Notes under the pieces: model-generated
Seen by the model: only the letters and a program-made list of their open reading frames with translations
Database searches by the model: none
Told to the model about the DNA's origin: nothing
DNA from: a virus
DNA: 64,000 bases
Virus record (IMG/VR): IMGVR_UViG_3300030616_000506
Location: 80,546-144,545 of that record
Reading direction: 5' to 3' (one strand)
Part shown: piece by piece, positions 1-64,000 of the stretch
How the letters are laid out: each line of letters opens with the position of its first letter
How positions within the stretch are numbered: position 1 is the first letter of the stretch
Position numbers and translations under genes: made by a program

Positions 1-25
1 TTTTCCTTAAATATATTCAAATTAT

Positions 26-952
26 TCATTTCAACCATTTATCCATGAATTGAATTATATTATTTTTATTTAAATCTTCATTCTTCTGTATCATCATGTA
101 TTTAGATTTATCTCTCCAAAAATGCATACTATCTCCATATACACCTTTAGCTTGTTTCCACCATTCTTTTCCTCTAGCTGGAGGCTTTCCATTTTTTTCT
201 ACTAGTGGAATATCCATTAATATCATAGGCTTATTTAGCATTTCCATCCAGCAGTCAGGTCCTGATGGTGGAGTTATACAAAATGATGAGTTATTTACTA
301 TACTTATAAATTTATTTATATCATTATTATAATAAGGTATCAATTTGTCAAAATATTTATTTAAAGGTTTATAATGTTCTCCAGTTTGCCAATATTCATA
401 TTTATCACCATAATGTTCTTTAACTATTTTTACTAACTCTTTATATCTAAAAAAGTCTGAATTTCTCTGTGTATTATGAAATGGAGTATATCTTATATGA
501 AATAATATATATGGTTTATCTATATTAGTCATCTTTAGTTCTATGTGAGGACTCTTATTATTTTCCATTCTATATTTATTTAAATAATTAAGAAAAGACA
601 TATGGCTATGAACCTTCCTTCCTTCTTTTTCTTCATAGAGAGGAGGAGAATCTTCATAAAAAGTACCGTAATCATCTAGATATAATATTTGATCATATTC
701 ATCATAGGAATTTTTCCTATTTATAAATATTATTGGTAATATAGAGTCAGATTCAGGAAATTCAATATCGATCCTATTTCCTCTTATATCTGAGAACATA
801 TAATTTAATGGCCACTCTATAAATATATGATAATCTTCATACCCTAGCTCCTTTCCTTTATAATAACAAGCTTGTATTATATAAGCTAATTCTCCAAATC
901 TTAATTTCCACTGTCTCTCTCTTCTTATAGCAAATAATATATTTTTATTCAT
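26..952 (-). CDS. Putative glycosyltransferase-like protein (glycan cluster)
   Basis: 308 aa; YILFHIR and late SGP motifs reminiscent of GT-B enzymes; last gene of an overlapping sugar-enzyme operon. Confidence 0.35.
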   Translation of the reverse strand: MNKNILFAIRRERQWKLRFGELAYIIQACYYKGKELGYEDYHIFIEWPLNYMFSDIRGNRIDIEFPESDSILPIIFINRKNSYDEYDQILYLDDYGTFYEDSPPLYEEKEGRKVHSHMSFLNYLNKYRMENNKSPHIELKMTNIDKPYILFHIRYTPFHNTQRNSDFFRYKELVKIVKEHYGDKYEYWQTGEHYKPLNKYFDKLIPYYNNDINKFISIVNNSSFCITPPSGPDCWMEMLNKPMILMDIPLVEKNGKPPARGKEWWKQAKGVYGDSMHFWRDKSKYMMIQKNEDLNKNNIIQFMDKWLK

Positions 953-1671
953 AATCTTAACTCCACTTCTTCTATATCTTCTGGATGTGATATTTCATTT
1001 AAATGTTCTGTCCAATATCCATTAAACTTTATACCATCATCTATCATTAAATTTATTGTATTTGTAATTATCTTCTCATCAAATCTACTATCATAATGAG
1101 TTCTATCTATATAATCATAGACTCTATTATCAAAGTAATATGCTCCACAATTAACGTAATTAGATGTAGGTCTAGTAGATTTCTCATTTATAAATTTTAT
1201 TTCCCAGAAACCAAATTCTCTTAAGGGTTTTCCTTTATCTATTGTACCATACTCATATAACCTATTAAATTTTTCTGTAAATAAAAGAGAGTTTTTCATC
1301 TTAATTAGATTATTTAATTCTGATTTATTGTATATTATATCACCTGATAGTACCAAGATATTCCTATTCTTTGTATGGGTTTTAGTTAACTTTATTGCAT
1401 CTGCCGTTCCAGATAGTTTCTTTTGATGAATGAACTGTATATCCATATCACTATAGTTATATTTTATATAGGACTTTATTATACTTTCCTTATAGTTACT
1501 TATAATAAATATTTTATTTACATCTATGTCCTTTATAGCATCTAATAGCCAGCCAATTATGGGTTTATTTTTAACTTCTACCATAGTCTTGGGTCTGTCT
1601 TCAGTTAAAGGCATTAATCTAGATCCTACTCCAGCTGCCATTATGATACAATCTACTTTATTTTTCTGCAT
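949..1671 (-). CDS. Sugar-phosphate nucleotidyltransferase (NTP_transferase family)
   Basis: N-terminal MAAGVGSRLMPLTEDRPK signature, GTADA, SGD, VNCGAY motifs. Confidence 0.9.
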   Translation of the reverse strand: MQKNKVDCIIMAAGVGSRLMPLTEDRPKTMVEVKNKPIIGWLLDAIKDIDVNKIFIISNYKESIIKSYIKYNYSDMDIQFIHQKKLSGTADAIKLTKTHTKNRNILVLSGDIIYNKSELNNLIKMKNSLLFTEKFNRLYEYGTIDKGKPLREFGFWEIKFINEKSTRPTSNYVNCGAYYFDNRVYDYIDRTHYDSRFDEKIITNTINLMIDDGIKFNGYWTEHLNEISHPEDIEEVELRL

Positions 1672-2323
1672 AAATCCACATCTCGTGATCCTTCACTCTT
1701 TCACAATTATATCCGTAATCTGTTAATATCTTGATTACATCATCAGTTGTTGTGTAATCATCATTAACTAGATGAGTAGATATACATATTTTACAATCAT
1801 TATTTAATAATGTATTCCTTGCTCCTTCTAAGAATTTAACTTCAGCTCCCTCTATATTGGTCCATATATAATCTACATGCTCTATATGAAGATTCTTAAC
1901 TATATCATCTAAAGCTGCAGTTCTTGCATATGCATAATCTTCTGATACTTTTCTGAAATCTTTGAGTAAGCTTCCAGCATTGCTATAAGATGATGGATAG
2001 AATTTCTCTCTAGAAGTTTTATTCCATAATCCCATTGGTAATATATATACATTATTAAGATTAAAATTCCTCTTAATTATTTTTAGTTGTTCTAAATTTA
2101 ATGGAACTGGTTCAAAGGAATACACTCTTCCTTCATTTCCTACTTTTTTAGAAAAATATTGCATCATATCTCCATGAAATGCTCCACCATCTATAACAAC
2201 TGATCCTTCCTCTATATCAAAATATTCTTCCAATACCCTATATCTCTCAGCTAGATTTGAATAACTGAATCTAGAAATTAGTAAATCTAAATCATCTTTG
2301 TTTAATTTGACCATATTCTTCAA
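1658..2323 (-). CDS. FkbM-family SAM-dependent methyltransferase
   Basis: VIDGGAFHG, VYSFEP, LDD...NIEGAE motifs. Confidence 0.88.
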   Translation of the reverse strand: MKNMVKLNKDDLDLLISRFSYSNLAERYRVLEEYFDIEEGSVVIDGGAFHGDMMQYFSKKVGNEGRVYSFEPVPLNLEQLKIIKRNFNLNNVYILPMGLWNKTSREKFYPSSYSNAGSLLKDFRKVSEDYAYARTAALDDIVKNLHIEHVDYIWTNIEGAEVKFLEGARNTLLNNDCKICISTHLVNDDYTTTDDVIKILTDYGYNCERVKDHEMWIYAEK

Positions 2324-3209
2324 TTGCTTTTAATAACATATTAACACAAACATCTGGACTATAAGTTTTTAATATCTCTTGTCTACCCTTCCAATTAGGT
2401 TCTTTTGATATATCATTTATAACATCCTCAATTTTTGACCAATCCTTTAGAAACATTACGTTTTCTAATTCTTTTATACCCGTAATAGGTGAGGCAATTA
2501 CCTGAAGCTCCATAAGCATTGCTTCCTTTACAGTATTGGGAATACCATCACGATTGCCATCTTCAACAATTCTGGCAGGGAATAAGTATATACTATTCTC
2601 TTCATATAAATCTCTTAAATCTTCTCCAGATTTATGTCCTACAAATTTAACATTTGAATTTCTTGATTGTAATTGTGATTTAAGAGGTCCATCACCAAAT
2701 ATAGTTAAGTTATTTAGATGGATAATCCTATCTAATCCCTTTCTAGGAATCAAACGACCTCCAGCTAAGACCCCACCCTCACGGGGGATTGGATGTGACC
2801 TCTTAAATAACTCTGTTCTCACACACATAGGTAAATAAACCAAGGGTTTATCTATACCTATTTCTTCAAAAAATTTCTTATGATAGAAACTCTGATAAGT
2901 TACGAACTTACAATTAGGATGTTTAGAAGCGTTAAGAAGAGTCCTGCCATTATCAGGAAAGACATCGTTAGTATGAGGAGAAATACAAAAAGGTACTCCT
3001 GACCTCTTGAAGTAATTGGCAACGTGGGAGTAATGGTAGTGAGCAAAATCCATCCACCTAATATCAGACCCAGTAGGATGACTATTTCGAAGACTATAAA
3101 CTCTAATATTAACATTTCTTCTCCTTAATTCATCTATTTCTAATTTAAACCAATGTTCAATATCATTTATACCTTGAGCATTAAAATAGCCTATTCGTAG
3201 CGGTTCCAT
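2292..3209 (-). CDS. Glycosyltransferase family 4 (GT-B)
   Basis: GRLIPRKG, FGDGP, DGIPNTVKEAM motifs. Confidence 0.88.
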   Translation of the reverse strand: MEPLRIGYFNAQGINDIEHWFKLEIDELRRRNVNIRVYSLRNSHPTGSDIRWMDFAHYHYSHVANYFKRSGVPFCISPHTNDVFPDNGRTLLNASKHPNCKFVTYQSFYHKKFFEEIGIDKPLVYLPMCVRTELFKRSHPIPREGGVLAGGRLIPRKGLDRIIHLNNLTIFGDGPLKSQLQSRNSNVKFVGHKSGEDLRDLYEENSIYLFPARIVEDGNRDGIPNTVKEAMLMELQVIASPITGIKELENVMFLKDWSKIEDVINDISKEPNWKGRQEILKTYSPDVCVNMLLKAIEEYGQIKQR

Positions 3210-4039
3210 TTATATCCATATATATCATTAATTTCATCTGGGCATTCTCCAATGTAATCTAATAGCTCATTTTTATATTTCATGTGTATGTATATTCTTT
3301 TATCTTTACAAATACTACCATCAAATCCTAAATCTCTTAATTTATTTAATAAAAATTCTATATCCCTATACAAATATGCTTGTGTACAAAATCCAATCCC
3401 ACTAGTCTTTCCATAGTTTGATCCATCTCCAATATACCATTGTCTTAAGGTTATAGGGGTTAATTTTAAATCTTTTGGAACTATTTTCTTATATAAAGAG
3501 TGCTCATTACATACAGGACATCTTTTAAATTCTAATTTGTTAATTTCAATTTCACAATATGGACAAAATTTACTATTATTTAAATACCATTTATCATATA
3601 AAGTTTTTAATTCTCTATAACTTTTACTATAATAATGATATAAATTATAATTTCCCTCTTTTAACCATCTTTTATGGGAGGATTTATAATCATTTCCTAT
3701 TCTTGTAATTCCATGTTTCTTTAATATAGAATCTAACCATTTAAGGTATTTACTATATTTAGACGTATAAACTAATACTCCAGATTTATTATGTCTTAAA
3801 TGTAAGCAACCATCTCCCAACAGTTCTCCATTAAGAAATTCTATTAATTTATCATTTAATTTAATGTGATTTGCTCTATAATTATAACCTCTACTAGGTA
3901 TATTTAATTTATATAACCAATTCCATATTGTAGTTGGCACAACGTGTTGCTCATCTGATATAGAATAGATTGATTTTCTCTTTATTACGTATTCGTTATA
4001 CAACCAATCTTTATCTCTATAGTTTTTATTCATATACAA
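3191..4039 (-). CDS. Free-standing LAGLIDADG homing endonuclease with N-terminal HTH and inserted zinc ribbon
   Basis: Two LAGLIDADG-like motifs (FLNGELLGDG, LRQWYIGDG), KKIVPKDL.LTP motif, CPYC...CPVC insertion. Confidence 0.85.
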   Translation of the reverse strand: MYMNKNYRDKDWLYNEYVIKRKSIYSISDEQHVVPTTIWNWLYKLNIPSRGYNYRANHIKLNDKLIEFLNGELLGDGCLHLRHNKSGVLVYTSKYSKYLKWLDSILKKHGITRIGNDYKSSHKRWLKEGNYNLYHYYSKSYRELKTLYDKWYLNNSKFCPYCEIEINKLEFKRCPVCNEHSLYKKIVPKDLKLTPITLRQWYIGDGSNYGKTSGIGFCTQAYLYRDIEFLLNKLRDLGFDGSICKDKRIYIHMKYKNELLDYIGECPDEINDIYGYKWNRYE

Positions 4040-4404
4040 CTCACCAATAATTTATCTAGTAATATTTCTATATCAGTTTCATAAAATTTAAAATCTCTAT
4101 ATCCTATCCATTTACTATTTTCTTTTTTATCTAATATACCATTGTATCTTTTAAATTTACAATAGTGTAAATTTTGATTTATATGTTGCCAAGTGTAATG
4201 GATGCCACATCCTTTATTAAATAAGATTCTTTGGGTATGTAATAATTCTTTATTTGGATGAGATCTTTTTATTAATAACCATTCATCATTCTCATTTAAT
4301 ATTTCAAATTTTGTATCCTTTAACCAACTTGGATGATATGTTTCTTTATAATCTTTGATATTCATTTTTTCCACTGAGCGGTTATTCCTGAATAAAAACT
4401 CCAT
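4030..4404 (-). CDS. Hypothetical protein ending in a variant of the shared C-terminal tag (DKLLVSCI); true start probably 4365
   Basis: ORF track; C-terminal motif comparison. Confidence 0.55.
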   Translation of the reverse strand: MEFLFRNNRSVEKMNIKDYKETYHPSWLKDTKFEILNENDEWLLIKRSHPNKELLHTQRILFNKGCGIHYTWQHINQNLHYCKFKRYNGILDKKENSKWIGYRDFKFYETDIEILLDKLLVSCI

Positions 4405-4709
4405 CTATTTAGAAATTCTTCTGGAGATATAGTTCTATCATCAACATATATTTCTCCACCAGGTTTACCAAATCTTAATTCGTGATATTTCACACCCCAA
4501 TCTGATAATTGTTTTTTAGTTTCATCTAGCCAGTCTCTTTTATGTACTGATCCTCTAGCAGTAAATATAGTTATATGTTCTCCTGAGTCATATAACTCAT
4601 TGATTTTCTTTATGATATCTTTTCTAGGAGTTGACTCCAAATACTCCCATGTATCAAAGTCATATGTTGTATCACAAATAGTTCCATCTAAATCAAATAC
4701 CCATCTCAT
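4362..4709 (-). CDS. HAD-superfamily phosphatase (capsule biosynthesis phosphatase-like)
   Basis: FDLDGT motif I, FTARG, GKP, YVDD motifs; start at MRWVF overlapping the upstream stop. Confidence 0.88.
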   Translation of the reverse strand: MRWVFDLDGTICDTTYDFDTWEYLESTPRKDIIKKINELYDSGEHITIFTARGSVHKRDWLDETKKQLSDWGVKYHELRFGKPGGEIYVDDRTISPEEFLNRWSFYSGITAQWKK

Positions 4710-5638
4710 GCTTTCTCCACAAATAATTCTGATCCTAATTCCCACCAATCTTTAGGTATTGTATCCTTATTTCGTTGTATAATATTACGAACATTCTCAT
4801 TATACTTAGCAACATGCATTAACCATTGTGGTCTATGGTAATCAAATATAACTGTATCTTCAGGTAACTTACAATTTTCTATAAGATCAGTAGATGGGAA
4901 TTCTCCCTTCCTAAAATGACCTATAGGGTTAAAATTAAATTTATTATTCAATATTCTTATCTCCCATTCTGCATTAAATATTAATCCAGTAAATGCAAAT
5001 TCATTTGGATGAATTCCTAATTGTATCCATCTCTCACATATCTTAGTTAGAGGAACCCAGGTTGCATTTATATAGGGTAAATGTTTACTCCTAACTGCAA
5101 TAACACCAGTAGCTAATAGAGGTCTACCTATTTCCTTATTTTCAACGTATGGAATTTTTATATCAGGCATCTTAATCCCCATAGCTTTATAGATATTTCT
5201 CCATACTCTAGTCTCCATATTGTCATTCTTTATTATTCTTCTATTCTCAGATTGAATGATAATATCAGATTCATCATCTAATATCTTTTTAAATTCATCT
5301 AGATGTTTTAAGAATAATACATCTATTTCAGTTTTAATTACCCACTCTTTATCTGTCTCTATTTCAAAACAGTGAAACATATACTGACATCTTGACTTTA
5401 AATTTTTAAAGGGAGGTTTCTTATATATCTTAGTTGGTACTTGTTTCTGTATCCATTGTAAAGTTTCATCAGAATCATCTCTATTAGTAGTTATATGTAA
5501 TATACAACCATCTGGAATATTGTCTCTTAATGTATCTATCATCATTCTTAGTTGTGGATTAAGATATTCTGCTTTATCAAAACTTATTGTTAAGTCGAAA
5601 TTAGTTTGCATATTAGATGCTCCAAAGTTAAATGCCAA
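4706..5638 (-). CDS. GT-A fold glycosyltransferase (GT8-like)
   Basis: KTEIDVLF (DxD variant), TGVI, NEFAF, late DYH motif; operon context. Confidence 0.6.
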   Translation of the reverse strand: MAFNFGASNMQTNFDLTISFDKAEYLNPQLRMMIDTLRDNIPDGCILHITTNRDDSDETLQWIQKQVPTKIYKKPPFKNLKSRCQYMFHCFEIETDKEWVIKTEIDVLFLKHLDEFKKILDDESDIIIQSENRRIIKNDNMETRVWRNIYKAMGIKMPDIKIPYVENKEIGRPLLATGVIAVRSKHLPYINATWVPLTKICERWIQLGIHPNEFAFTGLIFNAEWEIRILNNKFNFNPIGHFRKGEFPSTDLIENCKLPEDTVIFDYHRPQWLMHVAKYNENVRNIIQRNKDTIPKDWWELGSELFVEKA

Positions 5639-6129
5639 TCTTCTGCATGTAACATATCTGAATTTATTATAAACTTTATAGGTTCTTCCATTTTAGCGAT
5701 TCTTCCTTTATCTGATCCTAGAATAGCTATAGATATAATTCCATTATCGTATGCATAATTAATGGCTTCTATTAGATTATCTGAATCTCCACTTCCACTA
5801 AATATTATTAGCACATCATTTGTATCTCCTAATATTGCAATTTGCTCTCTAAATATTCTTTTATATTCAGTATCATTAGCCCAAGCTGTCAATAAAGGAA
5901 TATTATCTGATAGGCATATAGCTTTTATACCACACATTTTCTGTAGGTCATTAGCCATATGTGAAGCAGTTGAGGAGCTTCCACCATTTCCACAAATAAA
6001 TACCCTATTAGAGCCTTTAATTATTTTAACTATTGTCTTTATCAAGGCTTTCTGATCATTTATAGATTCTGCACATCTTTTAGTATTATATATATAATCC
6101 ATTATTTCTTTATTAAAGTTTTTTGCCAT
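5590..6129 (-). CDS. gmhA: SIS-domain phosphoheptose isomerase (GmhA-like)
   Basis: CGNGGSSSTASH, TAWAND, SGSGDS, EDWH motifs. Confidence 0.88.
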   Translation of the reverse strand: MAKNFNKEIMDYIYNTKRCAESINDQKALIKTIVKIIKGSNRVFICGNGGSSSTASHMANDLQKMCGIKAICLSDNIPLLTAWANDTEYKRIFREQIAILGDTNDVLIIFSGSGDSDNLIEAINYAYDNGIISIAILGSDKGRIAKMEEPIKFIINSDMLHAEDWHLTLEHLICKLIST

Positions 6130-7016
6130 TCTATTTGACCTCTTAAACCTTCATAAAAGTTTATTTTTGGACTCCAACCTAATTCCTTCATCCTATTAAT
6201 ATCTGCTAGAGTCTCATCAACATCATATATGTCTCTTGGCCTATAATCTATAGTAACTTTTTTTCCAGTTATTTTAGCTATATAACATATAATTTCATTA
6301 ATAGAGTGAGATTCATTAGATCCTATATTATAAGCACTATATAAAATTTTATTTGTAGATATTAATATTTCTATTGCACTACATATATCATCTATATGAG
6401 TAAAATCTCTCTTTTGTTTACCATCTCCATATAAAATAATAGGTTGATCTTTTAATATCCAATCAGTAAATGCTCTTATAGCTAATTCATTTCTCTGGTG
6501 AGGTCCATAGACTGTAAAGAATCTCATAGAGGTACATTCTATATCCTTTAACATACCACAATTCTTATAAGTACTTATTAAATATTCATTAGCACACTTA
6601 CTCATAGCATATGGTGATCTAGGAGACAGACTTTCATATTCTTCTAGTTCAAGTCCTCCTCTACCTTTATCTCCATATACACTGGAACTACTAGCAATTA
6701 ATAGTCTTTTAGGTTTCCAATTTTCTATACATTTTTTTATTATTCTCTGAGTACCTAAAATATTATCCTTACATACCTCATCGAATAATTCATGGCTATT
6801 CCTAACTCCTGGTCTAGCAGCTAGATGAATTACTGCATATACATCTTTTATATCTGGCAAATCAAAGTTTATATCCTTTTGATAAAATTTTATATCTGAA
6901 GATATATTTCTATTTATCTTATCTATTCCTATAACTTTATATTTCTTTTTTAATCTTTCTGTTAATGCTGATCCTATAAATCCACTACTTCCTGTTATTA
7001 TTACCTTCTTTTTCAT
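6102..7016 (-). CDS. NAD-dependent nucleotide-sugar epimerase/dehydratase
   Basis: TGSSGFIG, HLAA, SSSSVYG, YAMSK, RFFTVYGP, RDFTHIDD. Confidence 0.93.
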   Translation of the reverse strand: MKKKVIITGSSGFIGSALTERLKKKYKVIGIDKINRNISSDIKFYQKDINFDLPDIKDVYAVIHLAARPGVRNSHELFDEVCKDNILGTQRIIKKCIENWKPKRLLIASSSSVYGDKGRGGLELEEYESLSPRSPYAMSKCANEYLISTYKNCGMLKDIECTSMRFFTVYGPHQRNELAIRAFTDWILKDQPIILYGDGKQKRDFTHIDDICSAIEILISTNKILYSAYNIGSNESHSINEIICYIAKITGKKVTIDYRPRDIYDVDETLADINRMKELGWSPKINFYEGLRGQIEWQKTLIKK

Positions 7017-7024
7017 ATTATCTC

Positions 7025-7435
7025 CTATAAATAACCTAGTTCTTTTAATCTCTTCTCTATGATCTTCTTATCGTTTTCTGTGATTTTATTGTCTTCGCTA
7101 TTATCTTTATCTAGAGTTATATCTAATATATAATTATTAAATGTTATAATTGCAGTCTCTGGCTTTACTTTGCATGGTAATCTAAAGGTTTTCTTTCTCC
7201 AACTTCCTTCTGACATAATTTCTAGGGATATATCATACTCACTAGGTTTGACCTCTAAATCTTCATTAGCTACTTTTATTTCTAAAGTTAAATAGATATG
7301 ATCATCATCCTCATTAATATCCACATGCCCTGTGGTATCTGTATAATTTGATTTTGTATATCCTCCAGAGAATCCTCTGGAGAACATTTCATCTACAATT
7401 CTGAAGATCCTATCTATTTCATCAAAGTCTCTCAT
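7025..7435 (-). CDS. Small heat-shock protein (Hsp20/alpha-crystallin-like)
   Basis: FDEIDRIFR N-terminus, LPCKVKP...FNNYILDITL alpha-crystallin end; extra RLKELGYL tail. Confidence 0.75.
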   Translation of the reverse strand: MRDFDEIDRIFRIVDEMFSRGFSGGYTKSNYTDTTGHVDINEDDDHIYLTLEIKVANEDLEVKPSEYDISLEIMSEGSWRKKTFRLPCKVKPETAIITFNNYILDITLDKDNSEDNKITENDKKIIEKRLKELGYL

Positions 7436-7851
7436 ATTACAACCTTATTTTTTCTTGTAATTCTTTAGCTGTTTTTTCTATCCATTCCAATTTAGCTATT
7501 ACAGCATTTTTTGTGCATGCTCTAGCAGTTTTTGCTATCTCTTCTAGTTTGATTTGAATAGAATCTATATCAGATTTTGATAAAGTTATATTTTTTGGTT
7601 TTGGCTTAGGGATATCTTTTGGTATATCTTCCTGGATTTCTTCATCTACTAAAATTTCATCTTCTGTCATATTATTCCTCCTCATTCTTATAACATTAAA
7701 CATTCTTTAATCTTTCTGAACTAACTGAATAGTGATATACTGTTTACCACTATCAGATTCCCATGGTTTAAAGGACTTTAAAACATATATATCTGAAGCT
7801 TCCTTAACTGCTTCATATATTTTTTGCCATTCCTCGAAGCTTATTTCCATT

Positions 7852-8052
7852 TTAATTCCTCTCTAATAATTTTTTAAGATCTCTCTTTAATTTATTATAC
7901 ATTACTTTATAATTCCATCCTTCATCAGTCATTTCCTTGGTTTGGAATTTTTCTTTACATTTTGGGCAATACCTTGATCTAGCTGTAAAATTACCCTTAT
8001 CCTTTACCCAAACAGTTTTTGTCTTTGTGTTGCCACATTTTGGGCACTTCAT
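7852..8052 (-). CDS. NrdR-like zinc-ribbon protein lacking ATP-cone
   Basis: MKCPKCG...RSRYCPKCKEKFQTKE matches the NrdR N-terminal ribbon pattern; lies next to RNR. Confidence 0.6.
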   Translation of the reverse strand: MKCPKCGNTKTKTVWVKDKGNFTARSRYCPKCKEKFQTKEMTDEGWNYKVMYNKLKRDLKKLLERN

Positions 8053-8324
8053 TTTATCACTAATCCTTTATTAGGTGATGATATTTGTATTTATCCATTA
8101 GTTTCTCAGCTGTTTTAACTATGCTCTTCATATTATCATCCTTATGTTCAGTCGTTACAGTTACTGAAACATATGGAGTAGTTATTTCTACCTGTCTAGA
8201 AATTTTTAATTTTTCTATATTCTCTTCCTCTTCATCATCCTCTTCATCTAAGTCAACCAGATCAGGATTATTTAATATTTCTGGTATATTTATTTCATCT
8301 TGTTTTTCTTTTTTTGTCATAATA

Positions 8325-8570
8325 TCATCTTAATAATTCATCCAACACATCCTTGTCAAAACCAGGAACTATATCTTCTCCTACTACTATAATAGGAACA
8401 GTATCTATTCCTAATTTCTTAAACTTCTTTTTCATTTGTATCGTCTCTGGATTACCACCCTTCTTCATATTAATTTCTTTGTATTCTAATCCTCTCTCTT
8501 GTAGATACTCTTTTGTCTGATTACAGTGAGTACAATCCGGTAATGTATATATTATTATCATAAATAACAA
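8325..8570 (-). CDS. Glutaredoxin/NrdH-like redoxin
   Basis: CTHC active site, TVP and GFD motifs; overlaps RNR stop. Confidence 0.9.
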   Translation of the reverse strand: MLFMIIIYTLPDCTHCNQTKEYLQERGLEYKEINMKKGGNPETIQMKKKFKKLGIDTVPIIVVGEDIVPGFDKDVLDELLR

Positions 8571-10057
8571 CTCTCATCTTCACATGTTGATCTTAGAACT
8601 TGTCCTGCAGATCCTAAACATCCGTCTCTAAAGATAGTAATTCCTTTACAACCCATCTCCCAAGCTTTAGTATATATTTCAGCTACATCCTGAATTGTTG
8701 CAGAGTGTGGTAAGTTTATAGTCTTACTTACTCCATTATCTATATATGATTGCCACTTGGCCTGAACTTTAAGATGCCACTCTGGAGTTATATCATGAGC
8801 TGTCCTTAGATATTCTGATTCTCTAGATTCCTTCACCTTTCCATGAGTTAAATGTCTTGTATAAGATTTACTAAACCAAGGTTCAATTCCTGATGAGCAG
8901 TCTGCAAGAATTGATAGACTACCAGTTGGTGCTATAGATAATGTAGCTACTGATTGAGGAGCATATTTCTTAGATTCCTGCATAACTTTACCTATATCAT
9001 CTATTATATCCAATGTCTCATCTGAGTCATACATAACTCCCATCTTCATCAACATATCAGCAAATCCCATTACTCCTAGACCTATTCTTAGGTATTTAGC
9101 TTGAGCTATATAGCAATCATCTATAGGAAATTCACATATCTTATTCATACCCATTAAGAACTTAGTTCCTATTCTTACTACATCTGAGAATCTTTGTTTA
9201 TCAAATTCCTTATCTTTTGTCACAAAGTTAGATAGATTTATACTACCAAGACAACATGATTCATAAGGAAGTAATGGTACCTCACCACAAGGATTAGTGG
9301 CTCTTATAGGATACTTTGGATGAAATGGATTATCTTGATTTATTCTATCATAAAATAATAAACCTGGATCTCCTGTTAACCAAGCTGAATATGTGATTAT
9401 ATTGAATAAGTCTCTACAATTAAATTTGCCTTTAATAACTCTCTTATCTAGTCTACTTCTCAAATAGACTTTACTATCTTCCTTTACTCCTCTCATAAAG
9501 TCATCTGTAACCATAACAGAAAGATTAAAATTATTCATCGAACCTGGTTTAAGTTTTTCCTTTATAAAGTCTAATATCTCTGGATGGTCCACATCAAGAA
9601 CACCCATAGATGCTCCTCTACGAAAGCCTCCTTGCTTTATTGCTTCCGTTATTGAATTATAAATTTTCATAAAGGATATAACTCCTGAGGATGTACCTCC
9701 TTGTGCTAAGTTTGCTCCTCTCTCTCTTAAATCACTAAAGTTATAACCTACCCCACCACCTGATTTAAATATCATAGCTGAGTCTCTGAGAGTACTAAAT
9801 ATACTATCCATAGAATCTTCTATAGGCAAGACAAAACAAGCTTTAACTTGATTTGAATAACCTGCATTTCTAATACAAGGACTATTAGGTAAGAAATCTA
9901 AATCTTCCATAATCTTTGTAAATTGTTGTGCATCTTCATCTCCATTCATTACTGATGAGATTGTTTTTCCAACTCTAGGAAATACATCTTTAGGTTTCTC
10001 TCCGTGACTGCAGTATCTCTGTTCCATTAAATTTATTCCAGCTTTAGTTAACTTCAT
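8558..10057 (-). CDS. nrdJ: Class II (adenosylcobalamin-dependent) ribonucleotide reductase, compact form
   Basis: FLPNSP, ACFV, GGGVG, RRGA, TNPCGE, SIAPTG, SKTINL, GCKGITIFRDG and C-terminal Cys pair; no beta subunit nearby. Confidence 0.92.
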   Translation of the reverse strand: MKLTKAGINLMEQRYCSHGEKPKDVFPRVGKTISSVMNGDEDAQQFTKIMEDLDFLPNSPCIRNAGYSNQVKACFVLPIEDSMDSIFSTLRDSAMIFKSGGGVGYNFSDLRERGANLAQGGTSSGVISFMKIYNSITEAIKQGGFRRGASMGVLDVDHPEILDFIKEKLKPGSMNNFNLSVMVTDDFMRGVKEDSKVYLRSRLDKRVIKGKFNCRDLFNIITYSAWLTGDPGLLFYDRINQDNPFHPKYPIRATNPCGEVPLLPYESCCLGSINLSNFVTKDKEFDKQRFSDVVRIGTKFLMGMNKICEFPIDDCYIAQAKYLRIGLGVMGFADMLMKMGVMYDSDETLDIIDDIGKVMQESKKYAPQSVATLSIAPTGSLSILADCSSGIEPWFSKSYTRHLTHGKVKESRESEYLRTAHDITPEWHLKVQAKWQSYIDNGVSKTINLPHSATIQDVAEIYTKAWEMGCKGITIFRDGCLGSAGQVLRSTCEDESCYL

Positions 10058-10081
10058 ACTATCACCTAATTTATAAAAACA

Positions 10082-10651
10082 TTAGACCTTATTCCTATAA
10101 AGTTTCGGGTCTATAACATCCTTTGCTTTATCAATATCCAAATCTGGATAGTATATCCTAAGTTCATTTAATTCACTTGGATAGTTACCATTATTAAATA
10201 GTCCTCTATGGGATATTAATATCAATTTTACATCGTCTCTTTTTCTCATTTCATCTAATATATTATTTCTAAGTTTAATTAACGCTAATCTTAAATCTTC
10301 TTTATCAGCTTCATACTCTTTGGAAGCCATTTTTAGTGTCGATTCAATTATTTCCTTTATATTTCTATCCATAAATATTACTTCATATTTACCCTTTGGT
10401 AGATATTTAAGACCATAAGCAGTTATTTTAATAAATTTACCTTTATATTTATCGAATGGAAAATCCCCATTTTTTAGTTTATTTATTATTTTACCCTTCT
10501 CTAGTTCATAGTATCCTTTAGGATTATTCTTATCAGCTTCTCTAGAATCATCATAAGCTATCGGTAATCCTCCAGCTTTTAGTATTTGCATCATTAGACT
10601 AGTTCCAGATCTCTCTATACCAGATACGATATAGTTAGTCTTCTCGTTCAT
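10082..10651 (-). CDS. Sulfotransferase-family (P-loop) protein
   Basis: IVSGIERSGTSLMMQIL PAPS-binding-type motif, NPKGYYE. Confidence 0.8.
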   Translation of the reverse strand: MNEKTNYIVSGIERSGTSLMMQILKAGGLPIAYDDSREADKNNPKGYYELEKGKIINKLKNGDFPFDKYKGKFIKITAYGLKYLPKGKYEVIFMDRNIKEIIESTLKMASKEYEADKEDLRLALIKLRNNILDEMRKRDDVKLILISHRGLFNNGNYPSELNELRIYYPDLDIDKAKDVIDPKLYRNKV

Positions 10652-10971
10652 ATCTTACTCACCATTAATTTATCTATATACTCTTGATATGTGATATTAT
10701 TTAAATCCTCTAAATTATTTATAGCTTCTAAAGCTTCATATATATCTATTGTATATTCTCCATCTTTAAATTTAATTTTAATATTTTCTCCACTGGATAC
10801 GGGCTGTCCTAGTAATTTCAAATCTATGTTAGCGTAAGGATTATCCTCAGCACTCATTTCTATATTGTATGCAGTCATCCCCCATAATTTAAATGCAAAT
10901 TTAGATCCATTATCACCCATAGTTATAATCATGTAATCTCCGTTCATTTGAATTGATCTGTCCTTCTTCAT
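10648..10971 (-). CDS. Hypothetical protein with shared C-terminal tag (DKLMVSKI)
   Basis: ORF track; tag motif; ATGA overlap with next gene. Confidence 0.6.
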   Translation of the reverse strand: MKKDRSIQMNGDYMIITMGDNGSKFAFKLWGMTAYNIEMSAEDNPYANIDLKLLGQPVSSGENIKIKFKDGEYTIDIYEALEAINNLEDLNNITYQEYIDKLMVSKI

Positions 10972-11065
10972 AATCTTACCGCCATTATAGCTTCTCCATA
11001 TTCATTTATATCCATATGTATAACTATTTGGAGAAGTAGTTGTAGTATAATATGCAGTAATACCT

Positions 11066-11422
11066 TTAATTTCTACCATACGAATCTTCTAACCTTACAA
11101 TATCTTCCTCTTTACATTCTCCGATTTGTATTTCTACAAATATAAAGTCTTTATCATCTGATAAATTTTCTGCTCGGTGAATCATTCCTCTCGGAATATC
11201 TATATTATATCCCTTACTACAATACACTTTATCTTCATCTCTTGTTATTATACCTTCTCCTTCTACCACTATCCAATATTCATCTCTCTTTCTATGAACT
11301 TGCTTACTGAGTCTCTGATTTGGTTTAATTACAATCCTCTTAACCTTATAATTAGGTTTTTCTAAGATTAGTGCGTATGATCCCCACGGTTTAAGAGTTA
11401 TCTCTTCACAATATATTTCCAT
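11066..11422 (-). CDS. Cupin, mannose-6-phosphate isomerase type II C-terminal domain
   Basis: KPWGSY, LSKQVH..RDEYW, HRAEN, EIQIG..EEDIVRLEDSYGR. Confidence 0.9.
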   Translation of the reverse strand: MEIYCEEITLKPWGSYALILEKPNYKVKRIVIKPNQRLSKQVHRKRDEYWIVVEGEGIITRDEDKVYCSKGYNIDIPRGMIHRAENLSDDKDFIFVEIQIGECKEEDIVRLEDSYGRN

Positions 11423-11719
11423 ATTTATCTTCCAAATGTTATAATTAAAATTGCCATTATTATCTTATCAACTATCCATAAAGCTATAAGCCATGAGGTT
11501 TTTTTATCTATAGATGCTGTATCCTCTACAATGTCATCAACATCAACTGATATTTCTTCTATTTGTCCATTTTCTAGTTTATTCATATTTCATACTCTTG
11601 TACTGGATAAGGTCCTAATATCATATCTCTCTCACAGAAACACATAGGACATCTTGGTGGTGCATAAGTCGGAACTGTGAAAAACTCTTCACATCTTTTA
11701 CAATAATACTTATATTCCA

Positions 11720-12025
11720 TTAATATCTCTTCCTATGTAATTTAGGTCTCTTTATATTCTTAATCATTTTCTTATTTATTTCGTTCTCTATATCTATATC
11801 TAGATATCCACAAAGATCAAATAATCTTATAAAGGTATCAGCTATCTCTTCCTTAAAGTTATCCTTATCTCCAAGTCTATCTGCTTCACAAGCTTCTCCT
11901 AGCTCTGTAACTATAAGCATTAATTTAGTTGGTATATCATTAGATGCATTCCAAAATCCTTTTTCCTTAGCTATTCTATGACATTCTATTACATAATCAT
12001 TTATATCATACATTATTCCCACCAT
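11720..12025 (-). CDS. MazG-like nucleotide pyrophosphohydrolase
   Basis: KGFW, LIVTELGEACEA, EEIADTFIRLFDL. Confidence 0.85.
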   Translation of the reverse strand: MVGIMYDINDYVIECHRIAKEKGFWNASNDIPTKLMLIVTELGEACEADRLGDKDNFKEEIADTFIRLFDLCGYLDIDIENEINKKMIKNIKRPKLHRKRY

Positions 12026-12466
12026 CTATTATTACAATGATTGCATTCAAATAATCTTTCTTCAATTAATTTCCATATAACTCTATGTACCCATCTTCTT
12101 CTATATTTATTTAATTTCTTTATATTTCTAGATCCACACTCTGGGCACTTCTTTTTATAGAAATTCCATATCTTGCTCATTATTTCCAAGTTTCCTTATC
12201 TAGTTCTTCCTCTACCTCTGGATATCTCAATAATAATTCTGTGATTATAGCTTCTATAGTTTCAAAGTTATCGTTGTCTTTCAGTATTTTATATTCATCT
12301 CTAACTAACTCTAATTCATATACTGCTCTTAATATATGTCTATCAATATCTATATTACTCATTTTCTTTCTCCTTCCATTTACATCTTTTATTCTCTTCA
12401 TCCCACCATATACAATCATTAAATGACTGACCACATTCTAATCCGTAGCCAGTCACAAAACTAATA

Positions 12467-13207
12467 TCACAAAGTGGCACTCATATCTCCTAAGCCCACT
12501 AAGCCATCTCTATCATGAGCTAACCACTTAATTAACTCATTTTTATTTGGATCAGAACTATTATACCAATAATTAATCCAATAATTATATTTAGCTACTG
12601 ATGCACTTAGTGCCTGCTTAAAGGTATACCCATCACATAGGGCTTTCCATAATTCATTTGATGATTCATAGAATCCCTTAGCATATTTATCATCGTATGG
12701 ATCTCTCATTATGGATCCTTCTGTCAACCAAGTCCATGATATATTAAATCCAGCATAAGATTTAGCTCCAGTAGCTATCATTGCTGGTCCAAGTAGATTT
12801 GCTGTTAAGCATGATAACAAATAAATAATTTTACCTTTTGTCTTAGCACATTCTATTGATGTAAATATCGGTTTTTCATCATCACCTGTATATATACTGG
12901 GAGCTCCATGTCCAAAACCATGAATGCTAGCTGGTTTATATTTATCTATTAATTCATATATCTTAGTCTTCTTAGCATCAGTTGCTCTTATGTCTATTAT
13001 ATCCCATTTATTCTTACTATCTGCATCGATAACTGAATGATACAAACCATTATAACCATGAGTACAGTAATGACAATTTTTTGGTCTAATAAACATCATA
13101 TTATTTTTCTCTGTATCATCTGGTTCTTTAGTCTTATTATACCACCAATATAAGAATAATACTGCACCTACTATAACTGCTCCTATTAAGACTTCTATCC
13201 AACCCAT
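12467..13207 (-). CDS. Membrane-anchored clan CD (gingipain/caspase-fold, C25-like) cysteine peptidase
   Basis: N-terminal TM helix; GHG and LSCLT putative His/Cys dyad; C-terminal LGD motif. Confidence 0.6.
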   Translation of the reverse strand: MGWIEVLIGAVIVGAVLFLYWWYNKTKEPDDTEKNNMMFIRPKNCHYCTHGYNGLYHSVIDADSKNKWDIIDIRATDAKKTKIYELIDKYKPASIHGFGHGAPSIYTGDDEKPIFTSIECAKTKGKIIYLLSCLTANLLGPAMIATGAKSYAGFNISWTWLTEGSIMRDPYDDKYAKGFYESSNELWKALCDGYTFKQALSASVAKYNYWINYWYNSSDPNKNELIKWLAHDRDGLVGLGDMSATL

Positions 13208-13217
13208 AGATATACCT

Positions 13218-13421
13218 CTATTGATTTTTTAATTTCTTGAGTTCATCTTGCAGTTTCTTCTCTGCCATCATGAATTCAATACCTTCATCGGTTTCATTTT
13301 CCACAGCTTCTAATATTTGTTCAGGAGTCCACTCTCTACCCATAGTATATACAGATATAAGTTCTCCTTCATCATATTTCTTTTTTATATCTTCCTTCAA
13401 TTTATTCCAGGATATTCTCAT
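13218..13421 (-). CDS. Small acidic protein, paralog of C-terminal half of 14123..14461
   Basis: WTPEQILEAVENETDEG vs FTPDQQMEEIRKRSRFG. Confidence 0.55.
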   Translation of the reverse strand: MRISWNKLKEDIKKKYDEGELISVYTMGREWTPEQILEAVENETDEGIEFMMAEKKLQDELKKLKNQ

Positions 13422-13439
13422 TATATCCCTCCTTAAATC

Positions 13440-14126
13440 TTAATTTAAAACATTTATGAATATATTTTCTACATCCGTAACTACTTCTTCATTATCATCC
13501 ACTTCAATTAACTTTGCATTCATATTTCCTAAAAATACTAATGTATCCCTATTCCATATTAGATGTGCAGGAGAGTACCCTTGTTGTATCAATTGATCTA
13601 TACAATAATCATATTTATCCAACATTCTGTCCTTAGCCTCATCGAAAGTGTCTCCATCCATTAGTGCTATCCACAACTCACACTCTGCATCTCTGTATTC
13701 CCATTTAGTTGATGCCCAGAATATGTCATTATGTCCACAGAATGCTACTCCTCCATTATTAATTATATAACAACCTATTCCATTATCTGCTCCAGTGTGG
13801 CAAGATATAAAGTGAACTATTCTATCTGGACTTAAGATATCCATATGTCCTTGGTCACCACACCACCACACCATTTTAGTATCATGTCCACTTATAGTCC
13901 ATTTACTTCCATGTCCTTCTTCCAGTATTCCTCTAGGATTAGTATCACTAACAGATTGTCTTACATTAGGTCCAACTGCGTTCTCTTTAGTTATATTTAT
14001 TATATCCCATAATCCTAAATTTTCTGCATAAGGTTTGACATAATATTGTATCCAATCATGTATGTACTTACATGCATTGTCTTGATATGGACACACAAAT
14101 GTCATCTTTGAATTATCACTATTCAT
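13440..14126 (-). CDS. Clan CD (gingipain/caspase-fold, C25-like) cysteine peptidase, paralog of 12467..13207
   Basis: GHG and ISCHT dyad, ELWIALMDGDTF vs ELWKALCDGYTF, FLGN end. Confidence 0.6.
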   Translation of the reverse strand: MNSDNSKMTFVCPYQDNACKYIHDWIQYYVKPYAENLGLWDIINITKENAVGPNVRQSVSDTNPRGILEEGHGSKWTISGHDTKMVWWCGDQGHMDILSPDRIVHFISCHTGADNGIGCYIINNGGVAFCGHNDIFWASTKWEYRDAECELWIALMDGDTFDEAKDRMLDKYDYCIDQLIQQGYSPAHLIWNRDTLVFLGNMNAKLIEVDDNEEVVTDVENIFINVLN

Positions 14127-14461
14127 ATATAATCCAATATATATTCTATAAAGTTATTTTCTATACTTAGTAGTTTTATACCAAATCTACTCCTTTTTCT
14201 GATTTCTTCCATTTGTTGGTCAGGAGTAAAGGTACCTTCACTACAAGTTATATCCATAAGTTTTCCATCTGCGTATCTCATTTCTAGTCTCAATGTTAAT
14301 AAATCCCAGTTAGGTTCATGTGTTAACGGTAAATCTATATCTTCTTTATATAAATCATTAGCTGAATAATATGTATCCTCTATTTTCAATATAGGATAAT
14401 TATCTTCTTTCAATTTTCTTAAAATTTTCATAACTTCCTTATCTATCATGTCCAACCTCAA
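14123..14461 (-). CDS. Hypothetical protein preceding peptidase
   Basis: Shares the TP(D/E)Q motif with 13218..13421. Confidence 0.5.
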   Translation of the reverse strand: MRLDMIDKEVMKILRKLKEDNYPILKIEDTYYSANDLYKEDIDLPLTHEPNWDLLTLRLEMRYADGKLMDITCSEGTFTPDQQMEEIRKRSRFGIKLLSIENNFIEYILDYI

Positions 14462-14732
14462 TAGTATATGTAGTATTTTCTTCTATACCGTTCCATTCAC
14501 TAGTTATATGTTCTCTATAACCCCAGAACCACCAATGTTTTAGATTATAAGAGCAATCAACTACATCTCCTTTCTTTCTTATCCTAGAGATAATTTTATA
14601 TTTTTTAAATGGCCATATTAAAAACCATTCTCTCCAGTATATATCAAAGGGAACTTTAGAGGCAACTTTCTTTGGTGCCTCTACTTTACTTATCCATATT
14701 ATTGGCATATTAATCTTATTTAATATAACCAA
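14439..14732 (-). CDS. Ig-like beta-sandwich protein (putative)
   Basis: APKKV...FDI...IEVG pattern shared with 14716..15027. Confidence 0.35.
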   Translation of the reverse strand: MVILNKINMPIIWISKVEAPKKVASKVPFDIYWREWFLIWPFKKYKIISRIRKKGDVVDCSYNLKHWWFWGYREHITSEWNGIEENTTYTIEVGHDR

Positions 14733-15027
14733 CTTCTAATACAACTTCTAATGTTTCTGTTATACCAGTATTAAATGTAACTACTTTATTTACTGTTCCA
14801 CCAGATGGTATTGTTTCTTCCCAATTATCATAAGTAGTATCGGTATCATAAAGTTTACCGAAACAAGTATCCGTTGCACCATTATTTGTACAATCATATG
14901 ATATATCGAAGGATTCTCCTGATTCTACTTCAGTTGGATAAGTTAAATTATTAATACTACAATTAGCATGTTGTATTATTGATATTGAAATATTTTTTGT
15001 ATCCGTTATTACTTCTACCATATTCAT
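14716..15027 (-). CDS. CARDB/Ig-like beta-sandwich protein
   Basis: YPTEVESGESFDISY..TNNG...LEVG pattern typical of archaeal surface Ig-like modules. Confidence 0.5.
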   Translation of the reverse strand: MNMVEVITDTKNISISIIQHANCSINNLTYPTEVESGESFDISYDCTNNGATDTCFGKLYDTDTTYDNWEETIPSGGTVNKVVTFNTGITETLEVVLEVGYIK

Positions 15028-15070
15028 TACTCCTATTTATTTTTCTTTATTGACATTTAAACTTTCTTAC

Positions 15071-15268
15071 TTACTCTCTTGTTAATGTTGCTCCACATTT
15101 AGGACATTTTCTAGTATTACATGGTTCTGCCCATGTATGTTCAGTTTTATATCCACAAGATGGACATACACAGTTTCCACCTGGTCCACTTCCAGGTTTA
15201 TCTCCTTGTGGATATCTACCTCTACCTGGTCTTTGGAATCTAGTTCCTCTACCTCTTCTTGGTCTCAT
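15071..15268 (-). CDS. Gly/Arg-rich zinc-binding microprotein (GPGGxCxCPxCG type)
   Basis: GPGGNCVCPSCG...PCNTRKCPKCG. Confidence 0.7.
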   Translation of the reverse strand: MRPRRGRGTRFQRPGRGRYPQGDKPGSGPGGNCVCPSCGYKTEHTWAEPCNTRKCPKCGATLTRE

Positions 15269-15304
15269 ATTTATTCTCCTTAAGTTTTATACATTAAACA
15301 TAAA

Positions 15305-15607
15305 TTAGTCTTTTCCTAATTTACAAATTCTTGCAAACCAATAGTGATAGTTATAATATAGTAATGTATTAAATATATTCCATACTATAGATGAGCTTAT
15401 AGCCCATTCCCATTTCCAAGTATTTGCTGTTATTCCATAGAAGAAATACCAAAATATACTTTGGATTAATATAATATGTAATCTATATATTATACCACTT
15501 AATAATAACCTATCAGCCCTTATTTTTCTTAATTTCATTTTATTCTCAATCCTACTATAAATCCTATTATTATTAATATAAGACCATAGAACTCGTGACC
15601 TAACCAA
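15305..15607 (-). CDS. Small membrane protein (DUF2061-like); true start probably MKLRK
   Basis: Two hydrophobic helices, LYYNYHYW resembling the DUF2061 C-terminal motif. Confidence 0.45.
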   Translation of the reverse strand: MVRSRVLWSYINNNRIYSRIENKMKLRKIRADRLLLSGIIYRLHIILIQSIFWYFFYGITANTWKWEWAISSSIVWNIFNTLLYYNYHYWFARICKLGKD

Positions 15608-15709
15608 TCTCCCCAGTCAAATCCACCCCAAGTCATAAGGTGTTCTATCAATAAGGTAGCTCCTACAATTATTGCACATAGAGAAATTAATTTCTTAATA
15701 TATTCCCAA

Positions 15710-15931
15710 TCAATCATTTACTTCTTCCAATAGAAGCTTTTCAAATAAGCCTCTTCCTACTGATAACTTATTTCCATTTAAACTTACAACATATGGTCCA
15801 TGTAATGGTTGAACGGTTACTATCTTTACTTTTCTACCTATATTTAATCCCATAGTAATAAACTTAGATCTAGCAGTTCTACCACAAATATACCCACATA
15901 TTTCGTAGGTTTTACCTTCTTCTACATCCAT
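15710..15931 (-). CDS. feoA: FeoA domain protein
   Basis: MGLNIGRKVKIV..QPLHGP...LSVGRG pattern. Confidence 0.82.
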   Translation of the reverse strand: MDVEEGKTYEICGYICGRTARSKFITMGLNIGRKVKIVTVQPLHGPYVVSLNGNKLSVGRGLFEKLLLEEVND

Positions 15932-16206
15932 TATTTTCCAAGACCTATTAATTTAATGAACCAGTTACTTCTCATTTTGTCCATATCTTTTTTAAGGTTG
16001 TTATAATCTTTATTAAGCTCGTCTATAGTATTATTTATTTTCTTAAACATATCTTTTACTTCTTCAACTGTTTCTTGTGTATCATCAATAAGATCATTGA
16101 CATTATCTACAAAGTCTTCTATCTTCTCAACTCTATCTTGCCATTTCTTAATACGAGCCTCTATCTCTTTTCTTAATTGTTCTAATCTCTGTAAAAATGT
16201 TACCAT
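15931..16206 (-). CDS. Coiled-coil protein
   Basis: Heptad pattern over nearly the whole length. Confidence 0.5.
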   Translation of the reverse strand: MVTFLQRLEQLRKEIEARIKKWQDRVEKIEDFVDNVNDLIDDTQETVEEVKDMFKKINNTIDELNKDYNNLKKDMDKMRSNWFIKLIGLGK

Positions 16207-16515
16207 ATTATCACCTAAATACTCCTGCTAATGCAGCCAATATCATAGCAGAAAATGATATCACTATAGCTAATATACTTGTATCCTTAGCTAATTCTAA
16301 TCTATAATCTCTAAGAGCATCCTTAGTTATATATAAATCAACTGGTGCTCTTGTAAGTTTAGCTTTAAGGATATCTTCTATATGCTCTTTATTAGCATAA
16401 GCTCTTCCACATTTATTGCATTTCTTTTGATTATAGAAATACTTACATCTCTTATGTCTACAAGGTTCTTTCTTATATCCTAACATTTCATCATCAGTTC
16501 CTTCAACCATTATTA

Positions 16516-17400
16516 TCACTTCTTATTCAACTTCTTCTTCCAAGCTTGATACTCTGGATTATTAACTTCATATTTATTATACATTTTAACAATCCAATCT
16601 TTAAGGTTTAAATTATTAATATCCTTAGGTATTTCTTCTTTTTTGTTTATCCAAATTGGAACTGTACCTAAAACTGGATGTTTCTCCATACCATGGAAGT
16701 GTCCTACATCTGGCATTCCATCCATTGGTCCAAAGGATTCTCCGTGATCAGCAAAGCATATTATAGTTTCATTATTGTTACAAATATCTCTAAGCCCTGT
16801 TAGTACCTGAACTGCATTATTAACTCCCTGCATATATAAATCCTTCATCTTCTGAGGATTTTGTGAACATAATCTTCTCATAACCTTAGATCCATTCATT
16901 ATCTCTGGTGACTCAACATGCCCCTTACTATCAAATATACTAAAGTTACCATGAGTTATAAAGGTATGGAACCATATCATATCCCACCAATAAGGTGATG
17001 TTCCAGACCACTTCATACCGAAGTATCTATATATATCTGGATCCCAATTGCTTACCGCATTCCACTTAATAGGAGGTAAAAACTTAAAGTTACCTACTCT
17101 ACTTGGAGGTAACGGCATGGTTCTGGTTTCTGGACCAATTAATCTACCTAAACTTATATATGAATTAAAGTGGTCAAATAACATATCATCTATTACATCT
17201 TTATTAAGAGTAGCAGTGAAATCACTAGTATCTCTATTTAAACCTAATTCTTCTGGAGTTTTACCTGTCATAGTTGATGCTACTACTGGTGCAGTAAACC
17301 CAGCTATTGTTCTATAAGAACCCCATGTTTCTTCTGGGAATATTCCATGTAAAGGTTCGGTCATATCAACCCTTAATGAATCCCATAATATGACTAACAT
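16516..17400 (-). CDS. Alkaline phosphatase/sulfatase superfamily protein (Thr nucleophile type)
   Basis: ILWDSLRVD, TAPVVASTMTG, FADHGE and downstream His motifs. Confidence 0.75.
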   Translation of the reverse strand: MLVILWDSLRVDMTEPLHGIFPEETWGSYRTIAGFTAPVVASTMTGKTPEELGLNRDTSDFTATLNKDVIDDMLFDHFNSYISLGRLIGPETRTMPLPPSRVGNFKFLPPIKWNAVSNWDPDIYRYFGMKWSGTSPYWWDMIWFHTFITHGNFSIFDSKGHVESPEIMNGSKVMRRLCSQNPQKMKDLYMQGVNNAVQVLTGLRDICNNNETIICFADHGESFGPMDGMPDVGHFHGMEKHPVLGTVPIWINKKEEIPKDINNLNLKDWIVKMYNKYEVNNPEYQAWKKKLNKK

Positions 17401-17590
17401 TATTCATCCACCATTATCCATTCATATTCTTCATTTTTCTTTTTATACATATCTGTTCTTTCTTTAATATGTTTAATACAAATACTGTAACCATCTACTA
17501 CTAAATCAGTTTCAGTATCTATTCCTTCAGCTAAACAATAAACACATCTCATTGTGCTTTCCTCGATAATACTTTTAATCTAAAGAAATA

Positions 17591-17608
17591 GAGGAGTATT
17601 ATCTCCTC
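17591..17608 (-). terminator. Short hairpin with T-rich tail downstream of CSP gene
   Basis: GAGGAG-TATTAT-CTCCTC inverted repeat followed by TATTTCTTT on the minus strand. Confidence 0.4.
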
Positions 17609-17649
17609 AAATTTTTACCAACAATATAAATAATCATAATTAATCCTAA

Positions 17650-17841
17650 TTATAACTTAACTATATCGACTGCCTCAAGACCTTTATCAGTCTCATGTGT
17701 GTTAAATTCCACTTCATCTCCCTCATAGAGTTCAATTTCTTGTGGAATTGCTGTTCTATGTACAAAAATATCCTTATCATCTTCGACTTCTATAAAGCCA
17801 AATCCTTTTCTAGAATTGTACCATTTTACGGTTCCTTTCAT
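17650..17841 (-). CDS. csp: Cold-shock domain protein
   Basis: MKGTVKWYNSRKGFGFI (RNP1) and DIFVH (RNP2); start moved to 17841 from the ORF-track start. Confidence 0.95.
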   Translation of the reverse strand: MKGTVKWYNSRKGFGFIEVEDDKDIFVHRTAIPQEIELYEGDEVEFNTHETDKGLEAVDIVKL

Positions 17842-17863
17842 ATTCTTTCTCTTTTTCTTCTTA

Positions 17864-18505
17864 TTATACATTTCTGAGTATTTCAAATCCTTTCTTAAGG
17901 ACTTCATATACACCAACATTACATGGTAAACTTCTATATTCAAATCCATGGGTCTTTAATTCATATTCACCTAGATTTCTATCTGCTTCTTTTATAGTCC
18001 AATGAAAGTATTTATCCATCGATTTTACTATTTCCTCTATAGGTAAATCTATAACCTCTCCTGTATCTGCATCTCTTGATGAGAAATGCACATGCATTCC
18101 TGCTGTTAATCTTTTGGATTTAAAACCATCAAAGTCTTCATCAATCACACCAAGATGATGAGACTGTACGTTTTTATTATATATATTCTTTGTATAGTCA
18201 CAATCATTGAATCTATGAAGATTATATTTCTTCCAGTGATTATCTACCCATTCAGGTGATATATGATAATTAGAAAAATCTACTAGTTCCATACCAAATT
18301 TATTAGCTCTAAGTTTATATTGTAATTCTTCTTGTTGTATGGTTGTATATATAGGATAAAGTCTATCAGATGGTATACTCCTTAATTCTACTAGGAATTC
18401 AAATTCATCTCTTGGGAAGCCATATAACTTAGGTTCCATTATAGTATTATTTGAATCTATCAAGAACATTTCCTTTTCTATCCCTATCTCTCTTATCTCA
18501 CTCAT
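17864..18505 (-). CDS. COOH-NH2 ligase (glutamate-cysteine ligase/GS fold, phage type)
   Basis: IGIEKE, VELRS, GMHVHFS, GFEYRSLP motifs. Confidence 0.7.
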   Translation of the reverse strand: MSEIREIGIEKEMFLIDSNNTIMEPKLYGFPRDEFEFLVELRSIPSDRLYPIYTTIQQEELQYKLRANKFGMELVDFSNYHISPEWVDNHWKKYNLHRFNDCDYTKNIYNKNVQSHHLGVIDEDFDGFKSKRLTAGMHVHFSSRDADTGEVIDLPIEEIVKSMDKYFHWTIKEADRNLGEYELKTHGFEYRSLPCNVGVYEVLKKGFEILRNV

Positions 18506-18690
18506 TTCTGTTTCCTGCCGCCTCTTCCCATGATTATAGTATCGGATCTATTACACTCTATTTCTCCAAACCATATCTTGTTAGAATCACATTTAGGACA
18601 TTTAGATTCTAATAACTCTGATGTTAAATTGTATTCGACTAAATACCATTTATCACATTCATCACAGAATATTTTTGCTTTATTAGTCAT
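18502..18690 (-). CDS. Zinc-ribbon microprotein
   Basis: CDEC...CPKC. Confidence 0.6.
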   Translation of the reverse strand: MTNKAKIFCDECDKWYLVEYNLTSELLESKCPKCDSNKIWFGEIECNRSDTIIMGRGGRKQK

Positions 18691-18831
18691 GATTTTCTTT
18701 ATCTATCCAATTTAATTTAATAAAGGTAGATGTACATTTAGGACAGTGTATTAATTTAGGATATCCATTATTAAAGGATATCTTAAACTCTAAACCACAA
18801 TCTCTACATGTACACTCTGCAAACTTCAAAT

Positions 18832-20109
18832 CTAATCACCCGAAAGTACCTTATCAACAAAGTCTTTCCATTGTTCTCCTATTACAGTCCAAGAGCAATT
18901 CTTTTCTACCCATTTTCTTGCATTCTTACCATGCTGTTCAACTAAATCTCTGTTATAATAATATTTATTCATTACATTAGCCATATCATCAATATCAACA
19001 AGAGATCTTCTAACAGCTGCTACATCCATTTTTTGCCATAACAAATCTTTAACTTTAACTAACGATCCTCTTGGACCTGGTTTTCCTTCTTCAATTAACT
19101 CTCTAGATGTTGTATAGTCACAGCCTAGTGATGGTACTTCACATGCAAATCCTTCTATGTGAGTTAATCCAAAACCTTCTCCACCAGTACAATTTAGATT
19201 TAAATCCCATGTATTATAAACTTTAGCTACTGCTTCTCTTGGCATTCCTACTCTTTGTGGTGGTATCATCTTATTTTGAATTCCATACTTTTGAGCAAAG
19301 TAATCTATAGGCCATCCAAATTCATCTCTATAATCCATTTGCATATGTAATAATACATCTGGTTTATCTTTAGCAAATTTAGCAAATGCTTCCATGGTTC
19401 TTACGGGTTGTTTTCTTGGTTGGTTTCTATTTAAATTACCTACAATAAAGAAATTTTCTAATTGTTTTGGTTTTTTCTCAGATTTAAATACTACACTATC
19501 AACTCCATGCCATATCCTAGGTACATCCATATTGAAATATTTTTTGAATATATCCTTACCATAGTTACTCATTGCTACTACGTGATCTGCCATATTATAT
19601 ATTTGTCCCCATTGTCCCATGGGTGGGTCTCCATCTTGAGGAGCATATTGTATCCACTTAGTATCTCGAGGAAATCTTTCTGTAAATTTTTGTAATTCTC
19701 CTTTTAATTGTCTAGTTAAAGCTTCTTCAGATAATAACTTTTTTGAAGGTAAATCCATCACTTGTAATTTTACACTATTTTGGCACATTATTCCAGGAAC
19801 ATGTTGTACCATCTGAATATCATTTACTGTGAGTAATATTTCTGGTTCAAGATTATCTAATAAGACTGGTAAACTTCTATGACCAAAGTCCCATCTATTA
19901 TTACTTCTAGGTTGGTTTGCATGTTGTATCACTGTTCTTGGTTTACCTTCTATATTAAGTTTAACCTTTTGGTCTTGAACAGATTGTAAACCCAATACAT
20001 GAACATCATAGTTCTCTGCAAGAGACCATGATACACCCGCTAGATCATTAGCAAATCCAGTAGGTCCTTGTAGTGAGTCCCCAACTAATAATATCTTTTC
20101 TTTCGTCAT
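18832..20109 (-). CDS. Glycosyltransferase family 4 (GT-B)
   Basis: PTGFA, HGVD, NRNQPRK, GEGFGLTHIEGFAC. Confidence 0.9.
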   Translation of the reverse strand: MTKEKILLVGDSLQGPTGFANDLAGVSWSLAENYDVHVLGLQSVQDQKVKLNIEGKPRTVIQHANQPRSNNRWDFGHRSLPVLLDNLEPEILLTVNDIQMVQHVPGIMCQNSVKLQVMDLPSKKLLSEEALTRQLKGELQKFTERFPRDTKWIQYAPQDGDPPMGQWGQIYNMADHVVAMSNYGKDIFKKYFNMDVPRIWHGVDSVVFKSEKKPKQLENFFIVGNLNRNQPRKQPVRTMEAFAKFAKDKPDVLLHMQMDYRDEFGWPIDYFAQKYGIQNKMIPPQRVGMPREAVAKVYNTWDLNLNCTGGEGFGLTHIEGFACEVPSLGCDYTTSRELIEEGKPGPRGSLVKVKDLLWQKMDVAAVRRSLVDIDDMANVMNKYYYNRDLVEQHGKNARKWVEKNCSWTVIGEQWKDFVDKVLSGD

Positions 20110-20585
20110 TCTCCTAAAATCTCCTCATTTTCATATCTTTTGATAAATTGACAATTCATACATAATACCTGATATCCTTCTGGATAATTATTTTTTATTA
20201 ACCATTTATAAAATGGAGATCCAGAACCTATATTATATTCTCTTCTATGTTTACATCCATTTCCATCTATATGATCTATACTAAGAACTCTTATGTCTGA
20301 ATTACCACAATATTTACATTCCATAGTATTGTTAGAGTAATGTTTAATAATTTTTTCTTTGTTAACTTTACGGAGATTTCTTTGGTATTTTACTATTTCA
20401 CTTTGGTTTTCATTATAATATTTTTTAGAAGTTAAATTCCCTCCCTCTTTGTATGCTTTTCTCGAATATTTATTTTTACACTCTTTACAATAACATAATT
20501 TACTATCCATATCATCTTTAGAAAATAGATTTCCACAACCTACCTTCCCACCACAACGATACTTGTCTAATTCTTTTATATACAT
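20106..20585 (-). CDS. HNH-like endonuclease with zinc-binding motifs (probable homing endonuclease)
   Basis: CKYCG...LSIDHIDGNG...YQVLCMNC; inserted between two GT genes. Confidence 0.75.
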   Translation of the reverse strand: MYIKELDKYRCGGKVGCGNLFSKDDMDSKLCYCKECKNKYSRKAYKEGGNLTSKKYYNENQSEIVKYQRNLRKVNKEKIIKHYSNNTMECKYCGNSDIRVLSIDHIDGNGCKHRREYNIGSGSPFYKWLIKNNYPEGYQVLCMNCQFIKRYENEEILGE

Positions 20586-20586
20586 A

Positions 20587-21546
20587 TTAAAAACCTAATA
20601 TTTCATTAAAGTATTCTAGATACTCCTTCACTTTATTATCCCATGAATATTTATCTGGGTTAGGAGTTTTACTTAAATCTTTATTTCTTAATACATTAAA
20701 TACATCCCTTGCAAACTTACCCATATCTCTACTTCCTGCTTCTACTCCCTTTAATGATGCTGGATAGGAATAATGTGGACTATCTCTAACTATTAATTTA
20801 GTTCTAGATCCCATCATATCCATAGCTATACCGGAATTAGATCCTGGTCTGTCTAGTTTGTTCCAAGCAAATAATAAATCACATAACTGCATCTTTTCAT
20901 TCAATTCTTCCTCACTTAAAAAATCAGTATCTAATCTAAATTGATCTTCCTTACCTAATTTCTTAACTTCTGATCTTATTATATCAGAAAAACCAAAATC
21001 TCCTCCTTTCCAGAAGGATGTAGCGAAGTATAAAAATTCATCTTTTTCTAATTCTTTAAGTAGATATCTAACTATATCTGGAAGTTTTTTACCAGTACCA
21101 GCTATAAAACCCATTGTACCAACTACCTTTTTATCTTGTGGAATATTATATTTTTCTCTCAGTTTCTTTTTATCCTTTCTTGGAAATACTATAGCTGGGT
21201 GAGGTATTACCTTATAACTCCAAGGTTCATCTAATCCTATTAATTGACTTTTATCATGTATAACTATTCCATCCACTAATGGATAAAATTGTGGCAATAC
21301 ACCCATATGATGAGAAGTTATTACTATTGGTTGTGGGTATTTTTGTATTAATTTCTGTAAATTTTGTGGTGGCATTAAACCAGGTTCATACTGTACACTA
21401 ATTAAATCTGGACCATTTCTAATCCTACTTACAAATTGTTTACTTTCTACTCCCTTTATTTTGTTGAGAGCATCATTTAATCTATTTGAGTAGGTTCCTA
21501 TTCCCCCTCTCTGACCTAACTCATTGCACTGTATACTTATTTTCAT
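20587..21546 (-). CDS. Glycosyltransferase, GT4-like
   Basis: GGIGTYS, VQYEP, IPHP, GTMGFI...K, SG motifs, WDNKVKEY end. Confidence 0.72.
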   Translation of the reverse strand: MKISIQCNELGQRGGIGTYSNRLNDALNKIKGVESKQFVSRIRNGPDLISVQYEPGLMPPQNLQKLIQKYPQPIVITSHHMGVLPQFYPLVDGIVIHDKSQLIGLDEPWSYKVIPHPAIVFPRKDKKKLREKYNIPQDKKVVGTMGFIAGTGKKLPDIVRYLLKELEKDEFLYFATSFWKGGDFGFSDIIRSEVKKLGKEDQFRLDTDFLSEEELNEKMQLCDLLFAWNKLDRPGSNSGIAMDMMGSRTKLIVRDSPHYSYPASLKGVEAGSRDMGKFARDVFNVLRNKDLSKTPNPDKYSWDNKVKEYLEYFNEILGF

Positions 21547-21746
21547 ATATTACTTATTCTTCAATTCATTAAAACATTTAAAACAGACTGGTACTCCTTC
21601 ATTAATTACCTTATAGGTTAGTTTATCTATATTTTTATGTACTGATAACAATTTATCTCTAGGAAATACCCTAGAAGATGTCCATATAAAAAAAGGTGAA
21701 CACTCTTGATTGCATATATAACATTTTTGTCCCATATTTATTCTCC

Positions 21747-22310
21747 TTAGTGTTGGTTTCTCCTAAATACTATTTTAGCTGATGGAAATTTTTCTCCATC
21801 TTCAAACTCTTTTATAGCTGATACTATTCTATCTTCAAAGGAATTTCCAAATGGAGCTTTATGTCTCATTTTTCCCTTCTTATCTCTCCAAACCATTTGT
21901 ACAACTCTAGAAGATAATATATATATCTTTGGCTGATATTCTTCACATATTATTTTAGCGAACGCTTCTCTACCAGGTCCACCCTTTCCATCATCCATTC
22001 TATCATAAACTAAACAGATGTAGGCATTACCTGGCTCTATAGACTTTAGGTCTTCAGATTTATCTGGAAATAAAATCTTACCTGAAGGCATCTTGGATAC
22101 TAATTTTCTAGTTCCATCATCTTGTACCTTCCATCCAAAAACTACTGACATGATATCCTTAAATAAAGGATACTTTTCTTGGTTTTCAATTATTTCTTTT
22201 TCAAATGATTCTGCTCTCTTTCCTGTTACACCCTTTCTATTTTTAGCATCTTCTATGGTTAAGACTTTACTTTCAGTTATCTTTTCTGAAGACATACTCA
22301 AATCATCCAT
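21747..22310 (-). CDS. Hypothetical protein downstream of PolB
   Basis: 187 aa ORF tightly packed after PolB. Confidence 0.6.
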   Translation of the reverse strand: MDDLSMSSEKITESKVLTIEDAKNRKGVTGKRAESFEKEIIENQEKYPLFKDIMSVVFGWKVQDDGTRKLVSKMPSGKILFPDKSEDLKSIEPGNAYICLVYDRMDDGKGGPGREAFAKIICEEYQPKIYILSSRVVQMVWRDKKGKMRHKAPFGNSFEDRIVSAIKEFEDGEKFPSAKIVFRRNQH

Positions 22311-22312
22311 AC

Positions 22313-24868
22313 TTATTTACCTCCTTTTAATTTTTCCTTAATTTCTTTTGTCATGACTTCCTTTCCTAATTTTCTAGAAGTCATATCAAATAGTCCATTT
22401 ACTTTACCAAATAGACTACTCTTTAAATAGTTTTCATAATCAACTTCATATTCCTCTGGAAGACCCTCTTCTATTGGAAATGCTATGAAAACCTTCTTTC
22501 TCTTTATAACCCTAACACCTGTAGTTTCATCAGTTATTATAGGTATAATGCAGAATTTGTCTCCAACCTCTACATCAAAATCATATTCTTCTCTTGCCCT
22601 AAGCAGAGCAGTTATATGATAAGGAATATTACCATGAGAACCATCCAATAGAGTTTTACCATACTCTTCTATTGGTTTAGTTAGGGGTTTTATTATTCCT
22701 AAATCTGATTTATTTATATCTCTCAGATTCAATATTTCCTTTTTTAATTGATAAATCATACTCTCTTTACTAGCTCCCTTCATTTTTAATTTAATCATAT
22801 TTATTTCTATATTGGCTAAAGGAGTTGGAGTTTCTGATCTCATAAAATTACATCCAGTAACATCCCAAGTTGAGTCATCATCTATACTACTATCTTCTGG
22901 TATTAATATATTTCTAGCTGGGCTATGTATATAGGCATGTGGATAATATCCTTTAATATCTAACTCCGGCATTACCTTGGATCCTTCACTGTGATCCTCT
23001 AGTATATCATTTAGATAGCCAATCATCCCTTCATTATAACTCTTATTTATATTTATGAAACACGAATCAGTGTGGGCATAAACCCAAGGTTGGCCAACAA
23101 CATCACAAGCTTTCTTAACTACATCTATAAGATTTCTAACTATAGATGTGATTGCATCTGCTACTTGATAATCTCTCATCCTTGAATTAGCCCATCCAAA
23201 TATTCCGTGACTAAAGGCTGCTGCTTGTGTCTTTAATGCAAAGTCTATGGTTTTGTACCTTTTCCAAAGATTTGTATTTTTCTTAAGAGTTTTAAGTTTT
23301 TTCTTAATTTTTTTCCTATCATCCATAATTTCCTTAAGAGTTTCTATAAATACACTTCTCTCATCATTAAATCTAACTTCCCTTTCTTTACCATCAACAC
23401 TTATATATTTAACTATATTATTACCTTCAGGATCTTTGGTCTCTGGTGATACATTTTTAGATATAACCGCAAAGGGATAAGCATGAACCAAATCAGTTAC
23501 CAATAATCCTTTATAGATACCTGGTCTTGCATCAGGTTCAGCAGCTTTATACTTAACTTCATCTTGTTTTTCTGCAAAATCTCTTGTCGGTAATACTATA
23601 CCCTCTTTATGATAGGCTCTTAACATAGCTATATCATTTACTACCGCAGTAATTTTCATATCATCTAAGGTTGACTGTAATGACCATCCTAATATCATAT
23701 GTGCTTCAATTGCTCCAAGAAAATTATCAAGAATTTCTGGTATTATGGTATCCCTTACATTATATTCTAGAAGATCTTCTTCAGATAAATCTCCTATTCT
23801 GGTAGCACCTAGATGTATCTTATCTATTCCTGCCATTTGTACTCCAACGTTACCTAAAGACCACTTTCCTCTTATTTCTTGAGCATGCATTTTTCTAGCT
23901 AATGGTAACATATCCATTATAGCCATATTTTCAGAAATGTTAGGATCATATTCAGTATCTCCTAACTTTATTGTGTTATTTTCTTCCTTAAGATAATTAT
24001 ATTTAATTAATAAATCTATTAAATTTTTACTTTCATCATATGGAAAGTATCTATCTCCCATTCCCTTTATGTACTCTTCCTTATTTAAATTCCTTCCTTG
24101 TCTAGCATATTCAAGAAATTGATTTATCTTATCCAATATACCCATTTCATCCTTAATTATACTATTTAGTGTAGTTATGTTCTTATCTCCATATATATCA
24201 AACTCTATATTCCAACCAGTTACCACATCATATTTGATGAGTTCTCTAAATAAGTCTAGAACTAATTCAGACTCATATTTGATATCATACTTAGATCCAT
24301 ATATTATATCAGTTTCTTGATTATTTATTGAGTAAGCTATTATCTCATTGGATACTGGATGATCAGTTTCAATATCTAGAATAGCTACTTTTGGAGTAAT
24401 TGGTTCCTTTGGTTTAAAGTAATCATAAGTATCTATTAAGAATCTCCTTACAAATAATATATCAGCTTCATATGGTAAAGGCCAACCCATCTTTCTTCTA
24501 GTATCTCTATAGGTCTTGACTCTACTGGGATGCATTCCTTTAAAGATTATCTTCTCAACTGGAGTGCCTAAGTAGGATTTATATTCTCCCCCATCCTTCT
24601 TTATATAACAATATGGGTAAAATCCCTCTATCTTTATTTTAAATTTACCAGATTTTTTACCTCTACCTATTAGATATATTTTAGGACTATCCCATCCTTT
24701 ATTGAAGTGATAATATCCCTCATAAATCTGCAGTGTATGATTTTCTATATCATTTATTACACTTTTTGGAAAGTCCTCATTATAACAAAATTCATTATCA
24801 TTAATATAAACTAGGGAATCTTTATCGAAATCTTTCTTCATTATATCCGGTAAACTACATATTTTCAT
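22313..24868 (-). CDS. polB: Family B DNA polymerase with 3'-5' exonuclease, atypical polymerase motifs
   Basis: YEADI..RRF, ExoI DIETD, ExoII GWNIEFD, ExoIII YNVRD; pol motifs DLVHAYP, KTQAAAFSHGIFG, YAHTDS; C-terminal VDYENY. Confidence 0.93.
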   Translation of the reverse strand: MKICSLPDIMKKDFDKDSLVYINDNEFCYNEDFPKSVINDIENHTLQIYEGYYHFNKGWDSPKIYLIGRGKKSGKFKIKIEGFYPYCYIKKDGGEYKSYLGTPVEKIIFKGMHPSRVKTYRDTRRKMGWPLPYEADILFVRRFLIDTYDYFKPKEPITPKVAILDIETDHPVSNEIIAYSINNQETDIIYGSKYDIKYESELVLDLFRELIKYDVVTGWNIEFDIYGDKNITTLNSIIKDEMGILDKINQFLEYARQGRNLNKEEYIKGMGDRYFPYDESKNLIDLLIKYNYLKEENNTIKLGDTEYDPNISENMAIMDMLPLARKMHAQEIRGKWSLGNVGVQMAGIDKIHLGATRIGDLSEEDLLEYNVRDTIIPEILDNFLGAIEAHMILGWSLQSTLDDMKITAVVNDIAMLRAYHKEGIVLPTRDFAEKQDEVKYKAAEPDARPGIYKGLLVTDLVHAYPFAVISKNVSPETKDPEGNNIVKYISVDGKEREVRFNDERSVFIETLKEIMDDRKKIKKKLKTLKKNTNLWKRYKTIDFALKTQAAAFSHGIFGWANSRMRDYQVADAITSIVRNLIDVVKKACDVVGQPWVYAHTDSCFININKSYNEGMIGYLNDILEDHSEGSKVMPELDIKGYYPHAYIHSPARNILIPEDSSIDDDSTWDVTGCNFMRSETPTPLANIEINMIKLKMKGASKESMIYQLKKEILNLRDINKSDLGIIKPLTKPIEEYGKTLLDGSHGNIPYHITALLRAREEYDFDVEVGDKFCIIPIITDETTGVRVIKRKKVFIAFPIEEGLPEEYEVDYENYLKSSLFGKVNGLFDMTSRKLGKEVMTKEIKEKLKGGK

Positions 24869-25256
24869 TTTATCTCCTTATTGATACATCACTTCATCTT
24901 CATTATCCATATCATCTTCACTGTTTTTCTTCTTCTTTTCAGCCATCTCAGCAGCTTTCTTCATTATTTTTCCTAAATTCATATTCTTGGCGAAGTCCTC
25001 TCCACCTAATTTAACCATAAGTTTAAATCCTTCTACACTCCTATACCACATAGATAAATAGCTCCACCACCACTTCACTGCTATTATTGCTCCGAATGCA
25101 ATTATTATTCCAACAATTACATCCATTTAGAAATCCTCTTCAAATAATTGATTCTCTTCAAAATAATCGTGTTCCAGAGTTGCAGTACAATCATTACAAA
25201 CTCCTTCTATTTCTTCTTCTTCTGTTAGTTCTTTTCCGCATATCTCACAATTCATC

Positions 25257-25643
25257 TTATATCACCTTAAACCAATATATTGTACATATTATTCCTATTA
25301 ATAAATATATTAAATATCTATATTTAACTCCTCTCCATCCTTCATATAAACCATAAATTAATTGTATCCATCCCATAGTAAAGAAGGCATATTGAAACTG
25401 TATATCTTGTGATAAAAAGTAAGCTATAAAACAAACTATACTAGATAATACTCCTCCACCCATACTATGTAATCTCTGATTATGAATATGATCTGCCTTT
25501 ACTGTCATACCTAACTTGTGAACCCAAATTGTTCCAGTCATTAATAAACCTTGAGATTTTATATGACATAACTCATGTAATAAAAATATTAATATCCAAA
25601 CTAATGCTGAAGTTATTATATAATCAGTAATCTCTATAATCAT
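25257..25643 (-). CDS. Membrane zinc metallopeptidase-like protein (M50-like HExxH)
   Basis: LLHELCH within a hydrophobic helix, several TM segments, GGG motif. Confidence 0.5.
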   Translation of the reverse strand: MIIEITDYIITSALVWILIFLLHELCHIKSQGLLMTGTIWVHKLGMTVKADHIHNQRLHSMGGGVLSSIVCFIAYFLSQDIQFQYAFFTMGWIQLIYGLYEGWRGVKYRYLIYLLIGIICTIYWFKVI

Positions 25644-26560
25644 AATATATCCTCTATTCTTATGTCGGTATCATATTTACAATCTTTATATAAACAATAT
25701 CCTAAGTTTTTTAAAGTTTTACAAGAGTGTGGTACATATTGATTACTATCTATATGTTCTATCTGCCATCTTGTTTTACCTTCATCAAAATCATCCCAAC
25801 CAAAGGATTCAGCTTCATCTATTATTTCATCCATAGACCATCCTTCTGCTAATTTAAGAATAGCCCATGAAAATCTTATAACTTGATGGGGTTCAAACTT
25901 ACCTCTTGGATGATTTTTATACCAATATTCTTTATTTTTAATTAAATTCTCTATACAGGGGTACTTATGATAACTCCTAAAGGTAGACATGGGAGTATAG
26001 GGCTCATAGTCCTTTTCATATTTAATAGTAGTTAAATTATTTAAATCTAATGATAAACCTTCATTATAGGCTAACACCTTACAGATACCTCCTCTTATAT
26101 TATAGGTTCCTGGTATCCTCATTAATCTTCTTATATCTCCCATTATTTGACTATCAACTGTCTTAAGCTTAAGCATATCACTAATCATATTCTGAACATC
26201 CTTTATCTGTCTTTTAGAGTAAGGCTTTAATTCAGTTACCATAAACACATGGAAACCCTTTCTACCTGAAAAGGTTAGATAAGATGAATAATTATTCTCT
26301 ATACAGAAATTATATAGTTTACTAGCATCATCCCATGCTTCCCTTAAATCTTCTGAGTCAAAGTCAAATGGTAAGAATAATAAATGTGGTAATCCATCTT
26401 TATATGTACAGATAGATATAGCTAAATTATCTAGAGCCAAATGCTCTTCTATTATATTTACTATTTCTTTCTTAGATGATACTGGAACTTGATTACCGTA
26501 GTTCTCTCCATAGAACCCAACAAACCGTGTTCCAAATGGTATATCTAATAAATCAATCAT
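25640..26560 (-). CDS. priS: Archaeo-eukaryotic primase: PriS catalytic domain fused to PriL-like C-terminal Fe-S domain
   Basis: FDFD, SGRKGFH, DIRRLMRIPGTYN; C-terminal YPCI...FDEGKTRWQIEHI..YVPHSCKTLKNLGYC...C. Confidence 0.85.
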   Translation of the reverse strand: MIDLLDIPFGTRFVGFYGENYGNQVPVSSKKEIVNIIEEHLALDNLAISICTYKDGLPHLLFLPFDFDSEDLREAWDDASKLYNFCIENNYSSYLTFSGRKGFHVFMVTELKPYSKRQIKDVQNMISDMLKLKTVDSQIMGDIRRLMRIPGTYNIRGGICKVLAYNEGLSLDLNNLTTIKYEKDYEPYTPMSTFRSYHKYPCIENLIKNKEYWYKNHPRGKFEPHQVIRFSWAILKLAEGWSMDEIIDEAESFGWDDFDEGKTRWQIEHIDSNQYVPHSCKTLKNLGYCLYKDCKYDTDIRIEDIL

Positions 26561-27188
26561 TCTTCCTCTAAATTAAATTTCTCTTTCAAGAAGTTTATTA
26601 TATCAGTATCTCTATGGTCTCTTAACTCTTCTATCCATTCTCTAGCTAATTCTCTTAAGTCATCTGGGAATATAATTGTAGTTGTAAGTGAATCTTCTAT
26701 ATCTTTAAGAGTTCTACTCATCTTCATATTCTCCTTTTCTAATTATATCCTTAATAGTAACTCTAGCCCAAGCAAACTTATCTCCTCTTACTTTAGCTCT
26801 TAAGAAATGCCATAAGCAAAGATAATGCCAACCTTTTTTAAACTTAGGATATTCTCCATATTTTGTTTTCTGTGTTTTTATATTTCCCCTTTTATCTAAT
26901 TCAAATGGAAATATTTCAGCAAAGGGTATTCTATGACATGTTCCTTCCCAATCACACTTAAATATGGAGTTCTTATCTTTATTTTTAATCATGGTGAAAA
27001 CTCATATAATAAATTCCAAATAGCACAATATTTACCGTTAGCTACTTCCTTCTTAGCTCTTGCATATAATTCTTCCCAATTATCTGAATACACTGAATTT
27101 CCTATTCTATTTTCATCATCTATTATTTCCATCATATACTTCTCATCCTTATAAGCTTTTAGTCTATATTTTTCTCTTTCATATTTTC

Positions 27189-27443
27189 TCATAATCTATT
27201 CACCATTATCCAATCCTTAAGATTGCTTAAGGTCTTTATTGTTCCATTAAATAAATCATCTATATTAAGACTATCCAAATCTAGATTAAAGTTAATTTGT
27301 TCACCACCTTCAAGAATAACTTCCATGTTAGTTATTCTATCGGCATCTCCAGTAGAAATATTTAGACACTTAATTTTTATCTCTTGAGTTATTTCTATTG
27401 ATTTAACTCCCTCTATATTGTGGGATCTTATTATAGATGTCAT
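27189..27443 (-). CDS. Hypothetical protein with shared C-terminal tag (LKDWIMVNRL)
   Basis: ORF track; tag motif. Confidence 0.6.
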   Translation of the reverse strand: MTSIIRSHNIEGVKSIEITQEIKIKCLNISTGDADRITNMEVILEGGEQINFNLDLDSLNIDDLFNGTIKTLSNLKDWIMVNRL

Positions 27444-27760
27444 AATCTAATCACAAATAATCTATCCTTTAAATCTTCTAGGAGTATCTTATTATATCCC
27501 TCTTCTAATAGAGTTTCTACTTCACTCTTTTTTATACTAAAGTTCTGAGTAATCAAATACTCTTCCTCATCCTTAGAGTAAGTTTGACCATAAGTAGGTA
27601 TATTTAGAGATGTACTACTAATTGTATAGTATCCAGATGATGTCCCTGCCCAATTGGTTCCTGAATAAGATCTGGCTCCTCCACCCTGATCTATTTCTTG
27701 TAGAGCTTTATATAAATATACATATCCATCAATCAATACATTCTCAAGAATACTTTTCAT
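27440..27760 (-). CDS. Hypothetical protein with shared C-terminal tag (LKDRLFVIRL)
   Basis: ORF track; C-terminal ~25 aa similar to 27757..27984. Confidence 0.6.
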   Translation of the reverse strand: MKSILENVLIDGYVYLYKALQEIDQGGGARSYSGTNWAGTSSGYYTISSTSLNIPTYGQTYSKDEEEYLITQNFSIKKSEVETLLEEGYNKILLEDLKDRLFVIRL

Positions 27761-27984
27761 AATCTCTCAACTGCTATTAAATCTTTTAATTGCTCAAGAG
27801 TTACTTTTTTATAACCTTGTCTTATGAGACGTTCAATCTCTCTTGAATCCAACCAGAATAGATTATTAACTAATATATTCCAGGATGATACAGTCCAATC
27901 TCCATAATCACTAGTATACTTTACGTTCTTAATTAGTTCAGATAGATCTATTATTGTCTCGGACGAATTCTTTGATTCTATCAT
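27757..27984 (-). CDS. Hypothetical protein with shared C-terminal tag (LKDLIAVERL)
   Basis: ORF track; tag motif. Confidence 0.6.
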   Translation of the reverse strand: MIESKNSSETIIDLSELIKNVKYTSDYGDWTVSSWNILVNNLFWLDSREIERLIRQGYKKVTLEQLKDLIAVERL

Positions 27985-28609
27985 GTAGCTTCTCCAGGAT
28001 GATAACGTCCTTCTTATTATGATCTAATATATAATCTAATGCTTTCTTATCTCCAGATAAAGCTTTAATCCAGTGTATACTCTCTATATGAGTTTTACCC
28101 ACTATACCAAGATGCTTACAAGCTGATTCTAATCTATTACTATGTAGACACATCTTAGCTCTTACCATATACCAAATATCTTTATGATGTAGTTCACCGT
28201 ACATTGGAAATTCTAAATCCCAATACATGGCTCTAGTTCTTATAAAGGGTATATCAAATTTAGTTGAGTAGTATCCCATAACTACATCAAACTTTTTCAT
28301 ATCTGTTATACAGTCTTTAACTAATCTCTTATCTAGAGTTCCATTCTCTATCTCTTTTTTAGTTATAACTCCTGTATGTATTTTCTTGGAGCCTCTTTCC
28401 TTTATACAGTAAGATAACATAATACCAAAGTTAGCCTTTAGATTAGATGTCTCAATATCTAGATATCCTATCTTTATATTATCTTCCTTCTCCTCTATAT
28501 AACATGCTGGATGTTCAGCATATGTATGGCCGTGTTTGCATCTACCCCTAAATAAATCAAGAAGCTCCGCTTTCTTCATTATAAAGGGATTAAATTTTTC
28601 TTTTGTCAT
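27938..28609 (-). CDS. RNase H-fold 3'-5' exonuclease (DEDD/YprB-like)
   Basis: YLDIETS, GYYSTKFDIPF, HNKKDV. Confidence 0.85.
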   Translation of the reverse strand: MTKEKFNPFIMKKAELLDLFRGRCKHGHTYAEHPACYIEEKEDNIKIGYLDIETSNLKANFGIMLSYCIKERGSKKIHTGVITKKEIENGTLDKRLVKDCITDMKKFDVVMGYYSTKFDIPFIRTRAMYWDLEFPMYGELHHKDIWYMVRAKMCLHSNRLESACKHLGIVGKTHIESIHWIKALSGDKKALDYILDHNKKDVIILEKLHDRIKEFVRDNNRSI

Positions 28610-28798
28610 TATTTTTTGTTTCTCCTTTTTATATTTTTCTTTTTATTTTTTAATAATCTTTCTCTTATAAATCTATAAATAACTAATCCTGATAATACTG
28701 ATCCAATCATACACCATCCTAATCCATATTGATGGAATATATAATATGCACCAGAAAAGCTAATTGAAGTTGAACTTAAAAACAGTCCAAATGCTACA

Positions 28799-29077
28799 TC
28801 ATTTCTTATCTTTTCCATACAACTTCATCCAAGTGTATTCCTTGCCCTGACAAATATCACATATATGTTTCTTTTTATTTTCATCTTGTAAGTATCCTAG
28901 ACCACCACATCTAATACACTCTACCTTAACAAAATCTGGTCTAAGTTCATATAATTCTTCTGCTAATTTAATTAATGAATCTTGTAACTCTTGAGCCTTT
29001 ATTATAGCTAAGTCTCTTTTTCTTGATACACTTTTAATCTCATCTTCAATATCTTCTTTAGTTTTTTTATTTACCAT
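28799..29077 (-). CDS. Coiled-coil protein with DnaJ-type CxxCxGxG zinc finger
   Basis: CIRCGGLG...CDICQGK. Confidence 0.6.
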   Translation of the reverse strand: MVNKKTKEDIEDEIKSVSRKRDLAIIKAQELQDSLIKLAEELYELRPDFVKVECIRCGGLGYLQDENKKKHICDICQGKEYTWMKLYGKDKK

Positions 29078-29091
29078 AATTTACTCCTGGT

Positions 29092-29134
29092 AGCTAGGTG
29101 GAGGATGGGGGGGTTTACATCCTCCTCCTTAGCT
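29092..29134. terminator. GC-rich intergenic stem-loop
   Basis: AGCTAGGTGGAGGATG / CATCCTCCTCCTTAGCT imperfect inverted repeat right after the collagen-like gene. Confidence 0.5.
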
Positions 29135-29140
29135 TTTAGC

Positions 29141-29716
29141 CTAATTAGGCCATATTACTGGATGCCAGTAACTTGCATTATATGTTTCAGATATTAGATT
29201 TTCACCATCAGTTACATCAACTCTCCACTTGAATGATACAAGAGTTGGATCATAAACAAATGGTCTATCTAATGGTATCTTATTGAAACATACCTTTAAA
29301 GCAGTTTCAATATCATCTTCACTTCCAGCTTTTCCAGTTACATCCACTAACTGAATCCACTCACAAGTGTTCTCTGCCATCCAATACATTTCTACTTTTA
29401 CTACATCTTCCTCAGGATCTGTAATCCATACACATAGTTGAGTACCATCATATTCTTGTTGTGGTAACTCTTCTAATAGAGTATAGAATATTATCTCTGG
29501 GGGTTCGTTACATTGGCAATCCTCTCCTGGATCACCCTTATCTCCTTTTGGTCCTGGTGGTCCTTGTTCACCATCAGCACCATCAGCTCCATCCTGACCA
29601 TCTTCACCAGGAGGGCCTTGTGGTCCATTTGTTCCTTGCGGTAAGAATATACCTATTGCACCTAAGATAAGTGCAATAGCTACTAATACTGCAAGGATCT
29701 TTTCTGTTGTGTTCAT
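29141..29716 (-). CDS. Membrane-anchored/secreted collagen-like protein
   Basis: N-terminal hydrophobic helix, about 13 G-X-Y triplets (GPQGPPGEDGQD...), NEPP followed by beta-rich domain. Confidence 0.8.
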   Translation of the reverse strand: MNTTEKILAVLVAIALILGAIGIFLPQGTNGPQGPPGEDGQDGADGADGEQGPPGPKGDKGDPGEDCQCNEPPEIIFYTLLEELPQQEYDGTQLCVWITDPEEDVVKVEMYWMAENTCEWIQLVDVTGKAGSEDDIETALKVCFNKIPLDRPFVYDPTLVSFKWRVDVTDGENLISETYNASYWHPVIWPN

Positions 29717-29740
29717 ATTAGTTTCTCCTTAATATTTTTA

Positions 29741-30181
29741 TTATAACTCATCTACAAATACTTTATCTTTAAATTCTTCGTATGACATATTCTCTGGTGG
29801 TCCATACTCTTCTTTAATATTAGAATAAGTTTCATAAGATACCTTATGAGCTCCATCAGTAAACTTTACTGGTGGAAATGGTTCTAAATATTTTACTTTA
29901 AATGTAGCATTACAAGTACAATTTCCATTTACATCTACATTCATATCAAAGGAAGATACCAAACAGTCTTTAGCTATATAACAATCTCCATCATTTAAAT
30001 CTATAGATAGATCCATTTCTGATTGATTACTCAGTTTATTTATATCATTTGAATTTGGTATAAATTCTAACTCTAGATCTATATCCTTATAACCAAGTGC
30101 ATAAGTTGGATCTGAGCTTGTAACTGAATAATATGTATTCAAATTATTATTATAAGTTAGTTTAGTAGCTTGTATCTTCAA
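29741..30181 (-). CDS. Hypothetical beta-rich protein with shared C-terminal tag (FKDKVFVDEL)
   Basis: ORF track; tag motif. Confidence 0.6.
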   Translation of the reverse strand: MKIQATKLTYNNNLNTYYSVTSSDPTYALGYKDIDLELEFIPNSNDINKLSNQSEMDLSIDLNDGDCYIAKDCLVSSFDMNVDVNGNCTCNATFKVKYLEPFPPVKFTDGAHKVSYETYSNIKEEYGPPENMSYEEFKDKVFVDEL

Positions 30182-30810
30182 TTAAGAGTCTCCATTATCT
30201 TTTCCGCTAACTTCTTTCCTATTCCATCTACTTTCTGTAAATCAACTAAATTAGCATTAGCTATATTTCTTGGAGATCCAAAGTGTTTCAATAAAGACTT
30301 TGCCTTTGTAATAGATACTCCCTCTATTGCCGTTAAACAGTTTTCCTTTCTCATCTGAATTGATTTAGCTCTACGCATCTGAGGAGCTGGTCTTTCTGAT
30401 TTACCATTCTCATGTATCTTTTTATCCAAGCTAACCACATAACTTATAAATTCTTCCTCATCTTGAAGAAACATAATCTTTAATTTTGGATATTTAGTTG
30501 TTAGGGTGGTTAGAGTACCTAGATAACTTCTATGGATATATCTACTTCTACTAAAGTAAAATGTTTTCCAAAGATCTTGCAATGTTATACATAATATAGG
30601 ATGATCATACTGTGAAAGATTATTAAGTTGTTCATAAAGACGATTACTCTGAATGGAAGATATTAGATCCTTATCCTTCCTTTCAATAGCATATCCATTA
30701 TCTAGGAGATAATCTCCTACTTCTATAAAGTCAGTTTTAACTTCTAACTTTTTATTCTTTAATGAATTAATTATATGAGAGGGTTCTCTCGAATCAACTA
30801 TTATTGTCAT
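30178..30810 (-). CDS. XPF/ERCC4 (Hef-nuclease-like) structure-specific endonuclease with HhH domain
   Basis: IIVDSRE, VGDY, AIERK motifs; tandem HhH (IEGVS, VDGIG). Confidence 0.92.
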   Translation of the reverse strand: MTIIVDSREPSHIINSLKNKKLEVKTDFIEVGDYLLDNGYAIERKDKDLISSIQSNRLYEQLNNLSQYDHPILCITLQDLWKTFYFSRSRYIHRSYLGTLTTLTTKYPKLKIMFLQDEEEFISYVVSLDKKIHENGKSERPAPQMRRAKSIQMRKENCLTAIEGVSITKAKSLLKHFGSPRNIANANLVDLQKVDGIGKKLAEKIMETLN

Positions 30811-31061
30811 TTAATTTAGTGGCTATACTTGATACATCTGACATAAATTTCTTAACTGCTTTAGTGAACTCTATCATCTCCTTTGGGGATAGATTCATTA
30901 GCATATCATAGAAATATTTCTCATCTCTCATCTTTTTTCCAAACATTTTAATTTTCTCCTAAACTTTTAAAAAGTCCTCTCAGAATCGATTTAAAGGGGT
31001 CATACAAGGCCGTGAAGGCAATATCTTTTTTTACTGGACCCTTACCATTCGTAAACATACT

Positions 31062-31478
31062 CTACTCCTGTTGAGCCTCAAATTCCTCTTCGTGAGCGGC
31101 TTTATAATCGCTCAATAATTTATCGTAATTTTTCAACACAAATTTGCTAGTATTATTATCATATATTATCTCTATATTATCTCCATACTTTGTAGATTTT
31201 GTATACATTCTATAACCTCCACTCTTACTCCATCTATATACTATCGGAACTTCTCCTCCAATTGCTTGTAAATAACCTTCAACTATCTTATCATTATCAT
31301 TAGGTTCTTTAGTCTCTCTCTTATAGTCACTACTCTTTATTTTATCTCCTGCACCAAAATCTCCATGCATCACAGCTTTATGTCTCTTTAATATTTTTTC
31401 ATCATCACTAGTATAATTACATCTATTACACTTGTACTTTCTCTTATATTTCTTAGCATAATCTTTTAGAGATTTCAT
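31062..31478 (-). CDS. C2H2 zinc finger protein
   Basis: YKCNRCNY...LKRHKAVMH. Confidence 0.6.
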   Translation of the reverse strand: MKSLKDYAKKYKRKYKCNRCNYTSDDEKILKRHKAVMHGDFGAGDKIKSSDYKRETKEPNDNDKIVEGYLQAIGGEVPIVYRWSKSGGYRMYTKSTKYGDNIEIIYDNNTSKFVLKNYDKLLSDYKAAHEEEFEAQQE

Positions 31479-31765
31479 ATTCTTCGCTTCCTTCTTCCTC
31501 TAGCCTTTTTTTTACATTTATGTTTTTTCTTTTTTCTTGTTGCAGGTTTCTTATCCTTTTTTGGAGGTATTATTACTCTATTCTCATTCTTTTTTAGAAT
31601 AACTAGATATCCAGCTATTCTATTTCTTAAGGGTTTACTATTTATTTCTGCTATAGAATCTATATATAGTTTATTAAGATTAAAGTCAGTAGTAATTTTA
31701 TCTTTATGTTTCTTATAAATTTTATCAGCTAATGATTTAACGTAATATTGTCTAACCTTTCCCAT
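31475..31765 (-). CDS. rps17e: Ribosomal protein eS17 (S17e) with basic C-terminal extension
   Basis: MGKVRQYYVK...TTDFNLNK...SKPLRNRIAGY is the archaeal S17e signature. Confidence 0.9.
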   Translation of the reverse strand: MGKVRQYYVKSLADKIYKKHKDKITTDFNLNKLYIDSIAEINSKPLRNRIAGYLVILKKNENRVIIPPKKDKKPATRKKKKHKCKKKARGRRKRRI

Positions 31766-32173
31766 GATAAACCTACCGTATTAGATAATACTGGAGCTCC
31801 ACATCTTGGACATGTTGTTATATGATTGTTAGATTCAAATTCATACCAACAATTAGGACATACTAACTTCATATAAGATATGCATCCATATACTCTTTAT
31901 AGCACTTATTACTACAACAGTGATGTATATAGGGATGATTGTAGTCTAAAGATTTATATTCTTCTTCGGATATCATAATTTCTTTACTGCAATTTATGCA
32001 TGTAGTTTTCCTATTTAAAACCTTCCAACAATTTTTACAGGATCTAACATCCCATCCTGTACCATGAGCAGGTGCCCATTCTTCAATACACCATGTAGTA
32101 TCTTTATGTTCACACTTACTTTGTATCTTCTTTAGATTCTCATCATACTCATCTTTTAATTCTTGAGCAGTCT

Positions 32174-32470
32174 TCATAAGGCAATCACCATTAATAAATC
32201 TTTAAGATGTTCTTTATCTCTGATACGATTTATATTAAAGTGTTCTCTTAAATTAAGATAATCTAAATAATCAACTCTCTCACTTGTACCATCTAGAAAT
32301 TTTATCTCTTCTGTTAGAAAATTTGCTATATATTCATGTAAATTACTTTGTACCATTTTAGGATCATATCCCATTTTAGTAACAGTATTAATGGCAGCAA
32401 CAAGTTCATCTACTGTAACTCCACTTGAAGCTGCTATAGTTGACATCTTAACTATTTGTTTTTTATTCAT
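32174..32470 (-). CDS. Hypothetical protein with shared C-terminal tag (LKDLLMVIAL)
   Basis: Start reassigned to MNKKQ at 32470 to remove a 143-bp overlap with RadA; tag motif. Confidence 0.55.
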   Translation of the reverse strand: MNKKQIVKMSTIAASSGVTVDELVAAINTVTKMGYDPKMVQSNLHEYIANFLTEEIKFLDGTSERVDYLDYLNLREHFNINRIRDKEHLKDLLMVIAL

Positions 32471-33509
32471 CACAGAAACCAAAGTCCTTTTTAAGTCTAA
32501 CTGGATATAGCTGATCATCTTGTGGGACATCCGGTCTCCTAAGTAGCTTGATTCTTCTAGTTTCATTTCCCCATCCAGTTTCTGTTTGTAATTTCTTGGG
32601 TGCATCTATAAATTCTAGTGCATACTTTGAATTATAAAGTACAGGATTACCACCATAAGGTTTACCTAGATCTCTACCAAATGGCATAACTGGATTGATA
32701 CTAGCATGATGATTAACAACTACCGCTATATTATATCTAGCCGCTATATCATATAGTTTACCGTATAGTCTCTGCATTAACTCTGCTCTAGAGGGTAAGT
32801 TCTGTGTATTGGATCCTACTGAATCTTTTACTGGTTTAGTGAAAGAATCTATTATTATCATTGAGGTTTCTTCCAACTCCTTCTCCTTAAGTTTAGGAGT
32901 ACAGTTAGTAAACTTTAATGTATATTTACCATTTTTAGATATCTCATCTGTAACTATATATCCAAACAATTGGAACATTTTTTGGTAGGATTTTAATTGA
33001 ATGTCTCCCATTGTATGTATAACTTTATATTTGTCATCTATTGTTTTCTTATCTAATCCCCATCTATCCATAAACTTATACTGAATAGCTCTAACATCAT
33101 ATGTCCTTAATCCTTCTGTCTCTATAAGAATTGTATTGTTTCCTGTTTCAGCTATATTAGCTAAACCTACTTGATGACCAAATAGTGATTTACCGGCAGT
33201 TGGTTCTCCATATATAGAAGTAACTATTCCATAGGGTACTCCTCCTCCAAGTAATTCATCTACCTTATTACATCCAGTTGCTATAAAGTTTAATTTTTTC
33301 TTAACCATTTTATCATACTCCAAATTATTTATTAGATGAATAATATGCTTACAACTCTTTCCTTCCTTACTAAATATATAGGAAGGACAGGTACACCACG
33401 ATCTACAAAGTTCGGAGTCAGCACAGGTTATATATTCCTTACCACTATCTCCTACTATAATAGCTCTGGCTATACCTAGATTATCATATTGTAAGCTCTT
33501 TATTATCAT
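32463..33509 (-). CDS. RadA/RadB-like recombinase ATPase with N-terminal SWIM zinc finger
   Basis: WCTCPS...CKH SWIM; TGCNKVDELLGGG, Walker A GEPTAGKS, Walker B IIIDS, PYGG. Confidence 0.85.
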   Translation of the reverse strand: MIIKSLQYDNLGIARAIIVGDSGKEYITCADSELCRSWCTCPSYIFSKEGKSCKHIIHLINNLEYDKMVKKKLNFIATGCNKVDELLGGGVPYGIVTSIYGEPTAGKSLFGHQVGLANIAETGNNTILIETEGLRTYDVRAIQYKFMDRWGLDKKTIDDKYKVIHTMGDIQLKSYQKMFQLFGYIVTDEISKNGKYTLKFTNCTPKLKEKELEETSMIIIDSFTKPVKDSVGSNTQNLPSRAELMQRLYGKLYDIAARYNIAVVVNHHASINPVMPFGRDLGKPYGGNPVLYNSKYALEFIDAPKKLQTETGWGNETRRIKLLRRPDVPQDDQLYPVRLKKDFGFCDE

Positions 33510-34414
33510 ACTAATTTAAATAGATCCTCTATAAGAGTATCGGGATTAACAGTTAGAGTAACTCCCATAAATCCTGGATGACCATCAACTATAAGATATT
33601 CTAGATGTTTAAGTTTATCTCTCCAATAACAAGCTAAATCTCCTCTAAGAGATCCACTGCCTGTTTTTCTATTAATGGCCATAACTGTTTTACCACTGAG
33701 AGAACCACTCATACTCGATGATACATATCCTGACATTCGATAGTCGCTATCAAAAATAAATACCGCTAGATTATCAAACTCATAACTATCTGACTGTTTA
33801 ATTATATTCTCAAATTCCTTTTTAACATCTATCTTGGATGCTATAGCCTTCATTGAGTTTAATACATTAAAAGGACCTTGTGAATATTTGACTAAATTTA
33901 ATGCATCATTAAATAATCTTTTTCTCAGAAGTGAATTAACGTATGATGATAACAACTTATAAACTGGGTAATATGATATTTTCCAATTACCATACGATTG
34001 ATAGGATGATGTCTTTACCTTTGCTAATAATTGTGGACACTGTTCAAATACTTCAGTTGGTATAAGTTCTGGTTGTCCATCTCCCATTAAACCTATTGCT
34101 AGTTTCCACCACTCTGACTTTGGTATATCATCTTTATATTGTCTCCAAGCTATTAGTGAAGCGGGTACTTCATCTAAAACTGCATTGTATTTTCTATCCT
34201 CTCTATGAGGTGTGTGATGATCTATGACATTTATTCCCTCTTTATTTTGTAGAGGTCTCATGTCAGTCATCCAATCTCCTTCCTTCATTCCACTTGTATC
34301 ACCAAATGGTCCATCCCATATCTCTAATTGAGGGTCTTTTATCTCAGGATTAAAGGATGTGAAATAACCACTTATAATGCCATCTCCATCATGGTGTGAT
34401 CTGATCATTGTCAT
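33506..34414 (-). CDS. DHH/DHHA1 phosphoesterase (RecJ/GAN/Cdc45-like)
   Basis: HHDGDG, TD, IDHH, GSLRG, DGH motifs; replication module context. Confidence 0.8.
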   Translation of the reverse strand: MTMIRSHHDGDGIISGYFTSFNPEIKDPQLEIWDGPFGDTSGMKEGDWMTDMRPLQNKEGINVIDHHTPHREDRKYNAVLDEVPASLIAWRQYKDDIPKSEWWKLAIGLMGDGQPELIPTEVFEQCPQLLAKVKTSSYQSYGNWKISYYPVYKLLSSYVNSLLRKRLFNDALNLVKYSQGPFNVLNSMKAIASKIDVKKEFENIIKQSDSYEFDNLAVFIFDSDYRMSGYVSSSMSGSLSGKTVMAINRKTGSGSLRGDLACYWRDKLKHLEYLIVDGHPGFMGVTLTVNPDTLIEDLFKLV

Positions 34415-34672
34415 CTTTTATCACTCCTATTTAGATGACTTTTTCTTTTTAGTAGTCTTCTTTACTGTAGTTTTCTTTACAGATTTCTTAAACTCTTTGA
34501 GTCTTTTTTCTATAATTTCATTGCATATAGATGATATAGCTTCATAGCAATCATCACAAATTGCTAATACTCTTTCACCTGATTTATATGTATGGGGATC
34601 ATCCCCAGCACTAGCTTCACACATCTTGCAAACGTTAATCTTCTTTCCGAATATTGTCATAATTGTTTCCTC

Positions 34673-35338
34673 CTATAAGATATAAATAAAATCTCCAGTT
34701 ACTTTGATTATTTTTTCTTCAACTAACTTTGGTATTAATTTTTCTACATCGCTAGCTCTTTGATGTGTCACAAAAGATAGATAAGCCAATATATCACTTT
34801 TCTTTATACCATCTTCACCCTGATCTTTTTTAGCTTTAAGAGCATCTATTACATTTTTATCTATAGAAGACTCTTTGCTTGGGGAAGTTGAGGGAGTTTT
34901 ATCTCCCTCATCCTTACCTATATACTTTATGTTCCAATCCCATTTGCCTATTCTATCTATGGTCCAGATAGTTCCAGGAAGATCCTCATTGGATATTTCC
35001 TCTCTCTTCATGGCCATAATCATATTTTTCAGAACAGAACTCTTTCTACCTGAAAAACTATAGACATGAGGAACACCATTTATTAAACATTGAGCTTCAA
35101 ATTTAGCCCAAGGTTCTCTTACATTCCCACTAAAGTCTAATAATGGGTTTCCATTTGCATCTGTTACAGGTGGATTCCAGATACGTCCCAGACAATCCTC
35201 ATCGCCTGGCTCTACTTGGTTGATGCTTGATGTAAAGGTTAATTCTATCTCACCAGTATCTTCCTTATGGAAGAAGTACTGAGAGCCACCTTCCTTTAAG
35301 ATGTCATCAAACATGTCGTTTGTTACGGTTTTTGCCAT
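34673..35338 (-). CDS. Putative single-stranded DNA-binding protein with C-terminal winged helix
   Basis: Beta-rich N-terminal domain, S/P/T linker, C-terminal wHTH-like LVEEKII; adjacent to DHH and RadA genes. Confidence 0.4.
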   Translation of the reverse strand: MAKTVTNDMFDDILKEGGSQYFFHKEDTGEIELTFTSSINQVEPGDEDCLGRIWNPPVTDANGNPLLDFSGNVREPWAKFEAQCLINGVPHVYSFSGRKSSVLKNMIMAMKREEISNEDLPGTIWTIDRIGKWDWNIKYIGKDEGDKTPSTSPSKESSIDKNVIDALKAKKDQGEDGIKKSDILAYLSFVTHQRASDVEKLIPKLVEEKIIKVTGDFIYIL

Positions 35339-35383
35339 ATTTTTCTTTTCTCCTTTTTTTTATATATTTTTTTTTTATTAAAT

Positions 35384-35878
35384 CTATTTTTTCCAATAGT
35401 GTTTATCACACCAGTTCTTACAAGATCTATATAATATAGTATATTTACTTAAAGATGAATTATATATTTTTAATAAATCATCTAAATTAAATTTTACATC
35501 ATAATGTTCTAAAACTATAGATACTATACATATAGATAATAATTCATTTGAATAAGGACCATGAGGTTTAAACCATTTATAAGCATCAATAAGCTTATCT
35601 GATATTATTTCACAGTCTTTTTTATAAATATCACTACAACTGTATCCCATTATATTTAGATTATTTCTAGTTAAAATTTTAATTTTGGTTGATATATATG
35701 AATCACTTTCAGTATATTCTAAATTTAAAGCTACACTTTTTTGTTGATGTAATCTCTTTAAATCTTCTAATCTCTTTCTATATCTATAAATTATTTTATT
35801 TAAATCATCTAATGATAGATCTTCATATACATCCATACTCCAATCAAGTTCTTTAATTTTCTCTTTTCTTTTTACCAT
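35384..35878 (-). CDS. Hypothetical protein, possible TFB-like cyclin-fold C-terminus
   Basis: HGPYSNELLSICIVSIV...LDDLL loosely resembles the TFIIB repeat. Confidence 0.25.
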   Translation of the reverse strand: MVKRKEKIKELDWSMDVYEDLSLDDLNKIIYRYRKRLEDLKRLHQQKSVALNLEYTESDSYISTKIKILTRNNLNIMGYSCSDIYKKDCEIISDKLIDAYKWFKPHGPYSNELLSICIVSIVLEHYDVKFNLDDLLKIYNSSLSKYTILYRSCKNWCDKHYWKK

Positions 35879-36588
35879 GAGTATTGATCATTATAATAAT
35901 CACTTCTGGGAGCTTCACTTCCTCCTCCACTATTTCTATGGATAGAGTAATTATAATCACAATTTATTAAGATGATATTACCACTACTAGGATAAGGTCT
36001 ACAATCTTCACAATAAACTGAATTAACTGAATCATCTAGCTCTTTTTTACACTCTAAACATCTTCTAGCCAATAATCCCAACCTCTGTATATATCTTCTC
36101 TAGTTAATTTATAATCAACAATTTCATCTATAAAGGTGTAATCTATAACACATCCTTCTAGATCCTTAGTTATGTAACCCGTTTCATCTTCATTAAAATC
36201 TATTGTATATTTCCAATTTCCAACTTCATCTGATACTAAACCGGTATTAGCATCAAAGTAATATTTATTTTGACCATAATAAGTAGGAGATGCCCAAGTA
36301 TCAAACACTCTTTTTTCTAATTCATCATTAATCATTTTATACCTTTGTTGTATTTCTTTAAATTCAGTAACTTCATCATCCGTATCAAAATTGTGAGTAG
36401 AATAATAATTATCTAATTGCATTTCATATTTAATAACTAAAAATTGTAATCCAGAAATTGTTATGTCAGCTAAATTTATATCAAAATTAGGTTGTCTTTG
36501 CCAACTTTTTGTTCTTCTAAATGTACTTTCAGCCCATTGTTCTTTACTCATTTTTCTTGCTCCGTATAGTTATTATGTTAGGGAAACA

Positions 36589-36602
36589 TTTATATAGTTT
36601 GT
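36589..36602 (-). promoter_or_regulatory. Archaeal BRE/TATA-type promoter ACAAACTATATAAA
   Basis: Exact 14-mer also at 60403-60416; about 40 nt upstream of the ATG at 36551. Confidence 0.6.
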
Positions 36603-36605
36603 GAT

Positions 36606-36953
36606 TCATAAAATTTCTACCATCGCTTCTTCCTTATCTAACTTTTCTCCATACTCATTAATATATGATCTATTAACTAGAGCATTTTTATTATTGGTTA
36701 TATTATAATATCTATAATGTTTACTAACATATCCTAGTATCCTTATTACTATAGTATCATCATCTTTCCATTTTAATCTTAAAATATCTCCTTTCTTATA
36801 TTTCTTTCTGTAACTCCATCTCTCCTTTAGATAACCTATAGGATGATAGGGAGAATTATAAAAGATATGAGTTACTCCTACTACAGTGATAAGACAAAAA
36901 CCAAATAATATTAGCACATACATTGTAGCATTAAATATATCTATCCAATTCAT
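36606..36953 (-). CDS. Membrane-anchored KOW/SH3-like protein with C-terminal tag (EEAMVEIL)
   Basis: N-terminal TM, YKKGDILR, tag. Confidence 0.6.
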   Translation of the reverse strand: MNWIDIFNATMYVLILFGFCLITVVGVTHIFYNSPYHPIGYLKERWSYRKKYKKGDILRLKWKDDDTIVIRILGYVSKHYRYYNITNNKNALVNRSYINEYGEKLDKEEAMVEIL

Positions 36954-37198
36954 AATAACTCCACCATTATATCATCTTCTGATAATCTAGTTAATGTGTC
37001 ATGTATCCTATCAATATAAGTGATTTCATCATCTTCAACACCACTATCTATATTAATAATACACTTTATACAATCTTCAAAGCAATCATCTTTATAATGT
37101 ACATCTATAATAATTATACCTATAAAACTCTCTCCATTATCTAAAGTTACCTTTACAATATCTCCCTTATTTAAGTCAGTGAATTTTAAAGATGACAT
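36950..37198 (-). CDS. KOW/SH3-like small protein with C-terminal tag (DDIMVELL)
   Basis: LNKGDIVKV start, tag. Confidence 0.65.
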   Translation of the reverse strand: MSSLKFTDLNKGDIVKVTLDNGESFIGIIIIDVHYKDDCFEDCIKCIINIDSGVEDDEITYIDRIHDTLTRLSEDDIMVELL

Positions 37199-37769
37199 CT
37201 CCCTTACCTTCTAAACAATACTTACATTTATCACAAGTTAATTTAGATCCATGACCCTTACTACACATATGACCTGTAGGAGCATCTTTATAGTTAGGTA
37301 TCTTATTACTACCATCATCTATAACATATGCCTTTAATCCATCTTTAGGTACTTCTTTACTATCAGGCCATATCGTCCAATAGAGTATAAGATTATCAGG
37401 TTTATAGCTTAAGTCTAAATCATATATTTGAGTATAGGCTAAGAACTTTATCTCTGGAAATAGATAAGCTATAGTACACCATGTGTTAAAATATTCCTGT
37501 GAATAGAAATCTCCTGATTCATGTATCCTAAAGTAAATAGGTTGCTTTAATGATAACCAACTATATAAATTCCACATAAATTGTTTAAATCTTTTACTTT
37601 CTTTATAATTTTTTTCTCTACTAGGTAGAACATTAGGCCATACTCTCTCAGCTTTTTTAGCATAACAATATTCTTTACATAGATCAGTAGCTCCTGGACA
37701 TGTAGTCTCTGCCGGTAGACTAAATGTGGGTATTTCCATTCTTCTATTACCACTACTTATATATACCAT
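37176..37769 (-). CDS. Gene-product-88-like protein (radical-SAM-related Cys motif)
   Basis: FSLPA..TCPGA...C...CYA, FRIHESGDF, AYT, C-terminal CxxCxxC. Confidence 0.75.
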   Translation of the reverse strand: MVYISSGNRRMEIPTFSLPAETTCPGATDLCKEYCYAKKAERVWPNVLPSREKNYKESKRFKQFMWNLYSWLSLKQPIYFRIHESGDFYSQEYFNTWCTIAYLFPEIKFLAYTQIYDLDLSYKPDNLILYWTIWPDSKEVPKDGLKAYVIDDGSNKIPNYKDAPTGHMCSKGHGSKLTCDKCKYCLEGKGDVIFKIH

Positions 37770-40109
37770 TCTTTTTATTCTCCTGATATTCTAAAATACA
37801 TTCCTTACAAACTTCTGGTAGCTGTTCACATAATCCATAATAAGTTCTATTGTAGAATCTAGGCATTTGTTCACATGGTAATCTATCTTTCCAATCAATC
37901 TCTTTCTTCATATTCTATCCCCATTTAGCCTTATTTATTTGTTGTTTTGTATAATTTCTTTTTTCTTCTTCTATATTATCTTCTGATAGTTGTTCTCCCT
38001 GAATTACAAATATACTATCGTGTATCAAACCTAATTCTTCATTCATATAATCAAGGAGTCTTTCTATTTCCTTTTCATGATAATCATATATTTTATTTGG
38101 TATTATTATTCTAATCTCCATAATCTTCTCCATGTTCTATCACTTCCAAATCTACATCCGTACTTTCTATCTTTTCAAACTTACATCCACAATCTTTACA
38201 TTCCCATACAGATACATCAGTCCAACTCCATTCGTCTCTCTGGATAACTTCAGAGTCATCTATAAGTTCTACATTATCACTATCACATTCAGGACAATAG
38301 TACATTATTATTCCTCTATAATATTGCATTTGCTATAAACATTAGTAAAACAAAGTTCACGATAGTAAGTCCTATTCCCACTCCATCTAAAAATTCTTTA
38401 CTTATCATTTATATCTCCTCAAGCTCTTGCTTGAATATCATTATCAATTTCTCCTAATATTTTAGATACTTCCTCTAATTGTTTCCATTGTTCATCTGTA
38501 AGCATATAACAGGCTCTATCTATATTGTTAGCTCTGAATAATATATGTTGTGTTAAATCTCTTCCTTTCATTTAATATTCTCTCCTTAAATATAACCATA
38601 CACATGATAAGAATATAGCTGCACCTAGAATAGGTATTCCCAACATCAAATATAATGGTATTTCATATTGTTCTTCTATCAAAGTCATACCAGCAAATAA
38701 TAATACTATTAACAATCCAGATAATAATACAGCTTTATCTATTAAGTAACTCATTCTCTCTGTCTCCTTCCATCTCCATAGTTCTTATCTTTATATTCTT
38801 GATATGGAATTATTATAAATAGAAAGGTAAATAGTGTAGGAATCATAGATGATATAATCCCAAAAGCAAGACCTCTATCGCCTGATATTAGATAACCAAT
38901 TACTCCACATAATAACATCCATCCACCTGCTATTAAGAACACCCCTAATAATTCCTTACTTATTTCTGTATTTACTTTGTTCTTCCAATACCATCTTAAA
39001 AATCCTTCTTTCTTTTTCATATCTTATCTCCTATATGTTTTTAAATCTGATACTCTAACATATTCTCTAGCATCATTTGGCATTTCTGCTATATAAAACT
39101 TAGCAAACATTGGAGCAGGTTTACCTACCATCTCTAGAGGAATAAAGTTTTCATCATCTACAAAATCACTTTCTGATATCTCTTTTGCAGTATAAACTTT
39201 GACTCCATGTTCTTTAGCAAGTTGTCTATTTTTCTCTTTATCTCTATCCATTTGCTCCCAATGCTCTTCTAAATTTTTCATATCTGGAGTTTTTTCATTA
39301 ACCACATAATCTTCTTCAATCACTTCTTTTATTGATTCTTTAATTAATTCTTTCATCTCTTTCTTTTTCATTTAATCTACTTCCCATAATGCAATTCCTA
39401 TAACCCAAGCAAATATTCCTTCAAAGAAACATATTAGTAATGTTACTAAAAAGGTTACTATAGATTGCCAGAATCCTATTGGATTTAGCAAGTTCCAGAT
39501 ACCAAATCCTATTAGAAAAGGTGACAAGAAACATCCTATACTTAATAGTTTATTTATCATTCAATCACTCCTTATAGTATACTCTAACTCAAAACTCTTT
39601 ATTATCTTTTTATTCTTCATATATTGTAGCAACTCATAGTAATCATTCATTAGATTCTCTAGCTCACTTGTTCTCCAAGATGCTACAAACTTATCATTTA
39701 CCTTTACATCCAAATATTCTGCCACCTTTATATCTCCTTAAATCTATCTACTTGTTTCATTTCTTTCTTCTTAGATACTTTAATATGATACCACATATAT
39801 TTACATTTCCCACAATATTCCATATCTCTATATTCATAATCTGCACAATCAGATATATAATGAATACAATCACTATATTTACAAGGCGAATTACCTAATG
39901 CTAATGCCATCTTTATATCTCTCCTAATGCTTCTATTACAGCTAGCCATCCAAATACTATCTCTCCTAAACCTGCAAATAATAATATTATTGCTAATAAA
40001 CTATTTACAGAACTATTATAGTCATTAGCTAAAAACCATATTGCTATACTTGCTGTGATAATAAAACATATTATCATCAATGTTAAAAAGATTTTACTCC
40101 TTTCCATCT

Positions 40110-40661
40110 TTATATCTCCTTATACTCTCCATATAAATTCTTTTTACAGTAATTCAATTTAATCTTATTATATTGTTTTAAGACTGATGTAGTGGATACG
40201 GGAGTAAACTCATTGACATCTACTCCTACATTAATGATAGGAATACTGGGATTACTCTTTAATAACTTGAACTTCCACTTCTCATGGATATGTCCACAGA
40301 TTACAAAGTCACAGATAGGTAATATCTCTGGAGGATGATGTTGTACAAATACATCCTTACCTCCAAAGAACATCATGGCTTTATCAATATAAGTTTTAAC
40401 TCCATTATTCATATCGTGATTTCCTCTGATGTGTACGATACTACCATTTAATTTCTGTTCAAATAATCTACCATTATCCTGACCCTTAAAGGCAAAGTCT
40501 CCAACATGATAAACTAAATCATCTTTACTAACAACATTATTCCATCTCTTAATAATCTCTTCATTCATATGATTTACATTCTTGAATGGTCTATTGGTAT
40601 ACTTAATAATATTGTCATGGTCAAAGTGACAATCTGCAGAAAAATATATTTTCATTTTCAA
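40110..40661 (-). CDS. Calcineurin-like metallophosphoesterase
   Basis: ADCHFDH, HVGDF, RGNHD, CGHIH, INVGVD. Confidence 0.9.
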   Translation of the reverse strand: MKMKIYFSADCHFDHDNIIKYTNRPFKNVNHMNEEIIKRWNNVVSKDDLVYHVGDFAFKGQDNGRLFEQKLNGSIVHIRGNHDMNNGVKTYIDKAMMFFGGKDVFVQHHPPEILPICDFVICGHIHEKWKFKLLKSNPSIPIINVGVDVNEFTPVSTTSVLKQYNKIKLNYCKKNLYGEYKEI

Positions 40662-40771
40662 TCACTTCCAAAATTGTTTCATTATACATCTATAATGTCC
40701 AACTGTCATGCCTATGTGATAAGTATCATCACCTAATGATTTACCACATATATCACATTTATCCATTTACA

Positions 40772-41188
40772 TTACTCCCATTTATAAGGTAAGTCATCTG
40801 GAATATCCCAATTATACTTACCATAAAACTCTTTATCCTTTCTTAATAGATTACTCTTATGAGCATCATGGAAATCTTTTCTACCAAGCCAAGGGGGATA
40901 CTTAACTATCGCAGGACATCCTAACAATGTCATGTTGTTTTTATATCCTCTTTTAATCCATTCTTCAACTATTACATTATGATATTCTATCAATGCAGGT
41001 AAATAATCATACCATAGGTATATGGCAGGATGATTACCCCAAGCAACATCTGAAGCATCTTTACCATTCTTAATTTGCATTATCACATTTATTATTTGTC
41101 TTGCTTCTACTCTCTGCTTACCTAATCTTCTATAGTCTAAACATTCAGCTGACTTTTTAAAATCAGCATATGGTAAAAAGGTTTGCAT
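40772..41188 (-). CDS. Pyrimidine-dimer DNA glycosylase/endonuclease V-like protein (MSMEG_6728 type)
   Basis: MQTFLPY...LDYRRLGKQRVEA, WGNHPA..LW, EWIKRGY, PPWLG...HKSNLLRKD. Confidence 0.85.
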   Translation of the reverse strand: MQTFLPYADFKKSAECLDYRRLGKQRVEARQIINVIMQIKNGKDASDVAWGNHPAIYLWYDYLPALIEYHNVIVEEWIKRGYKNNMTLLGCPAIVKYPPWLGRKDFHDAHKSNLLRKDKEFYGKYNWDIPDDLPYKWE

Positions 41189-41230
41189 ATTACATCTCCT
41201 GTACAAATACTATCTCAATAATCTTAGGTA

Positions 41231-44200
41231 TTAAAGCTCTTCTATCATTAATTTGTCCTTGCTTATTTTCATTACACATTTTTTATCTATTGCTCCATAC
41301 TTATGGGGATTTTCTGACTTTAACATCTTAACATAATAGAACTCTTCTCCATCATCTCCTATTATGTATCCATAATGATCATCCCAAACTAAACCTACCC
41401 ATCCACAATCTTCATCTCCAGGTATAGAATATAGATAAGTAGTCTTTAATACTCTAAAGTAATCACCCTTTTTCATAATGATGCAACCATAGCCTCATCT
41501 TCCGTTAATTCTGTAGCACATTTATCCCAATAGTATCTGCTACAATATATTATTCCTATATTTCCTTCTATAGGATCTACATATAATTTATACTTAAGAC
41601 TAACTCCATACATACAACCATCAGGTTGATGTTTTACTCCTGCTAATCTAATCACATAATGCTCTTCTCTGAAAGTATCATTGTATCTATAATATCTACC
41701 TATCTTCATTGATGTCATAAACTATCAACAATTAATTCATCAAGAGTATCATAAAATTTAAACATCTGATGCCAACCAAATTCACTGTCTCCTTTCCATA
41801 TCCAATGATACTTAACTTTAGGATTATGGGGATAATTTGATTTTATTAATTCATATTTATAAACTACTTTACACTCTTTAAATATCTTACCTACTATATA
41901 AAAACCTATTTTATCTATTTTAAAATACTTTCCTTCTTTAGATTTCATACATCATCATCTCATCTAATAGATTTTTACCTAAATAAGATAGTAACTTTTT
42001 CTTATTATTAAATCTGACAGATACATTCTTATCATCATCTGCACTTATTAAAATAACTTCATAATCATCATCAACACCACCATGAATAACTAATGATAAT
42101 CTATTATCCTTTAATTTATAAACCCATAAATAGTAATCATAATTAACCACATAGAATACATCTGGATATATTAAATTAATTAATTCTTCTACTTCATTAC
42201 ATATTCTATTCTTCATAATAGTTCAACCATAACTTCTTCATAAGATAGTTTCTTACAAATTTCATTCTTGAAGTTTAAACCAATCCATCTATCTCCCCAC
42301 ATCCATTGAAGTTTTCCAATAGTTTTTATTATTTTAAATTTATATTGATTAATTTTATTTTTATTTATAATTTTTAATATATAAACTCCGTGTAAATATC
42401 TAGACTCATATAATATATAGTCTCCTATCTCAAATTTATCATAGGGTCTCATATCTTATCAACTATATTTGCATCTATTACATAAGTAAAGTCATGATAC
42501 ATTCTTATTGAATACTTATAATCATCATTCTCTATATCATTTGTATAAGATAATCTATTAACTACCCAATCAAAATCCTTTTTATTAAGTAAACCAAATG
42601 AGCCTAAACTATAATATTCTCCATAAAACTTTTTATTATAAGATAACTTTAAATCAGCTCTATTCATTAAGTTCTTAACTAATGGCATAGATATATCTAT
42701 AGCCTCAGGATTTATTGTTAAATATACTCCTCCCCAATTCTTATCATCATTACTCTTATATATAGTTCCCCATATATTACCAGTTATCTTTTCATTATCA
42801 CTTTTTCTAGTGATTATATATTCCCCTATCTTTTTCTTCATACTAACTCCCTAAATTAATCTATGTAAGATATAAGGTGATACTTCCTCTCTAAATTTAG
42901 AATAAGCCTTTGAGTTATTTTCATATACTTTCTTAACATTATCTATAATATCTTCCAATAATCCAATAGCTCTATCATCTAATTGTCCTAACATAAATCT
43001 ATCATCATCACTTAATCCTGCACCAAGAACAATTCTATAACCATAATAAGCATCTTTTTTACTAAAGTTTAAATTTATTAAATCAGATTCAATTGATACC
43101 CTCATTTTATCATAATTTATAATAGATAAATCTTGTATACCTTCACTATAATTATTTTCAATCTTAATCCTATTAGTATTTAATTTTATTTCATTATCCT
43201 TTAAATCTATATCCCTCCATGCTAATGCACATTTCCTAAATGCTCTAAATATTTCTTTCTTATCCTCTTTTTTTATGTAATCCTCTATATCAGGATTTCT
43301 TTCTACTATATATAAGATAGCTTTAAAGTCATCCATCATCTTTGTTGCATCTTTATCATGTTGTCTATAACTCCAATAGTAATATCTATCATTAGGTTTA
43401 AAGGCTAATCCTCTAGAATTTAACCATAATTCTTTTTCCCATGTAGATTCCTTTACCTTATCGGATATCTTTATATTTGTTTCTATTCTACCCGATATTA
43501 TTCCATGAAAGGATTTAAAGTATAATTCCCTAAATGAATTCCTAATATTACTTAAGCTATTCTCTCCCCTCATATATGTATTAACTTCATCTATTAAACT
43601 TTCTAATCCCTCTACTTCATTTGTATTATCTATAATAAACTTTTCTGTTATTTTCTCTTTCTTTTCCTTTATATCATTTATTTGATTTTCTAGTTTATCC
43701 TTCTCTAAATCAAGTTCTTCTATTTTTTTATTTACATCTTCTATCTTTTTATTTATATCCACATTTTACCTCCTATAAACTCTCAACTATCATTTCATCT
43801 TTACTTATCTTTTTATAATCCCAAGCATCCTTATGACAAGTTATTCCTATTAATCTACTGTGCCTCATAAATTCATTAGTTATAATACTAGTAAATATCT
43901 GTTTTAGTTTAACTTCTATTAAATTATTATATTGTTTTACTGACTCAATATAAATAAATGATTTATATTTACCATCTGGATATATATAGTATTCTCCCTT
44001 TTTAGGTATCATAGTAATTCAACCATAGCCTCATCTTTAGATAATTTCTTTAAATCAAAAGCATATCTTTTTATACCATTAGTATGATTTATAAAATATT
44101 CTCCATATATATTTGGTATATATAATAATGGACATATTAAGTAGTAATCAGTATCTACTTCCTCCTTTATGATTCCATATATAGGATTATCTTTATATGG

Positions 44201-45742
44201 ATAATCTGATTTAACTAAATCTCCTTTCTTAAATTTCATAATAACTCTACCATTACTTCATCTCTATTTGCTATCCTTAAACATTTATCATCAAACAATT
44301 CTGTTCTTCCTTTAATCCTTCCATTTAGAAATCTAACAATATATGGATATTTTTTAATTGGATATACATCTATTATTTCTGCTATTAATCCAACTTGATT
44401 CCTATAATATGTAACCTTTGGATGAAGTATTATCTTCACATAATCTCCTACTTTATACTTCATAACAATTCTACCATTACTTCATCTTTATTCTTAATAA
44501 AAGTTATATCTATTACTGATGAATCTAAATTAAAATGTCCTTTTTCTCCTACATCCCAAACACTATTCTCATCAGCATATATAACTTTACAATAAGGAAA
44601 TTTATTTATTCTTGTATTATATTCTAATACTACAAAATATACTTCAAATGATTTGTAATATTTATATATAGCCTTTATATAATCTCCCTTTTTAAATTTC
44701 ATAAATTAAACACCATTATTTCATCATCAGTTAACTTCCTATCAATTTCCTCTTCAGATAATAAAAACTCAAACTCAGTGTTAACATAACTTGAATTTAG
44801 TATCTTAACTAGATAGGGATATTTTCTATCCTTTCTTAATTTAGTTACTATTGCTACCTTATTCTCAAATCCATCATAAATTGTTTTTCCTATTAATATA
44901 TAATCATTTAATTTATATAATAGTTTCTTGAATCTCATAACATCTCTACCATAATTTCATCATTAGATAATTTTTTATAATCAACACTATCACTAAAATA
45001 AATCTTTGTATTAGGATTAAATAATGATTCCCCTTCATAGCAATAAATATAATTACTCTCTATTATAGTAATTCTAAATAATTCTCCTTCATGATTTTTA
45101 ATTACATCTCCTTCTTTAAACTTCATAATAATTCTACCATTAATTCTTCCTTTAATTTATTAATGTCATTAACCTTAAACCATCTCCTATGTAAAGCAGG
45201 AAATATAAAACTTAAATTTATAGGGAGATTCCAGTATGTTATATCATTTGTATTAATTTTACTATCATTAGTTTTCTTATATAAAACTTTAACTTCAACA
45301 TAATTAAAATCTGCTCCAGCCATATACCTTTTCTTTAATTCTAATATCCTTCTAATCTCTAACACAAATATATTAACCTTATTATCATCTACTTGTGCAA
45401 TTATATCTCCTATTTTCATAAAAATTCAACCATAAGACTATCCAGTATATCATCTTCATAGCACTCTAATATATCTACTTCCTTATCAGATATCTTTTTC
45501 CAAACTTCTGACCACATTAAGCTAGATTTTTCATTAGTAAAATTCTCATCTACCTCTCTAATCCAAGTTCCTTTATTATTTGCTGTGATTATTCTAGAAG
45601 TTTCCTTTATTAGAACAGCAGGAAACAAATCATATTTACCCTTCTCAATATCAATTATATTAGCCAACCAATAATATATAATATAATCTTTAGTTTCCTT
45701 TACTATATTAAAAGTCATATTCCTATAATGTTTTCTTAACAT
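41231..45742 (-). other. Tandem array of 15 small ORFs (plus one 303-aa ORF) mostly ending in the shared C-terminal tag, many with a KOW/SH3-like (K/I)GD(Y/V) start
   Basis: Termini MIEEL, MVASL, IVDSL, MMYEI, MVELL x5, IVDKI, IVESL, MVFNL, MVEML, MVEFL; mostly ATGA overlaps. Confidence 0.85.
42851..43762 (-). CDS. Hypothetical protein with N-terminal coiled coil
   Basis: 303 aa ORF within the tag array; ends ILHRLI (loose tag variant). Confidence 0.6.
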   Translation of the reverse strand: MDINKKIEDVNKKIEELDLEKDKLENQINDIKEKKEKITEKFIIDNTNEVEGLESLIDEVNTYMRGENSLSNIRNSFRELYFKSFHGIISGRIETNIKISDKVKESTWEKELWLNSRGLAFKPNDRYYYWSYRQHDKDATKMMDDFKAILYIVERNPDIEDYIKKEDKKEIFRAFRKCALAWRDIDLKDNEIKLNTNRIKIENNYSEGIQDLSIINYDKMRVSIESDLINLNFSKKDAYYGYRIVLGAGLSDDDRFMLGQLDDRAIGLLEDIIDNVKKVYENNSKAYSKFREEVSPYILHRLI

Positions 45743-45753
45743 TTCTTTATAAT

Positions 45754-47094
45754 TTAATTTCTTTTTGGTAATTCTATCACTTGTCCATAAGGAAAATCTT
45801 TAGAATCTGCTCTCCAATGTCCAGCTACTACCCATAAGACAGGCATATTAACTTGACTTTTAGGAGGAAATGATGTATAACCATCCGTAAAGGCTATAAC
45901 AAATTTAGATTGAGGTTTATTCTTATTAATCCAATCAAATACGGGAATGTGGCTAGTGCCTCCTCCTCCCTTAAGATTCTTACCTATTCTCTCAACTACT
46001 TCAGATGCTTGAGCATTTCTCATGGGATGAATACCATTTACTTGACAATCACAATCTATTACCGTTAAATCAACATTCTTAAAACTATTACATATACTAG
46101 ATATTTCAGATATAAATTCTGCTAATTCTTTTTGACTTATACTTCCTGATGTATCTACTGCTACCATTACATCTATACTTTCCCTAACAGTATCAGGTAG
46201 ATATATTCCTGTGCTATAACTTCTTTTAGATGGTTTAGCCCAAGTAAAATCTATAGGAATTTGATTTGTTATATATCTATAAAGTAATCCTTTCCAATCA
46301 ATATAAGTTTCCATTAATTGTCCAACTACTCTCTCCATACCTGCTGGTAAATCTCCTCTTTGCCTAGCATAAGTGCAAGCATCTACTAAAGTCTTTTTCC
46401 AATCAACTTGTTTATCAGATATCTTCTTACCATTCTTATTACCAGTTCCATTACATTTAGGGCAATCCTTATCTCCTACCTTACCTGTTCCATTACAGTT
46501 ATCACACTTACCATTTTTCTTTTTATCACCTTTACCATCACCATTACCATAGATATGTTTATCAAAACCCTTAACACCATTCTTCTCTAGGTATTTCTTA
46601 ATGGCTTTCATATCCTTTTTAATCTTTTTAGATAGTCCTCTATATAGTTTATCATATACTTCTTCAGATGTTTTCTCAGATGCTTTCTTAATAGTAATAC
46701 CAAATATAGTTATCTCTCCATTATAGGGATTAATAGCATTTTCAGGTAAACTCATACCATCATCTAATAGCATAGAATTAATTACTGTATCTGATGCTAT
46801 ATTAAATAACTCGTGGTTTTTACCCTTACCTCTCTCTAAATGTTCTAATGCACAATGCATTACTTCATGTGCCATTACTCCCTTTATCTGGTCATCTGTT
46901 AGTTTATTTATAAAATCTGAATTAAAATACAGATTACCATACATATCTACTCCTGCTGTTTCTATTTCAGGTTGCTCTATAAAGGTTAAGTGCATAGTTA
47001 AATAACTAAAGAAGGGTTTCTCTTTTTGTAATTGCACTCTAGCCCTTATAAGTTTTTCTTCTGCTGTTAAATCTAGGTTTAATATTCCACTCAT
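45754..47094 (-). CDS. DUF2201-type metallopeptidase-like plus VWA domain protein with inserted DnaJ-type zinc finger
   Basis: TAGVD, AHEVMH (HExxH), NIASD, CDNCNGTG/CPKCNGTG, MIDAS VDTSGS, GGGGT, FTDG. Confidence 0.88.
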   Translation of the reverse strand: MSGILNLDLTAEEKLIRARVQLQKEKPFFSYLTMHLTFIEQPEIETAGVDMYGNLYFNSDFINKLTDDQIKGVMAHEVMHCALEHLERGKGKNHELFNIASDTVINSMLLDDGMSLPENAINPYNGEITIFGITIKKASEKTSEEVYDKLYRGLSKKIKKDMKAIKKYLEKNGVKGFDKHIYGNGDGKGDKKKNGKCDNCNGTGKVGDKDCPKCNGTGNKNGKKISDKQVDWKKTLVDACTYARQRGDLPAGMERVVGQLMETYIDWKGLLYRYITNQIPIDFTWAKPSKRSYSTGIYLPDTVRESIDVMVAVDTSGSISQKELAEFISEISSICNSFKNVDLTVIDCDCQVNGIHPMRNAQASEVVERIGKNLKGGGGTSHIPVFDWINKNKPQSKFVIAFTDGYTSFPPKSQVNMPVLWVVAGHWRADSKDFPYGQVIELPKRN

Positions 47095-47095
47095 A

Positions 47096-47302
47096 TTACA
47101 ACTCCTCTATCATTATTTCCTCTCTTAATTTTTTAGTATCAAAATTTATAGCTATATACTTTGCTATACATTCATATATTTTACCTCTCCTTTCTATTAC
47201 GGGATATGCTTCACAATAGTCATTTCTACAATCCTCTATCGTATTCCAATCTTCTATTATATCTAGTAAATCATCTATCTTTTTCTCTATTTCTTTATTC
47301 AT
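47096..47302 (-). CDS. Hypothetical protein with C-terminal tag (EEIMIEEL)
   Basis: ORF track; tag; lies between AAA and VWA genes. Confidence 0.6.
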   Translation of the reverse strand: MNKEIEKKIDDLLDIIEDWNTIEDCRNDYCEAYPVIERRGKIYECIAKYIAINFDTKKLREEIMIEEL

Positions 47303-47544
47303 ATTGCATACACCATAACTTCCTCTAAAGTTAATTGAAATATTTTATCATCACTATATACAAGTAAATATGTATCAGGATTACCATTTTCATCTGCGTA
47401 TATACATTGAAAGGAATATAGATTATCTACATCTAGAAATCTAATTACCTTACCAACATATACACAACCAAAATCAATTTCTTTTCCTGATATTACCTTT
47501 ATATATTGTCCTATCTCAAGTTTATCATAAGTAATCTTTTTCAT
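47299..47544 (-). CDS. KOW/SH3-like small protein with C-terminal tag (EEVMVYAI)
   Basis: LEIGQYIKV, tag. Confidence 0.6.
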   Translation of the reverse strand: MKKITYDKLEIGQYIKVISGKEIDFGCVYVGKVIRFLDVDNLYSFQCIYADENGNPDTYLLVYSDDKIFQLTLEEVMVYAI

Positions 47545-47548
47545 AAGA

Positions 47549-48694
47549 TTAAGTCAATAGATACTTTTGATATTTTTTGCTAATAGGTTTCCAAGATTTA
47601 AGAGTAGTTACATACTTCTTAAAGGATGAAGGATGTTTATTCTTTGCAAATCTCAAGAGAAGTATAGCAAATTCTGGTTGAATAACATTTGCTATTTGTA
47701 ATACTTTCTCTAGGTTTTCCTTCTTATTATTCATAGCATACCATTCTGCAACCATACCCAATAGAGAATACTTTAAATCCATTTCTTTAATATTGGCTGC
47801 CTTTTCAGGTCTAGCTAATATCTCATTAAGATTAATGTTCTTTTGTAATCTTAAGAAGGATTCAAATTCACTAGCTGCACCAACTCCAACACTAACACAA
47901 GCATATTGATATACTTGTTTTAAATCCTTAACACCAGATATAAGTTTATTACAATACTTACCCCAACTTCTAGGTGTAGGAAATGCTCTCTCATTACTAT
48001 CAGCTTTTATTTTAGGATTTAATAGAGTAGGTCTTTGTATTAAAAAGGATACTATCCTCATATCAATACCCTTCTCTAATGCCCATTCTCCCCAATCATT
48101 CTTACACTCTTGTGTAATATGGGGTATCTTTAATGTAGCATGACAGAATCTATTCTGTAAAGGTCTAGGCAAATCATATACATTTGCTTTATCCTCTATC
48201 CTATTACCAGCTGCTATTAAACCAACACCTTCAGCTAGTGCAACTTCTCCCATTTCTCTATCTAATATTAACTGATAAGCACCAGCCTGTATAGAAGGAG
48301 GAGCTAAGTTTATCTCATCAAAGAATATAATACCCATAGCATTCTTTAATGTTGCTACCAATAACCAGAATGGTATTTTCCATTCACAAGTATCTTTACC
48401 ATTTAAGGATGGTAGTCCTCTTAAGTCACTTGGGTCTAATTGGGATAACCTAATATCCATTAGAAAGAAATACTTTTCAGGATTATCAGCAACTTTATGC
48501 TTCTCTTCCTTTGTAAGTTTATTCCATCTAACATAGATTCTCCCGTGTTTTCTTGCTAATTCTTCAGCCTTCTTGTCCACAGTTTCTGATTTTCCTATAC
48601 CAGTTGCACCCCATATATATAATGGAATGTTAGATTCATAATGGACATCTACTAGGTTTTCTAATTCTTTATGGTCTACTTCTGCTACTGCCAT
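47549..48694 (-). CDS. MoxR/dynein-related AAA+ ATPase (partner of the VWA protein)
   Basis: Walker A GATGIGKS, DLRGLP, Walker B FFDEIN, AAGN, LQNRF, FPTPRSW. Confidence 0.9.
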   Translation of the reverse strand: MAVAEVDHKELENLVDVHYESNIPLYIWGATGIGKSETVDKKAEELARKHGRIYVRWNKLTKEEKHKVADNPEKYFFLMDIRLSQLDPSDLRGLPSLNGKDTCEWKIPFWLLVATLKNAMGIIFFDEINLAPPSIQAGAYQLILDREMGEVALAEGVGLIAAGNRIEDKANVYDLPRPLQNRFCHATLKIPHITQECKNDWGEWALEKGIDMRIVSFLIQRPTLLNPKIKADSNERAFPTPRSWGKYCNKLISGVKDLKQVYQYACVSVGVGAASEFESFLRLQKNINLNEILARPEKAANIKEMDLKYSLLGMVAEWYAMNNKKENLEKVLQIANVIQPEFAILLLRFAKNKHPSSFKKYVTTLKSWKPISKKYQKYLLT

Positions 48695-48705
48695 ATATTT
48701 TTCTC

Positions 48706-50979
48706 CTATAATTTTTCTACCATTACTTCATCATTAGTCATAATCTTAAATTGATAAGAATAATAAGATTCATCATAAGGTTTCCAAGTAGAGTGTCTTC
48801 TATCAATAAAAGCTACTTTGTATTCTACCCTTTTCTTACAAGAACTATCCCATTTAACTATTCCTTTAATCTTTCCTATCTTTCCAGTATCCCAACCCTT
48901 TATTATCCTTACATATTGTCCTAATTTACCTTTTTGTTTCATAATCTCTCCACTAATATTTTATCCTTTATCTTTTTCCTCAATATTATGTAATCCTTAA
49001 ACTGCGTATAGAAACTTATTAGAAAACAATGTAGATGATACTTATCATATCTAGGTCTACTTGAATGCCCCCAATATTCTCCTGCTAATAATCTAACTAC
49101 ATCATCTCCCTCTTTAATAGTTTCTCCACAATATTCACAATTACACTCTAGATGCTTATACATCTTTCCTAACTTTATTTCGTGTGAAGTCATAATTTAT
49201 CAACCAACATCTTTTCTTTCCATTTTTCTAGAGAATCTTTATCTAATTCTAAATATAATTGTTCAATACAATAACTACATATTCTTTTATGTGAATATCC
49301 CCATTGAGTTCTATATTCAAATGATATCCTATCTATATCTTTAGGAATAGTTTTACTACATACTGAACATACTTGTCTACCATTTTCTCCCTTATTTAAT
49401 CTATTTCTATATCTATCACTCATTACAATTCATCCAATATCATTTGATTAACAATCTCCTCCTCAATTAAGGGTGTCAATTCAACTTTACCTAATCCATT
49501 TTGTTTGATTTCTCTTAATAAACTTAAACCTTTACTTAAGGATAATACGTGTCCTTTATTTTCCACATATCCTCCATTTCTTATTATCTTTGAAATATGA
49601 TAGCACAATAATCCTCCTCTTTTTCTAAAGAAGATTAAACAACCACAATAAGATTTAGCATAAGCTATTGCTTCTCTAAACATAGCTCTCTTTATAGTTC
49701 TAGTTTCTCCCCATCCTATACTGAAGTATTGTATTCCACAATCTCCTAATACATCTCTAACGGTTGTTGTATCCTCAACATCAGGCATCTCTACTAAACT
49801 CTCCTTTAATCTTAATCTATAAAACTTTTTAAGTTTATTTAAATATTTAGTTTCCATTCTAGCAAATTCACCTATACCATTTTCAAAGTATAATGTAGTT
49901 ACATCATCTTCTGTCTTATAATAGGTAGGTCTAGTGCAATAATAATTTCCTATATCAAACCCTTTATATTTACTAACATCATCAGGTTTATATTCTATAT
50001 AGTATATCTTTCTTTTTTTATCCCAATAATGAGGTTTACTATACAACTTACATTCACTCATTATATCACTCTATAATCCTCATCACCCTCAATAAAGTAA
50101 TAAGGTTTATTTCTATCTTTAAAGTAGATTGTGTATCTACCATCTTCTCCTTTTAATATATTTGTTACTTTTCCTTTTTGTCCATTACTAACTTCTATTT
50201 TATCTCCAACTTTTACCATTTTATAATGCCTCTATAAATGCTTCTTTCTTACTAATCTTTTTAATCTCATTTCTATACCAATAACCTTGAAACTCATAGT
50301 TCTTACCACTGGATATATCTCCTCTAGGATTATAATTAACTACATATCTTTTTCTAAAAAATCTTCCTTTTTCTATAGCTACTATCTGCCCAATCTCATT
50401 AGCTTTATGAACTAATGTTCCATAAACATTAAATTCTTTTTTAACTCTAACGTAATCTCCTATCTTAAGCATTAAATCACTTATCGAACTTACAGTTTCC
50501 TTTATATACCTTACTTAAGCAAATATTATCATTATCCTTATCAGCATAATCACAATACTTACATAGCTTTTTATCTATTTTTGCTTTCATAATTCATCCT
50601 CTCTTAATAATCTAATCTTATTAAATATAATATGTTTATATTCAGATGCCAATGATTGTGCATAGTATATATCATTAAATTTATAAACTATAATCTCACA
50701 CTCAGTATCATCTTTAGAAATTCTAGACCAATATATATGTTTATCTTTCATATTTCCATCCTATAATTTACTTATTAATGCCTTATCCAAATCATCTTGA
50801 GTAGCATCTCTAAATTTATACTGTTCATTATCTACCTCTACACCTACAAATTCATCTCCATTATAATTAAAGATGACCATATATTTTTTAGAGTTATTAG
50901 ATTTTCTACATAAGAACTTCCATTCATCTTCTAAATTTGGAATGTAAGCTACCATTATTTTCTCTTTAGATACGGACAA
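48706..50979 (-). other. Second cluster of tagged ORFs (48706, 48939, 49190, 49423, 50221, 50761)
   Basis: Termini MVEKL, LVERL, LVDKL, ILDEL, FIEAL, LISKL; two carry CxxC...CxxC/HxxC zinc fingers. Confidence 0.75.
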
Positions 50980-51773
50980 TCATATCTCTCCTTATATTTA
51001 ACATTAGTTATTCTTAATAAATCTTTAGGTTTATTCAATTCTAATAAAGGTGTTTTACTAAATGAACAACCATAAACTTTACCTTGCTCATTTATACTGA
51101 TTATATCTCTACCAAAATGACAAGGCTTATCCCAACCTTGATATTTATTTTGAGTTAATATCATATTAGTTAAATCATCTACATAGAAATGTTTATACTT
51201 AAAGGTTGGTGCATAATATAATGCTCTAAACTTTAAGATATCAGGAGCTTTCCAATTCTTTGGATATAATGCAAATACTCTTTCTATCTTTGCACTATTG
51301 AAAAAGTAATGCAGTAAACTTAAAAATGATTTAGGAGTATTTAACCAGTAATTATTTATTAGAAAATTACAACCAACTCTAGTATATTTACTTAACTCTC
51401 TAGTAGTCATACAGTAATTATGTATATCTTGATTAGATTTTATTTTATGTTCATCAAAGGATACACTAACCATCTCTATATCATCAACATAATACTTCAT
51501 AGGTAATGTTCCATTAGTAGTAACATTAGTAATTAATCCATATTTTTTAGCTTCCCTTGAGAAATCTCTCACAAACTCTGGATACATAAAAGGCTCACCA
51601 CCACCTAAAGCTACTTGTGGTGTAAGCTTTGCTAGATAAGGTATTAATTCCTTAAACCAATTATGAGATTTATTATTATCTGTTTTCTTTGGTCTATAAC
51701 AGAATTTACAATCCATATTACAATCAGTTGTAAAGTGTAATGCTATAACTTTATATCTTTTTTCCTTCATCAA
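50955..51773 (-). CDS. Radical SAM enzyme with SPASM/Twitch-like C-terminal Cys motif
   Basis: CNMDCKFC, GGGEP, TTNG, VSVSFD; PC...ISINEQGKVYGCSF...CP. Confidence 0.9.
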   Translation of the reverse strand: MMKEKRYKVIALHFTTDCNMDCKFCYRPKKTDNNKSHNWFKELIPYLAKLTPQVALGGGEPFMYPEFVRDFSREAKKYGLITNVTTNGTLPMKYYVDDIEMVSVSFDEHKIKSNQDIHNYCMTTRELSKYTRVGCNFLINNYWLNTPKSFLSLLHYFFNSAKIERVFALYPKNWKAPDILKFRALYYAPTFKYKHFYVDDLTNMILTQNKYQGWDKPCHFGRDIISINEQGKVYGCSFSKTPLLELNKPKDLLRITNVKYKERYDCPYLKRK

Positions 51774-52063
51774 TATCCTATCTCCAATTTTTTTGCAAAT
51801 GGTAATTTATAAAGATATTCTAAAATCTTTTCCTCACTATTAAAGGGTGCATCTCCCCTAATTTCTATCCAAGATACACTACCTAAACTTGCTGTTTCTA
51901 TATAGGTATCATACCACCAATCATATTCCTCTATGTTATCTTCATCAGCATACTTATCAAGTAATAACAAATATCTATATAATTCTTCCTCTTCTTTATT
52001 GTTTAGATTATCTGTTCTAACTCTCATAGTAGCTTCAGAACAATTTGGGTTTAAATCAATCAT
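51770..52063 (-). CDS. LNPNCSE-motif protein 1
   Basis: MIDLNPNCSE; PFAKKLEI end shared with 52350. Confidence 0.75.
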   Translation of the reverse strand: MIDLNPNCSEATMRVRTDNLNNKEEEELYRYLLLLDKYADEDNIEEYDWWYDTYIETASLGSVSWIEIRGDAPFNSEEKILEYLYKLPFAKKLEIGY

Positions 52064-52353
52064 AATAATTCCACCATTAATTTATTCTTATCTATCATTT
52101 CTTTATAACGATTTTTAATTTCAGCTAAATCTATTAATCCTATATTTTGTTTTAAGGTTAAATCATCTATATATCCATCATACTTTTTTATTGATATAGG
52201 TTTAAATATATAACAATTAGTTAGCATACCTGAATACTTGCTATATCTATATCCTGTAATTTTAATTATATTTCCATTAATCTTATTCTTAAAATATCTA
52301 TTAATATATTTAGATTTTGAATTCGGAAATGATTTATAGGTAGAATTCATCAT
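52060..52353 (-). CDS. Hypothetical protein with C-terminal tag (KLMVELL)
   Basis: Inserted between LNPNCSE genes. Confidence 0.65.
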   Translation of the reverse strand: MMNSTYKSFPNSKSKYINRYFKNKINGNIIKITGYRYSKYSGMLTNCYIFKPISIKKYDGYIDDLTLKQNIGLIDLAEIKNRYKEMIDKNKLMVELL

Positions 52354-52589
52354 ACATATTCCTGCTCATTTCTAATCTTTAATTTTTTAGCAAAGGGTGT
52401 ATTCATAATACATTCCTCTATCTCATCTGTCATATCCTCTACTCTAGCTACTGCATAATCTTTACAACAATCTATTTCATCAAACATAGAAAGATATTTA
52501 TTCATTTCCTCTCTTTCCTTTTTGGTTAAATCATCATACATTATGTAAAGAAATGTAACCCATTCGGAACAATTAGGATTGAGCATCAT
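52350..52589 (-). CDS. LNPNCSE-motif protein 2
   Basis: MMLNPNCSE; PFAKKLKI. Confidence 0.75.
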   Translation of the reverse strand: MMLNPNCSEWVTFLYIMYDDLTKKEREEMNKYLSMFDEIDCCKDYAVARVEDMTDEIEECIMNTPFAKKLKIRNEQEYV

Positions 52590-52947
52590 CTACATCATTC
52601 CCCATATGTCTTCTATTATATACATCTTTAAATGGTAATCCATAACAATTACAAAAGTGTTTCATCTCTTTAGTATATTCCTCTCTAGACCAACCACTTG
52701 TTCCTGATGTTGTCCAATGATTTCTATTAGAGTATATCCCAAAGTAATCTAGGAATAAATCTAATTCAGGTTTTTCAAAGTAAGGTCTATAATCTAATCC
52801 CTTACTATTAGGACTATACAATGCTCTCTCATAATCCTCTTCACTCATTATTCTTTTAAAGATTTTTAATTCATCATCTGTCATATCCTTTAATATTTCT
52901 ATGGGTATCTTATATACTGCTTCAGAACAGTTAGGATTTAAATCTAC
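52573..52947 (-). CDS. LNPNCSE-motif protein 3 (motif lies in frame upstream of the ORF-track ATG; start codon non-canonical or lost)
   Basis: GTA GAT TTA AAT CCT AAC TGT TCT GAA (VDLNPNCSE) at 52947-52921 is in frame with ATG 52884. Confidence 0.6.
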   Translation of the reverse strand, partial: VDLNPNCSEAVYKIPIEILKDMTDDELKIFKRIMSEEDYERALYSPNSKGLDYRPYFEKPELDLFLDYFGIYSNRNHWTTSGTSGWSREEYTKEMKHFCNCYGLPFKDVYNRRHMGNDVDDAQS

Positions 52948-53429
52948 TTTATATTTACATCTGGTCTTTTTAATAAGCTATCCCTCTTCTTTTTACTCTT
53001 TTTACTTTGATAATCTTTAATAGGTTTACAACCATTATGAACCCATTCTTCATATTCATTAGCACTACCACCATCCTGTCCATATACTTCTCCACTTAAT
53101 TCATCCTGTATCTTTTTTAATGTGGGAAATAACTGATGTTGACAATGCTGATGTCCATCTATCCTTATACCATCATCTCCATAACCATTATCCTCACCAT
53201 CTCCATATATATGTATAGTTGCTCCATTTTCATAATCAGGCATATTAGGATTATCTTTATCAAATACTACTGACATCTTATCTCCTGAATTATCCCATTC
53301 ATATATATCATTACTAGGAATTTCTATATAATATATTCCTAAATCTTTAAGCATCTCTATAACTTGCTCTTTAGTATAATCATCAGGTAATCTCAACACT
53401 AACTCACTACAATTTGGATTTAATAGCAT
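52944..53429 (-). CDS. LNPNCSE-motif protein 4
   Basis: MLLNPNCSE. Confidence 0.75.
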   Translation of the reverse strand: MLLNPNCSELVLRLPDDYTKEQVIEMLKDLGIYYIEIPSNDIYEWDNSGDKMSVVFDKDNPNMPDYENGATIHIYGDGEDNGYGDDGIRIDGHQHCQHQLFPTLKKIQDELSGEVYGQDGGSANEYEEWVHNGCKPIKDYQSKKSKKKRDSLLKRPDVNIK

Positions 53430-53905
53430 TTTTATTTTCTCCTTTTCATCATATAATATAAACTATATAATCCTAATATAAATACTATTGGAAACATTAT
53501 AGCCTCTATATCAGCTTCTCCTAGCTTATTTATTAATATCGTAGTTGATTTACTAGGATGAAAATAAGCACTAAAAAATGTATAGGTTAATGTTATTGTA
53601 TTAGCAAATAAACAAGCTACACCTATTGTTGCTATAAAATGTTTTCTATCCTTTACTCTTAATTTTATTCTAATGTAACTCACCTGTTTTCTTTATGGAT
53701 TTTTCTCTATCTTTAATCAATCTTTTAATGTTTTCTTTAGTTCTTATTTCCTTTAGTCTTTCCTTAAGTTTAGTAATCTCATTAAGACAGTTAAGTATTT
53801 CCTTATCTATATCCATATCTCTATATTTTTCTAATAAGGTTACTCTACCTCTATAATATTTAAGTAATTTTTTAATTGCATCTTTAGTCATCTCTCCATT
53901 AGGCA

Positions 53906-54211
53906 TTACATACCACCACAATCTGTATAATTCTCACTAATAAATGGAGCTATATTATCTAACATATGACTAATATCATCTCCTTGCTCTTCTATTAAGA
54001 CAAGATGTAATAATTCGTGGGATATAGTTGAGCATATAGTCTTATAATTTTCTTCCTTTAAAAATCTAGGATTAAGATGTATCCTATTATCTTCCATTAC
54101 TGCTCCTGTCCATATACCATTCCAACCAAAAGTAAAAATATATTCCTTATCTAACTCATCATATTTCTTTATGGTTATATTACTTCCATCTACAATAGAC
54201 ATAATAATCAC
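53906..54211 (-). CDS. Small HExxH zincin-like protein
   Basis: IHLNP...ISHELLH. Confidence 0.55.
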   Translation of the reverse strand: MIIMSIVDGSNITIKKYDELDKEYIFTFGWNGIWTGAVMEDNRIHLNPRFLKEENYKTICSTISHELLHLVLIEEQGDDISHMLDNIAPFISENYTDCGGM

Positions 54212-55357
54212 TCTGCATAAGTATAATCATTTGGAGGATATGTTTTATTCTGTAAATCCTCAATGTATTTAGTCATCTCTAGTTTCTTTAGTTCATCTAC
54301 TTTCTTTTTTAATCTTTCCATTCTGTCTTCCTCACTCTCATAACTACAATCTACATCATACATTACAGTTCACAACCACATACCCAGCATTCATCTGCAT
54401 TGATATTATTTCCCATTCCACAATCTTTACATATCTTTTTATTCTTCATCACATACACCTTCCCAACATTTTAATAGAGTTTGTATCTTATTTTCTTTTC
54501 CCCATTTCTTTAAATCTTCATAAGCTTCTTTGTGATAAACTTTTATTATCTTTGTAGCTAGATTAATATCACCAGCTGGTCTAGATATATTTATAGTTTC
54601 TTTAATCTCCTTAAACCATTTCTTTTTAGTTCTTTCATAAGGTATATATTTCCATACAGTAGCAAATTTACCTGCACAGGATACCTGAAAATAATAATCA
54701 TCTCCAAAATAATTATCTAGCTCTTTCCTAAATATATCATCTTTCTTTTTTCTTAACATATTTGTGCATATTTCTTCCTTCATATATATTCCTCTATATA
54801 AGATGATATCTCTTTAATATTTCATAGTCCTTAAAGTATAGTAAATCCCATATCTGAAACAGCTTACCCAATCCCATATGGTTACATACACCCAAGAAAC
54901 TACTGTATGTTTGCTCTCTACTTTTTTTACTCTTATATTTCTTTCTCATTTTATTCCTCTTTATAATTACACATTATATCTGAACAACCTAATACCTGTC
55001 CACCACCAGCACAACAATACCATATCTTTAGTGGCTTTCCACAGATAGGACATTTATCTCCTATTTTCATTTCAGTCACTCATCAAAAACTTTTATCTTT
55101 AATAACCATAATTGCATAAGGTATCCAAGCCAATAAATTAAATGGGAATATTTTATCACTAATGGCTAACAGTCCTAATGATACTATTGCACCAAATAGA
55201 AAAGTATATGTTTTTACTTTCATTTTCATTTCAATTACTCTCACTTTAATATTCTACTCGCTAATCTATGTATTCTTTCATGTTGTTTTAATTCTTTTTT
55301 ATTTAGTTTATACCAAACTAATCCTATATTTCTTGTTTTGTATATGTAAGTAATTTT

Positions 55358-55372
55358 CATTTTCAATCACTC
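55358..55372 (-). promoter_or_regulatory. Archaeal-type RBS/start context GAGTGATTGAAAATG
   Basis: Identical 15-mer at 56957-56971, near-identical at 55487-55500 and before several other short ORFs; complementary to the archaeal 16S 3' tail. Confidence 0.6.
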
Positions 55373-55814
55373 TTTTATAATTTCTTTTAAAGTATTAGTA
55401 ACATCAACTCTATTATAATACTTTTTTAAATCTGGTATTTGAGTTTCTAAATAATCTGCTAACCAATTAGGCATTAATATTATATCCATTTCAATCACTC
55501 AACTTTATAAAATTTCTTTTAACTATAAGCTCCTCATATCTTATATCAACATTCATCTTATTGTAATCTATTAAAATTTGATACACCCAAATATTAGAGT
55601 TACCTTTAGTATCAAGATGTATTAAGTCTATAAATTTATCTCCTATTATCATTTTATTTCTTTTCCTTTCTACAACAAGTGCATCTCCAACTATCATCTT
55701 TCATTTTATTATGCACTCTTTTTCCTTTACCATATATCTTATCCTGTTGAGGACATTCACAATCACAGGATAATATCTTACAGTTTGTTTCCTTTTTAGT
55801 TTTATCTCCTTCCG

Positions 55815-56177
55815 TCATAAATATTCCACCATTACTCTATCCCTTAACTCAATGGGTATTTCATTATCCTTTAATTTTCTTAACTTTAAAATTTCTATCC
55901 ACGAACTAGAAGCATACTTATCTCCTTCAACTAATTCCTTTAATAGATATCCCCCATATAATAATAAATCACTCAACATTCCTTCATTATCTTTATATCT
56001 ATTATATTCAAGATAGTAACTCATATTTTCTATATGCAAACAAAATAATCTATCCATAATATATATCCTAAAGAGTTTATTATTAATTCCTGCTATATTA
56101 ATAGGAGTAGCACTAACATAAGTTCTAATCTGACTATCCTCATCTATTTCAGGTAGTTTATTCCTCTTTAATTTCAT
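55815..56177 (-). CDS. Hypothetical protein with C-terminal tag (RDRVMVEYL)
   Basis: ORF track; tag. Confidence 0.6.
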   Translation of the reverse strand: MKLKRNKLPEIDEDSQIRTYVSATPINIAGINNKLFRIYIMDRLFCLHIENMSYYLEYNRYKDNEGMLSDLLLYGGYLLKELVEGDKYASSSWIEILKLRKLKDNEIPIELRDRVMVEYL

Positions 56178-56608
56178 CCATTAATTCCCCAATAACTTTA
56201 AGCAATTTAGAATGAACAGTTTTTATTCCTTCTTTATAGCCATCTTTATAACCTTCATCATACTTATCATTCATAAAGATTACCTCTTACTTTATTATAT
56301 AAAATCTATTAGCCAAATGTTTAGTGAATATTTCTATATTGTCATCTGTCAGTAAACTTTCATTAAAAGCAACTATCCTTATATCCTTATGTTTATCTAA
56401 AAGATAGTCCACTATTAAATGAATATCTGCTCTACTTAATTTCTTCATCTAATTTCCTCTTACTTATTATTATTTATTCCTAATTATAGAAATTATTTTA
56501 TATATCCAAGTTGCTAACTGCCAACCAGCAATAAAACTAACTATTATTATATAGATAATCTCTACTGTTCCTATTTCTATATTCATTTTACTACCTCACT
56601 TTTTTAAC

Positions 56609-56667
56609 CCTATAAAATTGTTCCATATATAGAACTTTTTGCCTATAAAATATTCCATATATAGAAC
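56609..56667. repeat. Tandem ~27-bp direct repeat with internal dyad
   Basis: CCTATAAAAT(TG/A)TTCCATATATAGAAC at 56609-56635 and 56642-56667. Confidence 0.75.
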
Positions 56668-57822
56668 AAAATGGCTTAAAACGATTTTTAATCACTAAAC
56701 TCTCCAATGTTTAGCATAAAAACCTATTTCCTAACCATTTATCCAGAATTAAAGGAAGATAAATATACCCCTTATTTCTTTTTATTCACTTTCTTATTTT
56801 CCTTTTCAAACCATTCCTTTATATCCTTCCATTCGTTAGGTGTAAACATCATAATTTACATCTCCTTTTTATAATCATATATTTACCATACATTTTCTTT
56901 ATATATTTAGTAACCCTGTAATCTATAATCCTATTTCTAATCTTGTTAAGGATAGTCATTTTCAATCACTCAAAATCATAAGCATTATCTATATACCAAC
57001 CTTTAGGATTATCTCTACCTAATGTAGTATCCCCTATTTTATCTGCAAGACTATCATATGCTTTATATTCAAGCATACTATCAGTATCATTTTCACATAC
57101 ATCTACCAATACATATATATGCTCTTTATCATTGCAGAAATGATATTCCAATATATTTGTTTTCATTTTAATCACTCTATTTCATTCACTAAAGGATTAC
57201 TCTCTTTAGATTTTTTAACTGTAATCTCTATACAATATAATTCCCCACTCTCTAAATATGTTGGCTTTATATCTATATCTGAATGGGTTTTATACCATAT
57301 CCTTTTCCAATTTGTCTTATTTTTAATCATTCCCCATCACCTATTTTATCTAATCATCTACAAAATAATACCAAAACTTTTTACCATTTTTTATTTCAAA
57401 ACCCCTATATATATTTTTATCCAATTTACAGGCACATCTTAAAGCATCTCTAATATTATTAAACTTTGGTTTATCTTTACTCACATTACTAATCTCCTTT
57501 TATTAATTCCTTTCCACACTTACTACATCTGTAAACATCATCTATATAAGAATACACCAATTCATGTCTACACATTTTAATCACTCTTTTTAAATGTGAT
57601 ATGGGTTTACTTTTTAATTTTATATATAGGTAAAAGAAACCCAACCTTAAAGAAACCTATTGTTTATTCTAATATTTTACAATCTATTATATTTGTATCA
57701 TCAAAGTATATACGAATTACTGTTCTTTCTTTATTTATAAAGGCTATATCCATAACCTTATTTCCTTCTAATCTTATTTCATTATTCATTTATATCATCT
57801 CCTTTTTATAGGAGGGGATTAA

Positions 57823-57970
57823 GATATAGAGCAAGTATTAAAACTTGTATCTGAATTGAACAGATAACCCACTAATTATATTTATTCGTATAGTAAAGAA
57901 TAGTTTATCACTCTATACGAATATTTATATCTAATGGAAACCTAACCATAGGATAACGCCACTCTATATC
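57823..57970 (-). ncRNA. Candidate structured non-coding RNA with T-loop hairpin
   Basis: Closing 9-bp stem plus internal stems of 5, 6 and 11+ bp; GTTCAATTC loop on the minus strand. Confidence 0.5.
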
Positions 57971-58423
57971 CTTGTTTTATTCACGATTTTCTAACTCTTT
58001 TTGTATAATTGCTATTTGCTCTAAAAACCAAAAGTCTATTTGTCCATTATCAAATGCTAATGAGTATTCTTCAAGTTTTTTAAGCAACTTTTCTTTACTC
58101 ATTTTTGAGTAATCCATTTTAACACCTTTATTATAAATATAACTCTACTCAATTATACATATTTGCTGGATATTTATTCAGTAAATCTTCTACAATTTTT
58201 CTATTTGTAATCATTACTACACTACCTAATGTAGCAACAATTTTACCTGAATTTTTATCATATATTTTATATCCAAGAAATTCCATATCATTATTCATAT
58301 TACTACCATTGTTTTATAGTATGAACATTTCAAGCACTTTTTCTGCTTCTTCTTTTGAACAACCTGTTATTAGGTTGATTTTCTTTAGTGTTTCTTTTAC
58401 ATATTCCATTTCTATTTCTCCAT

Positions 58424-58741
58424 TTAAATTTTATTCTGAATGTTATGAAAGATTTTTGAATGTAGATATGCAGGTAAGCACAATAGATTACCTGATAGAT
58501 ATACTACTTTACCAAAAAGCATAAAACAGTATATCTTTTTACCTAATCTATTGTCTTTTTTATTCCTATTAATATGGTGTATTTCATATCCTTTAGGAAT
58601 TTTTCCATATCTTAATTCCCATAAATATCTATGTTGAAATTCTAATTTTGTATCGCCATTTTTATTCATACGATACTCATAGATATATCCTTGCTTATCA
58701 TAGGAATTAAGCAAAGTTTCGTATTGCATTTTACTCATCAT
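58424..58741 (-). CDS. HNH endonuclease-like protein
   Basis: HRYLWE..YGKIPKGYEIHHINRNKKDNR...NL...H. Confidence 0.75.
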   Translation of the reverse strand: MMSKMQYETLLNSYDKQGYIYEYRMNKNGDTKLEFQHRYLWELRYGKIPKGYEIHHINRNKKDNRLGKKIYCFMLFGKVVYLSGNLLCLPAYLHSKIFHNIQNKI

Positions 58742-59273
58742 CTATATATATGAATGGTAACTCATAAGGAATGAATACATTAAACACACTTTCATAAGTG
58801 CAATATAATTTACTCACTATCCTATGCACTATTTTATTGTAGTGAGAATACCTATGGATTTTAAATACAAACTTTTCAAAAATCCATTCAGCAATCACTA
58901 CACATTTTTTACCTAACATTTAATCACTATTTGTAAAGTTTTTCAAAGATACTATCACTTGCTATATCACATTCAATACTATATTTACAATGTTTTTCCT
59001 GAATTTTCCATAGCATTTTATAATTAAATTTCAAGCATAGGATACATATTATTTGATGTAACCTATAATGAAATTCATTCACTAATCTATGTATCATTTT
59101 TACTCACTATTTATAATTCTCTTATTCTAATTCCACAGATAACAGTATTCATAATTTCAAGCATTTCTTTATGCTCTTTTTTACTATCTACTGTTGCTAC
59201 TACTGTAAATCCATTCACTATTTCATCTCTCCTTTTATTGCTACTTAAAGCGTAATCCTAATAAAAAATAAAT

Positions 59274-59344
59274 TCAGGATACCATTACTATTTTTTTTTA
59301 CCATAACTATTATTGTATGTGGATTTCTACTCACAGTATCCTGA
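59274..59344 (-). terminator. Stem-loop closed by a 9-bp stem followed by a T-tract
   Basis: TCAGGATAC / GTATCCTGA; ATTTATTTTTT follows on the minus strand; just downstream of ORF 59362..59550. Confidence 0.45.
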
Positions 59345-59361
59345 TTGTTTTAAGCACATAA

Positions 59362-59550
59362 TTATGCTTTCTTTTCGGTAAGGTAACCAGATAGGTAATG
59401 AATTTTACCGTCAATGACATGCTGTCCATATAATCTGAACATTTTGTTACCATTACTTGATTTTGATTTTGTAGCAGTAACAGTTCCGATTTCAATAGCA
59501 ACTTTTTCATTACCATTGCTGGATTTACCTAATTCTACAACTTTACTCAT
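59362..59550 (-). CDS. Small basic protein with internal SSNGN repeat
   Basis: GGAG RBS upstream; KSSNGNEK / KSSNGNKM. Confidence 0.55.
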   Translation of the reverse strand: MSKVVELGKSSNGNEKVAIEIGTVTATKSKSSNGNKMFRLYGQHVIDGKIHYLSGYLTEKKA

Positions 59551-60286
59551 AGAATTTATCTCCTTTTTAGTTGTCTTTTTTAAAGTAGAGATTATAAAAC
59601 TACTGTTACAAAGTAACTCTAATTTTTAAGCACTTATTGTATCTGCTTTAAGGTTGTAATGAAGTTAAATTTAATCACATATACAGAAACCTTTTTATGG
59701 GTAGGTAAACACCAAATAAAATCACTACAATACCTATATTTACAGCAATAAGCACTTATTTATTCATATTTTAATTGATATTTTTACCTTATACCTATCC
59801 AAAAGAAATAAGATTTATTTAATATTTGTAATTATTTTTCTATTATTATAAAATAATCCTATATGTAAACATCTTTTATACTTTAAGAATGAACTATTTT
59901 CATTCCAAGTATTATTAGGAAAGGTTAATATATCAAATATTATATTTCCATTTTTATTTACATATACTATCTGATTTTTATTAACTATATGTTTTATTTT
60001 ATTCATATTCTCACAACTCTTTTTGGGATATAAGATAAAAAGTAAGGATAATAACCTATATTTAAGCACATATGGTAATGGCTTTTAAAGTATCCATATA
60101 GTTATTGCTATTATCCTTACGAATAACTGTTGCTATATTTCAAGCACATTGTTATTACTGTTTTTACTGTTATTATTAGTCATAGTGGATAATAATACCA
60201 TAAAATATCTTTTACTAATGATATTTATTTATACTATAAGATAAATTTTAGAATAACCAATATTCTTTTAAATATCCTATAATAAA

Positions 60287-60357
60287 TTGAATTGTTAAAG
60301 GTTTAAAAGATGTTTAATTATTGGTTAATTAAACCTTAAACCTTTAACTTAATTCAA
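60287..60357. repeat. Long imperfect inverted repeat (7+13+9 bp arms)
   Basis: TTGAATT-GTTAAAGGTTTAA..GTTTAATTA / TAATTAAAC..TTAAACCTTTAAC..AATTCAA. Confidence 0.75.
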
Positions 60358-60379
60358 GTTTCATGGTTTATCGGTATTT

Positions 60380-60440
60380 CATATTTAAACGTTTGCATAA
60401 AGTTTATATAGTTTGTCAATAACATATTTAAACTTTATGG
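60380..60440 (-). promoter_or_regulatory. Cluster of three archaeal TATA-like boxes (putative strong early promoter)
   Basis: Minus strand AAAGTTTAAATA, ACAAACTATATAAAC, AACGTTTAAATA in tandem. Confidence 0.55.
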
Positions 60441-60669
60441 TTATTTTATTTGCTATAAAAATAAAAATATCAAAATAAAATTTATATCTTATAGGATAAA
60501 ACTTTAAGATATAATCTTATTTTCAATTTAAACCTATCTAAAATCAATCACAATCAAAAAACTATTTAGATAGGTATATTATCATTAATAAAAAAATAAT
60601 GTCTTAAATGATTTTAAAATAAATGTCAAATAAAAATAACAGTTAAAAAAAAAATAAAAAAAAAAGATT

Positions 60670-62220
60670 TTATTGTTTATGTAATTGTTTTATTTCTTTT
60701 ATTCTATTTTGACATCTAATTATTTGTTTTTGTTTTAAATTCTGTTGTGTTATCCAATATTTAGATTGTTTATTATCTATTGAATTAACTTTATTTGATT
60801 TTTTGATTAAAGAAATATTTTGTTTTAACCAATAGTTTAATTTATCTTTATCAATAACTGTTTTATCTATTAGTTTAATACCGTTTAATCTTATTAAATC
60901 ATAATCATAATTTAATATAGCATTTTTCTTTATATCATTTAACCAATAGTTTAAAACATCTATTTGTTTTTTATATAAACCATTATTATAAAATATTCTT
61001 TTATTATTCATTAATAATGATAAATACTTATCAAATAAAGATAAATCATTTTTGTTTAAGGTTTTATTGTAAATACTTATTTTTTTACCTTTAACAATTT
61101 TATAAACCTTAACATAATTATCTTTAAAATCAAATAAATTATTGTTAAAGAATAGATTATTTTTGATAAATGATTTTAGTTTTTTATCTATATTACTATT
61201 TAACAATAGGTTTTTTGTTTTTTCAAAATAGTAATTATTTGTTTTTATCATATTAATTAAACTATTGAATATTTCTAAAAACATATTACCATTAACAGTT
61301 TTTTGTTTTTTCTTTAAGTTATGATAACTAAATTTATGTTTTGTTTTGTTATCATTTAGAAAATATAAATAATCCCGATATACTTTAGATATAAACCTAT
61401 TAGATAATAGTTTTTTATTAACAGTTTTTTTACCAAATAAATTTATTATTTCATAAGGTTTATATAATTCAATATATCCATTATTTTCTAATAATTCTTT
61501 ATTATAATATAATCTATTTTTTCTTAATTCTAATTTATCTTTAGAATTTTTAATCGTATCATTATATATTTTTCTTTTAAAAGGATAACCATAATTATTA
61601 ATTGGTTTATTAAATGTATTTAAATTATCTGTTAAACCTAAATCTGTTAATCTAACAGTTATAATTTTTAAATTACTATCTAAAGATTTTAATTCACAAT
61701 CATTTTTTAAATGATAGCAAAAACCTTTAGAAATAATAAACTGGTTTATTAAATCATTATTTTTGATATTACCATTTTTATATCTGTTATATAAACCTAT
61801 ATTAAAATTACATCTAATATTGTGTTTATGTTTTTTAGAATTATAGATAAAAGGTTTATATTTTTCAATAGAAATATTATTTTCATTATTTTTATTGTTA
61901 TTATCTTTATTGTTTTTATTTTCATTTAAAGATTTTAACAATTTAGTTTTATTTCTTATTTCTTTATTGTAATTTTTCTTTAAGTTAGATAATACTTTAT
62001 TTCTATTTGATATTATCTTATTTTTAGGTTTAAAATTATTTTTGTTTTTATCTATTAAAAATGTTAAACCTAACTGTTTTTTATGTTTAGTTTTATGTTT
62101 TATTATAGGTTTATTTATCTTATTTTCTTTAAGATATTTGTTTATATCTTTTTTGTTAGTCAACAGCGTAATTTTACCATTTTTATTTATGGTTATAGAT
62201 TTTATTTTTTCGTTTTTCAT
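60670..62220 (-). CDS. Lys/Asn-rich hypothetical protein
   Basis: 516-codon open frame in very AT-rich DNA with AAGGTGT RBS before the ATG. Confidence 0.6.
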   Translation of the reverse strand: MKNEKIKSITINKNGKITLLTNKKDINKYLKENKINKPIIKHKTKHKKQLGLTFLIDKNKNNFKPKNKIISNRNKVLSNLKKNYNKEIRNKTKLLKSLNENKNNKDNNNKNNENNISIEKYKPFIYNSKKHKHNIRCNFNIGLYNRYKNGNIKNNDLINQFIISKGFCYHLKNDCELKSLDSNLKIITVRLTDLGLTDNLNTFNKPINNYGYPFKRKIYNDTIKNSKDKLELRKNRLYYNKELLENNGYIELYKPYEIINLFGKKTVNKKLLSNRFISKVYRDYLYFLNDNKTKHKFSYHNLKKKQKTVNGNMFLEIFNSLINMIKTNNYYFEKTKNLLLNSNIDKKLKSFIKNNLFFNNNLFDFKDNYVKVYKIVKGKKISIYNKTLNKNDLSLFDKYLSLLMNNKRIFYNNGLYKKQIDVLNYWLNDIKKNAILNYDYDLIRLNGIKLIDKTVIDKDKLNYWLKQNISLIKKSNKVNSIDNKQSKYWITQQNLKQKQIIRCQNRIKEIKQLHKQ

Positions 62221-63320
62221 ATTTTACACCTTTTTTATTTAATCTTTAAACATATAGTTTAAAGTTGATATTTCTTTTATGTTTATTTCTTTAATTAGAT
62301 TTATGGTTTTATCTAATTGACTAATTAACTTATTTTCTATTTCTATTCTAGGTTTAACTAATATTTCATTTTTCATAATATCTCCATAAATATACAACAA
62401 AAATTTACCATTAATCATTTATCTATACTATAAGGAGAAATAATTATCTAAATCTTAATATAAAGTAGATAGAATAAAAACCTTAATTTTATTTATTCGC
62501 TAAAAATCTAAATTAACATCTGTTAATATTATTATCTAGTTGTAAAATCTTAAAATTTTATGGTTAATGTTATACCCTATTCCCATAACTTTATATATAA
62601 AAACTTACTACTTATTATAAAGTATATATATATAAATATATATTTGAAACAAATGTTAAAAAGATAAAAATAAAATGTAACAAATGTAAGATATTAACAA
62701 CTGTTAATCAATTTAGATAATAATAAAATGTTTTAGTTTATAGATATAGTTTAATAAAAAAACTATTATTATCCATGGTTACAAATGTAAATATAATGAT
62801 AATATAAAAATATACATAAATTATTATTTAGGATTATATTAAATAATTTATAATTAAAGATAAATTAAATTGAATTATCTTTAAATTAATTAATTAATTA
62901 ATAATATATTAATAAAAGAATAAAAGATATATAGGTTTATTATTCCCATATATCTATACTATTAGAGATTGTTAATTTATCTTTATTATAGATAAATTCT
63001 ATATTGTCTTTATCTAATATCTTAAACATATTACAATCTATTTTCTATCTATTAATATACTTTATTTGTATGTAGTTATGTAAGTAAATATGCAACAGTA
63101 AAATATCGTTATAGTATAAGGTTTATATCTGTTGTTTATGTGTTATAAAACATCTTTTCGTTATACTATTGTATATCTAAATTGGTTATATCTTAAACTT
63201 ATTGAATATTACATATAATTATATATTAAGATATAAGAAAAATATTAACTATTAGAGTATTAAAATTAAGTAATAACTTAATTACATATACATATTAGAT
63301 TGTTATATTCAAATTACAAA

Positions 63321-63385
63321 TTGACTAACTAACTATTGACTATCTTAAACAAAAAACCTATTGACTAATAGTCAAAAATTGACTA
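63321..63385. repeat. Cluster of five TTGACTA heptamers in direct and inverted orientation
   Basis: TTGACTA at 63321, 63336, 63361, 63379; TAGTCAA at 63369. Confidence 0.7.
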
Positions 63386-64000
63386 ACTAATATTACAATA
63401 TAGATATATCATATTATCAAAATTTTAAGCACTAAATTCTTTATTCATTATTATTTAGATTTAAACTACTCAAAAAATTTCTAATCAAAAAATTATATAT
63501 TAATATTAAAAAAATAAAGTTTGAATAAAAATAACAGAAAAAAATAAAAATGGCAATATTATCTATCTAGTATTATAATCTAGATTATTATATTAATAAC
63601 AACATAAATAAGCCTTAAAGTATATACAAATATATACATATACTGCTTAGTATCCCACCTCCGGTGTAACGGAAACTCAAAAAGCAGTCCTGATATCCTC
63701 ATCGCAGCACCTTAATTTTATACCCCCATTTTTCACCAAAATAACGATAAATTGTAGCAACATACTATATAAAGGTTTTGGTAGCCCAACAGGAGTGGAG
63801 TACTCAAATTATGAAAAGTTATGCTCGTGTATATTATTATGGAGGAAGGAAAAAATATTTAAACCTTTCTACAATAAGTATAAATAAGATGAATTCGTTA
63901 ATTACGGAGAGCCAATAGCTAAGGCGGGAATGATGGTGGGAAACATTTTACTTATTCTATTCTATATTAATTAGATGATATAATGACTAAAGTTAATAAG

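Follow-up and report, generated by a model that had tools for sequence, protein, structure and literature searches.

A shared C-terminal helix on small early-arm proteins of an AT-rich tailed-virus clade

Why should so many small proteins of one virus end in nearly the same residues? The question is raised by IMG/VR virus record IMGVR_UViG_3300030616_000506, of which a stretch of 64,000 nucleotides (positions 80,546 to 144,545; hereafter the window) was analyzed. An initial annotation had noticed about 33 small proteins with dissimilar bodies and a common C-terminal tail, and had proposed that the tail is selected as protein rather than arising only from translation signals in the DNA. We find that the tail forms a C-terminal helix of two turns, preceded by an N-cap, with the consensus [ST]-K-D-E-Φ-M-[VI]-E-x-[LI]-COOH, carried by most small soluble early/replication-arm proteins of an AT-rich clade of tailed viruses, which are probably archaeal viruses.

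Form, position, and distribution of the tail

All 33 ORFs were confirmed on the minus strand, each ending in the tail (Table 1), including those at 27757 (...IAVERL) and 32174 (...LMVIAL). Seven end exactly in MVELL (36950, 42213, 44009, 44236, 44460, 45123, and 52060), the number given originally. Within the span 36606-56177, the tail is carried by 26 of the 56 ORFs that reach 40 aa or more and by 25 of the 41 with 60 to 150 aa. In the whole 144.5-kb genome, MVE.L stands at 12 C-termini and at none of 43,927 internal positions, and [ML][VI][ED].[LI] is C-terminal 16 times (0.08 expected). In a set pooled from related loci (557 unique proteins, 79,668 residues), the core motif is exactly terminal in 116 cases, lies 2 to 5 residues from the end in 5, and lies deeper inside in 33. 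The C-terminal enrichment that the initial annotation proposed to test holds in this genome and in related loci.

The tail is found in at least five related viral lineages and on 170 of the 557 pooled proteins, with 22 of 35 ORFs tagged at the densest single locus. It is uniform inside one genome and differs among lineages: MVE.L is used by G000, L001, L055, L052/L085, and L087, MLE.L by L092, and IVAM.L by L002, in the last case on two bodies without detected homology. These two L002 tails are identical in DNA, and one recombination event could account for both. MVE.L tails are absent from L002, a sister virus with the same 28% GC content, and from 47 more distant relatives. A search of 596 Gb of prokaryote genomes with the strict DNA pattern for DE-x-MVELL-TGA gave only 4 matches, one of them on a contig of this virus clade. 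The tail is confined to the early/replication arm; the structural arms of relatives contain zero tails, and the first 80 kb of this genome, with structural and glycan genes, gave one loose match, approximately the chance level.

Table 1. Tail-bearing ORFs of the window and neighboring genes
Positions	Strand	Length (aa)	End	Description
4030..4404	-	124	LLVSCI	Tagged; GGTGA-SD subtype
10648..10971	-	107	LMVSKI	Tagged; subtype B tail TY.E[FY].DKLMV..[LI]
27189..27443	-	84	IMVNRL	Tagged; GGTGA within ATGGTGAAT
27440..27760	-	106	LFVIRL	Tagged
27757..27984	-	75	IAVERL	Tagged
29741..30181	-	146	VFVDEL	Tagged; TAA stop, no overlap
32174..32605	-	143	LMVIAL	Tagged
36606..36953	-	115	AMVEIL	Tagged; hydrophobic N-terminal segment
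36950..37198	-	82	IMVELL	Tagged; barrel family
41231..41476	-	81	LMIEEL	Tagged; barrel family; TAA stop, no overlap
41473..41718	-	81	AMVASL	Tagged; barrel family
41715..41948	-	77	LIVDSL	Tagged; barrel family
41938..42216	-	92	MMMYEI	Tagged; non-barrel family (7-8 members); L002 orthologue ends IVAMAL
42213..42452	-	79	VMVELL	Tagged; barrel family
42449..42841	-	130	NIVDKI	Loosely tagged; non-barrel family
43773..44012	-	79	MIVESL	Tagged; barrel family; TAG stop, then own GGAGG SD
44009..44239	-	76	AMVELL	Tagged; barrel family; modeled as four strands plus C-terminal helix 68-75
44236..44463	-	75	VMVELL	Tagged; barrel family
44460..44702	-	80	VMVELL	Tagged; barrel family
44699..44938	-	79	IMVFNL	Tagged; barrel family
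44935..45126	-	63	IMVEML	Tagged; barrel family
45123..45419	-	98	LMVELL	Tagged; barrel family
45416..45742	-	108	LMVEFL	Tagged; singleton body
45754..47094	-			DUF2201: HExxH metallopeptidase-like domain, clade-specific double CxxCxGxG zinc knuckle (197-214), VWA with complete MIDAS; candidate reader only
47096..47302	-	68	IMIEEL	Tagged; helical non-barrel family; TAA stop
47299..47544	-	81	VMVYAI	Tagged; barrel family
47549..48694	-			MoxR-class AAA+ ATPase, Walker A at 29, Walker B at 122; candidate reader partner only
48706..48942	-	78	VMVEKL	Tagged; barrel family; TAG stop, then own GGAG SD
48939..49193	-	84	ILVERL	Tagged; zinc ribbon
49190..49423	-	77	MLVDKL	Tagged; zinc ribbon; tail kept in five orthologues
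49423..50061	-	212	MILDEL	Tagged; two-domain alpha/beta protein; tail closes a 15-residue terminal helix
50061..50219	-	52		Untagged barrel-family member, conserved in three lineages
50221..50472	-	83	AFIEAL	Tagged; barrel family; TAA stop
50761..50979	-	72	ALISKL	Loosely tagged; TAG stop
52060..52353	-	97	LMVELL	Tagged; singleton body
55815..56177	-	120	VMVEYL	Tagged; singleton body

Selection on the peptide and a second role of its codons

The tail peptide is selected at the protein level, beyond a mere artifact of a Shine-Dalgarno sequence (SD) and an ATGA stop-start overlap. Among orthologues, dN/dS is 0.25 for the tail (pN 0.28, pS 0.64) and 0.46 for the bodies (pN 0.37, pS 0.58); synonymous sites are saturated, and synonymous divergence in the tail is not reduced. 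Tail codons vary synonymously in this genome and in the pooled loci, as had been described, and nucleotide conservation is codon-periodic, with second positions invariant and third positions least conserved. Nucleotide identity is 61% over the last 24 nt and 35% (background) to either side, and no extended identity around the tails, the mark of recent recombination, was found. Asp at -8, which lies outside any SD, is present in 97 of 121 pooled tails at ATGA overlaps and in 30 of the 49 (among 170) that have no such overlap, many of the latter being followed after the stop by a strong separate SD of the next gene. All three stop codons occur, tails are also found before 24-nt spacers, and the next gene lies within 0 to 25 nt of nearly all tagged genes. 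Protein-level selection is supported by the low dN/dS of the tail, its codon periodicity, Asp at -8, the non-overlap tails, and the presence of the tail on at least six body families besides the main one. The tail does persist at TAA and TAG stops without ATGA overlap, as first noted, and its conservation is not only a nucleotide-level property of overlaps. The KEI-stop of this genome, an SD-driven terminus, behaves differently: its DNA is identical in paralogues, and in its L052 counterpart the peptide becomes KVI while an SD is retained.

At ATGA overlaps, the same tail codons double as the SD of the next gene, a constraint that narrows Φ-[VI] to M-V and contributes to the fixed register. 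Such overlaps account for 71% of the pooled tails, and the V:I ratio at -4, 110:11 among overlap tails, falls to 23:26 at other junctions; in a smaller, non-pooled set, Val is found there in 33 of 33 overlap tails and in 5 of 14 others. GTG provides 13 of 33 tail Val codons, compared with 7.1% genome-wide (5.5-fold enrichment, p = 2e-7), and GAG codons are also enriched. The anti-SD duplex energy is -5.9 kcal/mol with GTG, -3.6 with GTA or GTT, and -2.5 at random positions. In L092, GGAG is spelled by rare TTG/CTG Leu codons. Intragenic SDs at overlaps promote reinitiation (PMC6728339); ATG-GTN, with GTG preferred, serves at the ATGA overlap as the SD for termination-reinitiation of the downstream gene, and ATG-TTG-GAG has the same role in another lineage. 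The register and the M-V pair are owed in part to SD spacing, and the proposal of selection on the protein stands with the qualification that the M-V core is SD-sharpened.

Bodies that carry the tail

The bodies are for the most part dissimilar, as described, with at least six families that lack detectable mutual homology, but the description goes too far: a single KOW/SH3-like mini-barrel family, large and fast-diverging, supplies about 40% of carriers and has the helix as its hallmark. The 85 tagged proteins analyzed form 60 BLAST clusters, and one barrel HMM takes in 35 of them versus 4 of 322 untagged proteins. The helix is the most conserved feature of this family, and nearly all of the 117 small representative clusters of the wider family end in it; 4 to 5 of these 117 distant members have 2 to 5 residues beyond it, which shows that some can do without a free carboxylate there. 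In the predicted barrel structure, the last strand and the helix (pLDDT of ~85 for both) are joined without a linker, so the helix could simply cap the domain. A helix likewise directly follows the last strand in chromo-barrel and PWWP-type folds, and the weak structural neighbors of the model are SH3-like barrels, several bearing C-terminal helices. The barrel does not need the helix: three lineages conserve an untagged 52-aa orthologue group, and only the barrel portion is matched by multi-repeat proteins.

The other carriers are zinc ribbons, families of 68, 92, ~105, and 130 aa, the 212-aa two-domain protein, and many singletons. Comparison of the non-barrel families with the barrel and with one another by hhalign gave probabilities of at most 7%, except for the pair of zinc-ribbon families, and the predicted fold of the 212-aa protein (49423) differs from the barrel. 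Each orthologous family keeps its own tail flavor.

Possible roles of the helix

The best explanation, to which we assign a probability of about one-half, combines a helical module selected as protein, codons that double as an SD, and a role of the helix as a common interaction handle for docking or assembly. Variable heads would be joined by one invariant tail to a single shared viral or host partner, or to one another, a logic that resembles that of clamp-binding peptides, adaptor tails, and the C-terminal box conserved within poxvirus multigene families. The initial annotation had proposed one hub that reads the tail as a degron, a packaging signal, or a dock, all of which remain conjectural. 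The pooled tails are hydrophobic at 5 of 8 residues, a composition as fit for packing into a core as for docking, and the family-specific flavors are compatible with co-adaptation of tails to their own bodies.

For barrel-family carriers, the handle competes seriously with a structural or self-association role, which as an account of the tail in general is possible, if rather unlikely. Here, the helix would be conserved as structurally indispensable without any external reader, completing the hydrophobic core of tiny domains, as in chromo-barrel, PWWP, and Sso7d-type SH3-like barrels, or dimerizing them, and would have reached other small bodies through in-frame recombination at the 3′ ends of arrayed genes. 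Its near-universal place in the barrel family, the linker-free and confidently predicted junction, the SH3-like neighbors, the family-specific flavors, the hydrophobic residues, and the few relatives that run past the helix all agree with this, but the same helix and acidic positions occur on zinc ribbons, helical proteins, and the 212-aa fold, tagless barrels exist, the tail keeps its terminal register almost without exception, also where no start overlaps, and the nucleotide identity expected of recent recombination is not seen. That the peptide is a functionless by-product of SD, spacer, and ATGA is largely refuted and the least probable reading. The 121 overlap tails, the GTG and GAG enrichment, the better-than-random SD energy, the V/I switch with junction type, and the KEI-stop fit it, yet synonymous sites have diverged as far in the tail as in the bodies, with the amino acids of the tail better conserved, conservation follows codons, Asp -8 and Glu -7 are encoded, together with the S/T N-cap, 20 to 30 nt upstream of the start, the 49 non-overlap tails often precede separate SDs, and GTA/GTT tails reach only -3.6 kcal/mol. 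A signal acting as nascent peptide in the ribosome at termination, favoring reinitiation on the close next gene, would explain why the amino acids are conserved whatever the body, why the tail is in strict register with the stop, and why the next gene is so close, and is nevertheless very unlikely: all three stop codons and 24-nt spacers are tolerated, 4 to 5 relatives have residues past the helix, and overlapping pairs in the window are as commonly untagged as tagged (39 versus 23). We know of no precedent for a positive coupling peptide of this kind.

Two further proposals name a partner. One reads the tail as a degenerate PIP-box, by which many viral proteins would be loaded or parked on the PCNA sliding clamp of the host. 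This would suit a probably archaeal host; archaeal PIP-boxes are usually at the extreme C-terminus (PMC3504372), as is the tail, whose M-x-x-Φ-Φ spacing can be aligned to h-x-x-a-a. The position of the PIP glutamine is instead Asp in 97 of 121 tails, with Gln never among its common residues, the penultimate position is variable, the aromatic pair is missing, and no PCNA gene was found in this partial genome, which together make a PIP-box highly improbable. Better placed, though still doubtful, is a specific form of docking in which the reader of the tail is the viral pair of MoxR-class AAA+ ATPase and DUF2201 protein: the MIDAS metal or zinc knuckle would hold the acidic tail or carboxylate, and the ATPase would remodel early proteins or hand them over for timed turnover. 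Wherever enough sequence of a tag-bearing lineage is available, this pair sits inside its arrays, the MIDAS (DxSxS...T...D) and HExxH motifs of DUF2201 are invariant, and MIDAS sites in MoxR/VWA systems bind an acidic target residue (PMC9976466). The AAA+ assignment is backed by homologues adjoining DUF2201 elsewhere, which match AAA_5/AAA_3 above the cut-off, and a double CxxCxGxG insertion of the DnaJ type occurs in 5 of 5 MVE.L lineages and in 0 of 30 other DUF2201 proteins, including that of the variant-tailed L002. Against such a reader, the zinc-knuckle correlation amounts to one phylogenetic event, the pair is common in tagless viruses, and its adjacency means little because ~60% of the small ORFs of the arm carry the tail. 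Some arrays lie far from the pair and adjoin GP88 and RadA.

The tail and its carriers

The initial annotation listed 33 open reading frames (ORFs) sharing one C-terminal peptide. All 33 exist and end as described, seven of them exactly in MVELL. Across the genome, all 12 occurrences of MVE.L are C-terminal, with none internal in 43,927 positions, and the looser [ML][VI][ED].[LI] is terminal 16 times against 0.08 expected. Between positions 36606 and 56177, the tail is present on 25 of the 41 ORFs of 60 to 150 amino acids. The structural and glycan-synthesis arm contains one loose match only, and no tagged ORF was found in the structural arms of this record (G000) or of two related viral records (G001 and G002). 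The loose match, KEIVELI, terminates a phosphonate-pathway fusion of cytidylyltransferase and PEP mutase; since this protein lacks the acidic residues at −8 and −7 and a single match fits the chance expectation, it is probably a chance resemblance. A compositional artefact of an AT-rich genome was rejected by control genomes and by the enrichment counts. Reading of TGA as a sense codon was rejected by reasoning, because TGA is the stop at the ATGA junctions and each downstream gene begins in a different frame. No published description of the tag was found in the literature.

Numbered back from the C-terminus, the tail profile is Ser/Thr at −10, Lys at −9, Asp at −8 (97 of 121 tails; Glu in 20), Glu at −7, a small hydrophobic residue at −6, Met at −5, Val/Ile at −4, Glu/Asp at −3, a variable residue at −2 (Leu, Glu, Lys, Met, Ser, or Arg), and Leu or Ile at −1. 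The pattern looks like an N-capping box leading into a two-turn helix. In the predicted structure of w44009 (the ORF starting at window position 44009), the tail helix spans residues 68 to 75, directly after the last strand (pLDDT, ~85), and in the model of w49423 (212 amino acids), the tail forms the last part of a terminal helix of 15 residues. Tagged ORFs near the replication genes have a second flavour, [ST]-Y-E-E-[FY]-x-D-K-Φ-M-V-x-x-[LI].

When the carriers are trimmed by 14 residues, BLAST finds almost nothing between them, and 85 tagged proteins fall into 60 clusters. An iterated hidden Markov model (HMM) built from the bodies alone joins 35 of these 85 proteins versus 4 of 322 untagged ones. 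The united group, whose N-terminal strand is K-x-G-D-Y-V, is a putative family of KOW/SH3-like mini-barrels. It is backed by weak matches: KOW (PF00467; E value, 0.021; 15.1 bits versus a cut-off of 22.3), PsaE, and CarD-RID in Pfam, and uL24 and Spt5 in a profile search of PDB (E value, 0.016). The structural neighbours of the barrel model are PWWP, Spt5-KOW, Tudor, and CAP-Gly, at sub-significant scores (Z ≤4.4; Foldseek and VIA-align). Like the helix-capped SH3-like barrels (KOW of uL24/Spt5, chromo-barrel, PWWP, and Tudor), the modelled family has four strands plus a terminal helix, with a K-x-G-D-x-V strand that matches KOW weakly; unlike them, it has matches below significance throughout, has no Pfam membership, and is confined to one virus clade. 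Kinship with Sso7d was rejected, as the PDB profile search gave no sequence match. No tagged protein has a significant Pfam or PHROGs family.

When 1.84 billion representatives were searched exhaustively with the profile, 158 clusters were returned, 117 of which are small proteins. Nearly all of these finish in the helix or a lineage variant of it (AMLELL, IMAEMI, or A[IV][VA]W.I), with 2 to 5 additional residues beyond the helix in four or five of the small members; in larger multi-repeat proteins, the match is limited to the barrel part. A word-based search of 5.8 billion proteins gave 13 matches only, so the family is narrow.

Among the non-barrel carriers, hhalign comparisons covered six groups. 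The w41938, w42449, zinc-ribbon, w49423, w10648, and w47096 families match the barrel family with probabilities of ≤7% and are unrelated among themselves, except for two zinc-ribbon families (83%). Body identity falls to 30 to 40% within each non-barrel family, and the tails still fit the motif, often in a version particular to the family. Homologues of w49423 are clade internal only, and its structure searches yielded nothing usable; the Atlas gave no match. The tail helix is common to one large paralogue family and several families without detectable homology.

Fifty related loci were gathered with the in-array DUF2201 gene as the anchor. The closest relative, L001 (68% identity; 28% GC), contains 16 to 17 tagged ORFs. 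L002 (44% identity; same GC) has no ORF ending in MVE.L and carries, in the equivalent place, four ORFs ending in IVAMLL, IVAMAL, LVAQQL, and AVLNKL. Two L002 proteins without detected homology end in IVAM.L through the identical 12 nucleotides ATAGTGGCGATG, which include rare GCG and GTG codons; this identity hints at a recent shared origin of the two tails. Of the 50 loci fetched, 47 distant ones have no tail. Further lineages were added by protein and DNA-pattern searches: L055, L052/L082/L085 (one 80-kb contig, with the tail on 22 of 35 ORFs in L085), L087, and about 12 shorter contigs, from several sample series and all of 26 to 31% GC. On L092, a 3.9-kb metagenome contig, every one of about 10 arrayed barrel-family genes ends in A-M-L-E-x-L. 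A strict DNA pattern of the tag had only 4 matches in 596 Gb of prokaryote genomes, one on a contig of this clade and three single matches at about the estimated chance level. It had none in viral_contigs, a collection from which the window's own record may be absent; the nearest tail of L001 ends in Ile. In the pooled related loci, 170 of 557 unique proteins are tagged, and the core motif (79,668 residues) is exactly terminal 116 times, 2 to 5 residues from the end 5 times, and deeper inside 33 times. The tail is clade specific, has lineage variants, and is restricted to the early arm.

Tail codons as peptide and as ribosome-binding site

In overlapping gene pairs, the downstream start usually has a Shine-Dalgarno (SD) sequence within the upstream gene, and its removal generally lowers reinitiation (PMC6728339). 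The tails show such a layer. At ATGA overlaps, residue −4 is Val in 33 of 33 cases versus 5 of 14 elsewhere (P = 1.5e-6), and a GG crosses the −5/−4 codon boundary in 28 of 33 versus 3 of 14. GTG makes up 13 of the 33 tail Val codons at overlaps against 7.1% genome-wide (5.5-fold enrichment; P = 2e-7), and the pooled Val:Ile ratio at −4 is 110:11 at overlaps versus 23:26 elsewhere. Complementarity to the 16S 3′ end is found 5 to 10 nucleotides upstream of the overlapping start (mean, −4.8 kcal/mol). Anti-SD duplex energies are −5.9 kcal/mol for GTG tails and −3.6 for GTA/GTT tails, versus −4.0 at overlaps without a tag and −2.5 at random positions. Successor genes that do not overlap are preceded by a stronger SD of their own, located beyond the stop. 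The tail codons therefore double as the SD of the next gene. Lineage L092 keeps the same helix and embeds the SD another way: its Leu codons are mostly the rare TTG/CTG, so that ATG-TTG-GAG, rather than ATG-GTG-GAA, spells GGAG.

Could the peptide be a by-product of this coupling? The intragenic SD at ATGA overlaps (PMC6728339) is alike in that the downstream signal lies in the upstream gene's 3′ end and shapes its last codons. It accounts for G-rich codon choice only (M-V, GTG, and TTG-GAG), leaving the 8- to 14-residue peptide, its acidic positions, and the non-overlapping cases unexplained. Asp −8, Glu −7, and the N-cap lie 20 to 30 nucleotides from the start codon of the next gene, and 49 of the 170 tagged ORFs have no ATGA overlap. 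In 34 orthologous pairs between lineages, which are not independent and have synonymous sites near saturation, the last eight codons have a pS of 0.64, a pN of 0.28, and a dN/dS of 0.25, versus 0.58, 0.37, and 0.46 for the bodies; synonymous sites in the tail have diverged as elsewhere, and its amino acids are more constrained. The initial annotation had argued for selection on the protein and named dN/dS on the tag codons as a check, and these values bear it out. It had also reasoned that conservation at the nucleotide level only, confined to overlaps, would undo the idea; here the nucleotide information is codon periodic, with invariant second positions and third positions the least conserved. 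Pairwise nucleotide identity is 61% in the last 24 nucleotides and at background on either side (35% upstream and 34% downstream), which excludes a recombination boundary element or mobile cassette end (T4 PeSL-like or integron attC-like) and recent gene conversion.

An internal control is provided by three ORFs that end in [KG]-E-I-stop through identical DNA (AAGGAGATATAA; GGAGATATAAAGATGG). Their orthologue in L052 reads KVI (AAAGTGATTTAA; AGTGAT), with the peptide altered and an SD retained. As judged from these sequences, this terminus is dictated purely by the SD of the next gene, the opposite behaviour to that of the tail. The SD does not explain the peptide, and the tail is a helix selected at the protein level and registered to the terminus; a pure coupling artefact has very little chance of being the answer.

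Possible functions and readers

We favour the reading that the tail is a common interaction handle, with a probability of about 0.5, a figure that includes the nested option of a virus-encoded reader. A purely structural or self-association helix would fit the modelled position of the tail directly after the last strand and is a possible, though clearly less probable, explanation; the same tail closes bodies without detectable homology. A nascent-peptide effect is given slim odds. Two further ideas were rejected: an HbYX proteasome-activator tail, because Tyr is rare and, where present, at −3 rather than penultimate, and a membrane-targeting amphipathic helix, because the tail is acidic and not basic.

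Several known systems resemble such a handle in part. PIP-box and other clamp-binding peptides, including the tails of T4 gp43, gp33, and gp55, are read by one hub. Like them, the tail is short, lies at the very end of many otherwise unrelated proteins, and has a hydrophobic core with polar or acidic flanks; 116 of 154 core-motif occurrences are exactly C-terminal. The PIP-box consensus has Gln at position 1 and two aromatic residues at positions 7 and 8 (PMC3504372). Here, −8 is Asp or Glu (97 and 20 of 121), with Gln not among the common residues; −2 is variable; and −1 is Leu/Ile, in place of the aromatic pair. The carriers are ORFan mini-proteins, not replication enzymes, and the ~45%-complete viral record contains no PCNA/clamp gene; PCNA binding is accordingly only a slight prospect. 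In the poxvirus ankyrin/PRANC proteins, variable target-binding parts are joined to a conserved, F-box-like box at the C-terminus, through which they connect to a shared host machine. The present carriers are likewise expanded, fast-diverging viral paralogues with one conserved C-terminal element. PRANC, however, is a domain of ~40 residues read by Skp1, whereas the tail is an 8- to 14-residue helix found also on bodies without detectable homology. As to virion-packaging signals (T4 capsid-targeting sequence and encapsulin cargo-loading peptide), the carriers lie outside the structural arms of all three records, as judged from the genes.

In AAA+ protease adaptor tails and degrons (the ClpX-binding tail of SspB and the ssrA tag), a C-terminal peptide docks on an AAA+ machine. 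SspB-type adaptors likewise combine a small beta-rich head with an invariant C-terminal peptide, and the arrays here contain a gene for a MoxR-class AAA+, a putative counterpart of the docking machine. SspB-type tails sit on long flexible linkers, unlike the helix here, which directly follows the last strand.

Every tag-bearing lineage with enough sequence has the MoxR-class AAA+ and DUF2201 pair embedded in its arrays, and L002 has the pair too. Homologues of the AAA+ beside DUF2201 elsewhere score above the cut-off for AAA_5/AAA_3 (AAA_5, up to 44.8 bits), and w47549 as a single sequence has no significant match to solved structures. In DUF2201, the MIDAS residues D314-x-S316-x-S318, T380, and D404 are invariant. 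The MIDAS site of MoxR/VWA systems binds an acidic residue of the client (PMC9976466). The DUF2201 linker (residues 197 to 214) contains an inserted DnaJ-type double CxxCxGxG zinc knuckle, found in 5 of 5 MVE.L lineages but in none of 30 other DUF2201 proteins, including that of L002. This evidence hints at the pair as the candidate tail reader but is weak: many viruses without the tag also have the pair, adjacency tells little where most small genes are tagged, and the insertion is a single evolutionary event. Co-folding of DUF2201 (with Mg and Zn) and the tagged barrel w44009 scored 0.00, which has no bearing on binding either way. That the viral pair reads the tail is doubtful as it stands.

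A fuller scheme, which we rate as improbable as a whole, is that clade-specific terminal "address helices" organise the early proteomes of tailed archaeal viruses. On ~60% of the small early proteins, the free acidic-hydrophobic tail would be read by a virus-encoded machine, the MoxR-class AAA+ with a DUF2201 that gained its DnaJ-like zinc knuckle beside the MIDAS. Tagged early proteins would be remodelled, delivered, or destroyed on schedule, and the same codons would drive translational coupling of the gene arrays.

If the tail is a docking handle, it offers direct experimental entry to the opaque early proteome of uncultured archaeal viruses: a single peptide could pull down the common partner, after which the targets of dozens of variable heads could be mapped. 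Host-takeover or anti-defence proteins would then diversify around one invariant connector. Whatever its function, the tail is a clean natural case of dual coding, a protein-selected peptide whose codons also contain the next gene's ribosome-binding site, solved differently by lineage. For annotation, it is a practical marker of the clade and its early arm.

Virus genome and host

The window is the final 64 kb of a single 144.5-kb viral contig (30% GC; CheckV completeness, ~45%), which also carries an HK97-type capsid gene and a long glycan-synthesis arm. A minus-strand early/replication arm occupies the window. Its replication genes are of archaeal/eukaryotic type: a family B polymerase (PolB), a RadA/Rad51-type recombinase, an ERCC4-(HhH)2 XPF-type nuclease, and a PolB-exonuclease-like RNase H-fold protein. 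On the strength of PolB, RadA, XPF, ribosomal protein eS17, and an Alba homologue, the host is most probably an archaeon. PolB had no match in the phage collection, no tRNA genes were found in the window, and the rest of G001 and the "provirus" record G002 contain structural genes only, with no host flank. A 20-kb contig of the same clade (L053; CAZNER010000036.1) has been assigned to a "Candidatus Saccharibacteria" MAG; as the clade's genes are of archaeal type, this is probably a binning error and not a host link. The eS17 protein has an extra, strongly basic C-terminal tail, and its gene stands apart from any other ribosomal gene.

Coordinates of features discussed in the text (window positions unless a record is named)
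Feature	Location	Strand	Remarks
Collagen-repeat protein	29141-29716	−	Replication arm
Short ERCC4-(HhH)2 XPF-type nuclease	30178-30810	−	Replication arm
Ribosomal protein eS17	31475-31765	−	Pfam Ribosomal_S17e, E 1e-12, above cut-off
Three ORFs ending in [KG]-E-I-stop	39728-40661	−	
Pyrimidine-dimer DNA glycosylase	40772-41206	−	Replication arm
DUF2201 protein	45754-47094	−	Invariant HExxH and complete MIDAS
MoxR-class AAA+	47549-48694	−	Walker A at 29, Walker B at 122
52-aa barrel member without tail helix	50061-50219	−	Orthologue group conserved in L055 and L001
Radical SAM gene	50955-51773		
Proteins with N-terminal LNPNCSE motif	51770-53429	−	
516-aa ORF	60670-62220		No Pfam match
Alba chromatin-protein homologue	G000:C1:3837-3995 (outside window)	+	PF01918, E 3e-10; near packaging genes
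Cytidylyltransferase-PEP mutase fusion	G000:C1:53868-55151 (outside window)	−	
Two proteins ending in IVAM.L	L002:12080-13046	+	

Between positions 60001 and 64000, GC content falls to 18% and ORFs are few; this stretch may represent a genome end, an origin, or some regulatory region. The proteins with the LNPNCSE motif adjoin the radical SAM gene, and the tagged ORF 52060 lies among them.

Follow-up and report, generated by a model that had tools for sequence, protein, structure and literature searches.

The analyses presented here show that one arm of a viral genome has been purged of short palindromic words, and that this purge is real, palindrome-specific, stepped and cumulative, with three or four nested steps. 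The genome (144.5 kb) belongs to an uncultivated tailed virus from marine sediment that encodes a tape-measure protein. The window analysed was a stretch of 64,000 nucleotides (positions 80,546 to 144,545 of the IMG/VR record IMGVR_UViG_3300030616_000506), and the core of the arm runs leftward in it from 62.4 to 41.6 kb, with GATC scarcity extending to 37.7 kb. This arm of about 21-25 kb is probably early, first-exposed DNA from which short palindromes would have been removed through selection by host restriction endonucleases; its position, gene size and variability suggest that it is early.

Nested loss of short palindromes

The arm and its surroundings were organised as follows (window coordinates):

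37176..37769, minus strand: GP88-like gene (PF17338), the outermost limit of GATC scarcity in this genome.
37683..41577, minus strand: transition zone B, with 2 GATC versus about 14 expected and other palindromes normal; the GP88-like, metallophosphatase and pyrimidine-dimer glycosylase genes found in it are markers of the syntenic outer border among relatives.
40772..41206, minus strand: pyrimidine-dimer DNA glycosylase gene (PF03013).
41578..49250, minus strand: zone C1, with 0 GATC versus 25 expected, 0 GTAC versus 13, 1 CTWAG versus 13 and mildly low CATG (10 versus 18); GANTC, AGCT and CTAG normal; contains a tandem gene family of about 75-80 aa each.
45754-47094, minus strand: DUF2201/VWA metallopeptidase-like gene, in zone C1.
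47549-48694, minus strand: MoxR/CobS-like ATPase gene, in zone C1.
49251..55900, minus strand: zone C2, with the C1 losses plus CATG (1 versus 17 expected) and GANTC (0 versus 10); AGCT and CTAG normal.
50955-51773, minus strand: radical SAM gene, in zone C2 alongside small orphan genes.
55901..62420, minus strand: zone D, the arm head (22% G+C), with the C2 losses plus AGCT (0 versus 12 expected) and CTAG (2 versus 14); many ORFs of 35-70 aa, each with its own AGGAG-type ribosome site.
58424-58741, minus strand: HNH gene, in zone D.
60670-62220, minus strand: first large gene of the arm, in zone D (516 aa, pI 10, no family).
62421..64000, no strand: divergent region, non-coding and AT-rich (about 20% G+C), separating the early arm from the plus-strand packaging/structural module.

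The arm is 91% coding. Its genes, which are tiny and mostly orphans, are all co-oriented and point away from the divergent control region, which TerL and portal adjoin.

The initial annotation, made by eye, had described a sparse stretch of GATC and none after 41574-41577, and the site positions agree with it. GATC was sparse from 37682 to 41377, its last site was located at 41574-41577 and the next one appeared round the circle at genome position ~195, a gap far beyond chance. Similarly, the reported absence of GTAC between about 41.2 and 63.8 kb corresponded to a site-free stretch from 41201 to 63800. AGCT was missing from 55528 to 63917 and CTAG from 55906 to 62348, while GANTC was last seen at 49233 and TCGA at 50484. 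The PF03013 gene lay just inside the point at which GTAC, CTWAG, CCWGG and GATC return (41201-41574). On the other side, the divergent region carried three CTAG and one each of CATG, GTAC, AGCT and CCGG.

Between 41578 and 62420 we counted no GATC (43-59 expected), no GTAC (~33), one CTWAG (~33) and 14 CATG (~46). The maximal-order Markov model applied to 41578-62300 gave observed and expected counts of 0 and 56 for GATC, 0 and 33 for GTAC, 14 and 46 for CATG, and 1 and 33 for CTAAG/CTTAG. Within zone D (55901-62300), AGCT occurred 0 times versus 12 expected and CTAG once versus 14, and GANTC occurred 0 times versus 12 expected when the zone was extended to 62420. CATG, which had been thought to persist, was therefore strongly depleted, whereas TGCA did persist; CTNAG (mainly CTWAG) and GANTC are losses additional to those first listed. 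Regarding the words listed as missing between 55.9 and 62.3 kb, the depletion of GATC, GTAC, AGCT and CTAG held, but the zero for TCGA, like those for CCWGG, GGNCC and GCWGC, was individually non-significant because few sites were expected.

Each lost word had its longest gap of the entire 144.5-kb genome in this zone. For GATC this gap measured 22.6 kb, whereas GATC sites were on average 443 bp apart and the next longest gap was 3.7 kb. The complete genome contained more than 300 GATC and more than 240 GTAC sites, and outside the arm GATC and CATG were mildly under-represented (O/E 0.6-0.7), site densities being otherwise near normal. Strong loss was restricted to about 15% of the genome and was graded inside that part: recognition-type words were significantly absent from one contiguous segment, and the same words were present elsewhere.

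Seven words were lost by zone D (GATC, GTAC, CTWAG, CATG, GANTC, AGCT and CTAG). Zone C2 was devoid of the first five and zone C1 of the first three, while zone B was low in GATC only. The change-point support intervals were 55-57 kb for AGCT, 55-56.5 kb for CTAG, 49.5-50.5 kb for GANTC and 41.5-43 kb for GTAC. Those of AGCT/CTAG, GANTC and GTAC did not overlap, indicating that the steps are real and cumulative, and the stepwise loss first perceived by eye proved statistically distinct.

In such AT-rich DNA, the purge might be suspected to be an artefact of the local composition in bases, trinucleotides or codons, since G+C falls stepwise toward the arm head (from 0.28 to 0.22) and G content also declines rightward. 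Markov models (order-0, order-1 and maximal order), synonymous-codon shuffles and sub-word counts were applied. All three Markov orders kept the expectations at 25-59 each for GATC, GTAC and CTWAG. Shuffles using the zone's own codon pool predicted 18.7±3.5 GATC, 23.2 GTAC and 23.9 CTWAG (19-24 for these three), together with 28.0 CATG and 32.8 GANTC, and none of the 300 shuffles reached the observed counts. The sub-words GAT, ATC, GTA, TAC, CTAA and TAAG showed normal frequencies; the missing words were the complete palindromes alone, and strand-specific sub-word avoidance was ruled out. When all 136 4-mers and 512 5-mers were considered, Bonferroni-corrected depletion affected palindromes only, and the 6-mers likewise yielded no significant loss outside palindromes; none of the 6-bp palindromes was independently depleted, and the control palindromes GTNAC, CANTG, ACNGT, TCNGA and TGCA showed no depletion. 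The avoided words are double-strand targets, as the initial annotation had supposed in taking them for restriction-type sites, and reflect neither strand-specific sub-words nor a composition effect. Composition accounts for the zeros of CCWGG, GGNCC, GCWGC and TCGA, but it is insufficient for, and already refuted as the source of, the losses of the seven main words; as an explanation of the purge its chances are close to nil.

The arm in related viruses and strains

The same arm was depleted in about eight related IMG/VR contigs, in which the site sets and the step positions differed and the outer boundary was syntenic. Relative G001 had lost GATC and CTNAG and retained GTAC and AGCT, while G002 had lost CATG, GATC, GTAC, CTAG, AGCT, ACGT and CCWGG and retained CTNAG. 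G008 was deprived of nearly all 4-bp palindromes over 16-18 kb, TGCA excepted, and L057 of GATC, GTAC, CATG and GANTC, its CTAG step being located at 5.7 kb. Staggered boundaries were also present in G001 and G002, where the GP88-like orthologues were located at the outermost step (CTNAG) and at the CATG step, respectively. These differing site sets would fit variable host enzymes. Neither megablast of the zone nor tblastn of PolB retrieved a cultured relative among 50,697 phage records.

Between strains that are 99% identical, the arm varied by indels, with changed segments at 55.1-55.6, 56.7 and 62.9-63.4 kb. Strain G006 carried in zone D a strain-specific insert of 1.3 kb holding 5 CTAG, indicating that the purge is not absolute. 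In this strain, GATC-rich DNA (27 GATC in 1.7 kb) was found right beyond the sharp right-hand edge of the arm, and G001 presented a palindrome-packed insert just outside the arm, with 57 CATG in one 4-kb bin. A coincidence of the left end of the G006 contig with the GANTC step was considered and rejected, as the alignment placed this end at window position 51762.

The hypervariability of the arm between near-identical strains, the stepwise change in G+C and the different site sets of the relatives could also be produced by mosaic ancestry, zones D, C2 and C1 having been imported from viruses adapted to different host enzymes and the steps being recombination joints. We hold such an origin to be very unlikely. 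Losses that are strictly cumulative toward the arm head are not predicted by random mosaicism, G001, G002, G008 and L057 share this polarity and a syntenic outer border despite protein identities of 40-70%, and the sparing of the remainder of each genome would be left unexplained.

Early exposure and protection of the genome

If the arm is first-exposed DNA under restriction selection, as we favour, the genome would have fixed ends near 62.4-63.4 kb and the arm would enter the cell first, in the direction of transcription, by a slow or staged process. By the time the other ~120 kb becomes vulnerable, products of the arm would already have neutralised restriction or shielded the DNA, and such protection in trans would explain why site densities are near normal outside the arm. 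On this view, the steps would be a record of how long each part is exposed: sequence close to the entering end would be exposed longest and would have to avoid even weak or rare enzymes, while sequence further in would avoid only the most dangerous cutters (GATC, GTAC and CTNAG). The likeness of TerL to T7-type terminases, which are among its only cultured relatives (at most 28% identity), weakly suggests fixed genome ends. On the other hand, the contig is circular by assembly, its last 192 bases overlapping its start, and the independent assembly of strain G006 crosses the junction without a break; the genome may therefore be headful-packaged and circularly permuted, in which case it would be devoid of a fixed first-entering end.

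The circular assembly also suits a rather unlikely alternative, in which restriction selects without entry polarity and the whole genome enters at once. The early unit would then have to survive until the anti-restriction, end-protection and recombination/repair proteins had been made, cuts in other parts would be sealed or repaired, and the steps would mirror the time after the promoter at which each gene is required. A Rad51/RadA-like recombinase and a family B polymerase are encoded just beyond the zone, as is the pyrimidine-dimer glycosylase, and none of the borders at ~55.7, ~49.2, ~41.5 and ~37.7 kb showed an injection-stop-like region, all being densely coding with no notable repeats. 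However, with the numbers of GATC and GTAC sites present in this genome one double-strand cut would be almost inevitable and difficult to mend within the course of one infection, and the sharp right edge with GATC-rich DNA beyond it in G006 fits a physical end better than promoter distance. Moreover, every known case of region-limited avoidance goes together with an entry that is polar and staged (PMC10644984, PMC12455610).

Protection of the bulk of the genome might also come from a covalent modification made by the virus, the arm being left unmodified (for example, for the host polymerase) and so avoiding the sites. The virus encodes a ~39-kb glycan/phosphonate/radical-SAM island, which could take part in it, and several glycosyltransferases. 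Nevertheless, neither a hydroxymethylase nor TGT/DpdA was found in the virus genome, and searches for DNA methyltransferase or base-hypermodification genes were negative (PF02086, PF01555, PF00145, PF00303 and PF01702 were absent here and matched in control genomes), so self-modification is not an obvious protector of the remaining genome. In addition, known modification systems never spare a 20-kb segment, and the mild GATC and CATG deficit elsewhere would be pointless in fully masked DNA. Altogether, these results make a modified bulk highly unlikely.

Pfam and PHROGs searches with ~45 zone and border proteins identified only HNH, DUF2201/VWA, MoxR/CobS-like ATPase, radical SAM, weak SprT-like, Pyr_excise, metallophosphatase and GP88 matches, and no known anti-restriction family among them. 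The 516-aa first early protein had three homologues and no PDB relative, and its AlphaFold model reached a mean pLDDT of 48.6, too low to be usable. No non-coding RNA was found in the intergenic region with Rfam or a tRNA scan, and a scan for sigma-70 promoters and terminators gave fewer matches than shuffles, being uninformative in such AT-rich DNA. A search for the T7-type RNA polymerase family produced no match here, nor in its controls. The host may be archaeal; a host search with the DegT-like aminotransferase against genome contigs returned only matches of at most 34% identity from unrelated lineages.

Comparison with known systems and significance

On our best reading, the arm would be a very clear, multi-layered case of a known trick, in which the first-exposed DNA is kept free of host restriction sites. 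Restriction of phages T5 and BF23 depends solely on sites located in their first-step-transfer region (PMC10644984). Sites elsewhere are tolerated, a product of the leading segment protecting later DNA, according to the same source and to Davison and Brunel 1979 as cited therein. Like T5, BF23 and other Tequintavirus, the virus studied here would have a defined leading segment with small (pre-)early genes and free of restriction sites, which, as in T5, adjoins a non-coding, repeat-rich region. The T5 segment measures ~8-10 kb, is located within a long terminal repeat and extends up to a non-coding injection-stop region; the arm described here spans 21-25 kb, and its inner borders showed no such non-coding stop. 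It has also lost seven different words of 4-5 bp, for each of which dozens of sites were expected, in a stepped rather than all-or-none manner.

In Murciavirus, sensitivity to the Mme2I Type I system is set by motifs in the first-injected region, and the leading region of T7-like phages is hypervariable and thought to hold anti-defence genes (PMC12455610). The arm resembles the latter in its hypervariability, in the distant relationship of TerL to T7 gp19 and in genes that would be co-oriented with entry, but the late module here is on the opposite strand from the early arm. What has been shown for Murciavirus involves a single long Type I motif and a podovirus of 40 kb, whereas many Type II-like palindromes are involved here, in a 144-kb genome with a tape-measure protein.

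Genome-wide palindrome avoidance in phages was surveyed by Rusinov et al. 2018 (PMC6286503, as cited in PMC8594841). Short Type II-type palindromes are lost in both cases and the mild GATC and CATG deficit found here is genome-wide; the strong loss, in contrast, is confined to about 15% of the genome. The leading regions of conjugative plasmids, according to work cited in PMC12455610, are poor in restriction targets and contain many anti-defence genes. The arm may likewise be first-entering DNA that has been cleared of targets and equipped with early counter-defence genes, although plasmids are another type of element and enter by single-strand transfer. To our knowledge, nested multi-site steps have not been described for plasmid leading regions, and we know of experimental proof of region-limited avoidance in a few cultured phages only, with one or two sites each. 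The present case provides, from sequence alone, a much higher resolution (seven words and three to four nested steps, replicated in about eight relatives), in a clade with no cultured member.

As a tentative extension, the cumulative boundaries might be a readable record of slow polar delivery across a clade of ~140-kb marine-sediment viruses, possibly archaeal, in which the distance of each palindrome's first tolerated site from the entering end would indicate how dangerous the corresponding host enzyme is, relative to the time at which early products neutralise restriction, and the palindrome-packed inserts outside the arm would be last-entering or decoy DNA. If so, entry polarity could be read from a sequence-derived site-by-distance matrix, as could the length of the pre-protection phase and the restriction repertoire of the host with its relative strength. 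If the arm is indeed first-exposed DNA, its depletion would allow uncultivated viral genomes to be cheaply oriented, with respect to both the entering end and the end of the pre-protection phase. Fixed termini would be predicted, host restriction specificities could be deduced and undiscovered anti-restriction genes would be expected among the orphans located in zones D to C1. Strong local selection of this kind can escape, or be greatly understated by, whole-genome avoidance statistics.

Genome organization and candidate host features

The window covers the final 64 kb of one viral contig of 144,545 bases. The contig's first and last 192 bases were a repeat (~95% identity, 127 bases exact), and the junction was crossed without a break in G006, a 99%-identical strain assembled independently from another sample. 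Therefore, the viral genome assembles as a circle, arranged as follows.

Genome 0-49 kb, plus strand: virion/packaging module with large terminase (TerL), portal, protease, HK97-type capsid protein and 2057-aa tape-measure protein
Genome 49-143 kb, all genes on the minus strand: from the 49 kb end, a sugar/phosphonate/radical-SAM island; next, ribonucleotide reductase, family B polymerase and Rad51-like recombinase; last, ~80 small, mostly orphan genes (the early arm), up to the divergent region (AT-rich, window 62.4-64.0 kb)

TerL shared at most 28% identity with terminases of cultured phages, and megablast of the zone and tblastn of PolB against 50,697 phage records revealed no close cultured phage. 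Individual features were located at:

Genome 1416-3821 (L001:1416-3821), plus strand: large terminase, 801 aa, with a ~330-residue insert carrying Hint and LAGLIDADG homing-endonuclease domains
Genome 3831-4109 (L001:3831-4109), plus strand: 92-aa Alba-fold protein (PF01918, E 1e-9), between terminase and portal
Genome 5897-6424 (L001), plus strand: 175-aa HNH endonuclease gene on a 505-bp insertion missing from G006
Genome 16819-26853 (L048:320-10354), plus strand: 3344-aa ORF in the virion module, without Pfam match, its size recalling virion-packaged giant proteins
Window 22313-24868: family B polymerase, nearest solved structures archaeal polymerases
Window 36606-56177, minus strand: ~30 small early proteins with the C-terminal tag ...(D/E)E(V/A)MVE(L/x)L

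By its domains, the terminase insert is an intein. The relatives' terminases (469-496 aa) lacked it, while the 1361-aa open frame of the terminase of G003, a distant relative, suggests several inserts. An Alba-fold protein gene was also present at L057:5291-5572. Together, the Alba-fold protein, the archaeal-type polymerase and the TerL intein hint at an archaeal host. The HNH gene is probably a mobile homing endonuclease. The DNA coding for the tag (ATGGTnGARnTnTTATGA) overlapped both the ATGA start/stop junction of the next gene and a GGTGGA/GGTAGA Shine-Dalgarno-like stretch, and the tag may partly be a translational-coupling signal. Many tagged genes also had common N-termini (MKFKKGD...), forming a tandem paralogue family. 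The first early gene product was a very basic, 516-aa orphan whose predicted model was unusable.

Loss of palindromic words in the early arm

Between 41578 and 64000, GATC was absent (43-59 expected) and GTAC occurred once (~34 expected), according to region-trained order-0, order-1 and maximal-order Markov models. The exact site positions agreed with those given in the initial annotation, and the local Markov counts that it had proposed as a check upheld both losses against composition. We then ranked all reverse-complement classes (136 4-mers, 512 5-mers and 2080 6-mers) by depletion with Bonferroni correction. The sole survivors were GATC, GTAC, CATG and CTAAG/CTTAG in 41578-62300, and GATC, AGCT and CTAG in 55901-62300, where GAATC/GATTC narrowly missed the cut-off; every one was a palindrome, or a palindrome with one free centre base. 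CATG, initially described as persisting, was thus significantly lost, whereas TGCA did persist as described. TCGA was indeed missing, but its zero count was insignificant on its own, as were those of CCWGG, GGNCC and GCWGC. CTWAG had a single occurrence between 41223 and 63646, the last CTNAG lay at 50701 and the last GANTC at 49233. The control patterns GTNAC, CANTG, ACNGT, TCNGA, TGWCA and TGCA showed no depletion, and for each depleted word the longest gap genome-wide fell in the zone.

Synonymous codons were also shuffled 300 times among the zone's own genes, preserving amino acids and the biased codon pool. The shuffles averaged 18.7 GATC, 23.2 GTAC, 23.9 CTWAG, 28.0 CATG and 32.8 GANTC, and none of the 300 came down to the observed counts. 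Component trinucleotides and neighbouring non-palindromic 4-mers of the depleted words occurred at control frequencies, which excludes strand-specific avoidance of sub-words. Composition, named at the outset among the things that could undo the claim, was therefore refuted by the Markov, codon-shuffle and sub-word results for the seven main words (GATC, GTAC, CTWAG, CATG, GANTC, AGCT and CTAG). Across the whole genome, CpG was strongly under-represented (O/E 0.22), with GCGC absent and CGCG found once in 144.5 kb; GATC and CATG were mildly under-represented outside the early arm too (O/E 0.6-0.7).

Nested steps and their conservation among relatives

Each step was positioned by fitting a two-rate change-point model, with expectations estimated locally.

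Support intervals of the steps and zone counts (observed/expected), window coordinates
GATC: 38-42 kb
CTWAG: 40-44 kb
GTAC: 41.5-43 kb
CATG: 43.5-49 kb
GANTC: 49.5-50.5 kb
CTAG: 55-56.5 kb
AGCT: 55-57 kb
Zone B, 37.7-41.6 kb: only GATC low (2/14)
Zone C1, 41.6-49.25 kb: GATC 0/25, GTAC 0/13, CTWAG 1/13
Zone C2, 49.25-55.9 kb: C1 losses plus CATG 1/17, GANTC 0/10
Zone D, 55.9-62.4 kb: C2 losses plus AGCT 0/12, CTAG 2/14

The AGCT, GANTC and GTAC intervals were mutually exclusive. From the zone counts, each headward zone therefore avoids the words of the preceding one plus more, and the nesting suspected from the sequence proved real and cumulative. An IMG/VR clade with like architecture was also found.

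Words lost and kept in related contigs
G001 (137.8 kb), arm 18.3-33.6 kb: lost GATC 1/42, CTNAG 1/~31 (zone to 38.0 kb); kept GTAC, AGCT, CTAG
G002, arm 16-38.9 kb: lost CATG 3/70, GATC 2/62, GTAC 5/54, CTAG 5/48, AGCT 1/26, ACGT 3/25, CCWGG 0/14; kept CTNAG
G008 (ATPase 71% identical), arm stretch of 16-18 kb: lost nearly all 4-bp palindromes; kept TGCA
L057, arm 9.8-21.5 kb of the locus: lost GATC 2/27, GTAC 1/22, CATG 2/23, GANTC 2/21, and CTAG in the first 5.7 kb only; kept AGCT, CTNAG

Several shorter TerL-flank contigs carried other word combinations. Borders were staggered in G002 (GANTC 25-27.5 kb, CATG 15.5-16.5 kb, CTAG 10-11.5 kb), and those of GATC and CTNAG did not overlap in G001. 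The outer border was syntenic across G001, G002, G008 and the genome under study, at or just past orthologues of pyrimidine-dimer glycosylase, metallophosphatase and GP88-like genes. The arm purge is thus conserved among these viruses, while the word set and the zone length per word vary, as predicted by selection from changing host enzymes. Mosaic ancestry of the arm was judged very unlikely. Exactly at its CATG step, G002 carried a C5 cytosine methyltransferase-like fragment (16438-16824, L035, minus strand; PF00145, matched only over the N-terminal third; open frame of 212 aa).

Past the arm's head, depletion ended at once and GATC was back in the first plus-strand gene. In place of window 62923-63386, G006 had a strain-specific 2.3-kb insert (L054:55-2339) in the divergent region, with many CTAG sites and, within 1.7 kb, ~27 GATC set in TGATCTA/TAGATCA repeats; in G001, the 4-kb bin with the equivalent divergent region (16-20 kb) had 57 CATG, clustered from 16684 (L028). 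A few hundred bases past the first early gene, nothing presses the DNA to avoid these words. Around a G+C-rich patch, the G006 insert also carried ~8 TCTAGCACG-like iterons, besides two or three small ORFs on the plus strand; it may serve in replication, partition or regulation, or act as decoy DNA. TCGA, TGCA and GATC clusters were likewise seen in the G001 divergent region, and TCGA and GGCC clusters at the matching position in G002 and G004. A G+C-richer patch at window 63640-63800, within a ~20% G+C intergenic region and conserved in G006 (L054:2590-2750), had no Rfam or tRNA match; it could encode a small RNA or act as a signal for packaging or replication.

Entry, protection and known systems

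The purge is confined to one segment, specific to palindromes and stepped; its position is conserved, whereas its word content varies. T5-like phages are restricted solely via sites in the first-transferred segment (PMC10644984). Sensitivity of Murciavirus to a Type I system is set only by motifs in the first-injected region, and regional avoidance was considered sensible only for fixed-end genomes (PMC12455610). In the features testable from sequence, the arm fits the general class of leading-region site avoidance, and by analogy it would work like the T5 first-step-transfer region and T7-type leading region. The T5-specific stop region had no counterpart in the arm, since the zone borders were densely coding and no non-coding or repeat-rich stop region was found there. 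What is new is the number of words and their clean nesting, the replication across an uncultured clade, and the setting, in which TerL contains an intein and the genes include those for an Alba-fold protein and a family B polymerase of archaeal type.

Searches of the virus with PF02086, PF01555, PF00145, PF00303 and PF01702 yielded neither a recognisable DNA methyltransferase nor a hydroxymethylase or TGT/DpdA. Self-modification is therefore a less likely safeguard than a protector acting in trans, although no gene product stood out as that protector. A modification skipping the early arm, for which no supporting gene was found, was likewise judged very unlikely. Simultaneous entry of the genome, with intactness needed by the early unit alone, is less likely because more than 300 GATC sites lie elsewhere in the genome. 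We rather infer that the early arm is the entering end, delivered in the same direction as its transcription, and that entry would be slow or staged, with early products disarming restriction ahead of the remaining genome's arrival. The steps would then reflect a gradient of exposure time, in which the DNA nearest the end, exposed longest, would have to shun even weaker or rarer enzymes.

Follow-up and report, generated by a model that had tools for sequence, protein, structure and literature searches.

Why would a virus begin several otherwise different proteins with the same short peptide, and do so next to a radical SAM gene? The window analysed here, a stretch of 64,000 nucleotides from a viral genome of 144.5 kb, raises this question, as a sequence-only reading of it had reported four copies of LNPNCSE near such a gene and had proposed that the virus encodes a modification system in which a radical SAM enzyme acts on several substrates through this shared site. 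All four copies are indeed there, on the minus strand and within 1.7 kb upstream of the 272-aa enzyme gene (Table 1). Namely, a degenerate DNA pattern for LNPNCSE matches the window four times, with 0.00 matches expected from 100 shuffles, and a search for a fifth copy in the complete 144.5-kb genome found none. Three of the four copies begin 2-3 residues past an ATG. Could such a repeat be a nucleic-acid signal, for instance a promoter, a ribosome-binding site or a recombination site, that reads as LNPNCSE by chance? Its position at gene starts in the window would suit a signal of this kind. However, the copies differ by synonymous codons, alternating between TTA and CTC, CCA and CCT, AAT and AAC, GAA and GAG, and, for serine, between AGT and TCN (TCT or TCC); moreover, the peptide persists at GC contents of 26% to 57%, and long proteins carry internal in-frame copies, all of which contradicts a signal in the DNA or RNA and leaves this explanation practically without a chance. 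Because the codons vary synonymously between copies, the conservation of the tag, as we call it, is at the amino-acid level, where its sequence indicates strong selection.

Table 1. Features of the tagged-gene chain and the radical SAM gene (positions in the 64,000-nucleotide window)
Feature	Position	Strand	Basis or remark
Radical SAM enzyme, 272 aa from TTG 51773 (271 aa from ATG 51770)	50955..51773	-	PF04055, 40-homolog alignment, AlphaFold, VIA-align
Tagged protein, Group D, 97 aa; start MIDLNPNCSEATMRV; PFAKKL-type tail	51770..52063	-	orthologs adjoin enzyme
Untagged ORF, 97 aa, within gene chain; ends ...LMVELL	52060..52353	-	family searches: no match
Tagged protein, Group E, 79 aa; start MMLNPNCSEWVTFL; PFAKKL-type tail	52350..52589	-	weak Group D paralog
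Tagged protein, Group F; tag VDLNPNCSEAVYKI at 52921-52947	52573..52947	-	first ATG at 52884
Tagged protein, Group A, 161 aa; start MLLNPNCSELVLRL	52944..53429	-	AlphaFold pLDDT 85.7
Tag copy 1 (LNPNCSE codons; Leu codon 53423)	53403..53423	-	degenerate DNA pattern
Tag copy 2 (Leu codon 52941)	52921..52941	-	degenerate DNA pattern
Tag copy 3 (Leu codon 52583)	52563..52583	-	degenerate DNA pattern
Tag copy 4 (Leu codon 52054)	52034..52054	-	degenerate DNA pattern

The tagged genes run in a chain, with overlaps of 1-17 nt, into the radical SAM gene, much as the earlier description had it, except that the chain also holds an untagged 97-aa ORF which that description omitted. The C-terminal LMVELL tail of this ORF is present elsewhere in this genome as well. 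The stop of the Group D gene overlaps the start of the enzyme gene, and Group D orthologs adjoin the enzyme in loci L001, L002, L003, L005 and L038. Divergence beyond the tag, with a PFAKKL end shared by two proteins only, was likewise found: without the tag and the first strand, likeness persists only between the 97-aa and the 79-aa protein (28% over 78 residues, the PFAKKL end included), and all other pairs in the window are unrelated. In L038, the Group E ortholog is the second tagged domain of a fused 181-aa protein. The VDLNPNCSE copy of Group F lies, as had been noted, upstream of the ATG of ORF 52573-52884, and no in-frame ATG, GTG or TTG precedes it. Group F may be fused with the upstream gene through a -1 slip at A_AAG_TAG, or may use a non-canonical start; the L002 ortholog begins at a start of its own and carries its tag internally.

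How far does the conserved element extend? It had been taken for an invariant N-terminal site of seven residues, which turns out to be too short: the consensus covers 12 residues, [LI]-x-P-N-C-S-E-x-V-x-R-[LIF]. P-N-C-S-E is unchanged in 23/23 tags found through the enzyme, and V at +6, R at +8 and L at +9 are also conserved. The residue three positions before the Cys (i-3) varies, being N in 140, Y in 15, Q in 8 and I in 7 of 176 tags; in other words, N-P-N-C, an NxxC unit, is present in 140/176, and otherwise mostly Y, Q or I takes the place of the first Asn. Out of 1.84 billion, a tag profile search returned 151 tagged protein clusters at E<=1e-3, in which the invariance of PNCSE is partly circular, as the profile was built on PNCSE. 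The carriers measure 45-983 aa, and some of these clusters hold 2-5 internal tags per chain, so that an N-terminal position is not required and copies may be internal or repeated. No family in Pfam, NCBIfam or PHROG covers the tag, and NPNCSE was not found in the literature searched.

The one tagged protein that was modelled, the 161-aa Group A protein, has an overall pLDDT of 85.7, with residues 1-7 below 50 and a strand at 10-13. According to this model, the first seven residues of the protein, up to and including the Cys, make up a flexible end that immediately precedes the first beta-strand of the domain. Would it be simpler to regard tag, strand and helix as an ordinary motif (say, one that binds a metal or a cofactor) within a single N-terminal module of ancient origin, common to these proteins, to which the enzyme is linked only indirectly, for example by making the cofactor? 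Conservation does reach into the first strand (V+6, R+8, L+9), a helix follows in all groups, and the Group A domain has a generic ferredoxin-like alpha/beta fold whose weak matches include metal-binding HMA domains. Yet these matches (Z 4.5) are at noise level, HMA-type sites lie in the beta1-alpha1 loop and not ahead of beta1, and the groups are unrelated in sequence past the first strand. What is more, the sequence-only reading had allowed that the motif might prove to be a structural element of a known fold, and the AlphaFold model places it in a low-confidence, disordered tail with no folded site. We therefore hold an ancient module to be improbable.

What kind of enzyme accompanies the tag? 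It belongs to the radical SAM superfamily (PF04055, 49.3 bits against a cut-off of 29.5; 8e-13), and both its cluster motif, C18-x3-C22-x2-C25, and its SAM-binding GGGEP motif are conserved in 40 homologs. It had been called SPASM-like on the strength of CxxxCxxC and a Cys-containing C-terminal extension; both features stand, but with three extension cysteines only (C218, C236 and C266), Twitch-like is the more accurate term. Namely, a SPASM domain holds two auxiliary clusters in a seven-Cys pattern that includes CX2CX5CX3C, whereas Twitch, a truncated SPASM, holds one, bound by CX9-15GX4C around a beta-hairpin together with a further ligand or ligands. The latter pattern is the one found here: C218-x12-G231-x4-C236 and C266 are invariant in the 40 homologs, and the AlphaFold model of the enzyme (pLDDT 95) has strands at 224-227 and 232-234 between C218 and C236. 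No other Cys is conserved past the core, CX2CX5CX3C is absent, and no SPASM match is among the Pfam matches listed. From its sequence, the enzyme is thus predicted to carry one Twitch-type auxiliary cluster site rather than a complete SPASM domain. Structurally, it comes closest (VIA-align, residues 1-270) to SuiB (Z 21.5), the Twitch enzyme SkfB (Z 20.2, aligned over enzyme residues 1-269) and PqqE (Z 19.4), with viperins (Z ~19), anSME (Z 17.4, 245 residues aligned) and CteB (Z 17.3) among the others, so that the modelled fold is closest to peptide-modifying SPASM/Twitch maturases. None of the NCBIfam maturase models reaches its cut-off for the enzyme; the NxxcB-related WgkB model gives 33 bits against a cut-off of 650.

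Are the enzyme and the tag found together elsewhere? The pairing recurs in other archaeal viruses and in a few archaeal genomes, and the co-occurrence that had been put forward as a check was borne out from both directions. Starting from the enzyme, every interpretable locus among L001-L011 (~9 independent, spanning 26-57% GC and 30-85% enzyme identity) has 1-4 tags within 20-4,700 bp. Starting from the tag, a 277-280-aa radical SAM gene lies 0-2 kb upstream in 3/3 look-ups, and a metagenome scan with the tag DNA pattern gave 24 loci with a credible tag, 15 of them with the enzyme; as six of the nine without it are shorter than 2.8 kb and three are longer, this amounts to 15/18 informative loci. 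By comparison, the enzyme was found in 0/96 chance-match loci of the same scan. Two archaeal genomes searched in full (5.0 and 4.7 Mb) have no tag matches other than those beside the enzyme. Among 301 Asgard genomes, the tag occurs in one, and the enzyme clade occurs in that same genome and on one 4-kb contig, which ends 190 bp past the gene. Three viral contigs (6.7-10.5 kb) carry the tag but showed no enzyme gene; enzyme and tag may be tied at the level of the genome rather than the operon, or their link may not be absolute.

The reading that we favour, with a probability of roughly 55%, is that of a two-part modification module of archaeal viruses and mobile elements, an enzyme-substrate pair in which radical chemistry changes the tag at or near its Cys. 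The co-occurrence supports the earlier proposal of several substrates with a short shared site, while the chemistry itself is conjectural. The module would pair a compact radical SAM enzyme, equipped with a single auxiliary Fe-S site of the Twitch type, with a portable 12-residue tag at the head of many folded domains that are otherwise unrelated. Since the enzyme is without a leader-recognition domain, it would bind the exposed tag directly; the tag Cys thiol would then approach or ligate the auxiliary cluster, which has three conserved Cys ligands only, and the 5'-deoxyadenosyl radical would take a hydrogen from a neighbouring tag residue, leading to a covalent change. In this manner, no fewer than four different small proteins of the virus would be modified by one and the same chemistry. 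Our leading guess, by analogy, is a thioether from the tag Cys to the residue three upstream (x-P-N-C): Pro-Asn in this unit favours a beta-turn, which would bring the Cys and i-3 together, as in NxxcB products. Conversion of Cys to formylglycine, epimerisation and backbone chemistry are other candidates.

NxxcB joins the substrate Cys, which it chelates on an auxiliary cluster, to the beta-carbon at i-3, where Ala, Gln and Asp are tolerated (PMC9389541), and in MoaA a three-Cys auxiliary cluster binds the substrate at its open Fe site (PMC9012708). The tolerance of NxxcB at i-3 matches the variable i-3 of the tag; that said, this variability weakens, without excluding, a specific Asn-Cys link, and the streptococcal NxxcB belongs to a different, bacterial enzyme family, is larger, carries SPASM and acts on a repeated-motif peptide, so that the likeness is in motif and plausible chemistry only. 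In addition, a His beside C218 is nearly invariant in the 40 homologs and could, as a fourth cluster ligand, leave no open Fe site, which would count against the proposed mechanism.

That two genes are neighbours does not in itself tell a substrate from a binding partner, and where RiPPs (ribosomally made, modified peptides) are matured with the help of a leader, what is conserved is as a rule the part by which the enzyme holds its substrate and not the site that it alters. Might the tag be a docking handle only, the tagged proteins being adaptors, regulators or cluster-completing partners whose tag Cys is the fourth ligand of the auxiliary cluster, and the true substrate being something else, for example a nucleotide, which is what viperins act on, or a host molecule? 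An auxiliary cluster with three conserved cysteines leaves room for such a ligand, and several tagged proteins per virus could be alternative specificity subunits. The viperins point the same way, since they are close structural neighbours, and no profiles score better against the N-terminal half of the enzyme than those of prokaryotic viperins (pVips), proteins of comparable length that are found in viruses and defence islands. These scores, however, come from the generic radical SAM core: the NCBIfam model NF038283, with a cut-off of 180 bits, reaches 64 and covers no more than enzyme residues 9-122, and PADLOC pVip gives 66 bits over profile positions 1-116 of 257, so that we do not count the enzyme among them. 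The C-terminal half, with its three invariant cysteines, is unmatched, and viperins have neither these cysteines nor tagged partner proteins. Moreover, 2-5 tags per chain are hard to square with stoichiometric subunits, and a five-residue invariant core in a disordered tail suits an active-site substrate more than a docking surface. On balance, we regard a pure docking role as rather unlikely.

Another possibility is that the tag marks a junction, cut at or close to N|C either by a separate protease or through radical chemistry on the backbone, so that domains are freed or the N-terminus is trimmed and a Cys or Ser becomes exposed. Tagged domains are fused or separate depending on the genome (the 181-aa two-tag protein of L038 as against the window genes, P0124, and the 2-5 archaeal repeats), the residues preceding the tag are short and variable, and the window has, 0.5 kb upstream, a gene for a SprT-like metalloprotease. 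Across loci, though, no protease and no exporter or transporter is conserved, only the radical SAM gene is kept, and peptide-bond cleavage there by a radical SAM enzyme would be without close precedent. The conserved x-V-x-R-L strand, for its part, belongs to the folded domain, and recognition of a domain start fits equally well. Such processing has, in our estimate, little probability.

How does an enzyme-substrate module compare with known systems? The anSMEs (AtsB, anSMEcpe) resemble it in that a radical SAM enzyme acts on whole proteins at a short motif around a target Cys, without a leader-recognition domain. However, their motif, C/S-x-P/A-x-R, occurs within one homologous family, the sulfatases, whereas P-N-C-S-E precedes unrelated domains and the tag, C-S-E-x-V from its Cys onwards, lacks both the Pro/Ala at +2 and the Arg at +4; furthermore, anSMEs have ~370 aa and two fully ligated auxiliary clusters (SPASM), as opposed to 272 aa, three conserved cysteines and one predicted cluster. 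SkfB, SuiB, CteB and PqqE, of which SkfB and CteB make Cys thioethers, are the best whole-chain structural matches, and the CX9-15GX4C hairpin is common to all. Still, they have an N-terminal leader-recognition domain that the viral enzyme lacks, and they act on short precursors which are later cleaved and exported, while the putative substrates here are taken to be folded proteins, from 80 to more than 900 aa in length. The size range of the carriers, the well-folded Group A model and the missing conserved protease or exporter led us to reject RiPP precursors as an account of the tagged proteins. As the pairing fits no described family, it probably represents a previously undescribed means of modifying proteins.

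The known substrates of radical SAM maturases are small peptides (RiPPs) and a few dedicated proteins, such as sulfatases and glycyl-radical enzymes, and we know of almost no post-translational chemistry in archaeal viruses. In such viruses, a short portable tag appears to let a single compact enzyme serve many unrelated folded proteins. We would tentatively go further, at somewhat less than even odds, and suggest portable covalent tagging, in which the 272-aa enzyme modifies a Cys tag that can be placed before any domain, for example into a four-residue thioether staple or an aldehyde, and so matures a set of host-takeover proteins. If confirmed, the modification would add a new one to those of proteins and would help to find the function of dozens of "dark" proteins of archaeal viruses, as all that bear a tag would share one pathway; the small enzyme/tag pair could also serve for site-specific protein modification. 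As for the host, the eS17, RadA-like and PolB genes of the viral genome place it, by sequence, in the Archaea, and of the tagged domain families only Group A is common to the window and to the loci of archaeal cells, whose proteins contain it as 2-5 tagged repeats in tandem.

The proposal that this virus encodes a post-translational modification system, drawn in the sequence-only reading from clustered proteins that share a Cys-containing tag beside a radical SAM enzyme, is supported in outline, and we read the arrangement as a probable radical SAM maturase together with its own set of tagged substrates. The tag itself, LNPNCSE, occurs exactly four times in a six-frame translation of the window, always on the minus strand, and the degenerate DNA pattern for it matches 4 times, where 100 shuffles predict 0.00, confirming the motif claimed for four clustered proteins; there is no fifth copy anywhere in the whole 144.5-kb record. 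The copies use different synonymous codons at 5 of the 7 positions, including Ser (AGT versus TCT/TCC), and selection therefore acts on the peptide and not on a DNA or RNA signal. In three of the four, an ATG stands 2-3 codons ahead of the tag. Past the motif the proteins diverge, as had been noticed: once tag and first strand are taken away, the 97-aa protein still matches the 79-aa one at 28% over 78 residues, with a PFAKKL-type end in common, and no other pair of tagged window proteins shows similarity beyond these removed segments. The claim that the genes run by overlaps directly into the enzyme gene needs one amendment. Namely, the overlaps of 1-17 nt leading into the 272-aa gene are there, but one 97-aa ORF without the tag sits within the chain. 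This ORF ends in ...LMVELL; the observation extends to relatives in L001, L002 and L003. Some relatives of N-terminally tagged proteins likewise end in ...MVEIL or ...MVDLL, which indicates that the N-terminal Cys tag and a C-terminal tail can, to judge from these sequences, co-exist in one protein.

Coordinates of the features discussed, in the window or in the locus named
Feature	Sequence	Coordinates	Remarks
eS17 gene	window	31475-31765	PF00833, 48 bits (cut-off 22.8)
RadA-like gene	window	32463-33509	neighbour of eS17 gene
DUF2201 metallopeptidase-VWA gene and 381-aa ORF (MoxR-like label)	window	45754-48694	2-5 kb from cluster
Radical SAM enzyme gene	window	50955-51773 (-)	272 aa
Four tag copies	window	52034-53423 (-)	
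Untagged ORF	window	52060-52353	97 aa
ORF of fourth tag copy	window	52573-52947	
Junction at fourth tag copy	window	52941-52966	
Group A tagged protein gene	window	52944-53429 (-)	161 aa
Low-GC contig end	window	60001-64000	GC down to 16-19%
DUF6882 loci	L030	12088-12648	
DUF6882 loci	L031	8340-9698	
Distant radical SAM and tagged genes	L114	2528; 4269-5186	1.7 kb apart
Tagged gene, then Cys/His-rich gene	L076	4991-5463	
Tagged gene, then Cys/His-rich gene	L130	2748-3238	

The fourth copy precedes any ATG in its ORF, and no ATG, GTG or TTG stands in frame before it. The gene before it ends AAT ATA AAG TAG; if the P-site Lys-tRNA slipped by -1 (A_AAG to AAA) at this stop, reading would go on through GTA GAT TTA AAT..., that is, VDLNPNCSE, giving a fusion with two domains and two tags. 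Two-tag fused proteins are present in other genomes, and the junction sequence is identical in a close relative (L029); the ortholog in a more distant one (L038), 65% identical, has other genes after it. The arrangement may reflect programmed frameshifting, a non-canonical start or decay.

The association of tag and enzyme was approached from both sides. A protein search returned 102 enzyme homologs, including MAG proteins labelled by their depositors as Sigynarchaeota, Hadarchaeales and Methanospirareceae, and loci were taken from the DNA around these homologs and from two locus scans. Each interpretable locus holds 1-4 motif-bearing ORFs, 20-4,700 bp from the enzyme gene; the pairing is kept across GC contents of 26% to 57% and enzyme identities of 85% to 30%, and P-N-C-S-E is invariant in all 23 tags reached in this way. 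The phage GenBank collection gave no match by blastn or tblastn, and the single enzyme sequence had none in an IMG/VR protein scan; the enzyme alignment retrieved only 2 loci from IMG/VR, and the genome-contig scan only 2. Viral loci carry several tagged gene families. Archaeal cellular loci carry a single one, the Group A domain, often in 2-5 tandem repeats with the tag opening each. The tag could be a processing site, and the fusion and fission of domains between genomes fits this; it also fits a modification tag at the start of each domain. In archaeal cellular loci a DUF6882 (PF21813) domain, fused to the tagged protein or encoded directly after it, may be a third recurrent component. Near the window cluster lie the VWA gene and the 381-aa ORF, the latter without a Pfam match; in the viral relatives L002 and L003, genes of the ORF's length (380-381 aa) stand at about this distance from the enzyme gene. 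The pair is probably outside the module, since neither a 381-aa-type gene nor a MoxR-VWA pair was seen in the archaeal cellular loci.

Starting from the tag, a profile of 45 columns of the tag region gave 151 matches at E<=1e-3 among 1.84 billion representative proteins. The consensus over the 176 tags in these matches is [LI]-x-P-N-C-S-E-x-[VTI]-x-[RK]-[LIF], its invariance being partly circular because the profile demanded it; the residue preceding Pro is mostly N (140 tags), then Y (15), Q (8) and I (7). The description of a seven-residue N-terminal motif is thereby modified: it is mostly N-terminal (within the first 10 residues in 125/176), but 33/176 lie past residue 25 and conservation extends to [LIF]. 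The co-occurrence expected in metagenomic proteins was found. In all three tagged proteins looked up, a radical SAM gene of 277-280 aa lies 0-2 kb upstream, and one of the three contigs encodes an archaeal histone and TFIIB. When metagenome contigs were scanned for a DNA pattern of the tag, 24 of the 120 loci obtained had a credible in-frame tag; the enzyme is present in 15 of these, 6 are under 2.8 kb and 3 (6.7-10.5 kb) show none, and it occurs in 0/96 of the chance-match loci. The link between tag and enzyme is strong, although the two need not lie within operon distance on every fragment of a large viral genome. The sole tag matches in two whole archaeal genomes adjoin the enzyme. Only 1 of 301 Asgard genomes has the tag, and the enzyme clade is found there in that genome and on one 4-kb contig ending 190 bp past the gene; in cells, then, the module occurs rarely and sporadically, as a mobile or viral element would. 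A DNA pattern scan of IMG/VR gave 18 loci, with true tags in L023 and L029 only, the others being out-of-frame chance matches. A word-index search with the tag alignment found only the alignment's own members, because chance word sharing swamped its 8,000 candidates.

Two further kinds of locus deserve mention. In L114, a tagged gene has near it a radical SAM gene that is more distant (25% identity; 75 bits against the profile of the family), so that more than one subfamily of enzymes may use the tag. In the related viral contigs L076 and L130, a tagged 86-92-aa gene is followed by a conserved 69-aa Cys/His-rich gene. No enzyme gene is present in the flanks, which span 5 kb on the upstream and 1.7 kb on the downstream side in L076, and 2.7 kb and 5.6 kb, respectively, in L130.

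What kind of protein carries the tag? The Group A protein (pLDDT 85.7, pTM 0.83) is predicted to be a generic alpha/beta sandwich: it has no significant PDB match (best Foldseek E 0.06), VIA-align returns generic ferredoxin-like domains at Z <=5.8, and ESM Atlas features reach at most 0.86. Residues 1-7, through the Cys, fall below pLDDT 50, and residue 10 is where the first strand starts. These seven residues are thus modelled as an exposed flexible tail, with the conserved V-x-R-L as the domain's first strand, which argues against the tag as a buried structural element. The tag could also be a site within an N-terminal module common to these proteins. None of the tagged proteins has a match in Pfam, PHROGs, NCBIfam or PADLOC.

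The enzyme is a radical SAM protein (PF04055 at 8e-13), as first read. In an alignment of 40 homologs, C22, C25, GGGEP, C218, C236 and C266 are invariant and C18 is kept in more than 90%. The C-terminal cysteines follow C-x12-G-x4-C...C, and C-x12-G-x4-C marks the hairpin of SPASM/Twitch domains; the alignment has no second Cys cluster such as SPASM has, and from this pattern we therefore call the enzyme Twitch-like, with a putative single auxiliary site, rather than SPASM-like. The nearly invariant His after C218 might be a fourth cluster ligand. In VIA-align, the AlphaFold model (pLDDT 95.1), aligned over residues 1 to about 270, is closest to SuiB (Z 21.5, rmsd 2.9, 251 residues) and SkfB (Z 20.2, 244 residues), followed by PqqE (19.4), viperins and BlsE (about 19), anSME (17.4), CteB (17.3) and MoaA (17.0). 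All NCBIfam models score far below their cut-offs, the best being viperin (64/180 bits, N-terminal core only), and PADLOC pVip models match over their first 116 profile positions only. A complex prediction of enzyme, 161-aa protein, SAM and two 4Fe-4S clusters, made without controls, scored 0.01 and is weighed neither for nor against the pairing.

As for mechanism, the enzyme lacks a leader-recognition domain and would therefore have to read the tag directly, much as anSME reads its sulfatase motif; alternatively, the tag could serve solely for docking. Pro-Asn pairs are typical of beta-turns, and a turn at x-P-N-C, which the tag contains, would place residue i close to Cys i+3. In MoaA, which the enzyme resembles in its three conserved Cys for the auxiliary cluster, the open Fe site of that cluster binds substrate (PMC9012708). 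In NxxcB and sactisynthases, the substrate Cys is proposed to be chelated on the auxiliary cluster before C-S bond formation, and at the acceptor position NxxcB also works with other residues (PMC9389541), consistent with the N/Y/Q/I variation three residues before the Cys here. By analogy with these precedents, together with the turn, we favour a four-residue thioether as the putative modification; formylglycine formation, epimerisation or backbone chemistry may occur instead. The idea of a strict Asn acceptor was relaxed in view of Y, Q and I at that position.

In function the nearest analogue is anSME, which acts on whole proteins; in structure the enzyme is most like SuiB/SkfB-type maturases, and in motif the system is nearest to NxxcB. 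In the vWA-MoxR systems described by Kaur et al. (2020; PMC7159879), radical SAM genes neighbour peptides whose conserved motifs are C-terminal, an arrangement that differs from the one here. The string NPNCSE was not found in the literature, and that on archaeal viruses mentions only unrelated radical SAM genes. What sets the present system apart is its range in archaeal viruses, a compact Twitch-type enzyme, a Cys tag on folded proteins and many putative substrates per genome.

The window is the final 64 kb of the 144.5-kb record and encodes a family B DNA polymerase, a ribonucleotide reductase and a recombinase of the Rad51/RadA type. Among its genes is one for ribosomal protein eS17, a family that is, to our knowledge, restricted to archaea and eukaryotes, which on gene content marks this as a virus of Archaea and not a bacteriophage. 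Nearly all genes lie on the minus strand, and GC is 25-32%, falling well below this at the contig end.
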